Made by a program: the position numbers and the translations under genes | Shown here: in pieces, positions 1-64,000 of the stretch | Layout: every line of letters begins with the position of its first letter | Numbering within the stretch: the stretch's first letter is position 1 | From: a virus | Taxonomy: Duplodnaviria > Caudoviricetes | Virus record (IMG/VR): IMGVR_UViG_3300025154_001556 | Direction: 5' to 3' (one strand) | DNA length: 64,000 bases | Notes under the pieces: generated by a model | Told to the model about the DNA's origin: nothing | The model's database searches: none | What the model saw: the letters and a program-made list of their open reading frames with translations, nothing else

Positions 1-2417
1 TACATCCTACTATAAACTTCTATTTCAGTTATTTTAGTACTATTATGGTAATTACACCTTATATTAAAGTCGAAACTATTAATAGGATCAAAACCATGTT
101 CTAGCACGGTCCAATAGGCTGCGTTTGCCGCAAAAAAGTTGTCTGTATCGACCATGTAACCATCGCCATCATGCAATATATCAATAGAACAAGGATTACT
201 AAATAGGTAAGCCTCTATATCTTCATTGTTTGTATAATCATAGTTTATGCCGTCTATTTTTATATAATTATATTTTGGTATTAGTTTGTGTTGTGCATCA
301 ACGTAATCACCGTTGTATCCATATACACCTAAACCAGTATATAAGGCAAAACTTCTAAAATTATCTTCTTCTTTAAAATATATTATAGATTTATGTATTT
401 CACACGATTTATTGGTAGGAAAAACCAAAGTTAATGTTACTGGATCTTCTACAAATTCGTACACATTGGCCATTACCGTAGGACCAAATTCCTCTGGTTG
501 TAACCATTCAGCGTCACCATTAACGTAAAAGTATGAGTGTGTTCCAGCAGTGACTAAACCAGTTGTATCAGTTGTGTATGATTGTCCAGCTATATTATTT
601 TCAGCAATTATTTTTCCATCAGAAAGAGACTCTAACCCATAAGCTATATTAGTGTGCGTAACTGTATAAGAGGTTGTGGCGGTCCATATTGTATGCTTAT
701 GACTACCTCCATGTAAATTTACACGCCAATTTACATCTAAACACATCGCCACATTATATTCAAAGTAGTCTGCTGACTCTTTACCATATATAGTAAATTC
801 TTCAATATTCAACCTATCACCAAAATCAATATCAAGAAGAGTATTTGTTTGATATTTATCACTTCTTGCATATATGGCTAAACCTCCTACACCCATAGAA
901 TATGCAGTACCTGGATTAAAAGTACCTGTCGGCTCTCCATCTAATTGGCTGTATGTGGCATCAGGCTTATTTGTTAAAGATATGCCTATTGAAACATCAG
1001 CATCGTATATAGCTAACAAATCACCTTTGTTTACAAGTATATCACAGTCTATACAATGTGTAAAGCTAATGTTAGAATAAAAATTACCTGTTAATTGTGG
1101 AAATGGTAAAGAGTATATGATGCTAAGTGTTCCATCTAATTTGGGGCGGCAAATTAAAATTTTAGCATTGTCATATCTTGTAGCATATACGTATATATGT
1201 TTTATTTTACCGTTGCTATTAAAAGGATGAGACCAATCTATTATAGTTTTACCTCTATTTACTAATGTGACTCCTTCATCCCCTTGTACATATGCGGTTG
1301 ATGAGGTGTAGCCAATTTCATTATAGTCAGATCTACCTCCTTCTACGTTATATTGTTGTGCATTGTGTGTGTAGCCTATGATATTAGTATTACTATCAAT
1401 CAGACTACCTAATTCTGTGGCAGTTAGCAGGCGACTTGAAGCATAATCAAAACCAGAAGCAAAGTCTGTCCCATCGACACAGGTTGATATGTTAGCGGCG
1501 GAGTCATTAAAAAAACCTAACACCACAGCGGCTTGACTATGAGCTACATAAACACTACTATTAGCACCTGTTGTACCAGAGCGTATTTTTAACTTTCCTT
1601 GATCTACTTCAACAGAGGAGTAGCAATAACCACCAATACTTAAAGAACCTAATTTAGTATTTAATATGTGAGCCATTTCATATATAGTTACATTGGAATT
1701 ATCTCCTAAATGAAATTTAGCTTCACCATAACCATCTATATTTATTAATACAATATCACTACCAGACGTAGTTGTATATTGTTCATACCCTTGCCCAGCC
1801 ACACAATACCCACGTTCTCCGGCACCAGGACATGGATGTGTATAATTTTGGTAATAAGAGCATTGTGTATTAACACATTTAAACTTATCTGATGAGCTTA
1901 TAGTTATATATTTTATAGCAAATTGATCTTTCTCCCAACCGTCTATAAAAGGGTATACACGTAGATTACAAATGTCCCCAACCCAGTATTTGCTGGGGCC
2001 TAAATTTAATACATATAAATGCCATTGATCGTCTACAATGAGATCAAACTCAAACTCTTTATTGCTGTCCCAAATGTCATCGGTTAATGTTATCCAACGT
2101 AATTTACCTTTTGTTAAACCTTGATTACGTTTATCTTTATTATTATTAGTAATTTTCAACATTATTTTTACATAATAATAATCTTCTGCTGTAATAGGTA
2201 GCATGTTATCTGTTCTACCAATATAACAGGATCTATCGGCAGCGGTACCAAACAGGACATTATGCCAGCAACCGTAAAAGTACACATTATAATAAACGTC
2301 CCATCCACCTACGTTACCGTTAGTAGAAAAGTCGGTAATATACGCGTTAGAATTATCGTATACACAACTTAAATCATTGCTTATTTTATGGGCAGTATTT
2401 AAAAAATTATAGGCCAT
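1..2417 (-). CDS. Large putative tail/appendage protein with N-terminal CBM-like domain (>805 aa, runs off the left edge)
   Basis: Not in the ORF track. I translated it by hand: ATG at 2417, overlapping the upstream stop (ATGGCCTATAA), open to position 3. Starts MAYNFLNTAHK. Contains WITLTDDIWD...FDLIVDDQWHLYVLNL...WVGDICNLRVYP (galactose-binding/CBM-like pattern) and a domain shared with the 326-aa and 517-aa ORFs. Confidence 0.8.
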   Translation of the reverse strand, partial: MAYNFLNTAHKISNDLSCVYDNSNAYITDFSTNGNVGGWDVYYNVYFYGCWHNVLFGTAADRSCYIGRTDNMLPITAEDYYYVKIMLKITNNNKDKRNQGLTKGKLRWITLTDDIWDSNKEFEFDLIVDDQWHLYVLNLGPSKYWVGDICNLRVYPFIDGWEKDQFAIKYITISSSDKFKCVNTQCSYYQNYTHPCPGAGERGYCVAGQGYEQYTTTSGSDIVLINIDGYGEAKFHLGDNSNVTIYEMAHILNTKLGSLSIGGYCYSSVEVDQGKLKIRSGTTGANSSVYVAHSQAAVVLGFFNDSAANISTCVDGTDFASGFDYASSRLLTATELGSLIDSNTNIIGYTHNAQQYNVEGGRSDYNEIGYTSSTAYVQGDEGVTLVNRGKTIIDWSHPFNSNGKIKHIYVYATRYDNAKILICRPKLDGTLSIIYSLPFPQLTGNFYSNISFTHCIDCDILVNKGDLLAIYDADVSIGISLTNKPDATYSQLDGEPTGTFNPGTAYSMGVGGLAIYARSDKYQTNTLLDIDFGDRLNIEEFTIYGKESADYFEYNVAMCLDVNWRVNLHGGSHKHTIWTATTSYTVTHTNIAYGLESLSDGKIIAENNIAGQSYTTDTTGLVTAGTHSYFYVNGDAEWLQPEEFGPTVMANVYEFVEDPVTLTLVFPTNKSCEIHKSIIYFKEEDNFRSFALYTGLGVYGYNGDYVDAQHKLIPKYNYIKIDGINYDYTNNEDIEAYLFSNPCSIDILHDGDGYMVDTDNFFAANAAYWTVLEHGFDPINSFDFNIRCNYHNSTKITEIEVYSRM

Positions 2418-2814
2418 TTTTATCCAACTTTTGTTTTCTTAATTCACATCTTGTTACTATATCTAAAAAGCAGTTACCTAAATTATCATAACCAGGGCAT
2501 TGACCACAGAATGTTAAACCGTTGTCTGGGTCTATTATATACGGGTCCAAACTTCTAAAAGATATACGTCTCTTTAAATGCATTATTTCCTCAGCCAACT
2601 GTTTTCTAATTTGCGATTCCCAATCTTTATATGTCAAATTAAATAATTTTTCACAATTTATGCATCTATATACTAACTCAGAATTTATTGTTTCTTCGAT
2701 TAGTACCCCTGTATTGGTGTACATAACTTTATCAGAAGTCCACAAGTGTTCTCTGGATAATTCCATATCCACTATTAGCAAACCTTTACATTCTGTACAT
2801 TTTATATCATACAT
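2407..2814 (-). CDS. Small Cys-rich putative metal-binding protein
   Basis: CTEC, CINC and CGQC-x8-C-x7-C; tightly packed in the operon. Confidence 0.7.
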   Translation of the reverse strand: MYDIKCTECKGLLIVDMELSREHLWTSDKVMYTNTGVLIEETINSELVYRCINCEKLFNLTYKDWESQIRKQLAEEIMHLKRRISFRSLDPYIIDPDNGLTFCGQCPGYDNLGNCFLDIVTRCELRKQKLDKNGL

Positions 2815-2836
2815 AAATAAACCACCTTTATTTTAA

Positions 2837-5800
2837 TTATGGAACATATTGAGATGTTTTTGAATCCTCATCCACGGTAGAGGCTGTACCTACTGTATAT
2901 TCAACTACTAATGGGTTCCAAATACCGCCAGATAATGCGCTAAATACAGCTGACCAAGCGCCATATTCAAATCTATTTATTGCTGCGTTGTATTGTGATT
3001 CTATCCAGTCATAGCCACCAAAACTTTCATATGTACATGGATTTATATATTGCCATGAAAATAAATCTGGAACAGTGATTCTACCAAAAGCACTACCGGT
3101 AGAACAATTATATGCTATTCTTGGCGTTGTTACAAATGCATTCCACTCATGCCCACAAGGGCTATACGTGTTTTTTGCTAAAACGGAAGTTAGTTCATAA
3201 TTTAAAGTATTATCAAAACTACAAGTCCATACTGGAAATTTTAAGTTTAATACGTCCAATATACTTTTTAGTCCTGGCGGACATATAGATGAGGCCGAAA
3301 AACTTTCAGAACCTTTACGCATAGCTGTATCAAATATATTTTTTTGCTCTTTTTCAAAAGCATAGACACTGTTACCTGGCACTCTGGTCCTATCAGCAAC
3401 ACACTTATCTAAAAATCTACCAGACGTTTTATGCATTGTTACAAATTCTTGTTCGCTATTAGGTACACCTAAAATACCAAAAACTGTGTCTGTTTGCATT
3501 GGAGTGGACATCTCCTCTATGGGAGGATGTACTACACTACCTGTGGAGTTATTACCATACGTTGGGAAATCAGCATGATCCCCATAAGAAACATAATATT
3601 TACGTTCACTTGTTTTAAAATCTTCTGTTGCAGTTATAAAACTTGTATCATATAAAGTTATTGATTTTATATTAATTCTATGATTATATAAATCATAATA
3701 ATCACCTAAACCAGAGGAAATTAACTCCTCTTCTGTTATATTAAAATCAAACTCTAATTTTAAATTTTTATAGAATCTACGCATATCCTCAATAGAATAT
3801 GATATTTCATAGGATAAAGTTTTTACACCTACTACATCAGAGCTCTCTGTGGTTATTTGTCTATTTTCTTGATATATTTGTATAAAACCACTTTCGTCAC
3901 TTTTGTATACTGTTATTTTAGGTATATGGTAAAATGTATCAAGATCCTCTTCTTCTTCGGCCACTTCTATGCCAAATTTATATGTTATCTCTATTCTTGT
4001 TATAAACCTATTTTTATAAATAGACTTATTGGCTGGAATGAAATCAATATCTATAATTGAGGCATTAAGGATGTTTGGGTTATATAACAAGTCCGGGGCT
4101 ATTTGAGCGGGGTAATATTCGCCCACCTCCACAGAGTCATAGGGAGGTAATAAAGACGGTGCATTAAACGCCCAATTATAAGCACCAGCTTCCAATGCCT
4201 GTGTAAATTTTGGTAAATAATAAAACATAGAACTAATTAACGATATAGATAAACCCCTATTATAGTAGTATGCTACAAAGTCACCATAAGAATCAAGTAG
4301 AGAATATGTTCTATCATCAGCTACCGCGGCATTTTTTAATGCCTCCTCATCTGTGGATACATAAGTGGTGGAATCAAATAATGTTGCTGTTGTAACCCAC
4401 GGGGTTTCTAAACATATTTTATATAGATCTAATGAATCTTTTATATATGTTGAGTCATAACCTACAAATTCAATTGTATCAAAAAATATCCATGTTGTTG
4501 GAAGGTCTTCTATTAGATTACCATCTATATCAAACACTCTTGGCGGACCATTATCCAACTGTATAAGGAAATAATTGTCTGCAGGATCAGATTCATCTTT
4601 ATTTTTGGATGGTACTATTGTTATGTAATGATTACCCTCAGAACACACTATCTGGTGTTCTATTTTTTTATAATCAAATATATAATCAGGATGCTCTATA
4701 TTAATAAACACATGTCTACCATGGCCACTTTCATATGGCAATGAGTAATTAATATTTAAGTCCTCTACGCTTAGTATGTCGTCTCGTAAAGTTTCAGATC
4801 TATCTACCTCAGCCCATTTTTCTTGCCATACCCACTGAATAGATTTAGTTTCATCCATAGGGTAGTCGTAATAAGTATACCAAGAACATACTGGGTCCAG
4901 ATTTTCAGTAACAAAAAACTGGGGCCTTGGTTTTGGGTATACAGCATTAGGGCTGGCATTTGCTCTAAATATAGTACTAAATTTAAATCTGTTTGTATCA
5001 TCGACAGTTTCTGATATCTCCACATCATCAATTGAACTCATTTTAAGTAAACCAAGTTGATGTATAAAAGGAGACGCATAATCATCAGTTATCAAATCAA
5101 TATTATAGTAATCGGCAGGCAATGATATGTCAGATATGGTATAATGTAGTGCTATTGGCATCCAACGTTTTGCTCCTACGGATGCGCCGGTGGATGTATC
5201 ATAGTAAGTAACACAATCCATAGTACGATAAGAGTTTAATTGTCCACGAACAACGTCCCCAAATTTTGGAGGAGAGCCTCCATTTCTTAAACAAAATTCG
5301 AGTGCTACATCATCAAGCCCACCTCTATAATAACTTTGACCGTTAAATATATTTTCTGATGTTTTTTTACCATTATAGTAAAAAAAGTCGCAAGTACAAT
5401 TCCATAATTGTGCGTGTGACTCCTCAAAACCATAAGACTCTACTGGCCCTAGCATGCGCATGTCATGTGATCCATGATTTGATTCTTCATCTGTAAATAC
5501 TTCCATAATATTTCTATCAGAGATATGGGCGCTGGATACTTCTGTGTAGCTCATAGTTTCGTCGCAAGCACTATAAGGGTACCACATAAAACTTGCTCTC
5601 GCATATGTTGGAAGGTCGTGATCACCGCAGGGAGGTGCTACCCCACCCATAATACCGGTTTCTAATATTGTTGAGTATCTTTTACCGTAGCACAGCCCTA
5701 TTGGATGTAACGTATAGGTCGTGTAGCTAGCTTTCCAACTATACATAATTTCAACATCCTGACAATAGGGTTGTTTAACCCACATGATTGGTTTTGTTCT

Positions 5801-8215
5801 GGTTGCCCCTTTAACCCTACCTCCTGTGCTCTTATAGGCAGCAGATATTAGTATGCTGGTAGCATCGAATTTACTTAATTCATATTCTATGGATTCACCA
5901 TCATTCATATTTGCTATATTTAATTCTAAGGGGTCAGTTAATGCCCCGGCTGTTATTTTTTCAAAAGATCCTTCGGGTGTTTCATTAAAACTTCTCTTTT
6001 GATAATAACATAGTTTTGGTATATTAAGTTGAAACGAACAAGGTCTTATAAAATCAAAGACCTCTTTTGGCTTAATAAAAAACTGATTAACTTCAAGGGC
6101 GTCATTACACCAATCCATTATCTCCATAGAAACAGCTTTATGTTTGCCATCAACGTCTATAACATCTAACGTTAACTTACCTTCTATTTCAAAAGGGCTA
6201 TGGATATAATTTAAATTGGGGTCTGTATCGGGCAGTATCACCAGTGCTTTACCGCTGTTACCAAAAAACTTTATATTTTCTTCGGTCAGTGTTAGATCTG
6301 CAAATGCGGTTACTTTGTATAGTATAAAACTTGTAATATCATCACTATTGGTATCATTATAGATGTAGGCCACATCACCATGAACTTTATCTTTTCTTAA
6401 ACTGAGAAATTTAAATTTAATGATACCATTGTCGTTAATGTTGGAGGCAAAACGGCTTTCATAGTTTGGTAGTTTAGCAACAGTACCACCGTCACCTTCT
6501 ATGTAAAAGGCTGTTTGAGCTATAATGCCACCACAGTATTCTTTTTTAAAGTCTACTGTATCAAATTCCCAAGAATCTTCTGTTTTTACCATTACCAGTA
6601 TTTTATTATCACCAAAAAAAGTTTTCGTTCTAATATAAAAAGAGTTTTCATTTTTTGGTAATTCATTACCGGCAATGCTGTCTGGCATAAATGTAATAAG
6701 ATTATCAACAATTAGATTTAGTTGCTTTTTCCAAGCATCATATGAGTCAGCACTTTTAGCCTTAGAGATAGCGTAACTACTGACATATTCAAGCAATCCT
6801 ACCTTTACTGTTGACGGTAATCGTTTATTTATATCCGGATCACTTAAATTTATAGCATAGATATCTGCATTATACGAAAAGGAGTCGCCCCAAATAATCA
6901 AATACTCATGGTTAAGATCTCCTACCTCGAATACATTATGCTTATTTACTATGGGTGAGGTGTCTTCGTCCCCCTCTGATATTGTTTCTGTAACTTGATC
7001 AAAAACATTTCTTATTATAGGTCTAAGATTGGGCTCTTTGATTTCTTTTATTAAAGTAGGAAAACTTGTTTCTTGTGTTTCAGTAGGTATTCCATCAGTT
7101 AATGTAGTACTATCATAAGACACATCAAAGTAATCAAAATGACTAAAATAATTCCTAGCAGCATGAATTAAGGCTGAGGTAGAGTATACTTTTGGATTAA
7201 TAAATAATGTGTATGTGCCCAACCAAGCATATAAGTCTGGATTATCAAAAGATAGATAGTATATAGGTTGTTTAATAGTAGCACCTAAGGAATTGGTGGT
7301 TACTACTAAGTCTGCCCAACGTTCTCTTCTTATATAGTATCTAAGCTCTAATAATTGCTCTGCTAATACTTTATCCCCTTCACCCATTTTATCATCAATA
7401 CAGTACCTCCAACAAACTCCTGTATAATGAGGACACTCTGGTTTAGCACCATTACATGGAGCAATGTAGCCATAGGAATCATCGTATTTGTATTCCCAAA
7501 ACTCTTTTACGTTATCGTCTGAACAAGTGCAATACGTAGTTATTTCATTGGCTTCCCCGTTTACGGTATTAATAGAAAAATTCTCTGAAGCTGCTGCCCA
7601 CCAATAACACTTACTTAGTTTTGCTCTAACATTAAACACTAAATAAGGCAACGGTATTCTGTAACCTAACTGCTGTTTGGTATAACATCCTTCTAAGGCA
7701 TATGGAGTAGTGTCCTCAGAACCAAATTCTTTTGGTTTAAGTTTACCGAAGGCCATAATAAATGGGGCGTAACCAGAACAGGTTGTGGCTGTCCCGTAAC
7801 CATCACATTGCCCATCATTATATTCATTGATTGCTTTAAATGACCAATAACCGCTAACGCCAGATATTGTTATTGGATTTAGCTCAGAATCGTACAAATA
7901 GACTGGTTTGTCTATATCTGCTATACCAGAACCGCTAGCTACAGTATGCACCCATTTTTCGCATGTAACTTTGTTAGTGACATGTCTCGAAGGATCAGGT
8001 AAGACACATCTGGCTGATGATGCTTCACCAGGCTCATATTGTTTACAAATATAATCCGCGGTGCCAAGAAGATTACAATAAGGAGCCATGGTGGCTCTTA
8101 CAAGAGTCCCTTGATCATTCGTAGCTTTGTATAAACATATGGTTTTGCTATTATCCCAATGTGCACATATAGCGGGTTCAATAGTTGACCAATATTGGCA
8201 TGGATTTTTAGCCAT
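2837..8215 (-). CDS. 1792-aa virion/tail-associated protein with Cys-rich N-terminus
   Basis: Long ORF in the tail module; repeated C-x-G-x-C-x2-Y motifs in the first ~280 aa; remainder acidic and Tyr/beta-rich. Confidence 0.65.
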   Translation of the reverse strand: MAKNPCQYWSTIEPAICAHWDNSKTICLYKATNDQGTLVRATMAPYCNLLGTADYICKQYEPGEASSARCVLPDPSRHVTNKVTCEKWVHTVASGSGIADIDKPVYLYDSELNPITISGVSGYWSFKAINEYNDGQCDGYGTATTCSGYAPFIMAFGKLKPKEFGSEDTTPYALEGCYTKQQLGYRIPLPYLVFNVRAKLSKCYWWAAASENFSINTVNGEANEITTYCTCSDDNVKEFWEYKYDDSYGYIAPCNGAKPECPHYTGVCWRYCIDDKMGEGDKVLAEQLLELRYYIRRERWADLVVTTNSLGATIKQPIYYLSFDNPDLYAWLGTYTLFINPKVYSTSALIHAARNYFSHFDYFDVSYDSTTLTDGIPTETQETSFPTLIKEIKEPNLRPIIRNVFDQVTETISEGDEDTSPIVNKHNVFEVGDLNHEYLIIWGDSFSYNADIYAINLSDPDINKRLPSTVKVGLLEYVSSYAISKAKSADSYDAWKKQLNLIVDNLITFMPDSIAGNELPKNENSFYIRTKTFFGDNKILVMVKTEDSWEFDTVDFKKEYCGGIIAQTAFYIEGDGGTVAKLPNYESRFASNINDNGIIKFKFLSLRKDKVHGDVAYIYNDTNSDDITSFILYKVTAFADLTLTEENIKFFGNSGKALVILPDTDPNLNYIHSPFEIEGKLTLDVIDVDGKHKAVSMEIMDWCNDALEVNQFFIKPKEVFDFIRPCSFQLNIPKLCYYQKRSFNETPEGSFEKITAGALTDPLELNIANMNDGESIEYELSKFDATSILISAAYKSTGGRVKGATRTKPIMWVKQPYCQDVEIMYSWKASYTTYTLHPIGLCYGKRYSTILETGIMGGVAPPCGDHDLPTYARASFMWYPYSACDETMSYTEVSSAHISDRNIMEVFTDEESNHGSHDMRMLGPVESYGFEESHAQLWNCTCDFFYYNGKKTSENIFNGQSYYRGGLDDVALEFCLRNGGSPPKFGDVVRGQLNSYRTMDCVTYYDTSTGASVGAKRWMPIALHYTISDISLPADYYNIDLITDDYASPFIHQLGLLKMSSIDDVEISETVDDTNRFKFSTIFRANASPNAVYPKPRPQFFVTENLDPVCSWYTYYDYPMDETKSIQWVWQEKWAEVDRSETLRDDILSVEDLNINYSLPYESGHGRHVFINIEHPDYIFDYKKIEHQIVCSEGNHYITIVPSKNKDESDPADNYFLIQLDNGPPRVFDIDGNLIEDLPTTWIFFDTIEFVGYDSTYIKDSLDLYKICLETPWVTTATLFDSTTYVSTDEEALKNAAVADDRTYSLLDSYGDFVAYYYNRGLSISLISSMFYYLPKFTQALEAGAYNWAFNAPSLLPPYDSVEVGEYYPAQIAPDLLYNPNILNASIIDIDFIPANKSIYKNRFITRIEITYKFGIEVAEEEEDLDTFYHIPKITVYKSDESGFIQIYQENRQITTESSDVVGVKTLSYEISYSIEDMRRFYKNLKLEFDFNITEEELISSGLGDYYDLYNHRINIKSITLYDTSFITATEDFKTSERKYYVSYGDHADFPTYGNNSTGSVVHPPIEEMSTPMQTDTVFGILGVPNSEQEFVTMHKTSGRFLDKCVADRTRVPGNSVYAFEKEQKNIFDTAMRKGSESFSASSICPPGLKSILDVLNLKFPVWTCSFDNTLNYELTSVLAKNTYSPCGHEWNAFVTTPRIAYNCSTGSAFGRITVPDLFSWQYINPCTYESFGGYDWIESQYNAAINRFEYGAWSAVFSALSGGIWNPLVVEYTVGTASTVDEDSKTSQYVP

Positions 8216-8516
8216 TTACGACCTTTACATTAAATTTACCAGTAAACTCATCAATAGTATAATGTACTTTTGTAGCGCCCTCATAAAAACCTATTGTACG
8301 CTGCTCCACTTGAAAAGAGGCTTGATTACCAGGTACCATAGACGCACGAGTATTGATAAAGTAGGCTTCTTTATTTTCTAAGTGCCAACTTCTTCCATCA
8401 TAATGTAAGGATAGACATTTTATCTGTGTTTTTGGTATAGAAGCCCAAGAAGATTGCTTTTCATTTATAGTAGTACCATCTTGTAGTTCTACTTCCCAAC
8501 CTCTTCTAATTGACAT
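8208..8516 (-). CDS. Hypothetical protein (102 aa)
   Basis: AGGA-type RBS upstream; overlaps the start of the 1792-aa gene. Confidence 0.65.
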   Translation of the reverse strand: MSIRRGWEVELQDGTTINEKQSSWASIPKTQIKCLSLHYDGRSWHLENKEAYFINTRASMVPGNQASFQVEQRTIGFYEGATKVHYTIDEFTGKFNVKVVNG

Positions 8517-8542
8517 GATTGGTTCCTTTTCCTTTTAATAAT

Positions 8543-8573
8543 AAAACAAGGTAAGATACGTTAGTATCTTACC
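8543..8573 (-). terminator. Intrinsic terminator after the 517-aa gene
   Basis: Perfect 10-bp stem GGTAAGATAC-TAAC-GTATCTTACC followed by TTGTTTT on the minus strand. Confidence 0.75.
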
Positions 8574-8592
8574 ATTAACCTTCAAGCCTTAT

Positions 8593-10146
8593 TTAACTAA
8601 AATCAAAAAAAGTTCTTTGATTAATAGTAGAATTCGCCCCTGTCTCACTTGCGCCTAAACGTATGTTAACAAATATTGGGTCGCTTGTCAAGCCAATATT
8701 TCCTACACTCTCACTATCATCTGCTGTGGCTACAACCAACATATTAGCTACAGTGTGATATAAGTACGCAGGAGGCGTGTTGCTGTCTATATCAGCGGCG
8801 GTTATACCTGGATACCATTCTATACCATTTTCTGGGGCTATACCGGCGTTACTGCCTGGGCCTACGGTGCCAAATCTAAAATAGGTATCATTGTTACCCG
8901 CTTCATGGTGAGAAAAACTACCGTGGCTCTGTAACCCAAATTTTATAGAGCTTGACTGCACGGCGCCGGAAACAATTTCAAACATGACACATTTGACTGG
9001 ACTCTCGGTAGACACAGTGACATTTCCATAATTAAGACTGGTTATATCATAGGACTTTGGTTTAGGACCTGAACATAAAATAGTGAACTCATCGCGTATT
9101 CCTAGGTAATCAGTAGGCCCTGTGGGCTCAAATTTAATATATAAGCCTCTTGTACCTAATCGTGCCCAATTACCCTCTGCTGGGGTCGGGGCGGCTGCCC
9201 CCATGTCCCCTCTTGTGGATGAGTAAGCAAACATAGCAGAACCTGCTGGGTCTGTAACATTAGTGCCACTAGTATAGTCAGGTTTATAGCAAGGTACTGT
9301 CCAATAGCCTGCTGAGAAAACAGCATCTGTAAACTTAATCATAAGCCCACGGGTGCCTATCTTATACCAATGATTTGCATATAAAAGCTCTGTGGCTACG
9401 GTGGAATTGTCTGCGGAAGGAGATGCTGACCAAGTCATCATAGGTACATTACCCGTCCCACCACCCATAGTTGTGCCATTAGTTATGTCTATTGTTATAG
9501 TGTATGTTGTATCGGCACTATAATTATACACACCACCGGTAGTCATAATACCCCCGTAGGTAATAACTTTTGAGGCTGTACCTATTCCTCTTGCAGCATC
9601 ATTATCATTAGTTATGACTACTTTGTACGTTTCATCAAAGAAACCTTTATACGTTCCGGAGATTGTTACTGTTCCAGCGAAGTTGTTGGTTGTGGCTAAA
9701 CCACCCACTTCACTTCTAGTACTAAACCCTAATGTGGCATGCACTGTGTTTGTACCACTTATAACAGCGACAGTTGATGCTACTCCCATAGTACCAGAGT
9801 AAATTTGAAAACAATTACCTTGTCCAGCTGTATTAGTCCATTCACAGACAGCTTTGTCCCAACGTTCGTCACTTTTACCTAGATCATGCATTTTCTCTGT
9901 AATATCCCTGGCCACAAATCTAGGGTCAAGGCTTGTTCCAGAATAAAGGGTTATGTATGGTGCAGGGTCACCATCCATAGATAAGTAAAGCCTATTATTA
10001 GCGGGCCCTATGGTAAATGTGTCTCCTACAGCAGCTGTAGCAGTAGATGAGGCACGGGTGCCTTTACAGCCGGCTCCTCTACCGTCACCATAATCTCCTG
10101 CTGTGGACGGATCTAGTTCTACCCATCTAGTTATTGCAGCACACAT
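8593..10146 (-). CDS. Gly/Thr-rich structural protein (517 aa), probable tail appendage/decoration
   Basis: Strong AAGGAGG RBS and own terminator; beta-rich; shares a ~100-aa domain with 18890..19870 and 1..2417. Confidence 0.6.
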   Translation of the reverse strand: MCAAITRWVELDPSTAGDYGDGRGAGCKGTRASSTATAAVGDTFTIGPANNRLYLSMDGDPAPYITLYSGTSLDPRFVARDITEKMHDLGKSDERWDKAVCEWTNTAGQGNCFQIYSGTMGVASTVAVISGTNTVHATLGFSTRSEVGGLATTNNFAGTVTISGTYKGFFDETYKVVITNDNDAARGIGTASKVITYGGIMTTGGVYNYSADTTYTITIDITNGTTMGGGTGNVPMMTWSASPSADNSTVATELLYANHWYKIGTRGLMIKFTDAVFSAGYWTVPCYKPDYTSGTNVTDPAGSAMFAYSSTRGDMGAAAPTPAEGNWARLGTRGLYIKFEPTGPTDYLGIRDEFTILCSGPKPKSYDITSLNYGNVTVSTESPVKCVMFEIVSGAVQSSSIKFGLQSHGSFSHHEAGNNDTYFRFGTVGPGSNAGIAPENGIEWYPGITAADIDSNTPPAYLYHTVANMLVVATADDSESVGNIGLTSDPIFVNIRLGASETGANSTINQRTFFDFS

Positions 10147-10173
10147 ATTAATTCCTCCTTAAATATTAACATA

Positions 10174-10788
10174 TTAATTACTGATTATCGTAAAATACCA
10201 ACTAAATGCAGGCAATTGATTGCCGTTATAATCCTTTATACCACTAACTGTTACGGTATATGTATGCCCATAAAAGTATTGCATTGTTTGCGGTTTTATC
10301 TCAGCACCAAGATTTGCCCAGCCTGTCGGAACTATACTGGAAGCCAAGTCGTAGTGGTCGTATTCTTTTGTTGTAAAGTAAGTTGTGACTCTTTCTGAAT
10401 TTGGACATATAGCGGTGTTTGTTGCTGCTGCCGATATTAATATCTCCTTGTCTGCGCCCCAATCTTTATTAGGATCTTTATATAAAATATGATACCCAAA
10501 CAAAAAGGAATAATTCTCCTCCAAAGCTTCAGCGTCATAGTTTGATATATGTAATGTTAAATCTACGGCACCACTTACACTTAGAGGGAATGTTTCTATT
10601 ATATAGTAACCAGCACCCAGACCTGATACACTAGTAGGCAAAATAACATCATTAAATATATAATAAGTATTTAATGGGTTTATGCCTGATGTTGTAGTAT
10701 CGTAAACAGTAGACGAAAATGCTATGGGGTCTTCTATATATACCCAATCATTAAGACTTATTGCAAAATCCATTATTGTTATAGCCAT
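10174..10788 (-). CDS. Ig-like (Big_5/SbsA-type) structural protein
   Basis: C-terminal YGHTYTVTVSGIKDYNGNQL is typical of Big_5-like Ig domains. Confidence 0.55.
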   Translation of the reverse strand: MAITIMDFAISLNDWVYIEDPIAFSSTVYDTTTSGINPLNTYYIFNDVILPTSVSGLGAGYYIIETFPLSVSGAVDLTLHISNYDAEALEENYSFLFGYHILYKDPNKDWGADKEILISAAATNTAICPNSERVTTYFTTKEYDHYDLASSIVPTGWANLGAEIKPQTMQYFYGHTYTVTVSGIKDYNGNQLPAFSWYFTIISN

Positions 10789-10812
10789 CTAATCCCTCTA
10801 TTATTTAGATAG

Positions 10813-13419
10813 TTACATTATTCGTAGTAATATAGGCTTGGTGGTTATAGTAACACGATGCCTATCTACATCTAAGGTAATACTTTGTCTATCTATTCCA
10901 GCGTCATCTATTGCATATACATTAAGTGACACCTCACCTAATTTTCTAAATACACCTGATTTACACTCGGAGGGAGAGAGTGATTCCAAATCAAACCAAG
11001 GACCGCTACTAGCTATACAGTAAAAACGATAAGTATCAAATAAGTAATTAGCTTGGTCTGATGCGTCTTTAACACGTACAGTTATTTCTACTGTTTGGCC
11101 GAAGTGAAAATCTACCTCTGGTATATACTTAATATGATAACCCTGAGTGATGGTATTTATTATTGGAAGCTTTTTTCTATTATTAACATAGAACTCTAAA
11201 CTGTTTATATCTACTCCTACATTAATATCAAGTAAATCAAATTCTATCTCTGTATCCACAGGTACATCTAGCGCTTCTCTGGCGGGGTACTCATTAATGA
11301 TAAAAGGTGCTTTGTAGTCAGCAATTGTTTTAAACCAATAATCCAACATTATCTTATTTGGTATTGGTGCTTTATCATATACAACAACGAATACATAAAC
11401 AACTGCGTTCGAGTGGAAAAAATTTATTGGTGTGACTGTTATATCCAGTCCAAGCAGCCCACTACCGGCGTCGTAAGTATTTACTACTATATTAGCGGTG
11501 TTGGCGTACTCTACCAGTCCTGTGTCACCTGCGTAAGATACTTCTCTGACTTTAAAAGATAGCGTGGCCGCATCAAGATCATAACCAAACGGTGCCAGTC
11601 TAAGCCATATTGTAGTATCAACACTATTTTTCTCTGACCAGAATTTAGGCACGGCGTCTATTAAAAATCTAAATTGATTTATTGTTACATCATCTTTATG
11701 CCCAGAAGACATGTGCCTACTTATGTAAGTTTGACTAAGCTGCAATGTATCTGTTTTAGGAGATAATTGATCTAACAATAGATCACTTTCAAAATTAGCC
11801 GCTTGCACAAAGTCAGCTTTGCTTGTAAAATCCAAAATTTGTTTTATAAGCGGAGCATTACCAGGCGGCGATGGCTGATCACCATCTCCACCAGGAAACC
11901 AAAATTTGCTCAAAGACTTTAAAACATAAGTTATATAAAGATCTACTAATTGTTTTAAAATGGTATTATTTTCAATGGTATCAAGCTTCTGTGTTATTAT
12001 ACCAGGGTAAGTCATATGAATATATTTTTTTAATAAGTCCAAGGACATAATGCCCCAAACATATTGACTGCCTGTATAAGTGCTTGCTCCCGAAACTTTT
12101 GTGGTTAGACTTATTATATCACAACAAGAATCTGCAATATTAGGATCATACCAACCACTAGTATAGGTCAACGAGGCTAAACCATTACTATCCGTGGTAT
12201 CTTGTTTGTTTATATCGTCGTAGTTACCATTCGAATCACCAGAGACTTTATCAAAATACACCACTATTCCAGATAAAGCGTTGCCATACTGGTCTCTAAC
12301 TAATGCATACATAGTTGTCTGTTCTTGGTTGTGTAGCGTGCTTGATGGTGCCGCCCACATAGCTAATGAATCCACATATGGTATCACACTGTCTTGTTGA
12401 TAATTATAGTTTGCCCATGTGTAGTCAGATTGTGTACCATCGTCATTTCTTAAAGTAGTCTCTTTTTGTAGTCTATATATAACAGTGTTTGTAAACTCTA
12501 TATCATATGTGGTTATTGATGTCATACCATCCGCTTTAACATTTAATATAGATTGTGATTTTTTAACCTCAAAGTCATCTATATCTACATATAGTATGTT
12601 ATTACCTTTAATAAATGCTACTGTATTAGTATAAGGCACACCATACCTAGATGCTATAATATCTTTGTATAAACCACTCCTATGTCTATCTATTATACTT
12701 CCTGAAATTGAGTCCAATCTAAATAGTGTGCCTTTGGTTACATCCCCTGATTCTCCTAAATTACTAAAAAGTAATATATCTTTATAGTACGTTACAGCAT
12801 CAGAAGAATTGTAATAATTATTGGGAGGTGTCGGCGCACCAGATATAGTGGGTACTATATCAACCCTTGTACCTGATACAGCAGTTACCAAGGCCAGTTC
12901 AAAAGCGTTTATATTATTAGCATGGCTACTTGGACCTAAATAAAGTATATCACCAGCAACCATACGTGCAGTACTTGATACATTTATATATCCAGTTCCA
13001 GAAGCGGTGGCGGCAGAAAACGTAGTAGTATAATGTTCCAAAGACGCTGTGTAACAATCAAAATTGTCAGAGCCGCTATCTGTTATATTTAATGTTTGCA
13101 CTAAATCTAATCTATTAGAGGTATTATTTAATTCCCATCGCTTTATAACACAATTAGAGACATCAGTATGCTGTAATGTAAAAAAAGGCATACCATCTGC
13201 TAATATTGAAGTATTTATAGGCCCTGTATAAATAAGAGAATCAACAGTGGAATTTTGTGGTATGGTAGGATTTAAAGTATAGTTTCCTTGTACAGCGCCG
13301 GATGAATTACGTATTTGCAGAACGGCCGCAGCATTAGTGGTATCAATACTGCCAAAAGTATTAATGATGGGTGCTATACAAAAGTTACCATACTTAAAAT
13401 ATATATTTTCATAAGCCAT
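10813..13419 (-). CDS. Tail appendage paralog 3 (868 aa) with Ig-like domains
   Basis: N-terminus MAYENI shared with the upstream paralogs; Big_1-like VRDQYGNALSG...TTDSNGLASLTYTSG; C-terminal APFIINEYP...DTEIEFDL Ig-like domain. Confidence 0.65.
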   Translation of the reverse strand: MAYENIYFKYGNFCIAPIINTFGSIDTTNAAAVLQIRNSSGAVQGNYTLNPTIPQNSTVDSLIYTGPINTSILADGMPFFTLQHTDVSNCVIKRWELNNTSNRLDLVQTLNITDSGSDNFDCYTASLEHYTTTFSAATASGTGYINVSSTARMVAGDILYLGPSSHANNINAFELALVTAVSGTRVDIVPTISGAPTPPNNYYNSSDAVTYYKDILLFSNLGESGDVTKGTLFRLDSISGSIIDRHRSGLYKDIIASRYGVPYTNTVAFIKGNNILYVDIDDFEVKKSQSILNVKADGMTSITTYDIEFTNTVIYRLQKETTLRNDDGTQSDYTWANYNYQQDSVIPYVDSLAMWAAPSSTLHNQEQTTMYALVRDQYGNALSGIVVYFDKVSGDSNGNYDDINKQDTTDSNGLASLTYTSGWYDPNIADSCCDIISLTTKVSGASTYTGSQYVWGIMSLDLLKKYIHMTYPGIITQKLDTIENNTILKQLVDLYITYVLKSLSKFWFPGGDGDQPSPPGNAPLIKQILDFTSKADFVQAANFESDLLLDQLSPKTDTLQLSQTYISRHMSSGHKDDVTINQFRFLIDAVPKFWSEKNSVDTTIWLRLAPFGYDLDAATLSFKVREVSYAGDTGLVEYANTANIVVNTYDAGSGLLGLDITVTPINFFHSNAVVYVFVVVYDKAPIPNKIMLDYWFKTIADYKAPFIINEYPAREALDVPVDTEIEFDLLDINVGVDINSLEFYVNNRKKLPIINTITQGYHIKYIPEVDFHFGQTVEITVRVKDASDQANYLFDTYRFYCIASSGPWFDLESLSPSECKSGVFRKLGEVSLNVYAIDDAGIDRQSITLDVDRHRVTITTKPILLRIM

Positions 13420-13427
13420 AAATTGCC

Positions 13428-16400
13428 TCAGTCATATTGGGTGGCTGTACCTTCTATAATTACAGGTGTTACATCAGTTCCTGATTTATAAACTGTTACT
13501 GCTTTTCCTGTATTATAGTATTGATCTGTATAGACTTGTGGTGTAGTTATATAGCCTATGGTGTTGTTATCTGTAAATGATACCGGTTTATTAATCATAC
13601 CATTACCGTACTGATCTTGAACAATGGCAGTTATTACGGAAACGCTTTTACCATCTGCCGGAAGTATTAACGGGTTTGCGCCTAGTGATATAAAATCTAC
13701 AAAAGGTCTTATAGGAGATGTTTGGTAATTGTATGTAGCCCAACTATTATCAACCCCATAATAGGTGGCTTCTAATTGTAATCTATACATAGTGTCCTTA
13801 TTTATAGCTAAGTCATAAATGGCTATATTAGTTACCTGATCAGCCCTTACGTTGTCCATATTCATAACACCAAATAGTTCTGTGGTTAACTCTCCCACGT
13901 AGCCTTTGCCAGATGTATATATTAAATCATCGAAATAAACAGCACTATTTATCATAGAAACAGCTTCCGCACCCAAAGCTAATGTAGCTTGGCTACCATA
14001 GTCAGTTGCAATATGTAATGAATTCCAAGTATCGTTGTATATGCCTGAGGTAGTAGTTTTATACTCAAAAGCCAAATTAGCACCATTTTTATTTATTTTT
14101 AATAAATAAGTAGGGTACGTAGTTAAACCAGAGTACAGATGCGTTTTTTCAATTAAGGTATCATTAGTTTTAATATAAGCATAAATATTTTCATAAGGTG
14201 CCTCAGAATAATCTACCACCTCATATGTTTTTATACTTATGTTATCCAACCCAGTACCAGCATCTCCTGTATACACGGCTTGCGATTGTAAATAAGCCTC
14301 TACTGGCAAATCTGCACCAGCAGCTGGACCTATGTAATCCCAATTAGTGGGCTCTAAACTACCATCTATCCATACCTTAAAATATATGAAATCGTCTGAA
14401 CGAGCTATACGTATATTATACCAATAACCGTAATATATATAATAATTATATTTATAACTGGTGTATATTGTGGTTACTACACCGCTAATAGATTTATTTA
14501 GACTAATGTAATTAGTACCTGTTAAATATGAATTAGTGTTCATATATACGTATAATTTATTATTAGCATCAAAGTAAATTGGGGATACTATGTATTGATC
14601 AGCATTAACTCCTCTACCGTGGTTCTTAAATTTAAAGAATACTTCCCACTTTGTACCGTAGTAAACAGTGTCATTAGTGATAGATGTAGCACCGTCTGTG
14701 ATGTGGTTCATGTACCCAGCGGTATACACAGTTGTAGGTATAGTGTCTGTCCACTGTGCGTTAGATAAAGAAAAATCGTCATTAAATACATTAGTAGTTG
14801 CATCAGTAGTAACTAAATTTGATATGTATACATTATCAAGACCTGTGCCATTTATTGATGTGTATTGTGCCCAAGAATAAAAACGGCTTTGGCTAGGCAA
14901 ATTTGAGGCCACAGTACTATCACTGATGTAATCCCAAATAACAGGCTCAGTAACACCTGCCATCCAAACCCTAAAATATATTTTACCATTAGTTACTAGC
15001 AATCTAACGTAAAACCAAGTACCATACAAATCATAATAATTATATTTTTGATCTTTATATAAGGAAGTACTACCGCCCCCTATTATTTTAATTAATTCCA
15101 CATTATATGTAGTAGAACTGTAATTATACATAATTACAGACAAACGATTATTAACGTCGATGTATAGTGGATTTACAATATAGGTTGAATCTCCTATTCC
15201 CCGCCCGGCATTTTTAAACATAAAAAGCACATTGTAATTAGTACCGTAGACTATTTCTTCTATGGTCCTAGTTAGTGCCCCATCAGTGGTTTGTTTAAGA
15301 TATCCTAAGGAATAGTCGGCGGTGCCAGTTACATTTTGCCAATTTACACCACCAGATAAAAAATTATCTTTAAATATGGTGTCTAAATAATTAATTTCCT
15401 GAACCACACCAAAATTATACGTATTATTAGATGAGCTATCTATTTCAACATAGTGCTCTAAATAACCAGGTGTTCCTGAAAAAGTGGTTAAACTTCCAAC
15501 AGTACCACTAACTTGAACTTCAAAATCACCCATTAAATAATAATTAGACTCAATAGAACTATGGCCATTAGCCGAGGTACTACAAGATAACATATTATTT
15601 AGTATTTCTGGGGAACCATTAGTAATAGACCATAAAGAGCTGTTTGGATCTGAATGGTCAACACCATTAAAATTATCATTAAAGCTGGACGCAGCTGTTA
15701 AATTAACGAGGTTAGACATATCCAATAATTTAGCATTGGTATTTTTAACATAGACCAGCGTATGTGCGTCAGGATGATCAGGAAGCACATTTTGAAGTCT
15801 ATAAAAGGTGGCTGCAGTTACGTCTTTATAGTCTAAATCAACTGCAGCAGATAAAAGATGGCCGGAATAAGAATCGAATCTAAATAAAGTGCCTTTTAGT
15901 GGGTCTACACCATCATAATTATTAAACACAAAAAAGCTATTACACAAACACACTAAATCGTCATTATTATATTTATACAGTGTACTGTCAGTTAATGTTA
16001 TTTGCCCGCCTATAACGGTGGCTACTTCCACTTCTTCACGCTGTTGGTAGCTATTTGGCCCAAGTATTAATTTAGTACCTACGGTTATTACACTATCATA
16101 ATATTCATTTATATATAAAACATTGGTGTGTGTGTTGGCTATTGATGTTATATATGTTTTATAATACTCTACTCCAAAAGCTTCCGCGGAATAAGTATAT
16201 ACAGTATTGCTTATATATTCAAAAGAATCTATCAATACACATATAAAATTTATAATTGCCCATTTTTTAAATAATAAACCACCTGATGGATGGTTTTGTA
16301 AAGACCACAAGTAATAACCGTCGTACTGTAAACTTTTAACTGCAGTACCTATTATAGTATCGGTGGGATACTCAAAAGCGGTAGAACCGTCGTCTACTTT

Positions 16401-16496
16401 ACATATTAAACTGTTTTTTATATAGTCTAAAAAATAGAAATAGCCATCTATTACTACAAAGTTAGCTTTTGATAACTTGATGTTTTCATATGCCAT
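13428..16496 (-). CDS. Tail appendage paralog 2 (1022 aa) with lectin-like beta-sandwich inserts and C-terminal Big_1-like domain
   Basis: Clear similarity to the 623-aa ORF (NFVVIDGYFY/NFTTLDGYFL; DDGSTAFEYPTDT/DDGNTAFSYPLDT); two tandem ~190-aa internal repeats; VQDQYGNGMINKPVSF. Confidence 0.7.
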   Translation of the reverse strand: MAYENIKLSKANFVVIDGYFYFLDYIKNSLICKVDDGSTAFEYPTDTIIGTAVKSLQYDGYYLWSLQNHPSGGLLFKKWAIINFICVLIDSFEYISNTVYTYSAEAFGVEYYKTYITSIANTHTNVLYINEYYDSVITVGTKLILGPNSYQQREEVEVATVIGGQITLTDSTLYKYNNDDLVCLCNSFFVFNNYDGVDPLKGTLFRFDSYSGHLLSAAVDLDYKDVTAATFYRLQNVLPDHPDAHTLVYVKNTNAKLLDMSNLVNLTAASSFNDNFNGVDHSDPNSSLWSITNGSPEILNNMLSCSTSANGHSSIESNYYLMGDFEVQVSGTVGSLTTFSGTPGYLEHYVEIDSSSNNTYNFGVVQEINYLDTIFKDNFLSGGVNWQNVTGTADYSLGYLKQTTDGALTRTIEEIVYGTNYNVLFMFKNAGRGIGDSTYIVNPLYIDVNNRLSVIMYNYSSTTYNVELIKIIGGGSTSLYKDQKYNYYDLYGTWFYVRLLVTNGKIYFRVWMAGVTEPVIWDYISDSTVASNLPSQSRFYSWAQYTSINGTGLDNVYISNLVTTDATTNVFNDDFSLSNAQWTDTIPTTVYTAGYMNHITDGATSITNDTVYYGTKWEVFFKFKNHGRGVNADQYIVSPIYFDANNKLYVYMNTNSYLTGTNYISLNKSISGVVTTIYTSYKYNYYIYYGYWYNIRIARSDDFIYFKVWIDGSLEPTNWDYIGPAAGADLPVEAYLQSQAVYTGDAGTGLDNISIKTYEVVDYSEAPYENIYAYIKTNDTLIEKTHLYSGLTTYPTYLLKINKNGANLAFEYKTTTSGIYNDTWNSLHIATDYGSQATLALGAEAVSMINSAVYFDDLIYTSGKGYVGELTTELFGVMNMDNVRADQVTNIAIYDLAINKDTMYRLQLEATYYGVDNSWATYNYQTSPIRPFVDFISLGANPLILPADGKSVSVITAIVQDQYGNGMINKPVSFTDNNTIGYITTPQVYTDQYYNTGKAVTVYKSGTDVTPVIIEGTATQYD

Positions 16497-16507
16497 TACA
16501 GGCCTCT

Positions 16508-18379
16508 TTAATTGGTCTGTTCAACAACAGCGGTTATAGTAACCTCACTGGCAACAACACCTGCTCTATATACTGTTTGGGCCATACCATCGGAGTCTGT
16601 ATTAATTTGTGTCCCTGCTGTTATAGCACCATCTCCGTTCTCAGAAAAAGTTACTCTTCTGCCGGCAATAGGTTGCAAAAACTGGTCCTTTACATAGGCG
16701 GTGATATCCGACGTACTTAGATTATTGGCGGCTATTATGGCCGGTGATGCGGACAACGATATAGAAGTTACGAACGAGGATAGTGGCGACAATTGGTAGT
16801 TATATCCAGACATACTACCACCACCGTCCTCTATATTTTGTAATCTATAAACATTATTATTATCTATTGCTAAATCATATACGGGGATAACTGTGATTTC
16901 ATCACTTTGTATGTTTTCCATAACCATAGACCCGTAAAAGGGTAAATTAGTCGCGGTTACATACCAAACAGATTCCCCTGTGTTGTAAACCAGGTCATCG
17001 AAAGCGGCTGTTACTGTACTACCTAATGTATTTTTTAAACCGAGCAAAAGTTTGCATTCGGTATCGAACATTTGTACGGTACCCATAAAACCCCAATCTT
17101 CTACCCCCTTTTTATAGTAGAAACTTACATTATCCGCAGCCCTACTAACTCTAAACATATAGTTATCAACTAAACCACCCCCACTATATGTGGCTGGGAC
17201 ACTGTAATCTATATTTTTAGTGGCTTTATATGATGTGACATTAAAATTATTTATACCAGATTGGGTGGCTGTTTCATTATTATTAGCCCTAGCTATATAA
17301 CAATATCTATTAGTTTCATTTGGAAACCATAAACCAAACATATGTGTAAAGTAGTTAGCGCCAGAATAAGTAGTATTATAGCTGTTTAAAGAACCCGTAA
17401 CAGTAACATCAAAATTACCTCTTAGATAATAATCAGAAATAATACTTTCTTGTCCTGAGGCAGTACTTGTGTATAATTGATTGCTTTGGATTGTTGGGGT
17501 ACCTAAAAGTACATCCCATTTATCTGTATCTGGGACAGAACCATTGGCTGCTGTAAAAGAGTCATTAGACTCAGTAGCATCGTATAACATAGCTAAATTT
17601 GAGGAAGTATTTACAAATAAAGTGTTTGTACCTTTAATATATGCTAATGTATCCACAGAGCCATAAGCAGAGAAAGCGCTTATCTTATGAAAAGTACATG
17701 CTGTAATATCTTTATATTGTCCGCCAGCGTATTTAGTTATATAAGCCCCTGTATGTGAGTCTAGCTTATACAAAGCCCCAGTACTGGTATCCACACCATT
17801 ACTGTTATTTAGTAACCATAGGTATTTATTAAATCCCACAGCATCATTTGAATCATAACCATACACTAGCGGAGTAGTTAAACTAACACCACCAAATATA
17901 GTACCAGATACTGTAACTAACTCATAATCATTATTAGAATTAGGGCCAATGTATAAAACACAACCGTTTATTATTTCTGGTGTATTAGAATATTCATTTA
18001 AATAAATTTCAGTAGATCCAGATGTTACAGAGGCTGTTAGCGTTGTATGATAATGTTCGACAGAAAAAGTATTGGCATTATAAGTATGACTGCCGTCATT
18101 TGTTAAAGTTATTGTTTGTTGCAGTTTACAAACATAATTATCTATTAGCCAACGCCTAATTATCCTACCATCTGCTTTTGATTCCAAAGTCCAAAAGTAC
18201 AGCCCATCGTATTCAGTGCTAAGTATAGTTTGTGTTAATACAGTGTCTAATGGATAAGAAAAAGCAGTATTACCATCATCAGTTTTTTGTAGCAATGCAT
18301 CTTGATCTTCATCAAATGTTAAAAAATAACCATCTAATGTGGTAAAATTAGGTTTTCTTAACTTAATATTATCTGCCAT
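16508..18379 (-). CDS. Tail appendage paralog 1 (623 aa) with lectin-like domain and C-terminal Big_1-like domain
   Basis: LSASPAIIAANNLSTSDITAYVKDQF...VTF...NTDSDGMAQTVY is invasin/Big_1-like; paralog of the next two genes. Confidence 0.7.
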   Translation of the reverse strand: MADNIKLRKPNFTTLDGYFLTFDEDQDALLQKTDDGNTAFSYPLDTVLTQTILSTEYDGLYFWTLESKADGRIIRRWLIDNYVCKLQQTITLTNDGSHTYNANTFSVEHYHTTLTASVTSGSTEIYLNEYSNTPEIINGCVLYIGPNSNNDYELVTVSGTIFGGVSLTTPLVYGYDSNDAVGFNKYLWLLNNSNGVDTSTGALYKLDSHTGAYITKYAGGQYKDITACTFHKISAFSAYGSVDTLAYIKGTNTLFVNTSSNLAMLYDATESNDSFTAANGSVPDTDKWDVLLGTPTIQSNQLYTSTASGQESIISDYYLRGNFDVTVTGSLNSYNTTYSGANYFTHMFGLWFPNETNRYCYIARANNNETATQSGINNFNVTSYKATKNIDYSVPATYSGGGLVDNYMFRVSRAADNVSFYYKKGVEDWGFMGTVQMFDTECKLLLGLKNTLGSTVTAAFDDLVYNTGESVWYVTATNLPFYGSMVMENIQSDEITVIPVYDLAIDNNNVYRLQNIEDGGGSMSGYNYQLSPLSSFVTSISLSASPAIIAANNLSTSDITAYVKDQFLQPIAGRRVTFSENGDGAITAGTQINTDSDGMAQTVYRAGVVASEVTITAVVEQTN

Positions 18380-18389
18380 CTATAAACTC

Positions 18390-18887
18390 CTAGTTAAAAG
18401 GATTTTTCCAACTAATCAAATATTCATAAGGATCGCCTGAAATACTAATTTGATCTGTTATATCAAAATCAACTGTGCCGTTATTTAGTGTAACTTTCAT
18501 AGATGATAGATCTATACCAGAAGAAGGTAAACTATCCTTTATCTTAAAAGAAATTAACGAGTTAGGTAATACACCAACACCAGTGGGCGTTATATCAACA
18601 ACCTCTGGTGCGTATTTATCTTGCTCAAATTCTGTCCAATCTATATATTTACAAAGAGAAGCTATTGCTTTTTCAATTTCGGCATCTAGTGTTTTTTCTG
18701 TGATACCGTAAACTATTTTTGTTGGTACTTTACCGCCGTTAGCGGCGGGGTAAGTGGTTCCAACCTCTAATACCCATTTAGCATCTCCTTCTGCATCTTT
18801 GTTTTTAAGGGTGTACTGTTTAAAAGTAAAATTAAATTTTACTCCTTTTTTAGCATTAAGGCTGTGTCTTACAAATACCTCTGCCAT
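18390..18887 (-). CDS. Small structural protein with C-terminal Ig-like domain
   Basis: DKYAPEVVDITP...ISFKIKD...GIDLSSMKVTLN resembles the C-terminal domain of the 868-aa ORF. Confidence 0.55.
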   Translation of the reverse strand: MAEVFVRHSLNAKKGVKFNFTFKQYTLKNKDAEGDAKWVLEVGTTYPAANGGKVPTKIVYGITEKTLDAEIEKAIASLCKYIDWTEFEQDKYAPEVVDITPTGVGVLPNSLISFKIKDSLPSSGIDLSSMKVTLNNGTVDFDITDQISISGDPYEYLISWKNPFN

Positions 18888-18889
18888 AA

Positions 18890-19870
18890 TTATGAACTAT
18901 AATCTATCAAATTGATTATATTTTTAACACCGTATCTAATAACTGAATCAACTGAGGAACACCAAGCTGTGGGTGTATTATCAGGATCTTGTTCTTTTAA
19001 AACTTGTAATTTAGTACCAGACGCTGTTGTATAATTATGTGCTACGCCAGTAAAACCATTTGTAACCAAAGTAGGTATAGTAAGTACTGTTTTTGTAATA
19101 TCCACAGATATAGCAGTAAAGTAATCTGAATTATTACCGTCTGTTATTATTAGGCTATCACCATTCTTTACGCCAGTTCCGGCACCTATTGTCATTGTAG
19201 AAGTATTAGCAGTGTAGTCGGCGGCTAATAACGTTTCACCTACGGTAGTAGATGCAATATCCTCACTTGTAATGGAAAGATTAAAACCTAAAAGCACAGA
19301 GCAGTCGTTTGACGTTGCAGGAGCTACTTTTACTGCAGATCTATAATCCCCTGTATAATAACGACCTATTGTACCAGAGGTTATCCAAAAACGTCCGTCT
19401 CTAAATTCTACCGCAGCATTTTTATATGCTAATTGATAGCCTGTATCGGCAGTAACACAAGTGATGGCTCTAATTTTAGCCTCAATATCTTCTGCAACAA
19501 CATCCCCACTAATAGATAAACCGCCGGCATCGTAATTTAATGTAATGGTGTAATAACCTGAACCGTCCTCACCTGCAGAAGTGTTGTCCATTTTTATGCG
19601 TAATTTATTGTGGGTAGCATCCAATGCGAACTTACCACTAATGCCGGCTAAACCAGATGATTTACACCAGCCAATATCAAAGTCTGTTATGTATAGCGCC
19701 TGAATGGCTGTATTAACAGTATTATCGCTATAAGCTGATGTCGATATTTTTATAACAAACTGTTCATCACCATCATACCCGATTGGGGTGATAGTTGCTT
19801 GATCTACGGTTACTCTTTTTATTGTCCCTGGATATTGATCTATATCCTGTGTATCAATTTGAATGGCCAT
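18890..19870 (-). CDS. Structural protein (326 aa), domain-level paralog of the 517-aa ORF
   Basis: AAGGAG RBS; HNKLRIKMD...VVAEDIEAKI...FWITSGTIG...LLGFN aligns with NNRLYLSMD...FVARDITEKM...FQIYSGTMG...TLGFS. Confidence 0.6.
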   Translation of the reverse strand: MAIQIDTQDIDQYPGTIKRVTVDQATITPIGYDGDEQFVIKISTSAYSDNTVNTAIQALYITDFDIGWCKSSGLAGISGKFALDATHNKLRIKMDNTSAGEDGSGYYTITLNYDAGGLSISGDVVAEDIEAKIRAITCVTADTGYQLAYKNAAVEFRDGRFWITSGTIGRYYTGDYRSAVKVAPATSNDCSVLLGFNLSITSEDIASTTVGETLLAADYTANTSTMTIGAGTGVKNGDSLIITDGNNSDYFTAISVDITKTVLTIPTLVTNGFTGVAHNYTTASGTKLQVLKEQDPDNTPTAWCSSVDSVIRYGVKNIINLIDYSS

Positions 19871-19896
19871 GGTAAATTTCTCCTTTTATAATAATT

Positions 19897-20796
19897 TCAA
19901 CACTTTAACTCTGAATAATTACAGCCAGGCAGTTTATGTGCTTTTTTATGGCAGTCTTTACAAAATGTTATGCAGTTAGCAACATCGGCAGATTCTATGG
20001 GGTTGTTGATTACAGGGTCGATGTGGTGACAGTGTAATTCAACCTCAGTTTTTCCGCATTTTTGGCATGTCCAGTTGTCTCTTTCTAGTACTAATTTTCT
20101 TAGTGCCGGTTGTACTTCACGGGAAGTAGCTGGCTTAAATCCTTTTGGGTATGTATGCTGCTTATATATAGAACAAGCATTTTTGCATTGTTCTGAGCAG
20201 TAAAATCGCTGGTCCCCTAGCCTGGTCCCTTCTAAGCAACCCAATCTATGATTTATTTCATCTATATTAGGTACAGTTACTTTATTGCAATACTCGCAAT
20301 GTACACCTAATAAGATAAATCCAGCCTCGTGAGTCACTTCCTTTATTTCATGAAAAGGAGCTAGCCTTTTCATATAAGTGCTATATAAAGGTAAACGTAT
20401 TTTTCCAATACCCTCTTTCCAAGTTCCGCCGCAGATTCTGCATCTATGCCCTTGCTTCCAACGATCCCAAGTCATGGAATAGGTATGCCCGTTGTTACAT
20501 ATAAAAAGTAATTTTTGTTTAGCATTAATATATGTTTTTGTAAGTAGTTGGTAGCCCGCTTGCTCAAAAGATTTCTTTACTTCTTTAAAAGCAACTGGAG
20601 CGTTATGTGCACAGTCTGGGCATCTATATCCAGTAACCCAATTTCCCCAGGTAATACTATTTTTATGCCCAAAAGGACATATGTAATGCATCTTGGTTTT
20701 AGCATTTATATATGTCTTATCTATAAGTATATATCCCTCAACTTCAAAATTATTACGCACAAAACAATATTCTATTTTTTTAGGCATAGTAATCAC
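19897..20796 (-). CDS. Free-standing HNH endonuclease with N-terminal zinc-ribbon repeats
   Basis: VLERDNWTCQKCG...LHCHHID...NCITFCKDCHKKAH (HNH); repeats CPFGH...CPDC and CNNGH...CRIC; Lys-rich, unlike its neighbours. Confidence 0.9.
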   Translation of the reverse strand: MITMPKKIEYCFVRNNFEVEGYILIDKTYINAKTKMHYICPFGHKNSITWGNWVTGYRCPDCAHNAPVAFKEVKKSFEQAGYQLLTKTYINAKQKLLFICNNGHTYSMTWDRWKQGHRCRICGGTWKEGIGKIRLPLYSTYMKRLAPFHEIKEVTHEAGFILLGVHCEYCNKVTVPNIDEINHRLGCLEGTRLGDQRFYCSEQCKNACSIYKQHTYPKGFKPATSREVQPALRKLVLERDNWTCQKCGKTEVELHCHHIDPVINNPIESADVANCITFCKDCHKKAHKLPGCNYSELKC

Positions 20797-21125
20797 TTAT
20801 AAAAATAGCTTCTTCCGTTAGTTAGTAAATATGGGCAATTATCGAAAGTACACGCATAGCCCCAGGAATTTCTTCTATCTGGAGACATGTAGTATACTTT
20901 ACCAGCATCGTCAGTGTGGTCTACCTTAGTGGGTACAATACCCAGCCTATGAGCACTACGTAAGTCGTCACTTTGTGTAGAGTATGGACAAGGGTTCCAT
21001 TTATTACCTACATGTTGGTCTTTTTTATACTGTGGTAAATTGCCATAAGCAGTGGTACCATGAGTTACTTCCCACAATTCTTGTGCGGTACCACTAAATG
21101 TTAAGCATACAGTGCATCCTGGCAT
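20793..21125 (-). CDS. Small Cys-containing hypothetical protein
   Basis: CTVC, CPYS, CTFDNCPY; translationally coupled to the HNH gene. Confidence 0.6.
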   Translation of the reverse strand: MPGCTVCLTFSGTAQELWEVTHGTTAYGNLPQYKKDQHVGNKWNPCPYSTQSDDLRSAHRLGIVPTKVDHTDDAGKVYYMSPDRRNSWGYACTFDNCPYLLTNGRSYFYK

Positions 21126-21127
21126 AG

Positions 21128-21556
21128 TTATCCTCTAAAATTATATAAATTTCCAGCCTCATCTACAACATATGATGTATAAACAAGACTAAATGCGTGT
21201 CTTGTATCCTCATGATTAGAAGTGTCTATTAAGATAAAGTCATTATGCTTAAATTGTGGCACTCTATTTAGCTCTGTATCATGTACTATTTTGGCCTCTT
21301 TGAGTGTTACTGTGTTATTCTTGTTATATACTACATCACCCCAAGACAGTTTAGCTATGTAAACATTTTTTACAAATAACAAATATTGTTTGTAAAAATC
21401 TAGTTTTATGAACTCATTGGGGTTAATTTTGTTGGCTATACTTAAAGCAGGCCCTGATAGACGCGCATTATTCAATAAGCATTCCCCATCGGTTTTGTAT
21501 TCAACTTTTTCCCAAGATAATGCTAATGTGTATTTTTCTGCAATACTAAATTTCAT
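21128..21556 (-). CDS. Hypothetical protein with internal two-fold repeat
   Basis: YTLALSWEKVEYK...EFIKLD vs YIAKLSWGDVVYN...DFILID. Confidence 0.6.
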   Translation of the reverse strand: MKFSIAEKYTLALSWEKVEYKTDGECLLNNARLSGPALSIANKINPNEFIKLDFYKQYLLFVKNVYIAKLSWGDVVYNKNNTVTLKEAKIVHDTELNRVPQFKHNDFILIDTSNHEDTRHAFSLVYTSYVVDEAGNLYNFRG

Positions 21557-21570
21557 TTAAACCTCTTTAA

Positions 21571-22248
21571 TTATATCCATAGTGGAGTAAAAGGTATGTT
21601 GGCATTACCAGAACAAATATCACCTGCTCCGGCAGAAGGGTTACCAACAGAAGTAACAACACCTGTAAAACTTCTATCCGCGGTGCCTTGTTGACCGGCA
21701 GACACGCTGCCAGTAATACTTTCCAGAACACTTGCCATATCAAAAGTTATACCTACTATATTGCCGTCTGCTACACCAAAAGCTACGTTAGCTGAACCCT
21801 CTGTAACGCCCCTCAGTAAAACAGTTGGAGCTGGAGACTCACTGGGGTCAGACCCATCTATCCATCTGGTTAATCCCCACGTCTCTTGCCCAACCATTTG
21901 TGGGTCTGATTTGTTGTAGCTGTAGCTTGTTAATTGCCAATCGTTATAAGAAAAACTAGTAACTTCAACATCACAAGAAGCTGGGTTGACCCCCGCAGTA
22001 ATACCTGCGGGTGTACTACAACTGGTACTTGGGGTAACACTATAAGGACCTATACCAGAACCCCCTGGCGGACTATATACAGTAACATTTAAAGTTTCTG
22101 TCGGTTTTTCAACAGTTCTATATGCTGAAAAACTGCCCAAACAGTATAACCTTGTTGTATTAGGATTAACTCCCCACTGGGCAGACACACCGCAGGCACC
22201 AGAAAAAATACCTGTGATGTCTGTACCAAAACCTATTATAACACCCAT
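21571..22248 (-). CDS. Tail-tip protein, possibly tube-like fold
   Basis: GGAGG RBS; downstream of TMP/hub genes; RLYCLGS...ETLNVTVY and QLTSYSYNKS...GQETW resemble tube-fold strands (inference). Confidence 0.45.
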   Translation of the reverse strand: MGVIIGFGTDITGIFSGACGVSAQWGVNPNTTRLYCLGSFSAYRTVEKPTETLNVTVYSPPGGSGIGPYSVTPSTSCSTPAGITAGVNPASCDVEVTSFSYNDWQLTSYSYNKSDPQMVGQETWGLTRWIDGSDPSESPAPTVLLRGVTEGSANVAFGVADGNIVGITFDMASVLESITGSVSAGQQGTADRSFTGVVTSVGNPSAGAGDICSGNANIPFTPLWI

Positions 22249-22286
22249 AAACTGCCTCCTTATTACTTACTTTTACAAAGGTTACT

Positions 22287-22493
22287 TTATTTTAATCTCT
22301 CTAAACAGTTAAAGTATACTGTATAATCACAGGTATAACGTGTAGAGCAATCTTTACAAAATCTGCGTTTATAAACTTCTAACCTGGCTTTAATCTGTCT
22401 GTCCGTAAGATATTTATAGCCATCAGTAATGCTTTTACTTTTTTCAATATTATTGTCTTTATTATGTCTTCTACCACAAGCGCCGCAAGCCAT
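22287..22493 (-). CDS. Small Cys-rich protein (68 aa)
   Basis: CGAC at the N-terminus; CKDC-x5-C-x7-C at the C-terminus. Confidence 0.6.
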   Translation of the reverse strand: MACGACGRRHNKDNNIEKSKSITDGYKYLTDRQIKARLEVYKRRFCKDCSTRYTCDYTVYFNCLERLK

Positions 22494-22744
22494 TAAACAA
22501 AACCTCCATCAGTAGTTGTTATTAATGTCACATGGTTTTCATTAAAGCCCTCTGTATCAACTATCGGATTCATGTCTATTGATGCCACATACCCAGTAAA
22601 AGTCTGGTCAGCTGCGTCTATTGGGTGCCAATAACGTATACCTGGATAATTTGATATTAAAGTATAGGATACAGTAGCTATACCCATTACATCATAACTT
22701 ATGGATAAAGTGGTGCAATCTATGAATTCAATGTACTCAGCCAT
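22493..22744 (-). CDS. Small tail-tip region protein (83 aa)
   Basis: Coupled ORF, acidic and beta-strand-rich. Confidence 0.55.
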   Translation of the reverse strand: MAEYIEFIDCTTLSISYDVMGIATVSYTLISNYPGIRYWHPIDAADQTFTGYVASIDMNPIVDTEGFNENHVTLITTTDGGFV

Positions 22745-22747
22745 AAA

Positions 22748-23071
22748 TTAAAAATCTCCCACATTACCAGTAATGGCTTCATCTTCCTCTACATACTCTG
22801 AATTAAATGTGGTTTTTCCTGAGAAAACGGAACCACTTCTATCGTTTAGTCTATTAAAACTAGCGGAAGTAAGTTCTCCAAATTGTCCTCTAAAATCTTC
22901 ACTCTCTGGTAAATATTCTGAATATAAATATGTGTCATTCTGTGTTTTTTCGGCCATAAAAGTATGCACATAAAACGACCCTGCCCCTTGTGCCCCTTTG
23001 GACATAGGCGATCCACTACGTAATTTATATGTGTATCCTGTATATTTAACTGTACTAGCGCCGTCTTTCAT
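22748..23071 (-). CDS. Hypothetical tail-tip region protein (107 aa)
   Basis: GAGG RBS; packed in the operon. Confidence 0.55.
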   Translation of the reverse strand: MKDGASTVKYTGYTYKLRSGSPMSKGAQGAGSFYVHTFMAEKTQNDTYLYSEYLPESEDFRGQFGELTSASFNRLNDRSGSVFSGKTTFNSEYVEEDEAITGNVGDF

Positions 23072-23086
23072 GATTAATACCTCTCA

Positions 23087-23710
23087 TTAAGTATCATATT
23101 TTACAAATTTCACATCGCTCGAACTAGCAGAAAAATTATTAGCGTAAACAAATTCATAGTTAGCAGTAGGTAGTTGCCCTGGTTGGAATTGTGCTGAAAA
23201 ACTTTGTAAATTTAAATTACCATAATCAGCTATACCTGTATCTATAATTAATGTGTCGCTGTTATTTGTATTAAAAGACCAAGGAGCACCTATATATCTC
23301 AAACCGTACCCATCATACTGTATCTCATCTTCATAGATAGACGCCGGCCCAGAAGAAGCAGAGGCATTAATGGTTCTATATGAAACTGCAGGTATATTAA
23401 GAAAACCTAAATCCTCTACATCGCCTGCTATACTGGCCTGCCCTTCGCCTTGGTATAAAAAATATATAATGTCTTTGTCACAATTATATTTTCTTAGCCA
23501 TGGAATAGAGACATTAATTCTACCAGGACAACCTACGTGTGTGTTATTATTTATATACGCTGATATAGATACCACACCGATAGTAGGGCCTATTATCAAA
23601 TTACCTGCTACTTTTGATACTTCTGTATTTATTCTGGAGCTAATAGATATTAGACATCTGTCTAGTCCTGGAAAAGCCCCAACTAATTTACAACAAGTAC
23701 TATCAGCCAT
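23087..23710 (-). CDS. Tail-tip protein, possibly tube-like (Dit-type) fold
   Basis: C-terminal LQSFSAQFQPGQLPTANYEF resembles tube/distal-tail strands; position after the hub genes. Confidence 0.45.
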   Translation of the reverse strand: MADSTCCKLVGAFPGLDRCLISISSRINTEVSKVAGNLIIGPTIGVVSISAYINNNTHVGCPGRINVSIPWLRKYNCDKDIIYFLYQGEGQASIAGDVEDLGFLNIPAVSYRTINASASSGPASIYEDEIQYDGYGLRYIGAPWSFNTNNSDTLIIDTGIADYGNLNLQSFSAQFQPGQLPTANYEFVYANNFSASSSDVKFVKYDT

Positions 23711-24117
23711 TATGGATTCCCCGCCGTAGGTGCTGGTGTATAATCGGTAAAGTAAGTACCATATGCCGGGCCACCTTGAGCAATAGAAGAGTGGTCGTGT
23801 ATTGGTACTGCTACTATATTTACAATATATGTATTAGCGTCATTTAATGCAAAAAAGTATATCCTATTTGGATATGGTTTATTATGTGTGTACCTAACAC
23901 TTGTTTCATCATAAGTTACTGCGGTAACTTCTCCAACCGCTTCATTCTCTACAACAAAACCTCTTATAGGTAATTTTTTACCACCAGTCATAGTTACCTC
24001 CCTAAATTCAGGAAATAAGCCGTTTGGATGATGTTGTGTTTCAGTAACAGCCGGGATTTTAAGGTCTATATACATACCCGGAGTTAAACTTGTAGATATT
24101 AAATTAATGGTAGCCAT
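23710..24117 (-). CDS. Hypothetical tail-tip region protein (135 aa)
   Basis: Translationally coupled on both sides. Confidence 0.55.
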   Translation of the reverse strand: MATINLISTSLTPGMYIDLKIPAVTETQHHPNGLFPEFREVTMTGGKKLPIRGFVVENEAVGEVTAVTYDETSVRYTHNKPYPNRIYFFALNDANTYIVNIVAVPIHDHSSIAQGGPAYGTYFTDYTPAPTAGNP

Positions 24118-24710
24118 TATTCCGCCTCAGGCCCCACAACCGACGAATCAGTATAACCAATGACCGCCTCCATATTAACACTAGGTATATCTCTATCAGT
24201 AGATAGTTTTGCTGGATTATCCTTGGTTGCTAGTGTTTGTGTGTTTTCGTCTATTAAACCTTCTTTTGTAGGAATTAGTCTTGGTTCTTGTGGCGCATAT
24301 TTTAATCTACTGCTTTTAAGCCCATCACGTACAGAAGTAATAGTGGCCCAAGCAGAGTCAGAATAGGTCTGTCTTCTAGTAAATCGTTTATTCTCTAATC
24401 TATATAAAACATCTGTTCCACTTATATTCAACATTAAATATGCTGGGTCATCCCATACTGGGGAAGGAACAACTTTTTTTATGAATCCTGTAAAAATTAA
24501 TGGCATATCATCCTGTGTTCCAGCATATATGGCTACTTCTCCAGTTACCGCACTTAGATTTTCACCTAATACTTTTAAGGAGGCATTAAAATTAGACGTT
24601 GTGCCTCTGCTTTTATTAATACTAAAAGATTGTATATAAGGAGTTACTATTTCTAGTTCAGTCTCTTTACAAACTATTTTAGCCCTAATGTGAATTAAAT
24701 CTATGGCCAT
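24117..24710 (-). CDS. Baseplate hub-like protein (N-terminal hub domain)
   Basis: IQSFSINKSRG...LIFTGFIKKV...LNISGTDVLYRL resembles phage hub/Tal N-terminal domains; two genes after the TMP. Confidence 0.55.
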   Translation of the reverse strand: MAIDLIHIRAKIVCKETELEIVTPYIQSFSINKSRGTTSNFNASLKVLGENLSAVTGEVAIYAGTQDDMPLIFTGFIKKVVPSPVWDDPAYLMLNISGTDVLYRLENKRFTRRQTYSDSAWATITSVRDGLKSSRLKYAPQEPRLIPTKEGLIDENTQTLATKDNPAKLSTDRDIPSVNMEAVIGYTDSSVVGPEAE

Positions 24711-24721
24711 TTATATTCTCC

Positions 24722-26905
24722 TTATGATTCCATAGGAACATTATATATTTTTACTACTACTTCATCACCAACTCTTATGATATCTGATATAGCGCTGTAA
24801 GCCGTTACAATGCCTATCCCAGCTACTAAAACTTTATATCTAAGGCAGTTACCTTCATCTTGTATTACTATACCATTTTCTGTAATAGACTCAACTTGTT
24901 TTGTGTATTGTCCACCGGTTACCCCAGATATCAAACCGGTGTTGGGTATATAAGGGCCTTCTGTTACGGATATTGTGTAAGAACCCATATCTGTATAGGA
25001 ATAGGTTATATTATTAATTACACCCCCTTGTAGCCCAGTACCACCTAATTGTGGGTTACAGTTAGGACCACAAACATAACTTATCTCTAATGTCTTATCT
25101 CTATTTAGTATTTCCTTTAATCTATAAGAAAAATTAATTGTTTCTTGTTCTGATAAAGTAGCCATATTTGTTTCAAATATTTGTGTCCCATTTAATGCTC
25201 GCATTTTTATTTCATAATCACTGTCTTGTAATGCCTGTACAGTAGTTGGGTCTGAATCTACTATGGCAGATGCTTGATCTACTAGCTCACCATTAATGGC
25301 TATTGGGGCTGGATCATCTATAACAACAATTGGTGCTATTTCTAAACGTAAATCTTGTGCTATTTCCAGTGCGCGGCCGTGAGGATCATATATCTCCACA
25401 GAAGGTATATTTAAATCAATCTGTGCCCAAAGTTGTTGTACTAAATAACCAGCACCTTCTTTTGGTATTAAAGTGCCTTTACCTACACCAGGATCAGAGT
25501 TTGGTTCATTAGCTAAAATACAGTTAGGGTGCAGCTTAAAGGAAACATCTGTTCCATACGTACCCCAGTCATAGGCGTGTGCATTATTGATTACCTGAAT
25601 ACATAATTGACCTGTGTCGATATTATAGCCAATACCATAATCTACTCCTTCTTCTAATACGTAAGCTTTTGGAGTTAAATCATTAGCTATTACAAAAACC
25701 TCAGTTTGTTTTAGTAACTCTAATTTTTCTTCATTACTTTGGGATTTTAAAAAATTAGCCACAACTTCGTCATTTTTAGGGAATGATTTGCACATGGACA
25801 GCTCTTGCCCGACTACAAATATTTTAGAAACTCTAATTAAATTATCTGTCTGCACATTCCTAACAGTCGTGTATCTTAAACTATTTGGTAAGCTTATAGG
25901 TATAGTTTCTGTACCATCGCAACTTATTTCGTAGCTTAATCCTTCATAGCATCCATTTTCTGGTGTAGATTGTGGTTGAAGTCCAATCCACACATCACGT
26001 TTTTTTAATACGCCGATATTAACCGAATTATTATTTATTGGTACAGCCTTAGCACTAATAATTCCTTTGGGACCTGCAAGTAGGTATGGCACTGAGGATT
26101 GTTGTTTGACCGATACTTTTGTAAGTCTATCAACTTTTGGTCCTGGGTCTAAATACCATAACCAACCGACTACTTTTTCCCAAACAGATTGTACTTCATA
26201 TATACTTTCAACACCATCATTAACTGCCCAAGCATTTAAATTAGGATCTTTAAATGTTACCACTGCGTGTCTTTTGTATGTGACTAGCGGGCAATCACTA
26301 GATATTTGACTAGTGTCCCAAATCAAAGCCTGAGCTAGGCTGTATTCCGACTCTTCTATTGACATACCTTCTTCGGAATTAACTTCTTGTACATTATAGA
26401 GTAAATTTACCCAGTCGCGTACTTCTCTTTTTGATCTGGGTTTTTTACCTGTGACTTTAACACTTATCTCAGGAACATCAAATGTGGTGGATACTACACT
26501 TGTGTATACATCAGTTATACCACCAGACATAGAACCTATTTCTATTATACTAACATTACCTTCAGGAGTAACTACAATCTCTAATGGGTTGTTATATAAT
26601 CCCTTAGCAAAGGGTTCTATTAATGACATTTTTATGGCAGACATTGTATCAACATCTTTGATGTCCACACCAAGGAGTTCCCCACTAGGATCAATACCCA
26701 AAGCAGATAAATCTGATGGTATACCAAAAGTATTAAGGATAGTACTAACTAAGGGGCCAGTACTTTGTTGTGACATTAAATCAGAAAGCTCTTGATCTAA
26801 ATCAGCATAATTTACTGGCAAACCATTAATTATATGGTAATTGGTCCAAGTACCATCGGCCTTTTGATGTACATCATTAGGTATTCTATATTCAGTAAGT
26901 GCCAT
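24722..26905 (-). CDS. Tail-tip/baseplate hub-associated protein (727 aa)
   Basis: Immediately follows the TMP; C-terminal GGVINNITYSY...YTISVTEG and a terminal OB-like segment (IIRVGDEVVVKIY). Confidence 0.5.
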   Translation of the reverse strand: MALTEYRIPNDVHQKADGTWTNYHIINGLPVNYADLDQELSDLMSQQSTGPLVSTILNTFGIPSDLSALGIDPSGELLGVDIKDVDTMSAIKMSLIEPFAKGLYNNPLEIVVTPEGNVSIIEIGSMSGGITDVYTSVVSTTFDVPEISVKVTGKKPRSKREVRDWVNLLYNVQEVNSEEGMSIEESEYSLAQALIWDTSQISSDCPLVTYKRHAVVTFKDPNLNAWAVNDGVESIYEVQSVWEKVVGWLWYLDPGPKVDRLTKVSVKQQSSVPYLLAGPKGIISAKAVPINNNSVNIGVLKKRDVWIGLQPQSTPENGCYEGLSYEISCDGTETIPISLPNSLRYTTVRNVQTDNLIRVSKIFVVGQELSMCKSFPKNDEVVANFLKSQSNEEKLELLKQTEVFVIANDLTPKAYVLEEGVDYGIGYNIDTGQLCIQVINNAHAYDWGTYGTDVSFKLHPNCILANEPNSDPGVGKGTLIPKEGAGYLVQQLWAQIDLNIPSVEIYDPHGRALEIAQDLRLEIAPIVVIDDPAPIAINGELVDQASAIVDSDPTTVQALQDSDYEIKMRALNGTQIFETNMATLSEQETINFSYRLKEILNRDKTLEISYVCGPNCNPQLGGTGLQGGVINNITYSYTDMGSYTISVTEGPYIPNTGLISGVTGGQYTKQVESITENGIVIQDEGNCLRYKVLVAGIGIVTAYSAISDIIRVGDEVVVKIYNVPMES

Positions 26906-26909
26906 GTAT

Positions 26910-29900
26910 TTAGCCTATATTCCTATTAGCATACACTAGTGTCATTAAACGTTTTAATTGCCCATCAATAGATGTTAGTTCAAACTTTAATTTACTAATG
27001 TCGGTCCTTTGCCTATTTATATAAGAGTCAATTAATTTTGAATTATTATTCAAAATATCTTTTTTAACTTCCGCAATTCGTACATTTATCTCAGCCTGTA
27101 CATCCTTTCCAAAAGATTCCTGTAAATTAGTTAACTTAGAATCTATTATGTGTATTTGTTCATCAGTTTGCTCTTTAACAAAAGCTATACTTTCTAATGC
27201 GGTATCTAAAATTGTACTATCAGCACCTACGGATTTAGTATTATTTATGGAGTCCGCCAGGTTCTTAAACATAGTTTCTAGATTAGATGTATCTAGTTTA
27301 ACGTTTGAAGAATCCAAAGATATCTTATCTGGTATACTACTTATTACAGAAGTTAGTTTATCAGTAATACCGTTATCGTCCAATTTAACATCAAATACTT
27401 TATCCTCTACTTTTAAGGGAGCTATATCAGCCAACTTTAACTCTTTGTCCTCTACACGTAATACTCTATCTTCTACCTGTAATTTTTTACTTTCATCCCA
27501 AGTAAGTGTAATACTTTTTTGTTGGGCATTAGTAATTGTATTGGTAGTAAGTTCACTATTAACAAGGCCACCATCAGCAAAGCGTCTTGGCAATACTACC
27601 TCACCTTTCTCTAAATAATGAGGACCAGTAGATCTCGTTACGCCGCCGTCATGCATAATAGGCATGAATCTTCCACCTTCAAGTTGCTTATTACCTTTAA
27701 AAGTGTCGCTTAAAAGATTACTATTTTCATCTAAATTACGTGTCTTTAAATAGTCCTCAATAATAGTTTTAACACGTGCGCTGTCACCTTCACTAATACT
27801 CTTAACGGCCAGAGCTCTAAATTCATTTGTTGTTAATAAACCCTCCAACTCTTTTGGCATGTTTTGTTTGGCTGCCAAATTACCGGCATAATTCCAAAAT
27901 GTGCCCTCATCAGTTTCACTAATTTTAGCACCGCCCATAGGCAACATTGCATCTAATTTACCAGTATCCCTAAGTCCTATAACCCTTCCTATATTGGAGG
28001 TTAAGGCTATACGATCCTCTACATCAGCAAGTACGTGTCTTAACGCCCGGAGCGCCGGACTGTTTTGTAATGTATTACCAGATGTAACTAATTTATCAAA
28101 TTTATTTAATGACTGTCTAGCTTGCCATACATATTCTTCCGGAAGATAGCCAGCATTAGGCTTACCTGTCTCTTTATCAATACCATGGGATAAGGCATTA
28201 CGCATGATAGTTGGATCTTCAAGATAATTTCTAAGTTGCTCTACTTCTGGATAAGCTGGGCCTGCTGCTGCGGTCATACTTGACATCTTAGCACCTTTAT
28301 ATAAGTAGTTAGGTGTAAAAGTCATAGTATTTGTTTGTTTTTCGGTGCCCACATCATTTGCTGCTAAACGTCTAACGTTTTCCTTTATATCTCGCGTGGC
28401 AGTAAAATACTCTTCGGCGGCGCCCACTCTTCCTGCATTGTAAGATTCACCAAAAGTAGTTTTTCTTTCTGCCATTTGAGTCATAAGTTGTTGTTCTTCA
28501 GAAGACACTCTTGAAGTAGTAGCTCCTAATAAGTCTTCAGTTTTAACTCCTTTTCTTAATTGTTCCTCTTCATTTAAAACTGAGGCCCTTGCTTTAGCCA
28601 GAGTTAATACCTCCTTCTCTGTAAACATGGGTATACTACCGCCGTCAGCCAGGTTATTTTCCTTCATGATGGCTTCTAGTTGTTTTCTGCGCTTGGTAAG
28701 GATGTCCTGTGCGCCGGACGCAGAAAACACGTTGCCGCCGTCAGCCAGGTTATTTTCCTTCATGATGGCTTCTAGTTGTTTTCTGCGCTTGGTAAGGATG
28801 TCCTGTGCGCCGGACGCAGAAAACACGTTGCCGCCGTCAGCCAGGCCTGGCATAATACCTTTTTTATTTATATAGTCCAGGGTATCATAACCAAGTTTCT
28901 GGGCCGCATGGGCGCGTATTACGTATTCTCCTGGACTAAGCATAGCCGGAACTTTATCCTCTCTTGGACCACCAGGACCTGTAATGTAACCCCCGCGAGC
29001 CTTAACAAGAGGTGTAGCAGCATCGACAGCAGTAGTCTCTGTCGGTTTATCCTTTAAAGCTTTATTTAACTCTTGTAGTTGAGTTGTATTATTATAAAGT
29101 GCCTCTATTTGTGCTTTAAAATAAGCGTCATCCGCTAAGTGTAGGTTCTCCAAATCAGGCAAATTCAGCGAGGGTTTTTCAAATAAATCACCACGTGATG
29201 CAGCATCCTTCTCTGCCTTAGTTAGTAGGTCATTGGTTTCTTTTAAAGACATGAGGTAGTCTGCTTTTGGGGCAGCAAAATTGTACCCTTCTACCCCAGC
29301 ACCAACTGCTAATGGGGCCGCAGTCAAAAGTGTTGCAGCCTGGGGCCCCATAAAAAATTCAGCAAGCAGGGCTATATCAGGTCCCATAGCAGCCAGAGCA
29401 GATGCACCTAAACTTAAAGTACCTTTTGAAACAAAATCCTTAGTTGGGGTATCTGTAAAAACAGATGGTTTATTACGCGCATTTTGACGTTCTTGTTCAC
29501 TAATAAACATGGCCTGTCCAGCTGCAAATTGGTTTATCCTTGCTTTTATTATTGGATCGTTAACATCAAAACCTTGTTGCTCAGCCATTTTTGTACCAAT
29601 AAATGTAGCTTTTTCTTTAACAGCTTTTTCTTGCGCTACACCAGGAGGAACTATATTAATATCCTTAATGGCAGCACCTACTGCCCTGCTGGTTAAATTA
29701 ACAATAGCATTGCCTAATGCATTGTTATATTCTACAAACTTTGGTATAACTCTACCTAATTCTATAACCAAATTCCCCGTAGGCACAGAAAGAGCATCCA
29801 AGGCTTTGTTAGCGGCCACTAAACCAGCCATAGAATTTTGTTCCACTTCACTTACATATTTTTGTACAGGCGATTGAAATTTTGCTGTTTCTAGGGTTGG

Positions 29901-32900
29901 AAGTAGTTTATCTGTTTCTCCAGGAGTTTTAAATAGCTGTCTTAACTCCGAGGAGGGAACGCCTAGTTTTTCAGCTAATGTTTCTAAGATCTTTTGTATG
30001 TTAATCAATTCTTTAACCACAGGATCAGAGTTCATTAGAGTTTTTTCAAGGTCATGTTGTATTCTTGCAAAGCCCTCTTTTACTTCTGGTGTTATTGCCA
30101 CCGCTCTGGTGCTTTCAGCCATACCACCAAATTGAGACATGTATCTCTGGTATTCTATGGTTCCTTCCCCATACTGGGCTTTGGCTTTTTCTTTTACTGC
30201 TCCAATAGTAGTTTCTGATTTTATGAAGGTCGCTTGAGAATTTTTAAGTTCCTCTAATTGTTTTAAAGACCCAGCATAGTAAGCTTTTGTGCCGGCATCT
30301 TCATTACCAAATGATATTCTTTCAATTAAAGTATCTTCCATGGAATTTATGGCATTAACCATAGTGTCTAAACCTTGAAATTGCTTAACCAAATCTTGTT
30401 CTTCACGTACCCTAGCCTTTTCCTGTGGCATATGGGTTATTTGGTCAATAACTTTCTGAAGATCATTACCTTTAAGATTGCCAGAAAATAGTTGTGTATA
30501 TAAATCAGCTGTTCTTATTTCAAATTCATCAGCAAATTTGCTTAAAGATATACCACCACCCATTAAAGCATCTATTTGCTGTGTAGGTGTGACCATTCTT
30601 TTAGCAAAAGGACCGCTAGCACCAACCAGGGAATCCATGGCCAATTTAAGATTTCTAGTACCTTCTAATCCGGCACTAAAACCCTGTACGCTTAAAGATT
30701 TAAAACTTTCATTAAATACGCGTAGACTTTTACCTGTATCAAACACGGTTTGCGTTATACTGCCTAAGGATTCCATACTATTTTTAAGGGTTTCGAAGTC
30801 TTCTGTTAAATCAGACGTCTCATCACTTAATTTTAATATTTCATCTTTATATGCCTTAGTTTGATTGGTCTCTTTATCGCCGGCATCTAACAGCTTTAAT
30901 CTGATATCTGTTATTAATTGCTCTCTATCTGCTATTTTTTTACTTACATTTTCTGTTAGAGCTTGTGCCGATTTTAGTTGATCTATCGTGTTTTTTGTAG
31001 TTCCTTGTGATGATTTAAAAAAGTATTCTTGATCACTTAATTCGGCGTCTTTACGTTTAAATTGCAAATCACCTCTAAAACCAGATAATTCAGGATTCAT
31101 GGCAGCAGTCATTGACGTTTTAGATTGAGAAATTGATCTAGTTATACTAGAAAAATCTTCAACTAATTCGGTATTAGCCCGTTCAGATCTAGCCTTCTTA
31201 AAGGTCCCTTCAATTATTACAGGCTCTAAATCTATTTTTATATTCTTTATTTTAGAAACTTGTCCTTTTATAGCATGTTCGTACTCGTCTATTAAAATAT
31301 CCACATTTTTAAACCGCTTCTTTTCTTTACTACTTAACCCTACTGTTTTATCCAAAGCGTCTAATTCTTGTTTTTCAATATAGAGTTCAGTAAGCTTAGA
31401 CTGCATAAGATCTGTTTTACTTTGGGCCTTTTCTAATGCTTTAAAAGAAGTTTCTGCCTTTTGGTATTTATTTATTGTAAATACTTTTTCAAGTTTAACA
31501 CCTTTTCTAGGATCTTGTATAGAAGCCAAACTATTTATAAAGGTGGCCACTGATTCAAAATTAAGGTCCTTAGCAAAAAAATCTAGATCAGTGAAAAGTC
31601 TTCCTAGATTAGTAAAAAAGTTTTTACCTACCTCTGAAAGATTTTTAGCTTTTGATACCAGCTCCTTATCTTTAAATAGCAGATATTGTTCTGTTGTCAT
31701 ATCCCGTGTACTTCTAACACCTAAGTCAACTTGGGGTGGATTATACTTACCTCCTAATAAACCACCAGGTTGAGGTACAGCGAAATTACTGGACCAAAAA
31801 GATGGCCTAACAAAACTTTTTACACCGTAAGTCATGGACTCTTCCACTAATTTACTAAACCTATTTTTAGCATTTGCTGTTATTTCTACATTGGATATAG
31901 CGGCAGCCATATCATTTAATTCCTTTTCTAATTCTTCAGCCATTTCAAGTTTAAGCATCTGTTCTTGCATATCAGCGGCCTGTTTGTTTATGACTTGCGC
32001 CTGCTGTTTATAGACTTCTTTCATATCTTTTATGGCTTGTTCCACTTTTTTCTTTTCAGCATCAACATCCAATACTTTGGATTTTACTTCTGTTCCTTGA
32101 AGTATTTTATCGGTTGTAGCATTTTTAATAGCCTGCTCATTAAGGGTATTAAATATTTTTTGTGCTGATGATGTGTTTTTCTGTATCAAATCCGCTATAA
32201 GGGTGGACTCAGCGGCAGATTTTTTAGAAGCTGTTGCTATCTCAGTAAGTTTTTCATTACTTTCGGCTAGATAACCTGCCATAGTAGCCGCAGCTGCTGT
32301 GGCTAGTACTTGTGCAGGTCTATTAATGTCTGGGTCTGTTATTGGGCCAGCAACAGCACCGCCTGTGGCGAAAGTTGGTAATTTGCCATATTCATTAATG
32401 TAGTCTAGCTTACTTTGACCCAAATGTTTGGCAGAGTCGGCCTTGATTATATATTCACCGTTACTCACCCTAGCTAATATATCGTCTGATGTACCAGTAC
32501 CTTCGCCCGCTATTGGACCGCCAGTAGCCATTTTAAAATTAACAGCATCTAATAATTTTTTTAAATCATCTGGTAAATTTAAAGTGGCCTCTTCACCCTT
32601 GCCTACTTTAATTTTAGACAAAGTAGTTACAGCTTTATGTACCTCAGGATATTTTTCCTTTAATACATCCAAAGCCATTTCCTCGGACCCTTTAAGTACA
32701 TCAGATAACTCAGGGTAATCTTTAAGTATATCATTAACTTTACGTAATAAATCGGCTTTGTTTTTAAGTTCGTCTTTGCTTTCTATCAAACTGTTTTTAA
32801 CGGCACCACCAGTAGCAAAACCTGTTAAATCTTCTGGATTATGTGTTTTACTGAATTTATCCAATCTGGCATAACCAGCGCGTCTAGCAGTTGCAGCATC

Positions 32901-35900
32901 TAGTACATACTCGTCTTTACTTAATTTTGCATTAATACTATCAGAAGTAGGAGTACCTTCACCAAACACTCTGCCGCCATCAGCGAAACCGTACTGTGTT
33001 TTATTTTTTTCATAGTCTTCATAAAAGTTTTTTTCAGCCCGTTTAAGTTTTATGGCCTGTGATAAAGAGGGTGCCTCACCAGTGTTTGCTACACCAGTGG
33101 CTACATCTTTTAACACTTTACCATAATTTTTAGTGGCCTCTGAAAGATCTGTTCCCAATAGTTTACTAAAAACTAATAAAGCAGCATAAGTGGCTACGGT
33201 ACCTGCACCTAGTTTCTTTATAGTGTCGTCCGCAAAGCCAAGACTTTTAGCAAATTCCATAATTGCTGTTTTTGACGCAGTCATAGTAGTAACAGCGCCA
33301 TATAAAGTAGCTTTTGCTGCGGTATCTTCTCTGGATGTAGTAAGTGTTTTTTCTTGTGTTTTTAGGTCTTCTATTAACCCTTTATTTTGATTAACAGCGG
33401 GCTTGGCTTCTTCTGCCGCGAGTTGTGCCCTTAATACTTGAAGCTGTTCATCTAATTTCTTAACTGTTGCGTTTTCGCCAGCTTTTTGAAAAGCGGAAGC
33501 AACACTGGCTGCGGCAGTGGCTTTCATTACAGTTTTATCATCAATAAACTGTGTTTGTTGATTTGCTGTTTGTAATTTATTTATGGCTTCCACATCTGCA
33601 GTGAACGTTGGTTTGTTTGGAACAGTTTTTAAACCAAACCACTTACTTTCTTCTGGTACGACATCCTTCATTTGTGTTACAAAATCACGGAAATCTAGAC
33701 CAGAAAACATTCGTTGAGAAGCTTCTGTTGCTGTGTAGTTTTTAGCACCAAAAACATTCTGGCTACCTATTTCTTTAAGTGTTCTATCTACCCCTAATTG
33801 AGATGTTAAATTTTTAGTCATAACATCTAGAACTTTATTGGCTTCTATCACCATATCGGAATTGCCGGTGGCTGACGCTCTATCGCGCATTTCAGCTACA
33901 CGCTCTAGTCCAGTTAGTAAATCTTGTGGTGAACTAGCAGACATATATTTTTCTAACTGTTTATCAAGTTCCCCTGGACTACCTAAAGCCATTAAAATGT
34001 CTTCAAGCTTAGTAACAGTATCCGCAGTATTAGTAGCTACCCTAGAGGTTTCTATTTTTAATTCAGCGTACCCTGTGTCACCTGTTCTAGCAACAGTTTC
34101 AGTAAAGTTTTGCATTTCGTCCTTAGTTAGCACAGAACCAAAGCCTTTTGATACAGCAGCTATGCTATCAAGTGCCACAAGAGCTTTATCGGAGGAGTAC
34201 ATGCCCTCTGACGCACCTTGTTTTTGTATATCTAATTCTTTTAGTTGAGCGGCTAAGTTTCTGTAATCCTCTGAGCCTATTAAAGTACGTTGTTGAACAG
34301 TCAGGTCTTTATACTTAGGCCCGCCCGTATCAAAAGTGTCTAATCCCTCAGATATACCTTTTAAATAACCTGTGGTGCCTTTAAATACTTCTTGACGGCT
34401 ACGTTCAACAGCTATGTTTTCTTCAATTGCTCTTTTGCCAGATTCAAATGTTTTAGTTAAATCGGCCAATACAGCTCTATATTGCATTACCACTTGATTA
34501 TTTTTTAATATAGTAGTTAGGTTTTCTAACTCTTTATATAAGTCATTAGCTATGGTAACACTGCCTTCATCCAAACCTTCTACTTTTAATTTATCTAAGT
34601 CCTCCATGTAACTTCTAAATTTAATCATAGGTTTAGCGTAATACTCTTCAAAATCTTTTTTCCATGATTTTTGGAATGGAGATTCACCAAAACCTTTGCC
34701 TGTAGAAGCGGTAGGAGTAAACCCTTTACCAGATTGTAGCAGAGTGGTTGTTGCTATGTCACTAAAAAAGCGCTCCCCTAAATCAAATTCCTTTTTGAAA
34801 TCTTTTGCAGATATGGCCCTAATACCCGCGCCGGCGCCGGCTACAAATTCATTAAGTATCTCTATTTTGTCTGTGATCTCATCTTGTATATGATTGGCAG
34901 GAAAGATGTTTTCAACTAATTGCTGCATGTCTTTATCAAAAGCACGCTCTTCCACTTTTAGTGTTTTTGTATTAAAGTATTGTGCAACCCACTCAAATAC
35001 ACCATCCGAGGTTTCTTTGAGTTTAACTATTGCTTGTTTGCCCGCCATATTATACTTTGCAGCCACGTCATCCATAAATAGTACTATATCGTTATTAAGC
35101 ACTTTACCTTGGCGTTCAAAAAGACCTGCGGACTCTAATTTACCCTTAGTTAATTCTTTTGTAAAATCTAATGATTTAGCAGAGGGCAGGGCACGCTGCA
35201 TAACAGTTTGCCCTAAAACATCCTGCCAATTAATTTTACCTTTAAGGCCGGCTATATTTAGTCTGGGTTCCATGTTAAGTATAACATCATACCCTTCTTT
35301 TAATCTGGGGTCAGCAAATATTTTAGCAATCTCATTTGGATCTAATCCCTTAGTATTAATGTTGCCTAATACATTACTAAATTCCTTATAAGTAGCCGCG
35401 TAATCATTTCTAAGCGCCTTTAATGTCTCTTGATATTTTTTAATATCTTTATCCACAGCAGAAGACATAGGCGATTTTGCTTTTATTGATAGCAAATTGT
35501 TTAACTGTGCGGTTACTTCAGCAATAGCTTTGGCGGGGGCCACTTTAATACCCTTAGCAAGCATTTCTCCTATAATAGGCACCTCACTCGCTATATCTTT
35601 AATCATTTTTTTAGTGTTTTCAGACCCACCTGTTTTGGTTAAATCCTCTATAAATTTGGAAGCCACGTCTACTTCCGATTCCGCCAGTTGTTTAGTTCTG
35701 GATTTATCCAGTACTTTAAAATACTCGTCAAAATTAGTGCTGGCTTTAAGCACCGCATTGCCTACTTTATCATAACCTAACACCAGGTTACTATTAGATT
35801 CTGCTAATTGATTTGCTAAACTTATTACATCTTCTTGTGCTCTACCTAATGTAATTATAGGAGCTTCATAAGTGTTTAAAGATTTTCTACGTTCTTTGGT

Positions 35901-38900
35901 GGCGGGATCATTTAATTTATTTAAATCCTCTATTTTGCTTTGTAAAACATCATAGGAAGCCGCCATATTTTTAATATTAGTAAGATTATCTTCTTGAATA
36001 CTACGCATACTATACATAGCATTTGCGTAATCTTGTGCAGATTGAGTCATCCTACCATATTGATCCCCTAGTACTTTTATTGCCGGTACTAATGCTGCTA
36101 TTGTGGTTAGTAATGGGGCAACCGCGGCTATAAAGGAAGTATCGTCCGTAGCTAAATTTTCAGTTAACTTTTTGCCTATATCACCGAGTGAATCACCAAA
36201 ACCTTTTACAGCCATACCTCCTAAATAGGAACCCATACCAGCTACTTCGGCGCCCATGGCCAAACCACCAGAAACTAATTTCTTTAGTGCTTGATGTATA
36301 CCCAGCTCTTTAACTGTTTTTTCTATGTCTTCTTTGGTCATACTATTACGTTTTCTAATAGTTTCAATAGTCTCCCCTATACCAGCGGTACTACTAAGTT
36401 TAGTCCCTACTGTTTTTCCGGCAGCCCCGAATGAGGCTATTCCTTTACCTGTGGTAGAAACACTATCAGCAACAAAACTATTAAATACTTTACCTACTTC
36501 TTGTAGTTTAAAGGACAACCTGCCAAAAGAGGAATGAAAATCTGATAATTTAGTCCCTCTGGTTACGTCAGTCTTTCCGCCACTAGCATCCGTAGTAGTA
36601 AATTTACCTAATGTTTTAAGACCGGCAGTGGCTAATTTACCGCCGCCTAAACCAAATAATTCATATTTAGTTTTAGCTAACTCTTTAGTAAATTGTTCTC
36701 CGGCCCCAGATATACCTAGAAAGTCCTTACCTCCAGCAAGCATGTCACCTAAGGATTCGGCTAGTTGCTGTCCCTTAGTCATATAGGTCAGTAAGGCCAC
36801 AAAAGCAGCGCCGGCCGCTTTGATAGGATCAGGTATAGCAGACAGTGTTTCTAAAAATGTTTTAACTCCACTTAAACCTATTTTAAATGCCGGCAAAGCT
36901 ACTTTACCGATAGACATCTGTAGTTCTACTAAAGCAACTTTGGTTTGTTCGAGCTGTTTTCTATAAGTACCCATTAATTCAGCATTACGTCTTTCTGCGG
37001 AGCCTTTGGAATTCATACTCTCTTTGGTGGCACGTAAAGCTTGATCCCAGTTATCCATTAAAGCTATGAGAGAGTTATATTGTCTGGTACCACCAAGTGC
37101 TTGGGAGGTAGCCAATTTTTGGGCGTTACTAAGGTCTTTCCATTTTTTGCTTAGATCATCTAAAACACTAAAACCAGATCTTAACTGTCCAGTAGATTCC
37201 ATGACAGGAATACCTAATTTACCCAGCTGCTCTGGCCCTTTTTCGGCAGAAAGTCTACGTAAAATAAATCTAAGAGAAGTACCTACTTCTTTACCTGATT
37301 GTCTTGTAGTTGAACCGATAGCGGCAACAATACCATTTAATTGATCAAAAGTAACACCAGCAATTTTGGCTGCCGAGGCGGACTTTTGAATAGCATTGGC
37401 TAAGTCACCAGCAGTAATAGCGCTCTTGGCTTCAACCTCACTCCAAGCATCTAAAAAGCGCATAGCACTATTACCTTCTTCTTGGTAAATTTTCATGGCT
37501 GATGTTAAAGCTTCAGTAGCTTCTGATGCTTTTAATGTAGTAACATTAGCAGCTAAGGTAGATACCTTAGTTCTATCTATTATTTCTGCTTGTGTTAAAC
37601 CTTGCTGTGCAAAAACATTCATAGATTGTAATACATCTGTTATACCAACACCATATTGTTTGGCGAAGGTAACCGCGGCCGCTGATAAACCATTTATATC
37701 AGAAGACAGAGGATTTAACATCATTTTAAGTGTGGCTAAACTATACTCTATTTCAGCTAAGGTACTAATAGCTTGTTTGAGTTGCGCAAAACCTCCGTAC
37801 ACTACGGTAGAAGCAGCACCCCATTTAACAGCACGCCCTATTGCACCTCTAAATCCGCTATTAGATCCTTGCATAGCGGAGGCTAAATCTCTTTCTTTTA
37901 TTGTTATGTCACTTAGTGATTTACCATACTTAGCAAAGTCCACCACAACATTACGAACAACCTGCCCAGTCTGATCCAGAACTTTGATAGGATAAGATCT
38001 AACCTCACCTACACGTGCACCACCAGATTCTTGAGGCTTCTCAAAATACTCTTTTACTTTTTCTACATTACTTGTGTGCATAGCCAGTTGCTCTTTCGGC
38101 GCTAACCATTTTGGAACTGGCACTGTGCCTGCCTCACCCCAGTCTTTATTGGCAGACTGGTTAATCATGGTGTATGAGTTCTCTACGGATTTTAAATACT
38201 TTATGACAGTCTCTAAATTCTTCTTTTGAGCTGCTCCAAAATCGTCCGTTAGATTATACTTCATGTAACGTTCAAGAGAAGCGCGGAGCCTACTTAATTT
38301 TTCAGCCAAAAGATCAAAATCCCAAGCATGCATAACATCAGAGCCCATCCTAGTTAGCATCTCGGCATTTTGCATCATGTCTATCATTTCTCTTTTAACA
38401 TTGGAACCAGTAATTGTAGATACAGCTGTACGTGCTTTTTCAACAGCAGGGGTCATCACACTGTCTTTTTGTAAATCACTTACTATATTTTCAAACATTG
38501 ATTGTAGTTGTTTATCATCACCTAATGGTGTTGTAGCCTTAGTAGCCAACTCACCTGGTGTTTGATAAACATTTAGTCTACGTGCCATTTCCGGCATTAC
38601 AAATTTTTTATCTTCTGTGTAAATGTCTGTTCTAGAACCAGCTACCCTACTAACAAACTTTCGCATTCTTGATATAGCGGATTGTGCCTTACCATAACTT
38701 GCGGTTTCCGCCTCAAAATCTTTTGAGGAGCTAGCCGCTTCGTAGGCCCTTTTTGCCTCCTTGGCTTGAGATAAGTAGTAATCTCCTTCCGCCATTCTAT
38801 ACAATTTCCAAGCTTTATTTAATTGCGCTCCTGCTCTACGTTCACCTTCAGGTCCACCTTGATCAGTGGCTAGCTGTTTAAATTTATCTGTTGCTTTTCT

Positions 38901-41900
38901 AAATCTATCCATATCTGGGCCAGTTTTACCTGTGCCTCTAATTATGTCGGATAAATCTTTACTTACTTTTTCGAGACTATTAAGCTCTTCTTCATAGTTG
39001 ATGTTACGAACTTGCCGTTGGAATTCTTTGGCGGCTGTATGGAATGTGGTGAAGTTCTCTAAATCGGCCCATACATCCTTACCAGCGGCTATTTTAGGGC
39101 TATATAATTTGTCTATATCACTAATTGAATCGGTTTCGTCAAGTTTAAAACCCTTAATTTTCTCTTCACTCTCTTTAGGTGTCATCGGTCTGTAAGAAGC
39201 AGCCCTTTGTCTACCGCCGCCAGCAGTTTTAACAGATTCAAAATGTTTTGAAGATTCATCTAACATTCTCTTTAAATCAGAAGCACTTATATTTAAAGGA
39301 CTAGCCTTCTTTGCGGCCTCCGTTTGTTCCTCTAAACTACCTGTGGTTCTAAATTTACCAGCAAACCTTCTAGCTTTAGCTACGGCATCCACATCTTTAG
39401 CTAATAAGGCTGGGTCTTGTTTAAATTTCACAACTTCAGGGGTATCTTCACCCTTACCCGTGCTACTATAATACTTAGCCTCGCCTTTAGTTGCACCAAT
39501 GGCTGTCATATAAACATTTAACTGTGATGCCACATCCAGTAATTTATATGCGGCCGCTAGACTGGGTTTGTCCCCTTTCTCAATGAGTTTGGCGTAAACT
39601 TCTGGGAAATCAGATGTACCGGAAGTTTGTATGGCTTCTCCAATAGCTTTTTTAACCCCCTCACCTACTGTCTTTATATCCATAGGATATTTTTCACCAG
39701 TAGTTTCATCTTTCATTACAACATCTATATGCCCGGTTATAGGGCCAGACTTTGTGGTTAAAGCCACAAATTGTTCTATGGCAGCTGTGGGGTCCATAGA
39801 TATTATATCTTTTTGTATTTTAGCATGTATGGCTTGACCAACAAGAGCAGAGGCTTCTAAGAAGTCATTAGGAATGTTGTCACTTTCTCCACGCATTGCT
39901 GACACTATGGCAGCTATCTGACGACTATTTAATTCTTTTTCAGAGAAGTCTTCTTTTTTAAACCCACTCTTATAGGAACCGCCGCCGGCTAAAGCACTGG
40001 CTCTATATATTGTTGCATATGTTGCACCGCTAAGCTCATTGTGGCCACCTGTTATTTGGGCAGACCATTTTTTAAGCTGTTCTACATCGATAGCAGGCTC
40101 AGTAGTTGTCTGAGTTTTAGCTTGTGGGGTGTCTCCTACAAATAAACCTATACCAGCAGCAATGCTTTGTAGATGAACATTTAAAGCACCGCCAGTAAAA
40201 GTAAATGGTCCCCCTGGAACACCAGCACCCGGTGTTGTTATACCAGGGGTAGCCGGGGGCGGGGGCCCTCCTGCAGACCCGTAAATACCGGCTTCCATTA
40301 TAGGAGAAGATACTTTAGCCGCCTCTATACCTGCGGTGGAACGATATGTTGTTCCCCTAACTTTACCTGAGGAGACAGGGGGTAACATAGTAGCCACATC
40401 CATACCAGAGGCACTAGAAGTTTTAAATACTTTTAAAGCTCTATCTAGTGAATATAAGGCCTTCATTTTTTCTGAAAATACGTCTACATATGCATCTACT
40501 TTGGTTTGTAGTTCTTCGGGAGTTAAGCCTTGATCTTTAAATTTAGTTTCAGCCATCTTACTAAGTTCGCTTTTACCTAGTAGCTCTATTTCTTGTAGCA
40601 CTGACGGCTCTACTACTGGCAGCCCCGCTAGTGTAGTATAATAGTCTACAACATCACGCATACGCATTAAATCTTTAGCTGAGGATCTATCTTTAAATAC
40701 TTGCGTATGTATTGGAGACATTGTGGCTAAGTCACCCGTGGTTAATTCAGTAAGCTTACCAATACTATCTTGTATTGATTTAATATCCAGAGGTTCGTAA
40801 TTAGCAATAGCTGCAGTTACAGCTTGCACGTCTTTCTGTGAATTTTTTAATCTATCGGCAGAAGTCTTTACCAATTCACCGTAAGCACCAGAACCAGATA
40901 CCTCATATAACTGATTAAGCTCATCTTCCAAATTAGATGCGGTAGCTACTGCCTTTGCCATACTAGACGAGTATCTAGCTTCTTCTTTTTTACCATAAGC
41001 ACCTGGCTGTAATTTAGATATACCCACATCTAAATCTAACGCGCCTTTACCATGCTTACTGATATAAGCACCCATTTGGCTTTCTGTACTAGCGCCGGCG
41101 GTTCTAAATTTATATAATGGTGCTTCTTTACTAGTTATTAGGCTTGAAGCTACCGCAGATGGACTTGATTCTTTTAATCTTCTGGCATATTCTTCTTTGG
41201 CTGCCGCTTTAAGGGTGTCAGGAGACATTCCTTGGCCCTTATTAGCGGCTATTTGTTTCTGTAATGTATCCAGAGCCGAATTTATAATAGACTGCTCTAA
41301 ACGCGTTAGAAAGCCTCTAAAACCCATCTTGTCTACCATCTCAGCAGTAAATTTATCTATATCAGATAAGTCAGCAGTTACACCATAAGCGGTTGCCATA
41401 CTTTTAACATCATCCGCCATCCCTTTGGACAACATGCTATGTATTCTATCTGTTATAGCTTGAGCATCTGCCTTAACAAAATCTTTAAGATCTTCGTAGT
41501 CTTTATTATTTAAAATGTTTTTATATACTTTTTCTCCGCCACCAGGTTCCATTATATCTCTGGTTATATCCGAGGACACAGAAGCGGCGCCGGCATGTTT
41601 AACGTCCATACCTTTCTGTAAGCTAAATCGGGTTAGCTCATTCATTCTAGCTTGTTCGTCCCTAGAGAATTTCTGATCGCCCTTAGCACCTATTAAGCTG
41701 GATTCCCCAGATACATCTTTATTGTAAGAAAGACTTAAGCGTGTAAAAGCCTCTGTTTCAGGGCCTGTATGAATTTTAAATAACTGCGCGGCCACAGCTG
41801 ACTTAGTTCTCTCATTTGCCAAAGAGGCACCTGTTTGAAATTTAAATGATTTTTTAAATTTATCATCTAAGGTCTCTATTACTGCCGCAACTTTATCTGC

Positions 41901-44900
41901 GTTATTTTTTAATTCGTCCGCATTACTAAGATCTTTTATGTTAGTCACAGCCGCTTCTAACTTGTCAGCATCTGTTTTATCGAGTAAGTTGCTTATTTGT
42001 TCAAGTACTTTATTTAAATCCTTGGAATCTCCGGCTAAAGCCTGCATCTGTTCGGATAAAGATAAGAAACCCATATCTTCCGTAGCAAAAGGTTTCTGCA
42101 TAAAACTGAAACCTTTTTCTGTTGGAAATTTTTTAGCAAAAGACTCTCCCATCTCTGCTAAGGTATATTCCGATGCTGGGGGCTGCACCGCGCCATAAGT
42201 AAACTGATCTCTAAATACTGATGCTGTATCAGATAAATCCTGAGTTAAGGTATCATAATGTTTTTTAATATCCCCTCTGGCTTTAACATTAATAGCAGAG
42301 TGAATTTCTATGGCGTCACCGTCAAAATCTAGTTTTTGTTGATGTGCTATATACTTAGGTAATAAATTGGATATAGCGGCATTAAGCTTATCAATTAAAT
42401 CTGTTAATTTTTCTAGCTTCTCTGGTGAGGCTGCGGCGCCTTTACTTAACTCACCGGCACGTTTGGTGGATAGATCTTCCCGCTGTTTAGTCATTCTTTG
42501 AATAACGCCAGATAAAGCATCCATCGGTAGATTGGGCATACCAGGAACAGCCAATACATTACTAGCCATACCTCCTTTACCTTCATCTAGTAGTCTAGCT
42601 TTATAGGGCTGTATTGAAGATGTACCTGTAAAAGGATAACGAAGGCTCTCTATATAAGGAGCTAGCTCTTCTTCTATGTATTTTTTTATAGTGGCTTTTT
42701 CTTCCGCTGTGCTCCCTTTACCCTGCAGATCTTGGGTGTAACGCAGCATGTCTAATAGAGTACCTTCTACCTTAGTAGCTGGAGCAGCCTCGCCTTCTTT
42801 TGTAAATTTCTTGGTGAAGGACACAGGTATCTTTCTGGCTATTTCCGCAGGGACACCGATCTCATGCTGACCCAATACTGGAAGACCTAACTCACTTGTA
42901 CGTTTTAGACGCTTGCTATGTTTTTCTTTTATAGATTGTGTTTGTTCCTGCAGTGATTTTAAAGATTTAATACTTTTTTCTGATATCCCCATCTCTTGTT
43001 GCATTTCTGGTGATAGGCCCTCTAGATCACCTATGATGGCGGACATCTGTGTATCAAATGTTTCTAGATCTTTTGTCTTATCAACAGTAGCAGAAACAGC
43101 CTTAGCCATGACAGCTGGTATTTTTCTAGTAAATAAAGTTTCTGCAACAGAACCACTTTTACCTAAGGTAGTTTCAGCCAAAGTCTCTAAATAATTTATT
43201 TTAGCTTTTTGGACAGCAGCAAGTTTATTATTCATCTCTTGTTCTAACATGCCCTTACCGCCAGAAAAATCTTTACTAATGGTATTTAGTTGCTCAAGTA
43301 AGTTACCTTTTGGATCTACTTTAAATGGTACTTTACCTTCGCTCAATTGTCCTGAAACTGTGGCGCCGGCATGTCTAAGAGCTTTAAGTATGGCGTTGTA
43401 TCTTTTTTCGGCATAGTTAGCTTGGGATTGAACAACACCTTCCATAGAACTAGCGTAGGACTTATCCATAGATGCGGACAAATCATCGTTTATATTCTTT
43501 TTAAATGTTATCCACATTTGTTCTAATTCTTTTACATATTTAGGATCATAGGTGGATAGCCTGCCCCCTTTCACTCTTATGTCACTAGTGGTGGACAACA
43601 CAGAAGATTTAAGCATTCCCGCAGCAGCTTCTTTCATAACTGCTTCCGCTGTTTTACGTGAATCTACATTTTTAGCCATATAGTACTGTTCAGTGTTGGT
43701 TACAAAATCTTGGTAGTCCTTAGCGGAGTTTATTAAGTTTTGTAATACACGTGTAGGCTCTTCGGGACCAAATTCCCCGGCTACTAAGGGCTCAGGATAA
43801 ACACCGCGGCCAGCAGGGGACGGGACATAGAAGTCCTCAAACGCTGTGGGCTTTTGACCAAGTTTGGCTTTAGAAGCATCAGATGATGGTAATTGTAGCA
43901 TAAAGGGCTTGTTGAATTTCTCAACATCCATAACAGTTCCCAACATACTACGCTTACCTTTATCCAGTGTTCCTGTAGAATAGTCAAAAGATTTTAATTC
44001 ATCTACCGATACTTTTTCTAACTTATTTCTTAAAGCTCCTAAAACCTCAGAGTCTTTATTAGTATTGGCTATTAGGGTCTTTATGTATTCCCAATGTTTT
44101 TTATCGGTATCACTTAGCTGTTCTACAAGTTCTGCTTGACTACCAGCACCCTGAATTGGTGTCTGGTTTATTTCCTTCATCAATTCCGAATCTTTACCAA
44201 AAACATTTAGATAGGCTGTATAAGCTGGGACATTAAGCTTTGCACCTTTTATACGTTTACGCACATCAGTGGTAGACCATGCCTCGGTAGCGGTAGGCTC
44301 CTCCACTACCTGTAAGAATTTTTGACCGACAAGACTCTTACGTTTTTCTCCAAACTCGTCTATAATTTCTGTATAAAAATTAGACATCTCCTCAAGAGCG
44401 GCGCCACGTTTTGCCATTACAGCTGCTTGATCAGACTTCTTACCACGTTGCATAAAGATTTTTGTTAAAGCTTCCTCTGCCTTTCCTGGGTCGGTACCCT
44501 TAAAACCCAAAGCGGAACTGTATGTAGATAAGGATTCTTTACCACTACCGAGTAATTTTTTATACATATCGGGGGCGAACTTATCCCGTAACGTTGTGTA
44601 GGCCTCATCTTTTTCTGATGCTTTTTGGACATTAGCAACGTTATTAAGTATGGTCTCTAATACCTCTGTCTGTAAACCACGTTTACCAGCACCTAAGGAA
44701 CTTATTCTAACATCAATTGGTTTTAGTTCATACAAACCACCTTCTTTAATCATACTACTATATGTTTGTTTCAGGTTATTTATACCATCAACACCATCGG
44801 TTATGGCTATACCAATTGAACTAAATAGCTCCTTGGCTTTATTATAGATATCTTGTTGGACAGAAGCCTCTTCTGGAATAGTTAAACCTGATGTAGCATC

Positions 44901-47900
44901 TTTAAAATACTCTATCATAAACTTATTACCAGAGTTTATGAGTTGTGATTTTAGCCCTTCTACTTCTGATTGAGAAGCACCTGCTGCTGTAAGCCCTTCT
45001 ATTTGACTATCTAACAATTCAGCTGCTAACTGCCCCATACTTTTAGGCATTTTGGCAGTACCTAAACCAGCGTTTACCTGCTCTTCACTAGTAAGTACTT
45101 TTATGTTTTTATCACCCCAAGTTTTAAGAATGTCTGACATTTTAGATGTGTCAGTAGAGGTCATAGACACACCCTTCGATCCAAAACGTGTGGTAAACTT
45201 TCTACCAAAGTGATTCATAAAAACTTCGGCAACTTTCGCTGCTTGCACTTCTACATTCTCAGAACGTACTGTTGCCATGGCTTTTTGTACTTCTGTAATA
45301 AAAGCTTTGTCTGCGCGTCCTTTATAGGTATTACTAACTCCTAACATATCCTGAAACTGGCTATATACTTTATTAATAGCCTCAGGAGAATCTACATCTT
45401 TTAACACCCCAGGCTTAACATCTGATACCGCCTCTGTGCCTTTACCCGAACTTAACTCTTTTCCCAGCATCCTACCGCCGGCTGCGGGTAAAACTAATGT
45501 TTTTGTTAAAGAGGTAACAGCATCAGCAAGTTTACCAGATACAAGTATTTGATCTTCAAACGTGCCGGCAGTGTGGCGTAATTCAGCAGTGACGTTAAAA
45601 CCATAACCTTTCTCACCGTAACGGCCACCTTCGATTAAAGATTTTTCACGCTCTGTTCTTAATGTTGGTGTTGTAGTACCAATCCCTTTTACACGGGCTA
45701 CATCAAATTTATCTGTAAGGCCGTTTATTTCATCAATAGAAGAGGACATAGCGTTAGTAACACCCGCTATATTACGTCCTAATTGTTGAAATTCACCAAA
45801 AGGGGCCATGCTTGTTAAGTCATCAACAAACATCTTTATATTAGTTCCACCAAGTGCTTTTAAGTAAGATAGCCCTTCTTCGTAATCTTTATTATCCTCG
45901 TCGGCTCCTCTTACTTTATTAGATTTAAGGTAAGCTATGGAACTAGCCTGAGACTCGGGTATACCTAAGGAGGATAGTTTTCTTCCTTGTGTAGGCAGTT
46001 CTTGTAACCGTTTAACAATAGGACCAGATTCCGGAGATTCTGCCGCCAATTTAGCGAGCATGTCCCTTTCAGCGTACATTTCCTTAAAACGTAGGTTTAA
46101 ATCTTTAATATAATTTTTATGTTCTTCAGGTTTTAATTCATAATCCCTTTCAGTAGGATATAAACCTGGTGTACCTCTGGAAAGAAGATTAACCACATTA
46201 GATTGCTGTAAACCACGACGTGGTTTACCGGGCTCTATTAGCGGCATCAGTTGTTCTACTTGTTTTGTAGCTGATTCAAAGCCCCTGGCACCACTCTGGT
46301 ATGCTGGTTTTTCTACCAACTTTTTTAGCGGGTCTGCTAAGACCTTACCATAGATATCATATATGTTTTTAAATTCTACTTTATCTAAGGCCTTTGCAAA
46401 ATCATATGCTGACACTTGTGCGGTGTTCATCATATTAACAAAAGACATGATCTGCGTTTTAAGATCTTTGTTGGGGTCAAGGGTAAACTGATCTATCTGA
46501 TTAGTAATGTTGGTTAATGCAGGTAATATGTCTAAATCAGGATCTATACGTTTTTTCTGCACCATTTTGGAAACAGTGGCTGCTTTGTACCCTTCTTTGA
46601 TGCCGGAGAATTCTTTAATAACACGTGCATATTCAGTTGATGCAGGTGCACCCTGTTTAAAAGTGCTTATATCAGCTAGCAATTTAGTTACTAAATCTGA
46701 TACAGCATTTTGTTCTAAGCGTGTTTGGGGATTAACACCAATAGTTTGTATTTTAGAAGCATAGTCTTCTTCGCGGCTTAATGTGCCGGCCTGTAGTGCC
46801 TTACTGTACAGCTTTTCCAGCCCTGTTTCAAACATTGCAAATTTAGATAAAGCACGTTCTGAGCCATGAGCGGTTTCCAAAATAGGGGTACCGGAAGGAG
46901 TCATCCTAGCCGCAGGTAGTGCCACATTACGGATATAAGGGGCTGGATGTTCTTTTCTTGTAGTGTCCACATCAGATAAACTTCTGTTGACCTCAGCTAC
47001 CGCGTATGTTTGTCTAGTAAGTTGTGTTAGTGGCCCTAATTGACTACCAACAGCTTTTTTTACACCTTCAACTAAATTAACAGTGCCTTTGGATGTTTCA
47101 TAAGCCGTTTTAAGATCAAGAAGTGCTTTTTTAATTTCAGGATCTGCCACGGTTGTCCAACCAGCTATATTTTCTTTCGACGCGGACTTCATCCACGTAG
47201 CTACTTTACTAGCCAGTAACTCCGCATTTTCATCAGCACTACCGCCATGAGTTACATTTGCCATTAACTTATCTAACTGCAGCTCTTTAAAGGCAGAAAC
47301 TATTTGATTTGGATCACCCGTAGCAGTTCTTTTGTTTTTTGTAAGTTCTCTTTGCATAGATTTTACATCCGCTATCTGCATGGTCCACATTTTAGCGTTT
47401 GTTTGATTTAAGCTATTACTTACATTTGTAAAATATTTGCTACTTTCAGGAGCTCCGGGCATTTCTAAAGGCTTCCAATCAGATTTACCTAATTGCTCAG
47501 TAACCGTGTTAGTAATATCTTTTAGTAATGCATTTAATGAGCTGGAAAGCTGTCTCTCCATAGCATGGACGTCGAGGGAAGCTCTGGAAGCGGAGATACC
47601 TTTAAGAATACCTTGCACAGAATCAGCCATCTGATCTTTTGCGGTAGCTACTTTATCGAACTCCTGTTTTATATTATCAGCACTATAACCACCTACTGCT
47701 GGTTTTATTACTTTAGATCCATAAACAGCTTTTTGTTCTGATGTACTACCGATCGCTTTAATTCTGCTAATATTTGCTGCCGGTGTGGTAGGAGCTTTGG
47801 CGCCGACATTAGTAGCAACTTTTGTAGTTGGTGCAGCCAACACAGTGTGTTTAGTACTATCAGCTAATTTAGTTAAAGACGCAGCTACTTCGGCTACATT

Positions 47901-49766
47901 ACGCTCTAAGGCTTCAAACTTGCTACTTAAATCTTCTGTTTTTATAGCCCTAACCTTAGTTACTAAATTATCAGCAATTTGAGATCCGGCCTTGGCTTGA
48001 CTTACCATTGAGGCCTCAGTTGTATTTTGTAGCTCATCAATCAAAGATCGCAGGGCGGCAATCTCACTGGATGCTTTTTTTACTTCTGGGCTATTAAAAG
48101 AACTCGTCCTTAAGGTCTTATTTATAGATTCAGTTTTAACACTTAAAGATTCTGTAAGAACCCCTTTTAATGATTCTAAATTCTTTTTTAAAGTAGATAT
48201 AGCTTGTTTATAATTATTAAAATAGCCACTTAAAGCTTTGGCAGCCTCGTCGGCGTTTAAATCAAGCAGCACGTCTAATTTAACGTTATCTGGAAATTTA
48301 GAAGTTATTAAACGTTCAATGTTTTCTAACTTAGGGGCTATTACTATCTCAGCAGCACCTGATGAAATTTCCTTAATTACAGAATTAAGTTCTTTTTTAA
48401 CATCCGCAGTGTCTATTGTAACATCTAGGGTGGCGGCTTTATCTATAATATCAAGTAGTGTAGTTATTTCCTTAAGTTTTTTATTAAGTGTTGTAGCTAC
48501 ACCTATCTTAATATCTCTATCTTTTACTAGAGTATCTATGTCTTTTTCAGCTAATTTAGTATCGGCAGAAACTTGGACAGTTACTTTACTGTTAGAAGCA
48601 TTTATTATAGAATCAATTGTTTTTCTAAATGCTTTATCATCAACATCTACTGATAGTACCAACTTTTCAGAAAGTTTATTGAGTCTAGTAATTATTTCTT
48701 TATCATTAAGGGCTACATCTATTTGTTGCTTAGACTTTTTAGTAGCTGTTTCTAGATATTTTATGTTGCTGGTAGATCCACCAGATTTTAAAAGTTTAGG
48801 TAAGTCTTCTAGTGCTTTACTTACAGCACGTAACTCAGAAAGTGTACTAACTAAAACTTTATCTGTTTGTTTAGAAGGCTCTTTACTAATTATACTTGTT
48901 TTCTTTGCAGCGGATAAAGTAACCAAACCTTTTTCTACTGATTTAGATATGGCTGAGGCCAACGCATACGTATCGATACCGCTAGCAGCAGAAGAGCGTT
49001 GTTTTGTAGTTTCTTCTTTTACGGCTTTTTTTATTTGATCTAGTTCTTTTATAATGTCAGAACTAGCAGCTGGTGAAGCCTCTACTGCTTTGGATAATTT
49101 TGTTAGTCCGGAAGTAAGTTGTTTAATCTCTGAATATAATTTTGATAGTCCAGCACTTACTTCTTTTACATTTGATGTATCTTTGGTTGTTGTAACAGTA
49201 GTTTTGTAGGAATTATCTACGCTCTTGGCTAACCCTTCTATGGCTGTTTGTAACTTAGTTAATTTACCAAAGTCAGTTGATGCAGGATCTTTTTTAATGG
49301 CAGTAAGGATAGAGGTATTGAGATCTTTTATACTTTTGTCTATGGCAGTTTTATCTGATTTACCTGATATGGCGCCTAATACTTTTGTTAGCGCACCTAA
49401 TTCTTTTGTTATAATTGATTCTAATGCCTTAGTATCTAATGTAGTTGTAGGTTTACCCGAAGACGTGGTTCCGCCTGCAGTGATACTTCGTTGAAATTCT
49501 TTGGCTATTGTTTTGGAAATATTATCTGCAAGGATCTTTGCTTGCTGGGCAGTATCTTTTGTAGCAGTGCTTGACTGAGCTTTACCATACGCATCATTTA
49601 GCCCATCCTTTATTGCTTTTTTAACAGAAGACGCTAATCTATCGGTTAACCCATTAAATGCTTTTGCTAATGTGCTATCTAAGGTAGAAGCTATATTGTC
49701 GGCCTTATTGCTTCCTGAACTTGATCCACTTATTATATGAGATACTGTGATGTCGTGCTTAGCCAA
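26910..49766 (-). CDS. Giant tape measure polyprotein (7618 aa) containing two-barrel RNA polymerase, PD-(D/E)XK nuclease and TP901-type TMP core
   Basis: Uninterrupted 22.9-kb ORF with TTG start and GGAGG RBS; canonical position after tail tube and chaperone genes; domain motifs listed as separate features. Confidence 0.92.
   Translation of the reverse strand: [7618 protein letters not shown]
28639..28845. repeat. Perfect in-frame 96-bp tandem duplication (about 2.2 copies) in the TMP gene
   Basis: ccgccgtcagccagg recurs at 28639, 28735 and 28831; unit encodes [32 protein letters not shown]; 50 of 96 bases are G/C. Confidence 0.95.
36900..37870 (-). other. TP901-family (PhageMin_Tail-like) tape-measure core, about aa 3970-4290
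   Basis: [23 protein letters not shown]...[11 protein letters not shown]...[23 protein letters not shown]...[15 protein letters not shown]...[18 protein letters not shown]; hydrophobic segments follow. Confidence 0.9.
39450..40010 (-). other. PD-(D/E)XK nuclease domain (RecB/PDDEXK_1-like) within the TMP, about aa 3250-3440
   Basis: YRASAL, GQAIH3314, E3331, GHID3348, D3363-I-K3365-T, Q3415-LNV-Y3419, in the expected order. Confidence 0.8.
41550..45800 (-). other. Two-barrel (double-psi) RNA polymerase region within the TMP, beta-like then beta'-like, about aa 1320-2740
   Basis: FE1404D1405; GRK1523FTTRFGSK1531GV; [23 protein letters not shown]; R2376YP; D2480FDGD2484 at 42315-42329; Q2717KGM2720DVKH2724. 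Confidence 0.88.
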
Positions 49767-49773
49767 AGCGGTG

Positions 49774-49778
49774 CCTCC
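49774..49778 (-). promoter_or_regulatory. Shine-Dalgarno site of the TMP gene
   Basis: TAGGAGG-CACCGCT-TTG, 7-nt spacing. Confidence 0.75.
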
Positions 49779-49845
49779 TAGATGATGTTGCTTTAATCAA
49801 TTAAACATTCTTTTATTCTTAATAATAGAATGGTTACCTTATTAC

Positions 49846-50868
49846 TTAACTCCGGCGAGTGCGCTTTTTAATGTCCGTCCTATCTTTTATTTTTTGTGCT
49901 TCTTTGGGTTTATCATACTTTATATCTTGGTATAAATCATTAGATTGCGTTATTATGACCTCTTCTTTACTAAAAGCGGACATTTTGCCTTTATTAAACT
50001 TATTACTTTTTTTAGCCGCGTTTTCTTTGGTACGCTCATTATAGTAATCAGTCATGTAAGCATCTAGTGCATCATCGTCCTCTATTATACTATCTGGTGG
50101 TCTATCTTCAGGCATCATTTCGTATATGTTAGAATAATAACTTGACCAATATATTAAATTAAGCTGATCATTAGAGTACTCAACTGTCGGTATACCAAAT
50201 AAAGACTCAGTAACTTTTTGGCTATGTACATAACGTATACGCCATAAATTGTGTCTTGCAATAAATCTAATTGTCTTCATTGGGATGCCATGATAAAAAT
50301 GTAGAAAAGCATTCATAACTTTAATTTTAAAATTTATATTTTTTTCTAAAACTAAACTATCTACATTATCCCAATAATGCTTATCGCCTTGTTCTGTGTA
50401 TGCACAAGCCCAACATAAATAATGATGTCTTTCTTCATCTGCCTTTGTTTCGGCGGACATGATTAACCTAGAATTCTTTTTATACTCTATTTCATTTATC
50501 TGATCTTTAATTTTATTGATAAGCTTTTTAATTCTATCTGCATTAGCTTTTACTTTGGTAGTTTTAGACAGAAGCGCTTCTTGGGCCTCTAATTGTGATT
50601 TTAGTTTGGCAACTTTTGTTATATCTTCTTCTGTATATAAACCACGCTCGCTTAGTAATTTTTCTAATTCGGTTATAGAGTATAAGCCTTCATTGATTGC
50701 TTGCTTATAAGATCTCTCATAAACCAGTGTAGCTCTAAGACGTATTTCAGAAGTTGGTTGCTTAAATATTAAGTATACCTCTTCTGAACCTTTAGTAATG
50801 TTTACTATTTCCTTTCCTGTGAAAACCTTAAGTAGATAACTATCCACCTCTTCATAAGATAGTTCCAT
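49846..50868 (-). CDS. Tail assembly chaperone-like protein 2 (340 aa)
   Basis: Directly upstream of the TMP; helical and charged; YEMMPEDRPPDSIIEDDDALDAY C-terminal motif. Function from position only. Confidence 0.55.
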   Translation of the reverse strand: MELSYEEVDSYLLKVFTGKEIVNITKGSEEVYLIFKQPTSEIRLRATLVYERSYKQAINEGLYSITELEKLLSERGLYTEEDITKVAKLKSQLEAQEALLSKTTKVKANADRIKKLINKIKDQINEIEYKKNSRLIMSAETKADEERHHYLCWACAYTEQGDKHYWDNVDSLVLEKNINFKIKVMNAFLHFYHGIPMKTIRFIARHNLWRIRYVHSQKVTESLFGIPTVEYSNDQLNLIYWSSYYSNIYEMMPEDRPPDSIIEDDDALDAYMTDYYNERTKENAAKKSNKFNKGKMSAFSKEEVIITQSNDLYQDIKYDKPKEAQKIKDRTDIKKRTRRS

Positions 50869-50886
50869 GCGTGGCCTTTATATATA

Positions 50887-50920
50887 GTTATGGGGCTGCT
50901 TTTATACAGCCCCTTATAAC
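50887..50920 (-). terminator. Stem-loop between the two chaperone-like genes (possible terminator or attenuator)
   Basis: GGGGCTG-8 nt-CAGCCCC with flanking GTTAT/ATAAC pairing; only a weak U-tract. Confidence 0.5.
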
Positions 50921-50930
50921 AAGCAATTCT

Positions 50931-51689
50931 TTATTTTGTTTTTTTACGATTTGTTTTTGGCTTTACAACTTCAGACTCAACAGAAGTATTGTGCTCTTCG
51001 GTAACCAGTTGTTCTTCTTTAAGTTCGTCAACAAGTTCTTCTTCTGCTGCTGCTTTAGCTGCCTCTAAGGCAGCCCTAGCTCTGGTCATGAGATCTTCTT
51101 CTACCTCTTTCATAGCCATAGCTTCCGGAGACTTTTCCATAAAGTTTGAATCAAGTCCTTGCAGGAACAACATTACTTCGAAACGTGCTCTCATTGCTAG
51201 ATCTTTATTCTTTGACTTTAAAAAAGCATCGTAGTTTTCCCACACCCTTTTACCATTAGCGTCTTTGGTAATACTTGAAGTTAGATGTTCCAGTCTGGAA
51301 TCATCAGCCATCTGTTCACAGGTATTTGATAACGGCCCGTTTAAACGTTGGTTCCATTGGAAGAGTTCTTCTCTGGCTATGGATACTTCTACCGCCAAGT
51401 TTCTTTTGTCTTCCATTGTTTCTGCTGAGTCAAGTTGGTCTATCTTGGAGCGTAGGTCTGCAATAAGCTCTTGGGCTCTTTGTTCGAACTCAGGACCAAT
51501 AATGCCTCTACGCATAAGAATGTCTTGCATTTCTGCAGCAGTTGTTATGCCCTCTACCAAACATTTAGTGTATGTTTTGCTGTATTGCCAGTCGGCGCCG
51601 CGGATGTCTTCTGCGGTGGGGGATGAGATAAAATATTCGGTGGTGCCATCAGCACCCTTGAAGTTACGATCTATGGTGTTATCGCTCAT
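50931..51689 (-). CDS. Tail assembly chaperone-like protein 1 (252 aa)
   Basis: Between tail tube and TMP; helical, acidic C-terminal tail; shares architecture with the 340-aa gene (N-terminal F..PT.E motif, coiled coil, W+F motif). Confidence 0.55.
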   Translation of the reverse strand: MSDNTIDRNFKGADGTTEYFISSPTAEDIRGADWQYSKTYTKCLVEGITTAAEMQDILMRRGIIGPEFEQRAQELIADLRSKIDQLDSAETMEDKRNLAVEVSIAREELFQWNQRLNGPLSNTCEQMADDSRLEHLTSSITKDANGKRVWENYDAFLKSKNKDLAMRARFEVMLFLQGLDSNFMEKSPEAMAMKEVEEDLMTRARAALEAAKAAAEEELVDELKEEQLVTEEHNTSVESEVVKPKTNRKKTK

Positions 51690-51730
51690 AATAAATACTC
51701 CTTTACCTTTAAATTAAAAACCTTAGCCTT

Positions 51731-51982
51731 TTACTTCCTATTATTTGAAACTTCTATAACATCCTCTGAATTGATTTTTAATACCATCTCGTATTGGTCT
51801 GATTTGTTTTTCAGATTCCTAATACAGTTATTACCAACTCTGAGGATTTTGGCTCTAAGTGCTTTGAACGTCCCTTGATGTTCACAAGCCACCTGAGCAA
51901 AGTCTAAAGCAGATTCAAATAGTCTTGTCACTTCTTTTTCTATTTCTCTTTTGAATCTATCCCTGCTCTTTAAATTATCCAT
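51731..51982 (-). CDS. Small helical protein (83 aa); start revised from 52027 to ATG 51982
   Basis: TTTGGAGGATTAAAGGA-ATG; the longer track start lies inside the upstream hairpin. Confidence 0.7.
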   Translation of the reverse strand: MDNLKSRDRFKREIEKEVTRLFESALDFAQVACEHQGTFKALRAKILRVGNNCIRNLKNKSDQYEMVLKINSEDVIEVSNNRK

Positions 51983-52005
51983 TCCTTTAATCCTCCAAAT
52001 ATATA

Positions 52006-52031
52006 AGGGGTGAGGTATTACCCCCACCCCT
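52006..52031 (-). terminator. Probable terminator after the major tail tube gene
   Basis: AGGGGTGGGG-GTAATA-CCTCACCCCT, a 10-bp stem with one G-U pair, followed by TATATATTT. Confidence 0.6.
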
Positions 52032-52047
52032 CCCAGTTAATTAAAAA

Positions 52048-53661
52048 TTAACCATTACGTCTTACTTTATAGTCGCCGGTAATATGTGTAATATCGATAT
52101 CACCTTTAACTACATAAAGGTCATTGGTTGATCTGAAACCAAAAGTCTGAGTCATATTAGCACCCATATCAAGTGTTGAGCCCTCATCAGTAATCTTAAG
52201 GTGTTCAACGATAATGGTTTTAAGTGCATACTCACGGTCGCCCGCAGCATATGTACCCATAACACCGTTATTCCAGTAATTCTGACCAATAAGATCGGAG
52301 CCGGCTCTAACAGTTCTAACATAACCTGTACCCTTAGCTTCCTCATCGGTTTGAGCATAAACTTTAACAACAAGTTTAAGATCTTCAGAGGCCATAAGGT
52401 CAGCTAAATTGATGTCTTCCAAAGAGTCCGCATCAAACTCCGCAAGACGGTTGGCTACTTTTGACCAGTTCTCCAAGTCACCGGCTGTAGAATCTACAGT
52501 TACAGTGATAGGAATAGGCAGCGTAAGGGGTCTATCATAAGGCCCTAAATGACCAAGCTCTGATAGAGGCTCACGTGTAAGGTCAGAAGAAATAGTACAA
52601 CCAGTCAAACGCCAAGCAATATCCCACTCAGCGGCATCATTGGCTACGATATAAACTGCAACCTGACCCTGACGAAGAGCGCCCAGAAAATCAGGCCTTG
52701 ATGTAGCGTCAAGTACTTGGAAATAAGTATTTTCGGTTGTATTGCCATAGCCATTGGCGGCGTACAACATTTCTAATCTGTCCCCAGCACCAAATGTAGT
52801 GCCTGTCGGAAAAGTAATTACATGTCCTGTACTGTTATATACAAACTTAGACGCTCTAGCAGCTGCTTCTTCAGCCGCAGCTAAGGCAGCTACCTGTGCT
52901 TCAGTCATAACAGCTACATTTACCATCTCGTTGGCGCTAGCATCGTACCAAGTTACCGCTGGAGAACCGTTATCATCTTTACGTAAGAACCCAGGGTTTG
53001 CCGATGAAAGCTCGGCTACTGCATAAGCTCCAGCAGATAAAGTTGTGGAGGTCTCTGAACCGGTTGTAAAAGTGAAAGTATCCATGTTTACAAAGCGACC
53101 GGCATTCAGAAGCCACATCTTGTTATCGGTTTCAGCGCCGTAGTTCTCAGTAGCGTTAGCACCGGTGGTGTAACTAAATTCGAGGCTATTAACATAAACT
53201 TCGTCCATAAACAGAGTCTGATCTATGTTATTAGCAAGTGTACCAATAGAGCACTCGTCCTGAACAGGAGCCCAAATTGTAACACCGGGTAAGTTACCAC
53301 ATACGATTGAAAAGTCAGCCAGAGAAACACCATGTAGATAGGTGCTTGTTTCTGCAAGCTGAGTACCACTTACAACAACTAAATTACCATTTGTACTTGT
53401 AGCAGTAGCAGACATTGCTGCTTTTGCAGGTGAAACCTGTGCTAGTGTAGCCAGTGTTTTGACATCACCGAAGTCATTTGTGTTCAAGGTCACTGCCACT
53501 GCTGGAACGTCATCGACAACGTCAATGATATCCAGATGACCGAGTTCAAAAATATCTTCACTGGTAAATGTCGTGGTGCTTCCTAAAGATTGTACACGGT
53601 AAAGAACCTCACCGTTACACCACACCGATTGGCTCGCATAAATTATTCTATTCCTTGCCAT
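52048..53661 (-). CDS. Major tail tube protein with internal domain duplication (537 aa)
   Basis: Position after the terminator-like gene and before chaperones/TMP; strong RBS, long leader, own downstream hairpin; ELGHL and GAN-x-T-x2-[FY]G motifs each occur twice. Confidence 0.75.
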   Translation of the reverse strand: MARNRIIYASQSVWCNGEVLYRVQSLGSTTTFTSEDIFELGHLDIIDVVDDVPAVAVTLNTNDFGDVKTLATLAQVSPAKAAMSATATSTNGNLVVVSGTQLAETSTYLHGVSLADFSIVCGNLPGVTIWAPVQDECSIGTLANNIDQTLFMDEVYVNSLEFSYTTGANATENYGAETDNKMWLLNAGRFVNMDTFTFTTGSETSTTLSAGAYAVAELSSANPGFLRKDDNGSPAVTWYDASANEMVNVAVMTEAQVAALAAAEEAAARASKFVYNSTGHVITFPTGTTFGAGDRLEMLYAANGYGNTTENTYFQVLDATSRPDFLGALRQGQVAVYIVANDAAEWDIAWRLTGCTISSDLTREPLSELGHLGPYDRPLTLPIPITVTVDSTAGDLENWSKVANRLAEFDADSLEDINLADLMASEDLKLVVKVYAQTDEEAKGTGYVRTVRAGSDLIGQNYWNNGVMGTYAAGDREYALKTIIVEHLKITDEGSTLDMGANMTQTFGFRSTNDLYVVKGDIDITHITGDYKVRRNG

Positions 53662-53888
53662 ATCGTTTTTTCCTCCTAGAAAATTAATTTTTTTGAAGAC
53701 TTACTTTTAAATAAAGTGTAATTCTATAAATTTTTGGTTGGTATGTTTACTACTTCCTTTGTGTTTAATAAGAGCTGAGGCGGCCCTATGTTAAACCAAA
53801 GCCGTGTCCTCCCACATCCTGTGGGAAATTTAAAACTTCTACTATATCTTAATAGGTTAGTTAATTAGTATGTATATATAATTATTTA
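53662..53888 (-). promoter_or_regulatory. Non-coding leader of the tail tube gene with GC-rich hairpins
   Basis: Largest intergenic gap in the window; AT-rich upstream part; hairpin TCCCAC-AGGAT-GTGGGA (53810-53826); stem CGGC/GCCG (53781-53804); TAGGAGG RBS. Confidence 0.5.
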
Positions 53889-54767
53889 CTAACTACCATC
53901 AAGGTAAGAATACATATCTAACGATATCTTACTCCGGTACGCATTTAAGTCACTCAACATTACTTGATCAACACCTCTTGACATTACTAATGGCAGATTA
54001 ACGTGTCTTGATGTTACGTTATCAAAATATAAATTACTTACTCCTAATACTACTGATCTATCAAATAAATTAGTATCTTTATTAAGGTTGTATTTCCTAT
54101 TATAGAATGTGCCATCGTAATCTAGTACAGACCCATCTGGAAAATCCATTAATGGTATACTTTTTAAATACAATGCGTTGTAAATAACTTCTACTATGTC
54201 ATTACGTTCAGATGTGGATGAAGCAAAAACATGTATATCCACTTTTCTAGCATCTTTATGACCGCCACCTAATTGATAGCCAGTTTTATCTGTACCATTA
54301 ATGTCAATGACAACTACTGGCGGATCTTCTGCTTGTATAGCTGCCCACTCATCAACTATACCGGCGTAGTGCCAATAGTAGTCTACAGAATGAGGGGTCA
54401 CGGTGCCTGACGTTACTATTCTACCATCAACATAGTCTACTATATAGCTGTTTTCATCTATTATATTACCATTAATGTCATACACCACAACCCGCTCTGA
54501 TTGTTCTCTAGTTGGGAGTCCTCTATAACAGTAAGGACTTGTACCGGATACAGTATCGAAATAAAGCCATCCTCGCCCGCGGGCGGTAGGTTTAGGTATC
54601 ATCTCAGTCAACGCTTCGTACACAAAACTGGTAGCTGAGGATATTTCTGGTATATATTCGAGAGGAATATTTTCTTCACGTTCAATAAAATCTACTAACA
54701 CTATTTCTTTAAGATAGTGATATAAACTTAGATCTTCTTTACGTAGCTTGGTCATTTCTGAACTCAT
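53889..54767 (-). CDS. Tail terminator/completion-like protein
   Basis: PPVVVIDING...GYQLGGG...RKVDIHVFASSTSERNDIVEVIYNAL pattern; last gene before the tube. Confidence 0.6.
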   Translation of the reverse strand: MSSEMTKLRKEDLSLYHYLKEIVLVDFIEREENIPLEYIPEISSATSFVYEALTEMIPKPTARGRGWLYFDTVSGTSPYCYRGLPTREQSERVVVYDINGNIIDENSYIVDYVDGRIVTSGTVTPHSVDYYWHYAGIVDEWAAIQAEDPPVVVIDINGTDKTGYQLGGGHKDARKVDIHVFASSTSERNDIVEVIYNALYLKSIPLMDFPDGSVLDYDGTFYNRKYNLNKDTNLFDRSVVLGVSNLYFDNVTSRHVNLPLVMSRGVDQVMLSDLNAYRSKISLDMYSYLDGS

Positions 54768-55406
54768 TTAATAAACCTCTCCTAGCTTTAATTGCGCATC
54801 TATTACTGCTTCTTTTATCCACAGAGGTAATTGTATAGCAACATAATCATTTACATCTTTAAATATATCCATAGGTCCAGCGTTAGAAAAAGGGTACATA
54901 ACAAAATTAGTTTTTAACTCTTTTTCTTTACTTCTAATAAAAGCATTATATTTTAATAAATATATCTTTTCCTTAGCGGACAAAGAACTATCGGCTACGT
55001 GCTCTGTTACACCACTTTTGCCGAATATTTTAGCATATTGATCACCATTAACTTCAACATATTGTCCTACTATACCTTCTAATATATTTTCTATAACCCT
55101 TAATTTACCACTAAAATCAAAGTTGGACATATCAGGAACAGTAAAAGATACCTGTCCATTGGTAACTGTTACGTATTCAAAGTTATCTAATCGGGCTATA
55201 AAATCTTCAATATAATCTTCAGGCCTAGTTTTACTACGCTTATCTGTAACCACATTAGTTAGCTGTTGAGAGTAAGAGTCCACAATAACATCTTTAACCT
55301 CATCTATCCTAGAAGTCAGTTTAAAGAACAGTTCTTTTTCTATAATATTCTCAAATTTATACGCTATTTCATGTGCGGATTTAATTACTTTTAATGGTGC
55401 TGCCAT
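54768..55406 (-). CDS. Neck/tail-completion region protein (212 aa)
   Basis: Between head-closure-like and terminator-like genes. Confidence 0.5.
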   Translation of the reverse strand: MAAPLKVIKSAHEIAYKFENIIEKELFFKLTSRIDEVKDVIVDSYSQQLTNVVTDKRSKTRPEDYIEDFIARLDNFEYVTVTNGQVSFTVPDMSNFDFSGKLRVIENILEGIVGQYVEVNGDQYAKIFGKSGVTEHVADSSLSAKEKIYLLKYNAFIRSKEKELKTNFVMYPFSNAGPMDIFKDVNDYVAIQLPLWIKEAVIDAQLKLGEVY

Positions 55407-56005
55407 TATGTGTAGTCCTTAATTATCTCAGTAGTGTCTACTTTGGGCTTGTCAGTAGTAAAAGCAGTAATGATTAATAAAGATTGATTACCCAAGCCTC
55501 TTAATAACGGAGGTTTTGATAATTTACAGTCTACTCCATCTACTATAATTTTAACACAATTTTTAAATAAATCAAAGTATTTAGGATCTGTTTTTAGTTG
55601 TACTATCGTAGACCCTTCTGTGCCCGCTGGGGTGTATGTCATCGTATTACCAAAACCGCTAGCGGATGGGTCCCAAGTAATTAAGCAGTCTGCCCAAGCC
55701 CTACGTTGTGTTTCCAAAAATCCTTTACCAGTACAAACTGGACACCTACCACGTAAAAAGTATTTATAGTGTATGGTGACATTACCAGCAGCTTCCCACT
55801 CTGCTTGTTTAGCCAAAGCTTCTAAGGGTGTCCAAGAGCACTTGCCAGTACTTGAATCAGTCATTTTATCATAGTAGCAATTTGTACATTCTGATTTTAT
55901 TGGCTGTTTATACACCTGTACTTTACGTGATAAGCCTTTAATTACATTACGTATTGCTTTCTGGTACCTATCTTTTGTAAAGGATTTAATGCGGTTATCT
56001 TTCAT
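55406..56005 (-). CDS. Head-closure-like neck protein with CxxC...CxxCxGxG zinc site
   Basis: CTNC...CPVCTGKG; follows the adaptor gene. Confidence 0.55.
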   Translation of the reverse strand: MKDNRIKSFTKDRYQKAIRNVIKGLSRKVQVYKQPIKSECTNCYYDKMTDSSTGKCSWTPLEALAKQAEWEAAGNVTIHYKYFLRGRCPVCTGKGFLETQRRAWADCLITWDPSASGFGNTMTYTPAGTEGSTIVQLKTDPKYFDLFKNCVKIIVDGVDCKLSKPPLLRGLGNQSLLIITAFTTDKPKVDTTEIIKDYT

Positions 56006-56051
56006 TACTTAATTTCCCAAAAGTTTAAGTATGTAGTATTAATGTTTGTCA

Positions 56052-57014
56052 TTAATCGATCCTTACTCCACCAATACCTAACATTCTTACTGAATGTATG
56101 GCGTCATCTAAACGTTTTCTTATTGCATCCAATAATTCTTTTCTAGCCCGTATACCAGGTGATGGGTCATACTTAGAATTTTCATCAGTTATTATTGCAC
56201 CATCCTCACTTACGTAATCCCAGGTTTCTGACATTAGTAAATCATAAGCACAAGCCAGCATGTATATTTCCGCATTAGCGTTGGCTGCTGTTAACGGAGG
56301 AGGCGGGGGTGTGTTATCATAGGCTTCCATAATTTCTCTGTCTGACCATCTAAATGTGTAATACCAGATGTCTACCCCGCTTTGAATCATACGCCCACCT
56401 GATATAACAGTAACAGGAGTGTCAATATAACCATTAAATCTTAAATACCTATAACCATTTATGGAGGGATTGGCAGTTTCTGTATATTGCACCCCGTTCA
56501 TATTTACAAAAGCGGGCCAGCCTTTTTCATCCAGCACGTAAGTCCGGCCATCCGGCATTATAGAGGATTCTGCCTCATCACCATATTCCCTGTCTAAACC
56601 TATGGGGTCACCTATAAGTAAACGTATACGTTTTATTATTAACTGATCTGCTGTACCATATTCGATCTCAGGAGGATAGGCCGGGTCGTAGTATAAATCT
56701 TGTGCCTCTCCAAGTATAGGGTCTGTCCAACCACTTACTGACCCGGTAGATGAGCTATAGTATCTAGATGTATACCAATCCGCAGCTGCTCCACTTGGGT
56801 CCATAAAGTAGTATTGACTATATTGTGGTAGTAATATAATCTCATCTGTATCAGTAATATTACTTATCTGGTCTGTACCAGATACAGCAGTGTAGTATGT
56901 AACATCAACAGGCGTCTGTGGTATGCCTATACCAGAGTAACGCATTAGCTGTATTCTATCAAATACTGATAATATTGTGGCTATGGAATCTAGCGTAAAG
57001 GTGAGATTGATCAT
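56052..57014 (-). CDS. Head-tail adaptor (connector)-like protein
   Basis: IKRIRLLIGD, FRWSDREI and helical C-terminus resemble gp15/gp6-type adaptors; first gene of the neck block. Confidence 0.6.
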   Translation of the reverse strand: MINLTFTLDSIATILSVFDRIQLMRYSGIGIPQTPVDVTYYTAVSGTDQISNITDTDEIILLPQYSQYYFMDPSGAAADWYTSRYYSSSTGSVSGWTDPILGEAQDLYYDPAYPPEIEYGTADQLIIKRIRLLIGDPIGLDREYGDEAESSIMPDGRTYVLDEKGWPAFVNMNGVQYTETANPSINGYRYLRFNGYIDTPVTVISGGRMIQSGVDIWYYTFRWSDREIMEAYDNTPPPPPLTAANANAEIYMLACAYDLLMSETWDYVSEDGAIITDENSKYDPSPGIRARKELLDAIRKRLDDAIHSVRMLGIGGVRID

Positions 57015-57758
57015 TTAATCCTCCAAATAACTACATTTATAATTCTTATGTTGGTTTCTGTTACCCTTGGCGCATGACACCATATGGGCCGGGTTAAGTT
57101 TATGCTCCCTACAAAAAGACGCTAAACAGTCTATAAGTATAATTTCGCCTGTAGGTGTCTCTATACTGTATTTCTTGGCATTTGGATTTAAAGCCCCAAT
57201 AAATCTACCTTTTAATGTAGTAGCTATTTTACTTTTAGTTTCATTATGTCTTGGTTTACCATAATTAGGGTTGTTAGCCCCAACATACATCCCAGAGTTC
57301 TTCCTTGTTTCTGACATCTTTCTTTTGGCGGACTCTGTATGTTTTCTGCCTTTTTTAGACGCACTAATCTTTTGTCTGGCTTCTTCTGATAGAATGTTAC
57401 CGTAAGCGGGATGATCGGAGCCTTTTAATCCGTACATTGCATTTAACTCGCCTACAGCCCCTATACTATTAGTTCCACCTTCAGTCATATTGTACCCTTT
57501 GTTAAAACTATTATACTCATTTATATAGTATATTTCCTTTTCATTCAGCGCTTCTTTATTATAAGCACTATCTAACTTAGACCAAATAAAATTGGCCGGG
57601 CCGTGTTTTAATAAAGCTTGATACAGTTTATACGATTTACGTTTCATGGCATTTAAATGTTGTGTTTTACGTCTTGCCAAAGTATGCGTAGTTTGACCTA
57701 TATATACTTTACCATTAATTACATTAGTTACTTTATATATTATACCGTAAATATTCAT
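57015..57758 (-). CDS. Free-standing GIY-YIG homing endonuclease with NUMOD3-like repeats
   Basis: GIIYKVTNVINGKVYIGQT...R...H...E...GYN; repeats LSEEARQKISAS, HTESAKRKMSET, HNETKSKIATT. Confidence 0.93.
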   Translation of the reverse strand: MNIYGIIYKVTNVINGKVYIGQTTHTLARRKTQHLNAMKRKSYKLYQALLKHGPANFIWSKLDSAYNKEALNEKEIYYINEYNSFNKGYNMTEGGTNSIGAVGELNAMYGLKGSDHPAYGNILSEEARQKISASKKGRKHTESAKRKMSETRKNSGMYVGANNPNYGKPRHNETKSKIATTLKGRFIGALNPNAKKYSIETPTGEIILIDCLASFCREHKLNPAHMVSCAKGNRNQHKNYKCSYLED

Positions 57759-57765
57759 AATATAC

Positions 57766-59985
57766 CTATAAATTTGTAGGCCATGGAAACACTACATTAG
57801 TTTTTTGTACACGCATACTAGGTTTAATTTCTATTGCTTGCGTTGACTTTTCACCAACCTCATGAGCATGTGTCTCAGGATCTTTTACGGCAACAACCCT
57901 GGTTATTACAGAACCTATACCCATTATCACGTCATCTAAATAGATACTTAAAGGCCTGGTGGCTTTAAATTCTATCTCATCTATATACACCTCGGTCATA
58001 TTAAAAGAATCAAACGGTATATAGATTCTTTGCCATTCTTCTATCAAACTACTGTTTAAATAATGCCTTAAACTTACGGCATTACCATTAATACTGCCTA
58101 CACTTTTTAAAGTAACTTCTATGTCCGCAGCTGCTGACCATTCTTGTAGGTTTAATTGCACCGCTATTAAGTCATACTCCTCAGTACTTATTGGGGGACC
58201 TATACGTATAAAACTAAATGAACTATTGGTTAACATACCAGAAGCGTCTAAACCATTTGTTCCTGATTTCATGGCATCCGGTGATTCTACACCAAAACCA
58301 CTATGCAACCAGTCGCCCCCTATATCTGCTACGCCAGTACCATTCCAAATATAGTAGTAGGCCTCTGTTGGACAAACAACATCAATTTCTTGTAATAAAC
58401 TGTCATTAGTTGTTGTGCCTGTACCATGTACATAGCCTATTATTCTATAAGAGCCTAATGAGGTAAAACATACCTTTTTTTCTTTTTGCTCTAAGCCTAC
58501 AGGGCTCTCCCATGTTAGTTCCCAAGAACCCTCATTATCTTTATACACTTCCCAATGATAGCCTGTCGTTGTTCCATCAGAAGAAGTACCAGTTATTTCT
58601 AATAAATAGTAGCATTCTACTGTGGTAATAGTAACATTTGTAGTAAATACCACATCATAACTTATAGTAGTGGTTTGGTTGTACCAACCATCATTCCAAT
58701 AGGCTGTTAATGTCACAATACCAGAATCTATCTGCGGGGTGTATTCAAAAACGTAGTCATGAGTGACATTGGTCGCTGTTGTTAAGTCCCCATCTTCATT
58801 ATATATCCAAGTATATCTATAACCATTTGGAGTATAAGTACCTACCCTATCGTAAGAAGTAGTTGTGTTAAGAAACTGCGCTTCTTCCGCAACTGTAACT
58901 TGGGCGGGAAACTGTGTAAAATCTACTAAGGGTCCGCCGAATAATCCTTGCTCTATTGGTATACTATAACTTATTACATGATCTTCAAAGTAGTCATTCC
59001 AATGTATATCTATACTTATTGTGTGTGTTCCTGGATTAGTAAAAGCACCTAATACGTTTGATTGTCCATACCAAGAAGTACCTAACCCCTCTGTATGGCT
59101 TATCACATCGTCTCTATTAGCAGAAACCAAAGTAGTTGTTGAACCAAAGGCCCCTGTGTCAATTATAGCCCAGTCTATACTAATTATTCTATTGTCTACA
59201 TCAGTACCTGTATATTCAAATGTTACTGGTGTATTTGGGTCCAATACAACACCTGATACTGCCTGATGACATGTTATAGCTGGAACAGGGGCATGATATA
59301 ATATCTGTATACTTTTGGTGTCACTTGTTACTGTGGCACATTCATCTTCTATATTTATATCTACATTATATATACCAGCAGTAGCCCATTGGTGTGTGGA
59401 GGATGCTACACCAGAAAGGTCTAATGTACTTGCTGTGTCGCCCCAAAAATAATCAGTATTTGTTATGGTATTTACTAATTGTATGTTTTCTCCATAACGG
59501 GTTCGCCAATGATTCATAGTGACGCCATTAAAATCCCAACTATGCACGTCATAAGAAGTGTTGGTAGTGGTATAATTAGTATTAACTAAACCCGTGGTTG
59601 GTAAACTCCATACAAGATTAGGTGCTATATTACTTTTTACTTGTATATCTAACGTATACACTGAACTACCATCTAAGGTAATTTCTGTTGCGCTCCATTG
59701 TTCTAGTAAAGAGCAGTCAGCATTTCTATCAGTAGTTGTGCCTTTCCAAAAAACTATTATTACTTTTGCATTATTTAGTGCCGCACCTTCTTGCCCTAAA
59801 AAAGCTTGATCTCCTAAATTAAAACTCCAATAAGAAGTAGATTCACAAATTCTAACATCATTCCACGTGGAAGCTGATGAAGCGGTACCATTGTTATAAA
59901 AGTATGCTTGGTATTTTATGGTAGCCCCTGATAAAGTAGCGTCCTCTAAGTAGGAAAAACCATTTATAGTAATGTTTAAAGCCAT
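57766..59985 (-). CDS. Virion accessory protein with PKD/Ig-like repeats and C-terminal CBM-like domain (739 aa)
   Basis: HQWATAGIYNVDINIED, FTNPGTHTISID, PLVDFTQFP...AQFLNTT (PKD-like); EWQRIYIPFDSF...IYLDDV (CBM11/CIA30-like). Confidence 0.6.
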   Translation of the reverse strand: MALNITINGFSYLEDATLSGATIKYQAYFYNNGTASSASTWNDVRICESTSYWSFNLGDQAFLGQEGAALNNAKVIIVFWKGTTTDRNADCSLLEQWSATEITLDGSSVYTLDIQVKSNIAPNLVWSLPTTGLVNTNYTTTNTSYDVHSWDFNGVTMNHWRTRYGENIQLVNTITNTDYFWGDTASTLDLSGVASSTHQWATAGIYNVDINIEDECATVTSDTKSIQILYHAPVPAITCHQAVSGVVLDPNTPVTFEYTGTDVDNRIISIDWAIIDTGAFGSTTTLVSANRDDVISHTEGLGTSWYGQSNVLGAFTNPGTHTISIDIHWNDYFEDHVISYSIPIEQGLFGGPLVDFTQFPAQVTVAEEAQFLNTTTSYDRVGTYTPNGYRYTWIYNEDGDLTTATNVTHDYVFEYTPQIDSGIVTLTAYWNDGWYNQTTTISYDVVFTTNVTITTVECYYLLEITGTSSDGTTTGYHWEVYKDNEGSWELTWESPVGLEQKEKKVCFTSLGSYRIIGYVHGTGTTTNDSLLQEIDVVCPTEAYYYIWNGTGVADIGGDWLHSGFGVESPDAMKSGTNGLDASGMLTNSSFSFIRIGPPISTEEYDLIAVQLNLQEWSAAADIEVTLKSVGSINGNAVSLRHYLNSSLIEEWQRIYIPFDSFNMTEVYIDEIEFKATRPLSIYLDDVIMGIGSVITRVVAVKDPETHAHEVGEKSTQAIEIKPSMRVQKTNVVFPWPTNL

Positions 59986-60404
59986 TATTCACCCCAAACT
60001 ATTTCCATAGAAATAGTATTCAATGACTTTATCCAAAAACCAGAAATCTCCTCGTTATCTCCATCCACAGTTACTAATTGAAAATTATGCGGACTACTTT
60101 CTGGAGTAACGCCTACAATATATGAATAGAATGCCTGCACATCCCCTATATAAGTATTACATACTTCTACTTTATTAGCACCATAAAGATCAATAATCTG
60201 ATCTATTACATAATTTTTAATTTTGGCCGTAGTAATCCCATCATGAATGTGTTTATGCTCAGCAACCGACCAGTAACCTTGGCGAACAGGGATAGATATG
60301 AGTTGCCACCCTGGCTCTAGCTCAATCGTGCCGTGCCCTACACTTGATATACTTTCTGCCGGAGCTAGCTGGTAACCGGCCCAAGATTGGTACCGCATAT
60401 CCAT
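59985..60404 (-). CDS. Hypothetical structural protein (139 aa)
   Basis: LEPGWQLISIP surface-protein-like motif; coupled ORF. Confidence 0.55.
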   Translation of the reverse strand: MDMRYQSWAGYQLAPAESISSVGHGTIELEPGWQLISIPVRQGYWSVAEHKHIHDGITTAKIKNYVIDQIIDLYGANKVEVCNTYIGDVQAFYSYIVGVTPESSPHNFQLVTVDGDNEEISGFWIKSLNTISMEIVWGE

Positions 60405-60935
60405 TTAGAACGGCCCTCCCATAAGATAAGGCACTGTATCAGTAGATGTTCTGTAATGCGCATGTACTGTGCCGGAAGCCACTGGGCTGCTCCAATCTGA
60501 GGCGTCATCAGATTTAATTTTAGTTATTACATAGTCTGTTTTATTTAATGGGACATTGCGTGCTGTTTGTGATGCGGTAGGTGTAGCATTCAATCTTAGG
60601 ACATCTTCTACTGATATGTTGTAATGTCTTGTGTTATTTACAATATTATATATGTTTTGTTCGTTTACTAATATTTCTTCACTCGATGTTAGAAAACCAG
60701 AACACGTAGCATAGCATATAAATATGCCCGCCTCATCTATGGAAACGGCTGTTTTATATAAACCAGCTTCTACCGTAGATTCAATCAGTGTACCATTTAT
60801 AGGAGGTATTAAGGCACTATCATCAATGCGACGCACGTCATAGTACACAGTTTCGCCTGATGCCAAACTGCTGTCTTCCTCATTAAATAAAGATACTAAT
60901 ATAGGAAAGTTTTCGCCAACATTAGCCCTGATCAT
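60405..60935 (-). CDS. Hypothetical Ig-like structural protein (176 aa)
   Basis: LIESTVEAGLYKT...EAGIFI beta-strand pattern; GGA RBS. Confidence 0.5.
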   Translation of the reverse strand: MIRANVGENFPILVSLFNEEDSSLASGETVYYDVRRIDDSALIPPINGTLIESTVEAGLYKTAVSIDEAGIFICYATCSGFLTSSEEILVNEQNIYNIVNNTRHYNISVEDVLRLNATPTASQTARNVPLNKTDYVITKIKSDDASDWSSPVASGTVHAHYRTSTDTVPYLMGGPF

Positions 60936-60944
60936 TTAAAGTCC

Positions 60945-61520
60945 TTAGTCCTTTTTCCAAACCACTTCAAATATAGATTCTAATAAGTCATCTGGTAATA
61001 TAAGTTTATCGATTGGTTTACTTGAGTATTTTGGATGCTCATAACATGTGTCAATAAATTCTGTGCATGACATCTCTTTTTCATCATTAAAATTAAATTC
61101 ATAATCATACCCTATATCTTTATATAGACAGTTAAATGCGTTTTTAATTGCGGTTACTGCTTTATTATTGTCAGGACAACGTAATATACATATGTCGTCA
61201 CAGCGTAAAAAAGTTAATATATCTTCCTTGTTTATGCCTTGCCCCAACATGTGGATAACATAGCCATCTCCAACATACAGGGCCGCGTGAGACCAGTATC
61301 CTGGAATTAAGATACTACCTAAGTAGTGATCATACCTTCTTAAAAGAACATCTCCTGGTTCAAGTACATTTAATACATAACGTGTATCTGGTCCTTTTAT
61401 ACTGTAAGAAGAATTACCAAAAAGTACAAACCCTCCTGCATATACACGTATATCAGAAAACCAAGCAATCAATGTGTTTTTAATTTTGTAAAAAATAGTT
61501 GAAAGTGTCATACTTATCAC
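60945..61520 (-). CDS. Permuted papain-like NlpC/P60 enzyme (YiiX/YebB-like)
   Basis: LEPGDVLL, YWSHAALYVG (His), YDYEF...EMSCTEF (Cys); His precedes Cys as in circularly permuted members. Confidence 0.85.
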   Translation of the reverse strand: MISMTLSTIFYKIKNTLIAWFSDIRVYAGGFVLFGNSSYSIKGPDTRYVLNVLEPGDVLLRRYDHYLGSILIPGYWSHAALYVGDGYVIHMLGQGINKEDILTFLRCDDICILRCPDNNKAVTAIKNAFNCLYKDIGYDYEFNFNDEKEMSCTEFIDTCYEHPKYSSKPIDKLILPDDLLESIFEVVWKKD

Positions 61521-61526
61521 CTTTTA

Positions 61527-62513
61527 TTATATGGAGCGTGCTCTATGCATACATAATATACTTGCCATTGACCAGTTATGATCTCCTGATATAGCCATAT
61601 TAGTGTCGGCTGTTACTTTTAATCTCATACCACTACCTACTTGATCAGTATCTGAGGAATTTAAAGCTATAAAACCATTTGATAATAGTGGTACTTTATT
61701 TATAAATCTGGCTAAGGTTACTTCTACTGTAAACATATTGTACCTACCATTACCATAAGGGGCGGGGGTGATGTTTTCGTAACGTTTGGTTACAGTATTC
61801 CAAGTAGCATCCCAGAAAGCTACTGGGGCGTTGTGTTGGTCATCGTCTGGTACATAAACTAAACCACCTGTGTGTGTGGTTATATCTGATGTAATTGCTA
61901 CTGTACCATTACCGGCGGCGGGGACTATTAAATAACCACCATATAAATTATAGTTAGTATTTGTTCCAACAGTGGTTGTTGTAACTCTTGGTACCACTTC
62001 CAGTGTTATTGTATCTAATAAAGCATCTTTCCATGTAATATAACCTTCATGTAACCATGTTTCATTTTCTACAATATTGAAATCTACATAAATAGGATCA
62101 GGGTCTGGATCACCAACAATATGATTAACAACTATTGGTGTACCGCCACCAACAAGTCGTGGATTTGTTGTATCATCACCTTCCCCAGTCCAATAAATGG
62201 CTGTACCTAATTTTCTTGAAGTTTGATGCACCCTTAATTTACCGGATAGGTCTCTATACTCATCTACTATACTTACATTAGAAAATTCTCCTAAACAATA
62301 CTTTATACCTTCAGTAGTAGGGAAAGTAGTCACACCGTTACTTACAGCAATGTCACCAACAGCTACTTTGGCCACCAATACTTCTGATTGTGCTACCTCA
62401 CGATCTGTTAAATAATCTGTAATAGTGGTAGTACTAGATGCTGGTATATTAAATCCACGTACATCTAATTCTATATCTTCTGTTGTAGTATTAGTTAATA
62501 TTATAGTAGTCAT
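61527..62513 (-). CDS. Virion accessory/collar-like protein (328 aa)
   Basis: Thr-rich beta protein; coupled to its neighbours. Confidence 0.5.
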   Translation of the reverse strand: MTTIILTNTTTEDIELDVRGFNIPASSTTTITDYLTDREVAQSEVLVAKVAVGDIAVSNGVTTFPTTEGIKYCLGEFSNVSIVDEYRDLSGKLRVHQTSRKLGTAIYWTGEGDDTTNPRLVGGGTPIVVNHIVGDPDPDPIYVDFNIVENETWLHEGYITWKDALLDTITLEVVPRVTTTTVGTNTNYNLYGGYLIVPAAGNGTVAITSDITTHTGGLVYVPDDDQHNAPVAFWDATWNTVTKRYENITPAPYGNGRYNMFTVEVTLARFINKVPLLSNGFIALNSSDTDQVGSGMRLKVTADTNMAISGDHNWSMASILCMHRARSI

Positions 62514-63010
62514 ATATCATATCTCCAAGCAGTTTCTACACGACATACAGTGTTAATAATAGCTGATGAACTTTTAGAAACATACACTTGTATTTTGTCG
62601 GTCGGTTCTATATTTAAATTCAAATCATTAATTAAAAATGTCCTATCAGCATTACCGTTATAACTAAAAGTATATATAGTAGCAGTATTTTTCTTTAACG
62701 CAAATTCTGTATAAGCATCTCCGGACTTACTTCTACAAAATATACCAAGTACAGTTGATGGCCTATTTGGCATGTACACATCATCTGTGTCATCTAAATC
62801 ACCTAATAAAGGTAAGTAAACACCTTTTGCGGCGCCTTTTCTTGCGTACTCAAATACCGGCTTTTCAGCAGATAACCATTTAGTTCTAACCACATCATAA
62901 CAATAAGTTATATTTGTGATTGGATCAATCCATAACATATCTCCTATTAAAGGCTGCCCCCCATAGGCTACCAGGCCTTTTGTATGCCTTTGGAAAATAC
63001 CCTTAGCCAT
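62510..63010 (-). CDS. Virion accessory protein (166 aa)
   Basis: GDMLWIDP...YCYDVVRTKWLS short motif seen in fibre-associated proteins; C-terminal beta-sandwich. Confidence 0.5.
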   Translation of the reverse strand: MAKGIFQRHTKGLVAYGGQPLIGDMLWIDPITNITYCYDVVRTKWLSAEKPVFEYARKGAAKGVYLPLLGDLDDTDDVYMPNRPSTVLGIFCRSKSGDAYTEFALKKNTATIYTFSYNGNADRTFLINDLNLNIEPTDKIQVYVSKSSSAIINTVCRVETAWRYDI

Positions 63011-63011
63011 T

Positions 63012-64000
63012 CTATATTACCTCCGTCAATATATCGAATGTTAGTAACAGTAAAATAGCGTCATTAACCATAGTATCAGCAGCGTCTGTGCTATCCCTGT
63101 ATATTCTAAAACTAACTGCGGCGTCTCTACTCAAAGGGCTATTAGCATCATTATAAGGTATATAAGAGACACATTTTAAAAAAGTGTCGGCCGAAGCATT
63201 GTCAGGTAGAGGCTTGTTTAGTACAACTGTTGAAATGGGTTTATTTTCTACTACATCTAAATCATTAAATACTTGGTACTCTAATGCCCATCTACAAGAT
63301 GTTGCACCTGTCTGAGAGTAGTCATTAAAAAAGCTTATTTTCATTAATATATCGGTGTTCCTTTTCCAATTAGACGGTATTTCAAAAGAACCATACATAG
63401 ACTCTTCTACGGTATCATCATAAGCTAATCCTGTTATAGGACATCCAGAGGCAGTAGTCTTATGTGGGAAATTGGTTATCCCTTCTGTTAAACTTCCGGC
63501 TCTAAATATCAGACTATACATATTATCCGCCGTGGATTTGGATATGCAACATGTTTCCGCGCCGGAAGAAAAATCTAACACTAATTTACCAAAATCAAGG
63601 TATCTTAGGTACATATCATTATCAACATTGTTTAATTGTACTGAAGGTGAAGCACTCCACTCTCTACCTAAGCCTTCTGTTTTAGGTCTATTCCAGTAAG
63701 TTACAGCAGCAGAATTAGCACCATAGTAAACATCAGAAGTTCCGAAAGCATCAAGATTCCACATCATAGCAGAAACAAAGCCGAAATTAAACAATTCTTG
63801 CCCATTACTATTACTGTTATCTATAATACCTACGGCCGCCATATTGACCCCGTATTCATATCTTTTTATGTTGGCTTTTGAACCTCTTGCTGCCCAATCA
63901 GTTTTAGATTCATAACCAGCAGTAGAGGTATAAGAAGCGGTGTTTATAGGAAAGCTTTCTAGAAGACACCAATCACTGGATGTAAGATTAGAGGTACCAG
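63012..64000 (-). CDS. C-terminal part of a fibre/collar-like protein that starts beyond the right edge
   Basis: The frame of the 276-aa track ORF stays open for 52 more codons to the window end (…GTSNLTSSDWCLLESF…YEYGVN-MAAVG), so 63842 is probably an internal Met. Confidence 0.7.
   Translation of the reverse strand, partial: GTSNLTSSDWCLLESFPINTASYTSTAGYESKTDWAARGSKANIKRYEYGVNMAAVGIIDNSNSNGQELFNFGFVSAMMWNLDAFGTSDVYYGANSAAVTYWNRPKTEGLGREWSASPSVQLNNVDNDMYLRYLDFGKLVLDFSSGAETCCISKSTADNMYSLIFRAGSLTEGITNFPHKTTASGCPITGLAYDDTVEESMYGSFEIPSNWKRNTDILMKISFFNDYSQTGATSCRWALEYQVFNDLDVVENKPISTVVLNKPLPDNASADTFLKCVSYIPYNDANSPLSRDAAVSFRIYRDSTDAADTMVNDAILLLLTFDILTEVI

Follow-up and report, generated by a model that had tools for sequence, protein, structure and literature searches.

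A cysteine-free tape measure protein of 7,618 residues in an uncultured jumbo phage carries a predicted RNA polymerase and a predicted nuclease

Introduction

How long a tail does a tape measure protein (TMP) specify when the front half of its chain resembles enzymes? The question is raised by a single open reading frame (ORF) in a 64,000-nucleotide stretch of DNA (the window) from an uncultured groundwater jumbo phage with a genome of ~237 kb. An earlier note, made from the sequence letters, had read the frame as a polyprotein with enzyme cargo in front and a ruler behind. Its arithmetic holds: at 0.15 nm per residue the whole chain would give a tail of 1.14 µm (7618 x 0.15 nm), and the C-terminal part by itself a tail of 0.55 µm (3650 x 0.15 nm).

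RNA polymerases (RNAPs) are carried inside very large virion proteins in other phages too. The vRNAP of phage N4, a T7-like single-subunit enzyme, and gp66 of the crAss-like phage phi14:2 are podovirus proteins that are stored in the capsid and are not tail rulers. Both are giant ejected proteins that deliver a virion polymerase with the DNA for early genes (PMC10770324) and, compared by description, they resemble the protein studied here in having a polymerase inside a very large virion protein. A polymerase fused to a TMP has been described in the Thermus phages P23-45 (gp96) and P74-26 (gp95) (Chaban et al., 2024, PMC10770324; PDB: 8H2M, 8H2N). The 5,002-residue gp96 is found at full size in virions by Western blot, and its polymerase is active in vitro and is paired with a non-virion RNAP (PMC10770324). 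The concept of a TMP-fused virion RNAP is therefore already known, and what we describe is a bigger, sequence-unrelated version of it; what is new is the depletion of cysteine throughout the giant TMP family. Within a limited literature set, we found no description of this family, nor of any TMP longer than about 5,000 residues.

Results

The giant open reading frame is a real gene

The frame lies on the minus strand (Table 1) and, as had been claimed, it is open throughout as a single frame with zero internal stops. Its AGGAGG and TTG form the sole strong Shine-Dalgarno-plus-start pair across the whole frame; there is no strong internal pair from which a ruler-only product could be initiated. 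The same protein sequence is also present as an independent gene call in JGI data (P0002). The earlier note had named a stop, a frameshift or a mis-join between the polymerase region and the TMP core as the result that would overturn its reading. The assemblies speak against this: four separate run-level contigs are intact over window positions 30000-49900 (19.9 kb), with 0-1 differences and 0 indels, and more than 80 homologues have the same domain order. An artefact, whether from a mis-join or from gene decay without translation into a single chain, is thus very improbable. In its favour, the runs possibly come from one sampling campaign, and the comparison was made on run-level contigs, one contig per assembly, and not on raw reads. 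Against it, the stretch is present in 18 runs from 9 studies, 70 near-length homologues from JGI, ENA, Logan and NCBI (25-96% identity) keep the same order, and 22.9 kb without stops at 35-40% GC is impossible by chance. The giant ORF is a real gene and not an assembly chimera.

Table 1. Features of the tape measure gene and its surroundings, in window coordinates.
Feature	Residues	Position	Strand	Remarks
Whole tape measure polyprotein gene	1-7618	26910..49766	-	TTG start, stop codon included; 7,618 aa
Ribosome-binding site AGGAGG		49774..49779	-	7 nt 5' of TTG start
Leader	1-700	47667..49766	-	Ser/Thr/Ala/Lys-rich, few aromatics (composition)
Conserved region, fold unassigned	700-1380	45627..47669	-	Conserved in 51-67 of 68 homologues
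Predicted two-barrel RNA polymerase core	1380-2579	42030..45629	-	Beta-like half, then beta-prime-like half
Beta-type double-lysine motif GRKFTTRFGSKGV	1521-1533	45168..45206	-	K1523 and K1531 invariant
Metal-binding DFDGD loop	2480-2484	42315..42329	-	Invariant; R2376-x-P2378 motif upstream
Helical region	2580-3130	40377..42029	-	Conserved C-terminal polymerase part, then helical spacers
Gly/Pro-rich linker	3131-3224	40095..40376	-	Predicted disordered, pLDDT ~30
Predicted PD-(D/E)xK nuclease domain	3229-3509	39240..40082	-	Cas4/RecB/lambda-Exo class
TP901-type tape measure core	3959-4814	35325..37892	-	phrog_4211
PF10145 (PhageMin_Tail)	4030-4226	37089-37679	-	97.5 bits; gathering cut-off 33.2
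Strongest hydrophobic membrane-type segment	4545-4563	36078..36134	-	Kyte-Doolittle scan
Variable C-terminal tail	5550-7618	26910..33119	-	1,250-2,935 aa in relatives
Perfect 96-nt tandem duplication		28639..28845	-	2.2 copies; 32-aa in-frame repeat at aa 6976 and 7008
Tail tube protein gene		52048..53661	-	537 aa; upstream of tape measure, canonical place

A predicted two-barrel RNA polymerase and a nuclease precede the ruler

From N- to C-terminus the chain consists of a variable leader, a two-barrel RNAP, a Gly/Pro linker, a PD-(D/E)xK nuclease, a TP901-type TMP core and a variable C-terminal tail. This bears out the anatomy proposed in the earlier note, with polymerase and nuclease both N-terminal to the core. 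The leader is variable in sequence, with low occupancy and conservation, and ranges from 214 to 763 residues across the family. The conserved region that follows matched nothing in family profiles, the PDB or the ESM Atlas, and an ESM Atlas feature search with residues 700-1400 gave no usable lead; possibly it forms the lobe-like N-terminal portion of the beta-like polymerase half.

Residues 1380-2579 are predicted to be a two-barrel RNAP, from catalytic motifs and a structural model. The AlphaFold model of this region (pLDDT 79.8, pTM 0.69) gave 34 Foldseek hits at E<=1e-3, all of the RNAP beta/Rpb2 class (best E 2e-5). For the second half, VIA-align superposed residues 1873-2529 on beta-prime/A190/Rpb1 chains over ~265 residues (Z 10.3-10.7, rmsd 4-5 Å, 16% identity), these Z values being moderate and equalled or exceeded by three helical membrane-protein entries (TTYH2/TTYH3) on a helical part of the model. 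A beta-type two-lysine barrel precedes a beta-prime-type DxDGD barrel, the arrangement by which two-barrel RNAPs are recognised, and both motifs are invariant in 64 homologues, with K1523, K1531, D2480, D2482 and D2484 unchanged. The polymerase that had been placed within the N-terminal ~3,900 residues is thus corroborated by invariant catalytic residues and by fold matches to both beta and beta-prime chains. Family conservation of the module extends to about residue 2900. The polymerase part found no match in the PDB by phmmer or profile search and no cultured phage by tblastn against 50,697 phage records, and blastn of 7.9 kb against the same records returned nothing.

The nuclease domain is modelled with a pLDDT of ~90 and its best structural match is the Cas4 protein SSO0001 (PDB: 4ic1; E 6.5e-4, TM 0.58-0.61), followed by Exo5, MGME1 and lambda Exo. 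Profile comparison with Cas4 4ic1 (E 0.0017) and a match of phrog_1706 to the region (E 3e-7) agree with this, and the RecB-type motifs (D, D/E-x-K, QxxxY) are represented by invariant H3314, E3331, D3348, D3363-x-K3365 and Q3415..Y3419. Fold match and motifs together support the earlier placement of a nuclease in the N-terminal part. The domain shares both fold and RecB motifs with Cas4, but the four-cysteine iron-sulfur cluster of Cas4 is absent from a protein without any cysteine. We therefore regard it as Cas4-like in predicted fold but better termed a putative RecB/lambda-Exo-class nuclease.

The tape measure core, the C-terminal tail and the neighbouring genes

By homology, the protein is assigned as a TP901-type phage TMP. 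Eleven PHROG TMP profiles match it, starting at residues ~3856-3959 and ending at ~4815 (best E 2e-73), and tblastn aligns residues ~3896-4340 with TMPs of cultured siphophages. Together with PF10145 these place the onset of the core at about residues 3,860-4,030, in keeping with the value near 3970 given before. Nowhere else is the family as conserved as in this core. The core is homologous to that of TP901-1 and other PF10145 TMPs (from Bacillus, Staphylococcus and Lactococcus siphophages; ~28% identity over ~430 residues), which likewise have hydrophobic segments and genes located downstream of a tube gene. Those proteins are, however, ~900-2,600 residues long and lack polymerase and nuclease, whereas the core of the giant protein lies in the middle of the chain. 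A Kyte-Doolittle scan confined the hydrophobic segments to the C-terminal half, where two weaker ones (residues 5519-5537 and 6784-6802) accompany that in Table 1. The C-terminal tail contains three copies of the TMP motif GG...LSxGE[YF][VI], at residues 5597, 5749 and 6925, and the 96-nt tandem duplication is a recent length change in this ruler part.

By structure, the upstream 537-residue ORF matches tail-tube clusters of the ESM Atlas (Phage_tube_2, Phi812 tail tube and YomU_Tube; TM 0.74-0.88, normalised by hit). Three small ORFs, in the slot where tail chaperones would be expected, separate it from the TMP gene. A 739-residue ORF, also upstream and inspected as a possible sheath gene, is an Ig/PKD protein. 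PHROG profiles found no match in 10 flanking ORFs (of 23 scanned), and in 20 flanking ORFs Pfam found solely GIY-YIG endonuclease, HNH endonuclease and Ig-like domains. The phage is probably a siphovirus, a morphology deduced with these two upstream ORFs, tube and Ig/PKD, examined closely.

A family of giant tape measure proteins

The claim that this is among the largest phage proteins is true, yet it is one of dozens. The more than 80 giant homologues, with their common domain order, span 4,100-8,000 residues and fall into two size classes, of 4.1-5.6 and 6.4-8.0 thousand residues; the largest has 7,998. The RNAP-TMP fusion is retained in 41 of 45 related loci, in both size classes, and the only split forms seen among these loci are likely frameshifts or recoded stops. 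Of 71 homologues, 13 lack the nuclease. Four homologues are annotated with the exonuclease family PF00929; a search of residues 2100-3800 of one homologue (P0062) did not find it.

Lengths within the family were also compared. Among 61 full-length homologues the variance in total length is 0.67 of the summed segment variances (permutation p 0.00075), and front part and C-terminal tail correlate negatively in the raw data (r -0.37). This apparent compensation was dropped, as phylogenetically independent contrasts on the core tree give r 0.06 (p 0.6) and a ratio of 1.03; the contrasts erase the signal, and there is hence no comparative support for total length as a selected quantity.

Cysteine is depleted from the giant protein and retained in free polymerases

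None of the 7,618 residues is a cysteine, where ~103 would be expected from the 1.35% found in 35 neighbouring ORFs, and the whole family has 29 cysteines in 504,149 residues. P23-45 gp96 is likewise devoid of cysteine (0 of 5,002). A natural control exists in free-standing single-chain two-barrel RNAPs (~1,000-1,180 residues, of the general YonO/killer-plasmid kind), which share the beta double-lysine motif and DFDGD with the embedded module. They were detected by the embedded-RNAP profile among 1.8 billion proteins with E values of 1e-13 to 3e-4. These stand-alone enzymes do not reach half the length of the embedded module, and they have 9-18 cysteines per ~1,000-1,160 residues. They occur in the same genomes as giant TMPs: a paralogue of ~1,100 residues was found in three of five related jumbo-phage records, although the record of the closest relative gave no free-standing RNAP match. 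Within each of three related phage records, 16-18 cysteines in the free RNAP contrast with 0 in the stretch of giant ORF (3,325-5,732 residues) taken from that record.

Composition follows the same division. The residues A+K+E+Q+L+M make up 42.6% of the embedded RNAP and 43.5% of the ruler, against 33.8% in five free paralogues, all from other genomes; the embedded RNAP is nearer in composition to the ruler than its free paralogues are. The depletion of cysteine fits a cargo that must travel unfolded. It is compatible with every model that routes the cargo through the tube, and it does not separate a tail of 1.1 µm from one of 0.55 µm.

Comparison with P23-45 gp96

As here, gp96 combines a two-barrel RNAP with DFDGD and a tape measure in one polypeptide. 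P23-45 also resembles the giant TMP lineage in that the protein is giant and cysteine-free. It encodes a second, free-standing RNAP elsewhere in its genome, as do three of five related records of this lineage. The differences are considerable. The gp96 polymerase begins at residue 1, whereas here it follows a leader of ~700-1,300 residues, with its core starting past ~1,300. The present polymerase is collinear, beta then beta-prime, with its best fold matches among cellular beta/beta-prime chains, unlike that of gp96. The gp96 TMP has a metallopeptidase domain, and here a PD-(D/E)xK nuclease has been added, with no peptidase found in the giant protein by Pfam. The TMP core here belongs to the TP901/PF10145 type. 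The chain exceeds gp96 in length by 52%, and a genome of ~237 kb compares with one of 84 kb in P23-45. A profile of 64 RNAP sequences aligned by hhalign with gp96 residues 1-1300 reached a probability of 0.8%, and PDB sequence searches with the polymerase part did not match 8H2M or 8H2N. With no detectable sequence similarity, the likeness to gp96 appears to be functional and not one of descent.

Discussion

We propose, with a probability of roughly 0.55, that the giant protein is a tail TMP that also serves to deliver a virion RNAP and a nuclease, and that it would remain uncleaved and act as a ruler over its whole chain. Copies of the chain would fill the lumen of the tube in an extended, metastable and mostly helical state, with the C-terminus at the tail tip and the N-terminus proximal to the head. 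At infection the chain would leave C-terminus first, and its hydrophobic C-terminal half could form a conduit through the envelope. The N-terminal cargo would exit last, just before the DNA, and refold on the cytoplasmic side. There the polymerase would transcribe the first-entering genes, probably including that of the free-standing RNAP, and the nuclease would act on DNA, host DNA being one possible target.

The tail length follows from calibration on known phages. The TP901-1 TMP, whose N-terminus is presumed to lie at the connector/terminator and whose C-terminus at Dit-Tal, gives 0.145 nm per residue. The P23-45 tail, ~800 nm long, gives ~0.16 nm per residue when all 5,002 residues are counted; subtracting the 1,200-residue RNAP raises this to 0.21 nm, above the helical rise. 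By these two calibrations (0.145-0.16 nm per residue), the ruler is probably the whole 7,618-residue chain and the tail about 1.1-1.2 µm long. The tail of P74-26 is 'nearly 1 µm' long. The earlier note had listed threaded cargo, cargo in the head or neck, and cleaved cargo and had chosen none of them; that list stands, and to it we add a leaning towards unfolded transport of the cargo on a chain that stays uncleaved, given the precedent of gp96, the cysteine depletion and the lack of a strong internal start.

Tails of well-studied siphoviruses are assembled separately from heads, and this matters for the alternative in which only the C-terminal ~3,650-3,760 residues occupy the tube, giving a tail of ~0.55 µm. 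In that case the N-terminal ~3,900 residues would sit in the tail top, the neck/portal channel or the capsid, folded or partly folded, and would be pulled through the tube, unfolding, at ejection. Homology to ordinary TMPs does begin at residues ~3,860-4,030, the polymerase and the nuclease are both modelled as globular, well-folded domains, the disordered linker could serve as a tether, and the absence of cysteine is equally compatible with it. We nevertheless consider it doubtful, as at a normal rise the measured P23-45 tail requires every residue of the chain, and the embedded RNAP has drifted to a ruler-like composition. Tails built apart from heads would moreover leave several ~430 kDa copies of cargo protruding at the terminator/head junction.

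The C-terminal processing known for the TMPs of lambda and T5 lends some plausibility to a true polyprotein, whose cleavage, perhaps within the Gly/Pro linker and either while the virion is assembled or afterwards, would release separate enzymes that enter another part of the virion or stay out of it. That linker lies after the polymerase module, and the nuclease slot is modular, as its loss from some homologues indicates. Cleavage is difficult to reconcile, however, with the full-size gp96 in P23-45 virions and with the persistence of the fusion in nearly all related loci, and it gives no reason for the loss of cysteine from polymerase and nuclease when the free paralogues retain theirs. We judge it improbable. 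The uncleaved, whole-chain ruler remains our preferred reading.

More tentatively, and at somewhat less than even odds, we suggest that in this widespread lineage the tail lumen is a store for unfolded enzymes: a cysteine-free chain of ~7,000-8,000 residues would be at once the ruler for a tail of ~1.1-1.2 µm, longer than any virus tail measured so far, and a thread along which a cell-type RNAP and a swappable nuclease enter the host before the DNA, to refold there. The design of P23-45 had seemed an oddity of a few Thermus phages, and the same solution now seems to have arisen independently in a large lineage of environmental jumbo phages, whose polymerase has a fold nearer to that of the cellular enzyme and whose nuclease slot is exchangeable. 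This raises the question of whether residues of a folded enzyme can contribute to the ruler, in which case the predicted tails, at 1.1-1.2 µm, would go past the present record of nearly 1 µm. It also asks whether a 250-kDa multidomain polymerase can be stored unfolded and refold after ejection, and whether avoidance of cysteine is a general mark of proteins that travel through tails, for which the cysteine-retaining free paralogues provide a natural control. If the proposal is true, near-total loss of cysteine relative to cysteine-rich free paralogues would be a sequence signature of tail-threaded cargo in any phage.

A single frame of 7,618 codons

The giant tape measure protein (TMP) is encoded by a single open frame of 7,618 codons, which begins at a TTG codon 7 bases past AGGAGG; among all in-frame ATG, GTG and TTG codons, no second strong pairing of Shine-Dalgarno sequence and start was found. 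An independent call in JGI data (P0002) is an identical 7,618-aa protein. A 9.9 kb stretch over the junction between polymerase and 'ruler' (the tape measure part) is present in 18 public runs from nine studies of groundwater and soil, and window positions 30000–49900 occur in one piece, with 0–1 substitutions and zero indels, in Logan contigs of each of four runs, a comparison made on contigs rather than raw reads and on samples that may share one campaign. The stronger argument against a mis-join is comparative. Seventy proteins of 4,271–7,998 aa from JGI, ENA, Logan and NCBI assemblies, all carrying PF10145, align collinearly at 25–96% identity, and in 41 of 45 IMG/VR loci no stop interrupts the frame between a point ~1,000–1,400 aa ahead of the polymerase and the limit of the DNA fetched. 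Together, the four run-level contigs, the homologues and the open loci exclude the assembly chimera that an earlier note had wished to see checked, and we regard an artefactual frame as highly improbable. The anatomy described in that note (leader, polymerase, nuclease, TMP core) was right on all testable points; its interpretation is supported only in part.

Two relatives show interrupted frames. In L021, a 55 kb IMG/VR contig, the only breaks are TAG codons (11633–11635, 12650–12652, 20225–20227), two in frame and the third at the point of a frame shift, which suggests that this phage may read through or recode TAG; unlike L021, the window's own giant TMP has zero in-frame stops. In L013, the second relative (18839–18923), a TAA inside the TMP core closes the frame, and the coding sequence goes on in a different frame that overlaps the first by 84 nt, which is either a sequencing or a programmed frameshift.

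Features of the giant TMP and neighbouring genes (aa, residue of the giant TMP; nt, window position)
Feature	Position	Description or basis
Giant TMP	nt 26910–49766 (-)	7,618 aa
Leader	aa 1–700	Ser/Thr/Ala/Lys-rich, 2.4% aromatics; composition
Conserved region	aa 700–1,380	no assignable fold
Two-barrel RNA polymerase	aa ~1,380–2,900	invariant motifs, AlphaFold/Foldseek
Gly/Pro-rich stretch	aa 3,131–3,224	predicted disordered
PD-(D/E)xK nuclease	aa 3,229–3,509	confidently modelled
TP901-type TMP core	from aa ~3,860–4,030	
Variable C-tail	last ~2,070 aa	1,250–2,935 aa in relatives; three TMP motif copies
Tandem duplication	nt 28639–28845	perfect, 96 nt, 2.2 copies
Tail tube protein	nt 52048–53661	537 aa, upstream of TMP; structure
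GIY-YIG/NUMOD3 homing-type endonuclease	nt 57015–57758 (-)	within structural gene module
HNH endonuclease	nt 19897–20796 (-)	21 cysteines; within structural gene module
Three ORFs (868, 1,022, 623 aa)	nt 10813–18379 (-)	downstream of TMP; Big_1/invasin-type Ig domains, likely tail-tip or fibre adhesins
1,792-aa ORF	nt 2837–8215 (-)	38 cysteines, no family match; far end of tail module

Enzymes in front, ruler behind

The leader varies across the family in both sequence and length (214–763 aa). In the polymerase, GRKFTTRFGSKGV (aa 1521–1533) and DFDGD (aa 2480–2484) are invariant across 64 sequences. An AlphaFold model of aa 1380–2579 (pLDDT 79.8, pTM 0.69) returned 34 Foldseek matches at E≤1e-3, every one of the beta/Rpb2 class, and the second half of the polymerase model matches the N-terminal regions of beta-prime, A190 and Rpb1 (Z 10.3–10.7, rmsd 4–5 Å over ~265 residues, 16% identity). 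The best matches of the nuclease model are Cas4 SSO0001 (4ic1), Exo5, MGME1, LHK-Exo and lambda Exo, and its motifs D3348, D3363-x-K3365 and Q3415..Y3419 are invariant; in contrast to Cas4, it has none of the cluster cysteines.

No other stretch of the family is as well conserved as the TMP core, which shares ~28% identity with TMPs from siphophages of Bacillus, Staphylococcus and Lactococcus. Hydrophobic segments are restricted to the C-terminal half (aa 4545, 5519 and 6784). The tandem duplication is in frame and very recent; it lengthens the C-terminal part of the ruler by 32 residues, or about 5 nm under the ruler rule. In the C-tail of some relatives there are additional modules, an SLT lytic transglycosylase in P0052 (aa ~6566–6675) and a PT-TG pre-toxin domain in P0019 (aa ~6340–6405), so the giant protein accepts cargo at both ends.

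A purge of cysteine

The giant TMP contains no cysteine in 7,618 residues, where about 103 would be expected from the 1.35% of the window's 35 other ORFs; the 70 homologues have 29 in 504,149 residues. The purge includes domains whose cellular or CRISPR counterparts bind metals through cysteines. Free-standing RNAP homologues contain 9–18 cysteines per ~1,000–1,160 aa, and in the three related records known to encode both proteins (see below), 16–18 were counted in the free RNAP and none in the 3,325–5,732 aa fetched from the giant ORF. The purge thus tracks the tape-measure context and not the enzyme. Helix-favouring residues (A+K+E+Q+L+M) make up 42.6% of the embedded RNAP, 33.8% of free paralogues and 43.5% of the ruler, and C+H+W 1.2%, 4.7% and 0.8%, respectively; in this small sample of five free paralogues, all from other genomes, the embedded enzyme has drifted towards ruler composition. 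We infer that the N-terminal cargo (polymerase and nuclease) has to sit in and pass a narrow tube, and perhaps an oxidising envelope, unfolded or in an alternative state, and then refold.

Comparison with P23-45 gp96

Enzyme cargo on a ruler is a known concept, since Thermus phage P23-45 has a published 5,002-aa TMP, gp96, with an N-terminal two-barrel RNAP (DFDGD at 779; Chaban et al., 2024, PMC10770324). This RNAP is active in vitro, occurs in virions within the full-size gp96 chain, and is paired with the non-virion RNAP gp64, which gp96 probably transcribes (PMC10770324). The pair has a parallel among five related phage records (228–269 kb), three of which encode a separate RNAP of 1,088–1,180 aa in addition to the giant TMP. 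gp96 is likewise cysteine-free over its 5,002 residues; the background in Thermus phages is itself low (0.14%). By sequence, the giant TMP family is not a detectable relative of gp96: hhalign of the RNAP profile (64 sequences) against gp96 gave 0.8% probability. The polymerase part had zero PDB sequence matches and was not found in any cultured phage. Whereas the gp96 polymerase is N-terminal, that of the giant TMP is preceded by a leader and by a conserved region of 700 aa; the family also adds a nuclease, has a PF10145-type core and, here, belongs to a jumbo genome. No paper on the family was found in the literature searched. To this the present analysis adds four things: it excludes a chimera, describes how large the family is and how it is organised, uses free RNAP paralogues from the same genomes as a control for the cysteine purge, and gives a negative result on length compensation.

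Tail length and proposed delivery

Deletion mutants of TP901-1 give 0.145 nm per residue, and they orient the TMP of that phage with its N-terminus presumably towards the connector/terminator and its C-terminus towards the tip. The P23-45 tail (~800 nm) corresponds to 0.16 nm per residue over the whole chain. By analogy, the 7,618-aa chain would specify a tail of 1.10–1.22 µm and the C-terminal part alone one of 0.53–0.60 µm. We favour the former, in which an uncleaved chain, oriented with the C-terminus towards the tip, would fill the tube and exit C-terminus first, its hydrophobic C-terminal half forming a conduit; the polymerase and nuclease would leave last, adjoining the leading DNA end, and refold, and the polymerase would begin transcribing the first-entering genes. 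That the cargo is instead parked outside the tube of a 0.55 µm tail, as the earlier note also considered, seems unlikely to us; for P23-45, leaving out the 1,200-aa polymerase would require 0.21 nm per residue, above the helical rise. Release of the cargo by proteolysis is less probable still, the counterpart in P23-45 virions being full-size gp96. Many siphoviruses with 'extremely long tails' have been seen by EM in Baltic Sea sediment (Jakubowska-Deredas et al., 2012, as cited in PMC11500664), and these could be lineages like this one.

Were total length selected, a shorter front should be offset by a longer C-tail, the segment that holds most of the length variation and changes fast even among close relatives. 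Such compensation was hinted at by the raw data but disappeared under phylogenetic contrasts.

Among 1.8 billion cluster representatives, a profile search detected 143 proteins, in four groups: a 6,400–8,000-aa class, contig-end fragments, a 4,089–5,563-aa class, and free-standing proteins of 1,000–1,161 aa that hold both catalytic motifs. Full-length members span 6,595–7,998 aa (mean 7,424, CV 4.5%), among them P0003, a close relative of 7,715 aa; the 7,618-aa protein is accordingly neither the only one of its kind nor the longest. In two distant IMG/VR relatives, whose RNAPs are 23–24% identical, the RNAP frame likewise continues into PF10145. Of 71 homologues, 58 have the nuclease and 13 lack it. 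The second size class (12 proteins of 4,089–5,563 aa, within P0108–P0165, and locus L044) lacks the nuclease, retains the same TMP core (E ~1e-103 to 1e-120, local profile) and, in most members, DFDGD at aa ~270–1,700. It offers a natural comparison for the relation of tail length to chain length.

Follow-up and report, generated by a model that had tools for sequence, protein, structure and literature searches.

A giant ORF (P0001) in the window analysed here, the whole stretch of 64,000 nt from an uncultured groundwater jumbo phage, encodes the tail tape measure protein (TMP) of the phage. We consider it likely that this TMP carries a complete single-chain two-barrel DNA-dependent RNA polymerase (RNAP) before its TMP core, and that this enzyme is delivered with the virion for early transcription, as in gp96 of Thermus phage P23-45. 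An earlier note on this DNA had claimed that a two-barrel RNAP is embedded in the TMP, and this claim is supported by predicted structure, invariant catalytic residues, a tally of Pfam matches and homology to a stand-alone RNAP.

The gene and its ribosome binding site, which was read from the sequence, are located as follows:

26910–49766, minus strand: giant ORF P0001, 7,618 aa, TTG start, with N-terminal extension, RNAP module, nuclease-like domain, TMP core and tail
49774–49779, minus strand: Shine-Dalgarno sequence AGGAGG, 7 nt 5′ of the TTG start at 49766–49764

Besides this TTG, no ATG, GTG or TTG is present within the first 100 codons of P0001, and in other assemblies the same gene was called with a start 80 nt downstream of the end of the upstream gene. 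All genes are co-oriented. The genes flanking the TMP gene gave no PHROG or Pfam match, and downstream of it are three large ORFs whose products contain Big_1/invasin Ig domains. The assignment of the ORF as a TMP, already made in the earlier note, was borne out by PhageMin_Tail (PF10145; E 1.5e-27, 97 bits versus a Pfam cut-off of 33) and by PHROG_4211 (E 2e-80) together with seven further TMP PHROGs, which cover aa ~3950–7600. As the note had also expected, in public sources these proteins carry no label other than tape measure protein. The protein is organized in the following regions:

46467–49766, minus strand: N-terminal region, aa 1–1100, poorly conserved
41049–46292, minus strand: single-chain two-barrel RNAP module, aa ~1160–2906, delimited by hhalign to a stand-alone phage RNAP, by structural alignment to β/β′ and by conservation
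39327–40169, minus strand: PD-(D/E)XK (Cas4-like) nuclease-like domain, aa ~3200–3480, with a match to PHROG_1706 (E 1.3e-7) at aa 3304–3369
37089–37679, minus strand: TMP core, aa 4030–4226, with the PF10145 and PHROG_4211 matches given above
36078–36134, minus strand: strongly hydrophobic segment, aa 4545–4563, Kyte-Doolittle mean 2.23 over 19 residues
28653–28844, minus strand: exact tandem duplication of 32 aa, aa 6975–7038, in the variable C-terminal part

No recognised domain was found in aa 1–1100, where column identity averaged 10–19% across 20 full-length members over most of the region and 31% at aa 901–1000. The sole match there was a weak ATG17-like one, taken to be a coiled-coil-type resemblance. 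For the nuclease-like domain no sequence match was obtained in Pfam, NCBIfam or PDB; its displayed feature neighbours in the ESM Atlas are PD-(D/E)XK, Cas4 or YqaJ nuclease clusters (scores 0.93–0.95). Around aa 3100–3200, C-terminal to the RNAP module, there is a Gly/Pro-rich linker of low conservation. The TMP core is the best-conserved part of the protein (56–68% column identity), and the hydrophobic segment, judged by its composition, is a candidate membrane segment.

The earlier note had placed the polymerase at 41550–45800. RNAP sequence is indeed present there, but the module is wider (about 41049–46292) and consists of a β-like half followed by a β′-like half; the nuclease-like domain and the TMP core come after it. 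All eight motif strings cited in the note were found in the ORF in the order given, at aa 1389–1410, 1521–1533, 1683–1704, 1840–1857, 2201–2216, 2299–2310, 2374–2388 and 2478–2489 (window 42300–45602), and their pairings with cellular motifs agree with the ranges of the structural alignment. The fourth β motif (18 residues, paired with GGQRFGEMEVWALEAYG) had appeared doubtful, and is backed by alignment to the stand-alone paralogue. A ninth motif was absent from the list of the note. The halves and the main landmarks are:

44172–46292, minus strand: β-like half including double-psi barrel B, aa ~1160–1865
41049–44171, minus strand: β′-like half, aa ~1866–2906, with the match to N-terminal (clamp-containing) β′, barrel A and a downstream helical region
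45750–45806, minus strand: ninth motif, a β motif, APFGEFQQLGRNIAGVTNA, aa 1321–1339
45549–45560, minus strand: FEDQ, aa 1403–1406, counterpart of β NFEDS, aligning to WEDQ of the stand-alone RNAP
45168–45206, minus strand: two-lysine motif of barrel B with the active-site lysines K1523 and K1531, aa 1521–1533
44655–44720, minus strand: PIDVRISSLGAGKRGLQTEVLE, aa 1683–1704, counterpart of a 22-residue β motif, with R1696, G1697 and E1704 invariant
43257–43694, minus strand: variable helical insert, aa ~2025–2170
42624–42641, minus strand: RYPFTG, aa 2376–2381, counterpart of β′ NRAPTLH, with R2376, P2378 and G2381 invariant
42315–42329, minus strand: DFDGD, aa 2480–2484, metal-binding loop of barrel A
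41589–41777, minus strand: KIHTGPETE (aa 2664–2672) and NE..R...Q.G...K..G (aa 2709–2726), with invariant columns

The ninth motif, the counterpart of E. coli β PFLEHDDANRALMGANM, aligns with VPFGNQFHNPARN of the stand-alone RNAP. Its core PF..F....R is conserved in 20 of 20 sequences at P1322, F1326 and R1331 and in 19 at F1323; A1339 is likewise found in all 20. In local hhalign comparison with E. coli RpoB, the two-lysine motif gave the best match (residues 1063–1075). We take K1523 and K1531 to correspond to E. coli K1065 and K1073, which have the same spacing of 8 residues; both lysines, pointed out in the earlier note, are invariant in 60 of 60 relatives. The segment at aa 1683–1704 aligns to KIDVIV..KKRKNY.QI.EA of the stand-alone RNAP, which itself was aligned to the β motif by HMMER. 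In most relatives phmmer matches break at the variable insert, which shows 15–18% identity and was modelled as long helices (pLDDT 59–75). Barrel A carries the DxDxD metal-binding loop by which two-barrel RNAPs are recognised. Collinear with RYPFTG and with the two motifs at aa 2664–2726, the stand-alone RNAP has VERFPCLG and K..TGP and KHG motifs, respectively. The two motifs of the embedded RNAP at aa 2664–2726 fall within the stretch of the model that was aligned to β′ (up to its residue 1341), and are candidates for the bridge-helix and trigger-loop region.

Conservation was analysed by aligning 60 members of the family, which are 25–66% identical to the window protein. E1404, D1405, G1521, K1523, G1529, K1531, G1532, V1533, R1696, G1697, E1704, G1841, G1857, R2376, P2378, G2381, D2480, D2482, G2483 and D2484 were invariant, so that the catalytic E1404/D1405, K1523/K1531 and D2480/D2482/D2484 show no variation at all. 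After the TMP core, conservation is highest in the RNAP blocks: column identity in the module is 24–46% outside an insert at aa 2001–2200, versus mostly 10–19% in the N-terminal region. The window protein alone matched no Pfam RNAP model and gave no significant database match for an RNAP. Among 47 family members, 32 were matched by RNA_pol_Rpb1_2 (PF00623; best E 5.6e-5), while the next Pfam family matched 6; the β-like half was recognised by Pfam in only 1 of 60 members. The same TMP-RNAP architecture was found in about 60 clusters of proteins of 6,400–8,000 aa, encoded on contigs that reach 325 kb.

The comparison with RpoB and RpoC that the earlier note had proposed was made with two AlphaFold models (pLDDT 77.8 and pTM 0.67 for model 1; pLDDT 78.1 and pTM 0.69 for model 2). 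They match RNAP β and β′ at the expected residues, and the top lists of Foldseek consist nearly entirely of RNAP largest subunits (probability up to 1.00). Residues 529–1154 of the model align to N-terminal β′/Rpb1 from about residue 20, including parts of the clamp, and a designed double-psi barrel fits with an rmsd of 2.2 Å, ending at DFDGD. Model confidence was low at aa ~1415–1560, around barrel B. The predicted models show an RNAP fold in both halves of aa ~1160–2906.

Near-complete relatives (G003, which is 100% complete, G004 and G005) contain a second ORF of 1,085–1,178 aa with PF00623, a single-chain β/β′ fusion RNAP of ~1,100 aa. These ORFs match PF00562 and then PF00623, in this order, near or above the cut-off, and all of their 33 PDB matches are RNAPs. 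Profile comparison by hhalign aligned the TMP module to this family in two collinear blocks, aa 1159–1411 (probability 92%, E 6e-7) and aa ~1677–2018 (probability 94%, E 1.4e-7), and the DFDGD region matched as well (E 1e-3). Judged from these alignments, the stand-alone RNAP is a detectable paralogue of the embedded RNAP. It shares the motif set and order, but is free-standing, about 650 aa shorter than the module, and presumably a non-virion enzyme. No second RNAP was found on G001, the closest relative contig (89% complete), on which its place would lie beyond the end of the assembled sequence.

Several other explanations for the module have to be considered. It is rather unlikely that an active RNAP is made which is not delivered with the virion but, either cleaved from a TMP precursor or produced from the same gene, acts inside the producing cell, or which has a role in tail assembly and is discarded afterwards. 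Proteolytic processing is known for TMPs of other phages, e.g., gpH of lambda; part of the clamp seems to be retained in the module, which has roughly double the size of the flat gp96 polymerase, for which a shape suited to tail passage has been proposed; and the Gly/Pro-rich linker follows the module. However, the clade already has the stand-alone RNAP for intracellular use, and in all of the about 60 diverged clusters the fusion was kept with the RNAP always in frame with the TMP core. Moreover, the sole TMP-fused RNAP that has been studied is a virion enzyme (PMC10770324).

It is quite improbable that the module is an RNAP-derived domain which has lost its polymerase function and now binds or threads DNA within the ejection machinery, or is nothing but a structural plug. 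The divergence of the β-like half beyond recognition by Pfam and the low model confidence around barrel B would be in line with it, but every residue for catalysis (the DFDGD triad, K1523/K1531, E1404/D1405 and R1696) is invariant across 25–66% identity, as are the downstream motifs common to the stand-alone paralogue, and loss of activity is disfavoured since dead enzymes normally lose their catalytic residues. We also give little chance to a two-barrel polymerase of other specificity, such as a QDE-1-like RNA-dependent RNA polymerase, a primase-like enzyme for initiating phage DNA replication, or a PolD-like DNA polymerase. Resemblances in short motifs can be misleading, and the window protein alone was without a significant database match; nevertheless, a chance resemblance, or a giant ORF created by assembly or gene calling, is refuted by the same architecture recurring in assemblies made independently (JGI, ENA, Logan and NCBI) and by the concordance of the invariant motifs, the tally of Pfam matches, both fold models and the homology to the paralogue.

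For a virion-delivered polymerase, the course of infection may be pictured by analogy with P23-45 gp96. Virions would contain the TMP together with its polymerase, and both would be ejected into the host before the DNA or along with it. The embedded polymerase would then transcribe the first-entering genes independently of the host RNAP, and the stand-alone paralogue, translated from these initial transcripts, would take over later. Tail passage would require unfolding of the module, or else a different location in the virion, because the module is large and, in the predicted model, matches part of a clamp, whereas gp96 is clamp-less and flat.

In comparison with known systems, the best structural matches of both halves are cellular β/β′ and their viral derivatives (the non-virion RNAPs of phiKZ and AR9, and those of vaccinia and ASFV). 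The motifs PF..R, FED, G.K.....G.KGV, R..G..LE, R.P..G and DFDGD are collinear with cellular RNAP, and identity to β is about 20% over about 170 aligned residues. In the embedded RNAP 116 residues separate FED from the lysine motif, against a longer stretch of about 250 in E. coli β. Unlike the cellular type with its two or more subunits, the embedded RNAP is one chain within a structural protein, has no evident α/ω partners, and in the window protein is too diverged for detection by Pfam. A single-chain two-barrel enzyme is also known from phi14:2, a crAss-like phage (gp66; PMC10770324). This gp66 (6VR4), which does not appear in the 50 best structural matches, and the N4 vRNAP share with our proposal a virion-packaged polymerase for early genes that is ejected with the DNA, but are separate capsid or ejection proteins and not parts of a TMP. 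The N4 vRNAP is T7-like and not of the two-barrel type.

The precedent of P23-45 had been given correctly in the earlier note: gp96 is a virion RNAP fused to a TMP of 5,002 aa (Chaban et al. 2024, PMC10770324; PDB 8H2N, 8H2M), and the gp96 type also occurs in P74-26, G20c and TSP4 (Oshimavirus). Its polymerase comprises about 800 aa (aa 327–1124) and is clamp-less and flat, a shape that its authors consider necessary for passage through the tail channel (PMC10770324). The P0001 RNAP starts at about aa 1,160, is with about 1,750 aa roughly twice as large and, in the predicted model, matches part of the β′ clamp. P0001 has a nuclease-like domain and gp96 a metallopeptidase instead, and the P0001 lineage comprises mesophilic groundwater jumbo phages of about 230–325 kb, as opposed to Thermus phages of 84 kb. 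Neither the RNAP nor the TMP part showed detectable sequence similarity to gp96: BLASTP gave E 0.22, and at full length a best E of 0.021, and hhalign gave E 0.04 in a non-catalytic stretch. Tblastn of the window protein in GenBank phages yielded no match, relatives of gp96 among these were Thermus phages only, and the top 50 structural matches contain cellular-type subunits and not gp96. The resemblance is one of architecture, without detectable homology in sequence. In both proteins a two-barrel RNAP with a DFDGD metal motif, and with barrel B (β-like) before barrel A (β′-like), is joined in one polypeptide to a giant TMP and lies N-terminal to the TMP core. A second, stand-alone paralogous RNAP is known from P23-45 and is present here in the three most complete relatives, where the embedded/stand-alone pair would mirror the virion/non-virion pair of P23-45. 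The fusion of a polymerase to the tail ruler, hitherto shown only in P23-45, is now found in a large, sequence-unrelated phage lineage.

The giant tape measure protein (TMP) gene of the window (26910-49766, minus strand) is a single open frame of 7,618 codons. It begins with TTG, 7 nt downstream of AGGAGG; none of the first 100 codons offers an alternative start, and gene callers chose the same start in other assemblies. PhageMin_Tail (Pfam) was matched at aa 4030-4226 (E 1.5e-27; aa numbering refers to the giant ORF), and eight tape-measure PHROGs were matched across aa ~3950-7600 (top E 2e-80). Since near-identical phages from other assemblies encode TMPs of 7,586, 7,682, 7,715 and 7,722 aa, the length of the protein is polymorphic. 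Besides the RNA polymerase (RNAP) module, two further features were located within the ORF:

28653-28844, minus strand: exact 32-aa tandem duplication (aa 6975-7038) in the variable C-terminal part
39327-40169, minus strand: PD-(D/E)XK (Cas4-like) nuclease-like domain (aa ~3200-3480), situated after the RNAP module and ahead of the TMP core

The nuclease-like domain was matched by PHROG_1706 (E 1.3e-7), and its ESM Atlas neighbours, among the matches listed, are PD-(D/E)XK, Cas4 or YqaJ nuclease clusters (0.93-0.95), while Pfam, NCBIfam and PDB sequence searches gave no match to it. It may represent a second enzyme that is carried in with the TMP.

An earlier note, made from the sequence alone, had claimed that a two-barrel RNAP is embedded in the TMP and had quoted eight RNAP motifs. 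All eight were found, in the order proposed, between aa 1389 and 2489 (window 42300-45602). Across 60 aligned members, which are 25-66% identical to the window protein, the invariant residues include E1404 and D1405 (counterpart of beta NFEDS), G1521, K1523, G1529, K1531, G1532 and V1533 (beta G.K.....G.KGV), R1696, G1697 and E1704 (beta RMNIGQILE), G1841 and G1857, R2376, P2378 and G2381 (beta-prime NRAPTLH), as well as D2480, D2482, G2483 and D2484. Judged from this alignment, the invariant columns are the catalysis-relevant residues. More invariant motifs follow downstream (aa 2664-2672 and 2709-2726), and aa 1321-1339 form a ninth motif, in which P1322, F1326, R1331 and A1339 are shared by all 20 sequences compared. 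Mean column identity among 20 full-length members varied along the protein as follows:

N-terminal region, aa 1-1100: mostly 10-19%, with 31% at aa 901-1000
RNAP, aa 1100-2000: 26-46%
Insert, aa 2001-2200: 15-18%
RNAP, aa 2200-2900: 24-42%
TMP core, aa 4000-4300: 56-68%

Together with the fold models and the homology described below, these data show that the TMP contains an intact and strongly conserved two-barrel RNAP module. Its presence was correctly recognised, but the limits first drawn were too narrow: the module spans about aa 1160-2906 (window 41049-46292), the start being moved to about aa 1160 because hhalign aligns aa 1159-1411 with a stand-alone RNAP of the same clade.

This stand-alone RNAP came to light when five long relative contigs were searched with PF00623. 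The three most complete of them (G003, 100%; G004, 87%; G005, 86%) each gave two matches, one inside the giant TMP ORF and the other in a free-standing ORF of 1,085-1,178 aa. The free-standing genes, each of which encodes a single-chain RNAP, are located as follows:

L071:2712-6020 (locus in G003), minus strand: beta/beta-prime fusion RNAP
L072:1335-4592 (locus in G005), plus strand: beta/beta-prime fusion RNAP
L073:1001-4537 (locus in G004), plus strand: beta/beta-prime fusion RNAP

The free-standing proteins match PF00562 and then PF00623 with scores near the cut-offs, carry the complete motif set, and all 33 of their 33 PDB sequence matches are RNAPs. The ORF adjoining the polymerase gene of G003 (L071:105-1295, minus strand) looks, from a reading of its translation by eye, like an RtcB-type RNA ligase. 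By hhalign, aa ~1677-2018 of the TMP match stand-alone residues 402-682 (probability 94%, E 1.4e-7), aa 1159-1411 match residues 139-293 (probability 92%, E 6e-7), and the DFDGD region is matched with E 1e-3; the three matches are mutually collinear. The fourth beta motif of the earlier note is likewise backed by this profile alignment. At the level of sequence, these alignments demonstrate that the TMP module is a homologue (paralogue) of the free-standing RNAP of the clade, and by this homology the module is tied to recognised RNAP families. PF00562 searches of G001 and G002 returned nothing. G001, the closest relative (89% complete), is 96% identical to the window in the RNAP region; besides the TMP, its ORFs of at least 500 aa contain no DxDxD, and neither a profile match nor a fuzzy match to the motif strings was obtained. 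By collinearity, a stand-alone RNAP gene would fall about 26 kb past the end of this contig.

The fold was modelled with AlphaFold2 using the family alignment, which gave pLDDT 77.8 and pTM 0.67 for aa 1375-2570 and pLDDT 78.1 and pTM 0.69 for aa 2150-2950. Foldseek with both models returned no match below E 1e-3, yet nearly all entries of its top lists are largest subunits of RNAPs (probability as high as 1.00). A Foldseek-independent structure search agreed with this: the beta-prime-like half (aa ~1866-2906) retrieved the largest subunits of Pol I, Pol II, archaeal and vaccinia RNAP, with those of Pol IV, Mycobacterium, ASFV and Pol III in the same top group. All 86 residues of a designed double-psi barrel superpose on aa 2217-2491, with an rmsd of 2.2 A.

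The window sequence itself reaches no RNAP model. Scanning aa 1200-2950 against Pfam, PHROG and NCBIfam yielded no match, PDB sequences searched with phmmer and with profile hmmsearch returned noise only (Rpc1 and Rpb1 surfaced on the DFDGD stretch at the noise-level E of 2-4), and tblastn against 50,697 GenBank phages gave no match. Among the alignment members, RNA_pol_Rpb1_2 (PF00623) was matched by 32 of 47 beta-prime-like sequences (best E 5.6e-5; the next family by 6), and PF00562 by one of 60 in the beta-like half (aa ~1160-1865). Alignment of the family profiles with E. coli RpoB and RpoC as single sequences was not significant by hhalign; in RpoB the lysine motif scored best (E 0.07-0.1), and the top-scoring stretch of RpoC (beta-prime 25-64; probability 6%) was dismissed as noise.

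With aa 1360-2540 as query, HMMER was run exhaustively on 1.84 billion cluster representatives and matched 110 clusters. In about 60 of these, the protein is 6,400-8,000 aa long and the RNAP region occupies the same relative position. A second search yielded 50 giant homologues, whose contigs reach 325 kb. PF10145 is nearly always the sole Pfam domain precomputed for them, and source names, where given, read "TP901 family phage tail tape measure protein", just as the earlier note had expected of a gene caller. The family occupies 44 loci in IMG/VR, the gene adjoining the TMP is present in 115 indexed blocks of the sequence collection, and groundwater metagenomes (PRJNA292723 and related), among them Rifle samples, contain phages that are nearly identical to this one. 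The paper describing the "moraphage" lineage of jumbo phages (PMC12619734) turned out to be unrelated. DFDGD is also found in distant members of 25-30% identity, P0086 (5,013 aa, at aa 1528), P0109 (2,236 aa, at aa 1597) and P0076 (6,409 aa, at aa 2145), so that the TMP-RNAP family reaches well past the core group of 7,000-8,000 aa. By BLASTP, none of these three resembles gp96, the TMP of Thermus phage P23-45 that carries a virion RNAP.

The following other genes of the window could be characterised:

2837-8215, minus strand: 1,792-aa ORF with zero Pfam matches
10813-18379, minus strand: three large ORFs in a row (868, 1,022 and 623 aa), each with a Big_1/invasin-type Ig-like domain
57015-57758, minus strand: homing endonuclease ORF, GIY-YIG/HNH-type (PHROG_314, E 3e-43)
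60945-61520, minus strand: Peptidase_C92 ORF, a permuted papain-like amidase (YaeF/YiiX; E 5e-13)

The Big_1/invasin ORFs downstream of the TMP probably encode tail fibre or receptor-binding proteins. The homing endonuclease ORF sits upstream of the TMP amid co-oriented genes without other annotation. The remaining neighbours tested around the TMP had no PHROG and/or Pfam match in whichever library was scanned, and no structural annotation.

We propose that the RNAP module would enter the host together with the ejected TMP and would transcribe the first-entering genes with no need for host RNAP, and that the free-standing RNAP would take over afterwards. Other, less probable explanations were considered. 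Chance likeness of the motifs or an artefact is refuted by the invariant motifs, the PF00623 counts, the two fold models and the homology to the free-standing polymerase. The module could be a dead enzyme, against which the invariant catalytic residues speak, or it could have another template specificity. It could also be removed before virion assembly. A more far-reaching reading, given slightly less than even odds, is that a TMP-RNAP fusion arose independently of the Thermus phages in a widespread clade of jumbo phages from groundwater and other environments, starting from a duplication of the clade's own beta/beta-prime fusion RNAP. In these TMPs of 7,000-8,000 aa, the first ~3,900 residues would then be ejected as a cargo of more than one enzyme, the polymerase and the PD-(D/E)XK nuclease, and the coupling of transcription to DNA entry would be a strategy of phages in general rather than a peculiarity of thermophiles.

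The virion RNAP of P23-45 comprises aa 327-1124 of the 5,002-aa TMP gp96 (Chaban et al. 2024, PMC10770324). This flat, clamp-less enzyme has DFDGD at aa 779-783 and transcribes the pre-early genes, including that of the paralogous non-virion RNAP gp64 (PMC10770324). The literature searched held no report of a TMP-fused RNAP beyond the P23-45 work, and relatives of gp96 among GenBank phages were restricted to Thermus phages, with no tblastn match from the window protein. Comparison of the window protein with gp96 was not significant by BLASTP (E 0.22) and gave E 0.04 on a non-catalytic stretch by hhalign; the full-length proteins showed no significant match. In both exhaustive structure searches, gp96, gp64 and crAss gp66 were missing from the top 50, where cellular-type subunits lead. 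An origin of the fusion independent of the Thermus phages is plausible. The 2024 description of a TMP-tethered virion polymerase covers one small Thermus phage group, and the arrangement would be common in uncultured jumbo phages, given 110 or more clusters at 50% identity, 44 IMG/VR contigs, and contigs that reach 325 kb. The two systems have the architecture in common and, at the level of the clade, the two-polymerase scheme, but the enzyme described here is about twice as long as the gp96 polymerase and closer to cellular beta/beta-prime, and its model matches the N-terminal, clamp-including part of beta-prime. An enzyme of ~1,750 residues that apparently retains part of the clamp would have to be stored in the tail and passed through it. 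The system would also provide a second, independent pair of virion and non-virion RNAP paralogues for studies on the evolution of two-barrel polymerases.

Follow-up and report, generated by a model that had tools for sequence, protein, structure and literature searches.

A Predicted Bridge Helix and Trigger Loop in a Probable RNA Polymerase Module Inside a Giant Phage Tape Measure Protein

A conserved stretch of a giant tail tape measure protein probably forms the bridge helix and trigger loop, the two moving parts with which cellular RNA polymerases add nucleotides. They would belong to a DNA-dependent RNA polymerase that has two barrels in a single chain and is competent for catalysis. The protein, P0001 (7,618 aa), is encoded in a 64,000-nucleotide window of viral DNA (IMG/VR record IMGVR_UViG_3300025154_001556; Caudoviricetes), and the polymerase module would occupy residues ~1320–2770. 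Tape-measure-fused polymerases were first described in 2024 in one small group of Thermus phages. The only one characterized, gp96 of Thermus phage P23-45 (PDB ID: 8h2m and 8h2n), is a tail-tape-measure-fused virion RNA polymerase; it is active and is the DNA-dependent transcriptase of the pre-early genes (Chaban 2024, Nat Commun 15:317, PMC10770324). Virion polymerases fused to tape measure proteins are thus already known (Chaban 2024, PMC10770324); what is new here is the cellular-type Q/M/H trigger loop, which has no counterpart in gp96, gp64, QDE-1, gp66 or YonO. The module would represent a second lineage of such fusions, with no detectable sequence similarity to the Thermus one; its carriers are large uncultured phages with giant tape measure proteins.

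The original prediction concerned positions 41560–41830 of the window (residues ~2646–2735), which it read as an intact-looking trigger loop and bridge helix whose catalytic residues are under selection rather than relics. The residues and spacings that it named (Q2717, M2720, H2724, DFDGD and the segment AVAAQLFKIHTGPET around K2664) are all present as described, in one minus-strand open reading frame. The features are collected in Table 1.

Table 1. Features of P0001 and their positions in the window.
Feature	Residues	Window position	Strand	Basis
Giant ORF P0001, 7,618 aa; tail tape measure protein with predicted internal RNA polymerase and nuclease domain		26910..49766	-	
Predicted single-chain two-barrel RNA polymerase module	~1320-2770	41457..45809	-	conserved block in 44 homologues; beta-like and beta'-like motifs; fold matches
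Beta-like motif FEDQI	1403-1407	45546..45560	-	resembles E. coli beta NFEDSI
Beta-like lysine pair KFTTRFGSKG	K1523 and K1531	45171..45200	-	resembles E. coli beta K1065/K1073 in GDKMAGRHGNKG
Beta'-like double-psi beta-barrel (DPBB-A)	~2195-2500	42267..43184	-	model residues 39-310 with pLDDT ~90; VIA-align matches
Putative metal-binding DFDGD	2480-2484	42315..42329	-	motif; conservation
Predicted bridge helix	2635-2685	41712..41864	-	model helices 456-485 and 490-506, kink at HTGP
Bridge-helix core AAQLFKIHTG	2659-2668	41763..41792	-	conserved core
Predicted trigger loop	2699-2738	41553..41672	-	helix 2699-2720, flexible tip 2721-2729, helix 2730-2738
Trigger-loop core QKGMDVKHAG	2717-2726	41589..41618	-	top-conserved 10-mer
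PD-(D/E)XK / Cas4-like nuclease domain	3304-3369	39660..39857	-	phrog_1706, E 1e-7
Tape measure core domain PF10145	~4030-4226	37089..37679	-	Pfam E 5.3e-28; PHROG

The Tape Measure Protein and Its Relatives

The P0001 reading frame is uninterrupted over its 7,618 codons, with zero stops. Besides the Pfam match to PF10145, PHROG tape-measure families match the protein with E values down to 9e-73. The Pfam search of six overlapping pieces of P0001 returned PF10145 and a coiled-coil-type match and nothing else; over residues 1200–3600 it found no RNA polymerase family at E 0.01. A phmmer search of residues 1500–3300 against PDB sequences found no polymerase and nothing else relevant, and tblastn of the polymerase module against 50,697 GenBank phage records gave zero matches. 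The protein atlas feature search yielded hypothetical clusters only, with scores ≤0.80. Around the gene, a PHROG scan of 20 neighboring ORFs identified two homing or HNH endonucleases and nothing else.

Homologues were recovered as 110 cluster representatives among 1.84 billion proteins, nearly all of them giant tape measure proteins, whole or in fragments. The polymerase and tape measure domains share one chain in ~78 full-size homologues as well, which range from 4,004 to 7,998 aa.

The Two Predicted Barrels

The DFDGD motif is carried by the beta'-like barrel. It reads D[FY]DGD in all homologues from the first search (44/44); DHDGD is the single variant overall, and D[FYH]DGD is found in every homologue that covers the site. 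As in beta' and Rpb1, a conserved histidine (H2489; H310 of A1) follows five residues past the last Asp. When A1 was compared by hhalign with E. coli beta', the sole match was at NADFDGD (E = 0.0064, low probability).

The distance from DFDGD to Q2717 is 237 aa, in agreement with the ~240 aa originally predicted. This is half as long as in E. coli beta' (469 aa, D460 to Q929) and close to gp96 (259 aa, D779 to Q1038); in distant relatives only 134–143 aa separate DxDGD from the trigger loop. The further suggestion that intervening beta' domains have been deleted is better replaced by that of a compact single-chain polymerase like gp96.

The beta-like half is marked by two motifs. E1404, D1405 and Q1406 of FEDQI are invariant in A3, and the top hhalign match of A3 to full-length E. 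coli beta is at residues 791–824, the expected place, with a weak E value of 0.092. In the lysine-pair motif, K1523, R1527, K1531 and G1532 are invariant in A3, and the motif is retained in distant members. The two lysines resemble K1065 and K1073 of beta, a putative equivalence drawn from motif and spacing only. Both beta-like motifs were found in 74 of the 78 full-size members. A stand-alone AlphaFold model of the beta-like region (1300–1720) is poor (pLDDT 55.9, pTM 0.39), with the barrel unformed, and was set aside. A predicted complex of the beta-like barrel (1354–1564) with the beta'-like half (2180–2789) scored 0.01, which is evidence neither way.

Bridge Helix and Trigger Loop

In E. 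coli beta' the bridge helix comprises residues 769–805 and the trigger loop residues 913–942, with Q929, M932 and H936; the Pol II equivalents of these three are Q1078, L1081 and H1085. A trigger loop of the form Q..M/L...H is a hallmark of DNA-dependent multisubunit polymerases. P0001 carries Q2717-K-G-M2720-D-V-K-H2724 at window positions 41595–41618 on the minus strand, with the same Q-x2-[M/L]-x3-H-x-G pattern as beta' and Rpb1, natural M/L alternation included. From the composition of the protein, Q..M...H would be expected 0.049 times, and it was observed once; in the 300-aa window after DFDGD the expectation is 0.002. All 77 close homologues have the motif at the same relative place, and 13 distant ones have a relaxed version of it there. 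A position kept across ~90 proteins against an expectation of 0.05 is far beyond chance, and a chance match was ruled out on these grounds.

Within the motif, Q2717, the glycine and K2723 are each present in 77/77 close homologues and the aspartate in 76/77. M2720 is Met in 68 and Leu in nine, and H2724 is His in 74, Leu in two and Lys in one. The two with leucine are P0035 and P0037, so the histidine is not strictly required. The 13 distant members retain [QN]xx[MLI]xxKH[GT]; the family consensus is [QN]xx[ML]xxKH[GA]G, and [QN]xx[ML]xxKH[GA] is found in ~90 homologues, very distant ones included. QKGMDVKHAG ranks first among the 622 windows of the beta'-like half, with a conservation of 0.966; the DFDGD window reaches 0.914, and the windows average 0.48. 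The conservation that the original prediction named for Q/M/H and DFDGD is therefore borne out, with Leu alternating at the methionine.

The segment AVAAQLFKIHTGPET corresponds to residues 2657–2671 (window 41754–41798, minus strand), and its core ranks fourth among non-overlapping windows (0.836). K2664, G2668 and E2672 are invariant. The bridge helix defined in the gp96 crystal structure aligns with the conserved block K-x3-G-x2-TE-x3-R, which backs the earlier guess that this segment is the bridge helix: in a MAFFT alignment, FLGLSEK of gp96 falls in the invariant K-x3-G-x2-TE column and G2668 is aligned with G974. The distant members P0098 and P0106 read PFLGLSTE at this block.

Low dN/dS values point to purifying selection. 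Comparison with L003, a 94%-identical relative, gives a dN/dS of 0.023 over the polymerase and of 0.016 over the bridge-helix/trigger-loop segment, with dS near saturation. Low values are also seen in the flanking tape-measure segments, so that the constraint is not specific to the polymerase. That it extends along the whole tape measure protein, and that the beta-like barrel alone does not fold confidently, would both suit a relic that has lost catalysis and persists only as filler, for structure or for length. We regard this as very improbable. Across homologues of just 25–40% overall identity, and in distant tape measure proteins of 4–5.6 kaa as well, the Asp triad, the Lys pair, the bridge helix and the trigger loop vary hardly or not at all. 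Conservation peaks on these catalytic motifs, with linkers free to vary, and filler would not retain them. The activity of gp96, the sole precedent, also argues against a relic (PMC10770324).

Predicted Structure

An AlphaFold2 model covering residues 2180–2810 (model residue 545 is H2724) has a pLDDT of 75.7 and a pTM of 0.68, with values around 90 in the barrel. Since many cellular polymerases have been solved, AlphaFold may lean toward their structures. The modeled helix of residues 2635–2685, which falls inside the stretch aligned to beta', Rpb1 and gp96, is consistent with a bridge helix placed after a beta'-type barrel, and residues 2699–2738 with a trigger loop made of a helix, a mobile tip and a second helix, to within a register of ~±4 residues. 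The first of these helices ends at M2720 and is followed by a loop of low pLDDT.

Foldseek, run against PDB and BFVD, gave only RNA polymerase largest subunits as top matches, although these are weak (best E 4e-3). VIA-align matched the DPBB-A barrel to RNA polymerase largest subunits and to designed or natural DPBB domains. Its scores were Z 14.0 for human Pol I A190 (238 aligned), 13.9 for E. coli beta' (8pdy_J), 12.0 for M. tuberculosis beta', 10–10.7 for the AR9 and phiKZ phage polymerases and 8.8 for gp96 (8h2m_A; 193 aligned, model 36–576 to chain 611–1086). The beta'/Rpb1 matches (Z 12–14) are the best ones and cover 210–250 residues, from the DFDGD barrel through the trigger helices. 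For E. coli beta', model residues 14–548 are aligned with 334–935. This alignment stops at 935, opposite model residue 548 and three residues past H2724, so its end lies within the N-terminal trigger helix. The structural model thus agrees with the original prediction at the fold level.

The correspondence of QKGMDVKH to Q929/M932/H936 would follow from motif and collinearity, with a register of ~±4 residues. The MAFFT alignment to gp96 and the VIA-align end point are each ~4 residues off the motif-based register, in opposite directions. The isolated bridge-helix/trigger-loop block gave misplaced, non-significant hhalign matches both to beta' 735–945 (E = 0.85) and to gp96 930–1124 (E = 0.33). 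Sequence statistics alone are therefore insufficient to prove the assignment.

These observations leave some room for an active polymerase in which QKGMDVKH does not serve catalysis as the trigger loop of cellular enzymes does. Folding, contact with DNA or RNA, or packing in the tail tube would then account for its conservation, and its resemblance to Q929/M932/H936 would be coincidental or offset by a helical turn. Besides the ambiguous register and the hhalign results, several two-barrel polymerases make this reading worth considering. gp96, gp64, QDE-1 and gp66 carry V/T-D-x-x-K instead of M...H, and only the N-terminal arm of their trigger loop is structurally conserved (PMC10770324). With regard to the trigger loop, YonO has "no detectable homology", and as a two-barrel polymerase it can nevertheless be fast without a recognizable one (PMC5467207). 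The leucine in P0035 and P0037 points the same way. On the other side, this 10-mer is conserved above the metal-binding site itself. The exchanges M to L and H to K are the alternatives seen in Pol II (L1081) and gp96 (K1045). The modeled helix that runs to M2720 and gives way to a low-confidence loop is like an open trigger loop, and in all solved two-barrel polymerases the trigger loop has the same collinear place behind the bridge helix. On balance we consider a non-catalytic motif unlikely, and favor a trigger loop of the cellular kind.

The two-barrel fold is also common to eukaryotic RNAi polymerases and PolD. ZmRDR2 is matched with Z 7.6, and this shared fold, together with the PD-(D/E)XK nuclease just downstream in P0001, would be compatible with another specificity: an RNA-dependent RNA polymerase (QDE-1/RDR2-like), a primase-like replication starter or a PolD-like DNA polymerase. 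The chance of this seems to us very slight. DNA-dependent polymerases score Z 12–14 as compared to 7.6 for RDR2, and QDE-1 and PolD lie outside the best 50 VIA-align rows, as does gp66, although such absence is no evidence of differing folds. The Q..M/L...H motif belongs to DNA-dependent multisubunit enzymes. The closest functional analogue, gp96, likewise transcribes DNA.

The two grounds on which the original prediction could have been refuted, conservation among homologues and modeled structure, were both examined, the latter at the level of the fold, and neither spoke against it. An active enzyme rather than a relic is thereby supported, with activity itself inferred.

Proposed Mechanism and Implications

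By analogy with gp96, the tape measure protein would be housed in the tail and expelled into the host envelope upon infection, and its polymerase module would transcribe the first phage genes while the DNA enters. DFDGD would bind the catalytic Mg2+, and K1523 and K1531 of the beta-like barrel would bind the substrate. The kinked helix at AAQLFKIHTG, as bridge helix, may adjoin the template and the RNA 3' end. The helix–loop–helix at QKGMDVKHAG may act as the mobile trigger loop that closes on the incoming NTP. During closing, M2720 could stack on the base, like M932 of beta' and L1081 of Pol II, and H2724 could contact the phosphates, like H936 of beta'; K1045 of gp96 may do likewise.

Within the enzyme of this lineage, conservation is strongest in the predicted mobile catalytic elements. 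This speaks for the injection of a functional transcriptase along with the tail "ruler" as a strategy that phages have adopted more than once. As a compact natural enzyme, the module would also lend itself to asking what share of trigger-loop function (rate, fidelity, proofreading) goes back to the ancestor of two-barrel polymerases, and it bears on how a 1,400-residue enzyme passes through a tail tube.

More tentatively, and with less confidence than we place in the polymerase assignment, this widespread family of giant tape measure proteins, uncultured as its phages are, may hold the only known single-chain, virion-delivered two-barrel RNA polymerase with a cellular-type trigger loop, one that has the bridge-helix block and the Asp in the trigger loop in common with the gp96/gp64/QDE-1/gp66 clade. 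Such an enzyme might rely on its trigger loop for catalysis, control fidelity through it and perhaps also cleave RNA intrinsically, which YonO does not. It could then be an evolutionary intermediate between cellular multisubunit polymerases and the single-chain phage/RNAi clade.

Comparison with Known Two-Barrel Polymerases

P0001 differs from beta' and Rpb1 in several respects. It has no match to the Pfam RNA polymerase domains (RNA_pol_Rpb1_1-5), and it would hold both barrels in one chain, the predicted beta-like barrel lying upstream. D2721 takes the place of R933 of beta'. Separate alpha and omega subunits, as in multisubunit polymerases, are lacking, and the whole enzyme forms part of a virion structural protein.

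YonO (SPbeta), gp66 of phi14:2 (a crAss-like phage), QDE-1 of N. crassa and gp64 of P23-45 resemble P0001 in having two DPBB domains, as predicted for P0001, in one chain and in being phage-encoded or phage-derived. gp66 is, in addition, a virion-delivered polymerase inside a very large protein. None of the four has the cellular Met/His pair, and none is fused to a tape measure domain. D2721 corresponds to the conserved Asp of V-D-x-x-K in the trigger-loop arm.

The closest parallel is gp96, which, like the predicted P0001 module, is a single-chain two-barrel polymerase with DFDGD, fused to a giant tape measure protein. Its bridge helix comprises residues 960–986 and its trigger loop residues 1027–1049, and its QIITDRKK has been aligned with QLTMRTFH of Thermus beta' (Chaban 2024 Suppl. 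Fig. 9, PMC10770324). The QKGMDVKH of P0001 fits both sequences. The trigger-loop arms of P0001 and gp96 share Q-x2-[T/M]-D-x-K-[K/H], with Thr and Lys in gp96 where P0001 has Met and His. The bridge-helix block [A/G]-Q-L ... G reads AAGQLTTSFLG in gp96 and AAQLFKIHTG in P0001, with PFLGLSTE in the distant members. Spacing is similar as well: from DFDGD to the bridge-helix Q there are 181 aa in P0001 and 188 in gp96, and from bridge helix to trigger loop 56 and 71 aa, respectively.

At the level of sequence the two are far apart. Neither a phmmer search with gp96 residues 1–1250 against all 128 collected proteins nor hhalign of A3 against gp96 gave a meaningful or relevant match, and hhalign of A1 against gp96 (E = 0.053) is limited to DFDGD and the residues that follow. 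Judged by sequence, the P0001 polymerase is not a member of the gp96 family (Thermus_gp96 profile), though it would work like gp96.

The two proteins are also built differently. The polymerase is N-terminal in gp96 (327–1124) and internal in P0001. gp96 has a clamp-less, flat architecture in which a short, disordered connector joins the barrels, as opposed to a partly conserved connector of ~650 aa (1541–2190) in P0001. The gp96 host phage is an 84-kb Thermus siphovirus, whereas the phage that encodes P0001 is uncultured. A metallopeptidase accompanies the polymerase in gp96, whereas in P0001 the PD-(D/E)XK nuclease domain lies downstream of it in the same polypeptide.

Polymerase motifs in the tape measure protein

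The product of the 7,618-aa ORF is the tail tape measure protein, with matches to PF10145 and to many PHROG tape-measure families (Table). Collinear two-barrel RNA polymerase motifs span residues about 1320 to 2770, and the bridge-helix and trigger-loop candidates come C-terminal to the beta' motifs. Translation of the ORF placed DFDGD, the bridge-helix candidate and QKGMDVKH at exactly the residues originally assigned to them. The pattern Q-x2-M-x3-H was observed once; 0.049 occurrences are expected in the whole protein and 0.002 per 300-aa window from its own composition.

The polymerase was not identified by any Pfam or PDB sequence match. The single best hhalign matches of the family alignments fell where expected but were weak, at 791-824 of E. 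coli beta (NFEDSILVSE; E 0.092) and 455-480 of beta' (NADFDGD; E 0.0064). The beta-like barrel, modelled alone, did not give the fold, so completeness of the two-barrel core rests on conserved motifs. The beta-like motifs are present in 74 of 78 full-size members.

Features of the tape measure ORF and nearby genes (model residue i = protein residue i+2179; conservation among 77 close members)
Feature	Residues	Model residues	Window	Strand	Detail
Tape measure ORF			26910-49766	-	7,618 aa, uninterrupted
Beta-side motif TFEDQILVSGK	1401 onward
Beta-side motif GRKFTTRFGSKGV	1521 onward
Beta'-side motif LGKSGSV...RKIPAV	about 2200
Beta'-side motif LRYPFTGTSS	about 2375
Beta'-side motif KLDFDGD (DFDGD)	2480-2484	301-305	42315-42329	-
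Helical stretch	~2560-2650		~41820-42090	-	poorly conserved, low pLDDT
Bridge-helix candidate AVAAQLFKIHTGPET	2657-2671		41754-41798	-
Bridge helix, AlphaFold2 model		456-485, 490-506			long helix; kink at HTGP, then resumes
Trigger loop, first helix		520-541			end falls exactly on M2720
Trigger loop, tip		542-550			low-confidence loop with D-V-K-H-A-G
Trigger loop, second helix		551-559
Trigger-loop candidate QKGMDVKH	2717-2724		41595-41618	-
G2719, K2723	2719, 2723				77/77 each
M2720	2720				M 68, L 9
D2721, G2726	2721, 2726				76/77 each
H2724	2724				H 74, L 2 (P0035, P0037), K 1 (P0087)
A2725	2725				75/77
Pro/Gly-rich low-complexity linker GGPPPPATPGITTPGAGVPGGPF...	~3200-3255		~40000-40170	-
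Cas4-like PD-(D/E)XK nuclease domain	3304-3369		39660-39857	-	phrog_1706, E 1e-7
PF10145 match	about 4030-4226				E 5e-28 (Pfam)
PHROG tape-measure matches	3950-4750, 5590-5900, about 6900-7000
Motif [A/F][A/T]DGG / ATGG ... GxGTxTSDSIxAxLSxGEYV-type	5595, 5651, 5747, 5800, 6976, 7008, 7040, 7397		~32358-32984, 28638-28841, 27567-27578	-	phrog_3547, 25241, 6090
Exact tandem duplication, 32-aa unit ADGGNVFSASGAQDILTKRRKQLEAIMKENNL (96 nt)	6976-7039		28650-28841	-
HNH endonuclease ORF			19897-20796	-
GIY-YIG-type homing endonuclease ORF			57015-57758	-

Conservation of the mobile elements

A word-indexed search returned 44 proteins of 5,800-8,000 aa, every one with PF10145. An exhaustive profile search with the beta'-like half (residues 2180-2810) over 1.84 billion representatives returned 110, nearly all giant tape measure proteins or their contig-end fragments, including very distant proteins of 4,100-5,600 aa that are alignable around the barrel only. 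Relatives occur at 26 IMG/VR loci, the longest contig being 269 kb; none was found in GenBank phage records.

Conservation of the Q/M/H and DFDGD residues was one check proposed for the original suggestion of an active enzyme, and these residues are conserved: Q2717 is present in 77/77 close members, M or L at 2720 in 77/77 and H2724 in 74/77. The M/L alternation mirrors that between bacterial M932 and Pol II L1081 at this trigger-loop position. Thirteen distant members retain [QN]-x-x-[M/L/I]-x-x-K-H-[G/T] (for example INQALKTKHGG, INAGMTVKHGS and INKSLAQKHGG). D[FY]DGD is found in 44/44 homologues of the first search. The sole variant, DHDGD in P0056 from the profile search, is also seen in phage phiFa (Chaban Suppl. 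Data 4, PMC10770324).

In the 631-residue alignment of the beta'-like half (mean conservation 0.48), QKGMDVKHAG is the top-conserved 10-residue window (0.966), above the DFDGD window (0.914); AAQLFKIHTG (0.836) is fourth among non-overlapping windows. Residues that never vary are K2664, G2668 and E2672 (bridge-helix block) and N2709, E2710, R2713, K2723 and G2726 (trigger-loop block). The bridge helix and trigger loop are genuine, and no other part of the enzyme is under stronger constraint. Compared with a 94%-identical IMG/VR relative (L003), dN/dS is 0.023 for the polymerase and 0.016 for residues 2635-2760, with dS near saturation (about 1.2); flanking tape-measure segments are under similar constraint.

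Structural model

AlphaFold2 modelled the beta'-like half with a pLDDT of 75.7 (barrel about 90) and a pTM of 0.68. Model residues 520-559 form a predicted helix-loop-helix that looks just like a trigger loop in the open state. The top Foldseek matches in PDB and BFVD were all RNA polymerase largest subunits, with weak E values (4e-3 or worse). VIA-align gave Z 14.0 for human Pol I A190 (7ob9_A; 238 aligned, model 14-586), 12.0 for M. tuberculosis beta' (230 aligned, model 13-586), about 12 for the Vaccinia and ASFV polymerases (243 and 251 aligned), 10-10.7 for the AR9 and phiKZ non-virion polymerases (127-130 aligned) and 8.8 for gp96, the tape-measure-fused polymerase of Thermus phage P23-45 (8h2m_A; 193 aligned, model 36-576 to chain 611-1086).

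Model residues 14-548 align with beta' 334-935 of E. coli 8pdy_J; with other E. coli chains, the alignment runs on to about 1250, which takes it across the SI3 insertion and as far as the second trigger helix. The QKGMDVKH segment of the model thus superposes on the beta' trigger loop at its N-terminal arm and tip, to within roughly one helical turn in register (against the motif register, about +4 in MAFFT with gp96 and about −4 at the end of the 8pdy alignment).

Spacing and gene organization

The distance from DFDGD to the trigger loop is 237 aa here, 259 aa in gp96 and twice as long, 469 aa, in E. coli. The spacing behind the proposal that intervening beta' domains were deleted is indeed short; we found no evidence of a recently trimmed beta'. 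The distance varies from 185 to 295 aa within the family and is only 134-143 aa in distant 4-5 kaa tape measure proteins; the helical stretch at ~2560-2650 therefore appears to be a lineage-specific insertion. This stretch, which connects the beta'-like barrel to the bridge helix, is missing from the distant 4-5 kaa polymerases. The polymerase is a compact single-chain form. In P0043 (7,100 aa) and P0122 (4,119 aa), DFDGD is at residues 765 and 269, respectively, and the reading frame begins within the inter-barrel connector or beyond it, which puts the beta-like barrel outside that ORF. This reflects either a polymerase divided over two polypeptides or truncated gene calls.

Relation to gp96 and other polymerases

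In gp96, the N-terminal part forms a clamp-less virion polymerase that is active, is fused to the tape measure protein and transcribes the pre-early genes (PMC10770324). Structure-based alignment places its bridge helix at 960-986 (...ALAAGQLTTSFLGLSEK...) and its trigger loop at 1027-1049 (...LLYQIITDRKKRDYS), aligned to Thermus beta' ...GTQLTMRTFHTGG (PMC10770324, Suppl. Fig. 9). By this alignment, gp96 Q1038/T1041/D1042/K1045 correspond to beta' Q/M/R/H.

Sequence statistics alone did not connect the bridge-helix/trigger-loop block to beta' or gp96. When our protein and distant members are aligned with gp96 by MAFFT, G2668 and gp96 G974 share the only invariant column, and the bridge helix forms a graded series from KIHTGPETEAFTRL (here) through KIDVGMATESITRI, KTGLGESTEAISRL and KPFLGLSTETANQL to TSFLGLSEKLAQDL (gp96). 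This graded motif ties the family to gp96 without detectable overall sequence similarity. DFDGD and the bridge-helix Gln are 181 aa apart (188 in gp96), and the bridge helix and trigger-loop Gln 56 aa (71 in gp96).

Q2717, M2720 and H2724 are shared with cellular enzymes, whereas gp96, gp64, QDE-1 and gp66 lack this Q/M/H signature; these four share D2721 as the Asp of a V-D-x-x-K motif. gp96 K1045 has a natural counterpart in P0087 (GMDTKKGG), where K replaces H. YonO, unlike the polymerase here, has no recognisable trigger loop.

By analogy with gp96, we infer that the enzyme would be active, packaged in the virion and delivered. Virion polymerases fused to a tape measure protein are already known in principle from P23-45 and close Thermus-phage relatives (PMC10770324); the literature searched yielded no further papers pairing virion polymerase with tape measure protein. 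Added here are the constraint on the mobile elements, the link to gp96 through the bridge helix and the cellular Q/M/H trigger loop.

Other features of the locus

The Cas4-like nuclease domain follows the polymerase and precedes the tape measure core. The Pro/Gly-rich linker, which separates this domain from the polymerase C-terminal region, might serve as a flexible hinge or be a site of processing. Among the 20 ORFs neighbouring the tape measure gene, 18 had no PHROG match at E 1e-3. The GxGTxTSDSIxAxLSxGEYV-type copies match PHROG tape-measure families (Table). The 32-aa tandem duplication, near the tape measure C-terminus, seems to reflect a recent change in the length of the "ruler".
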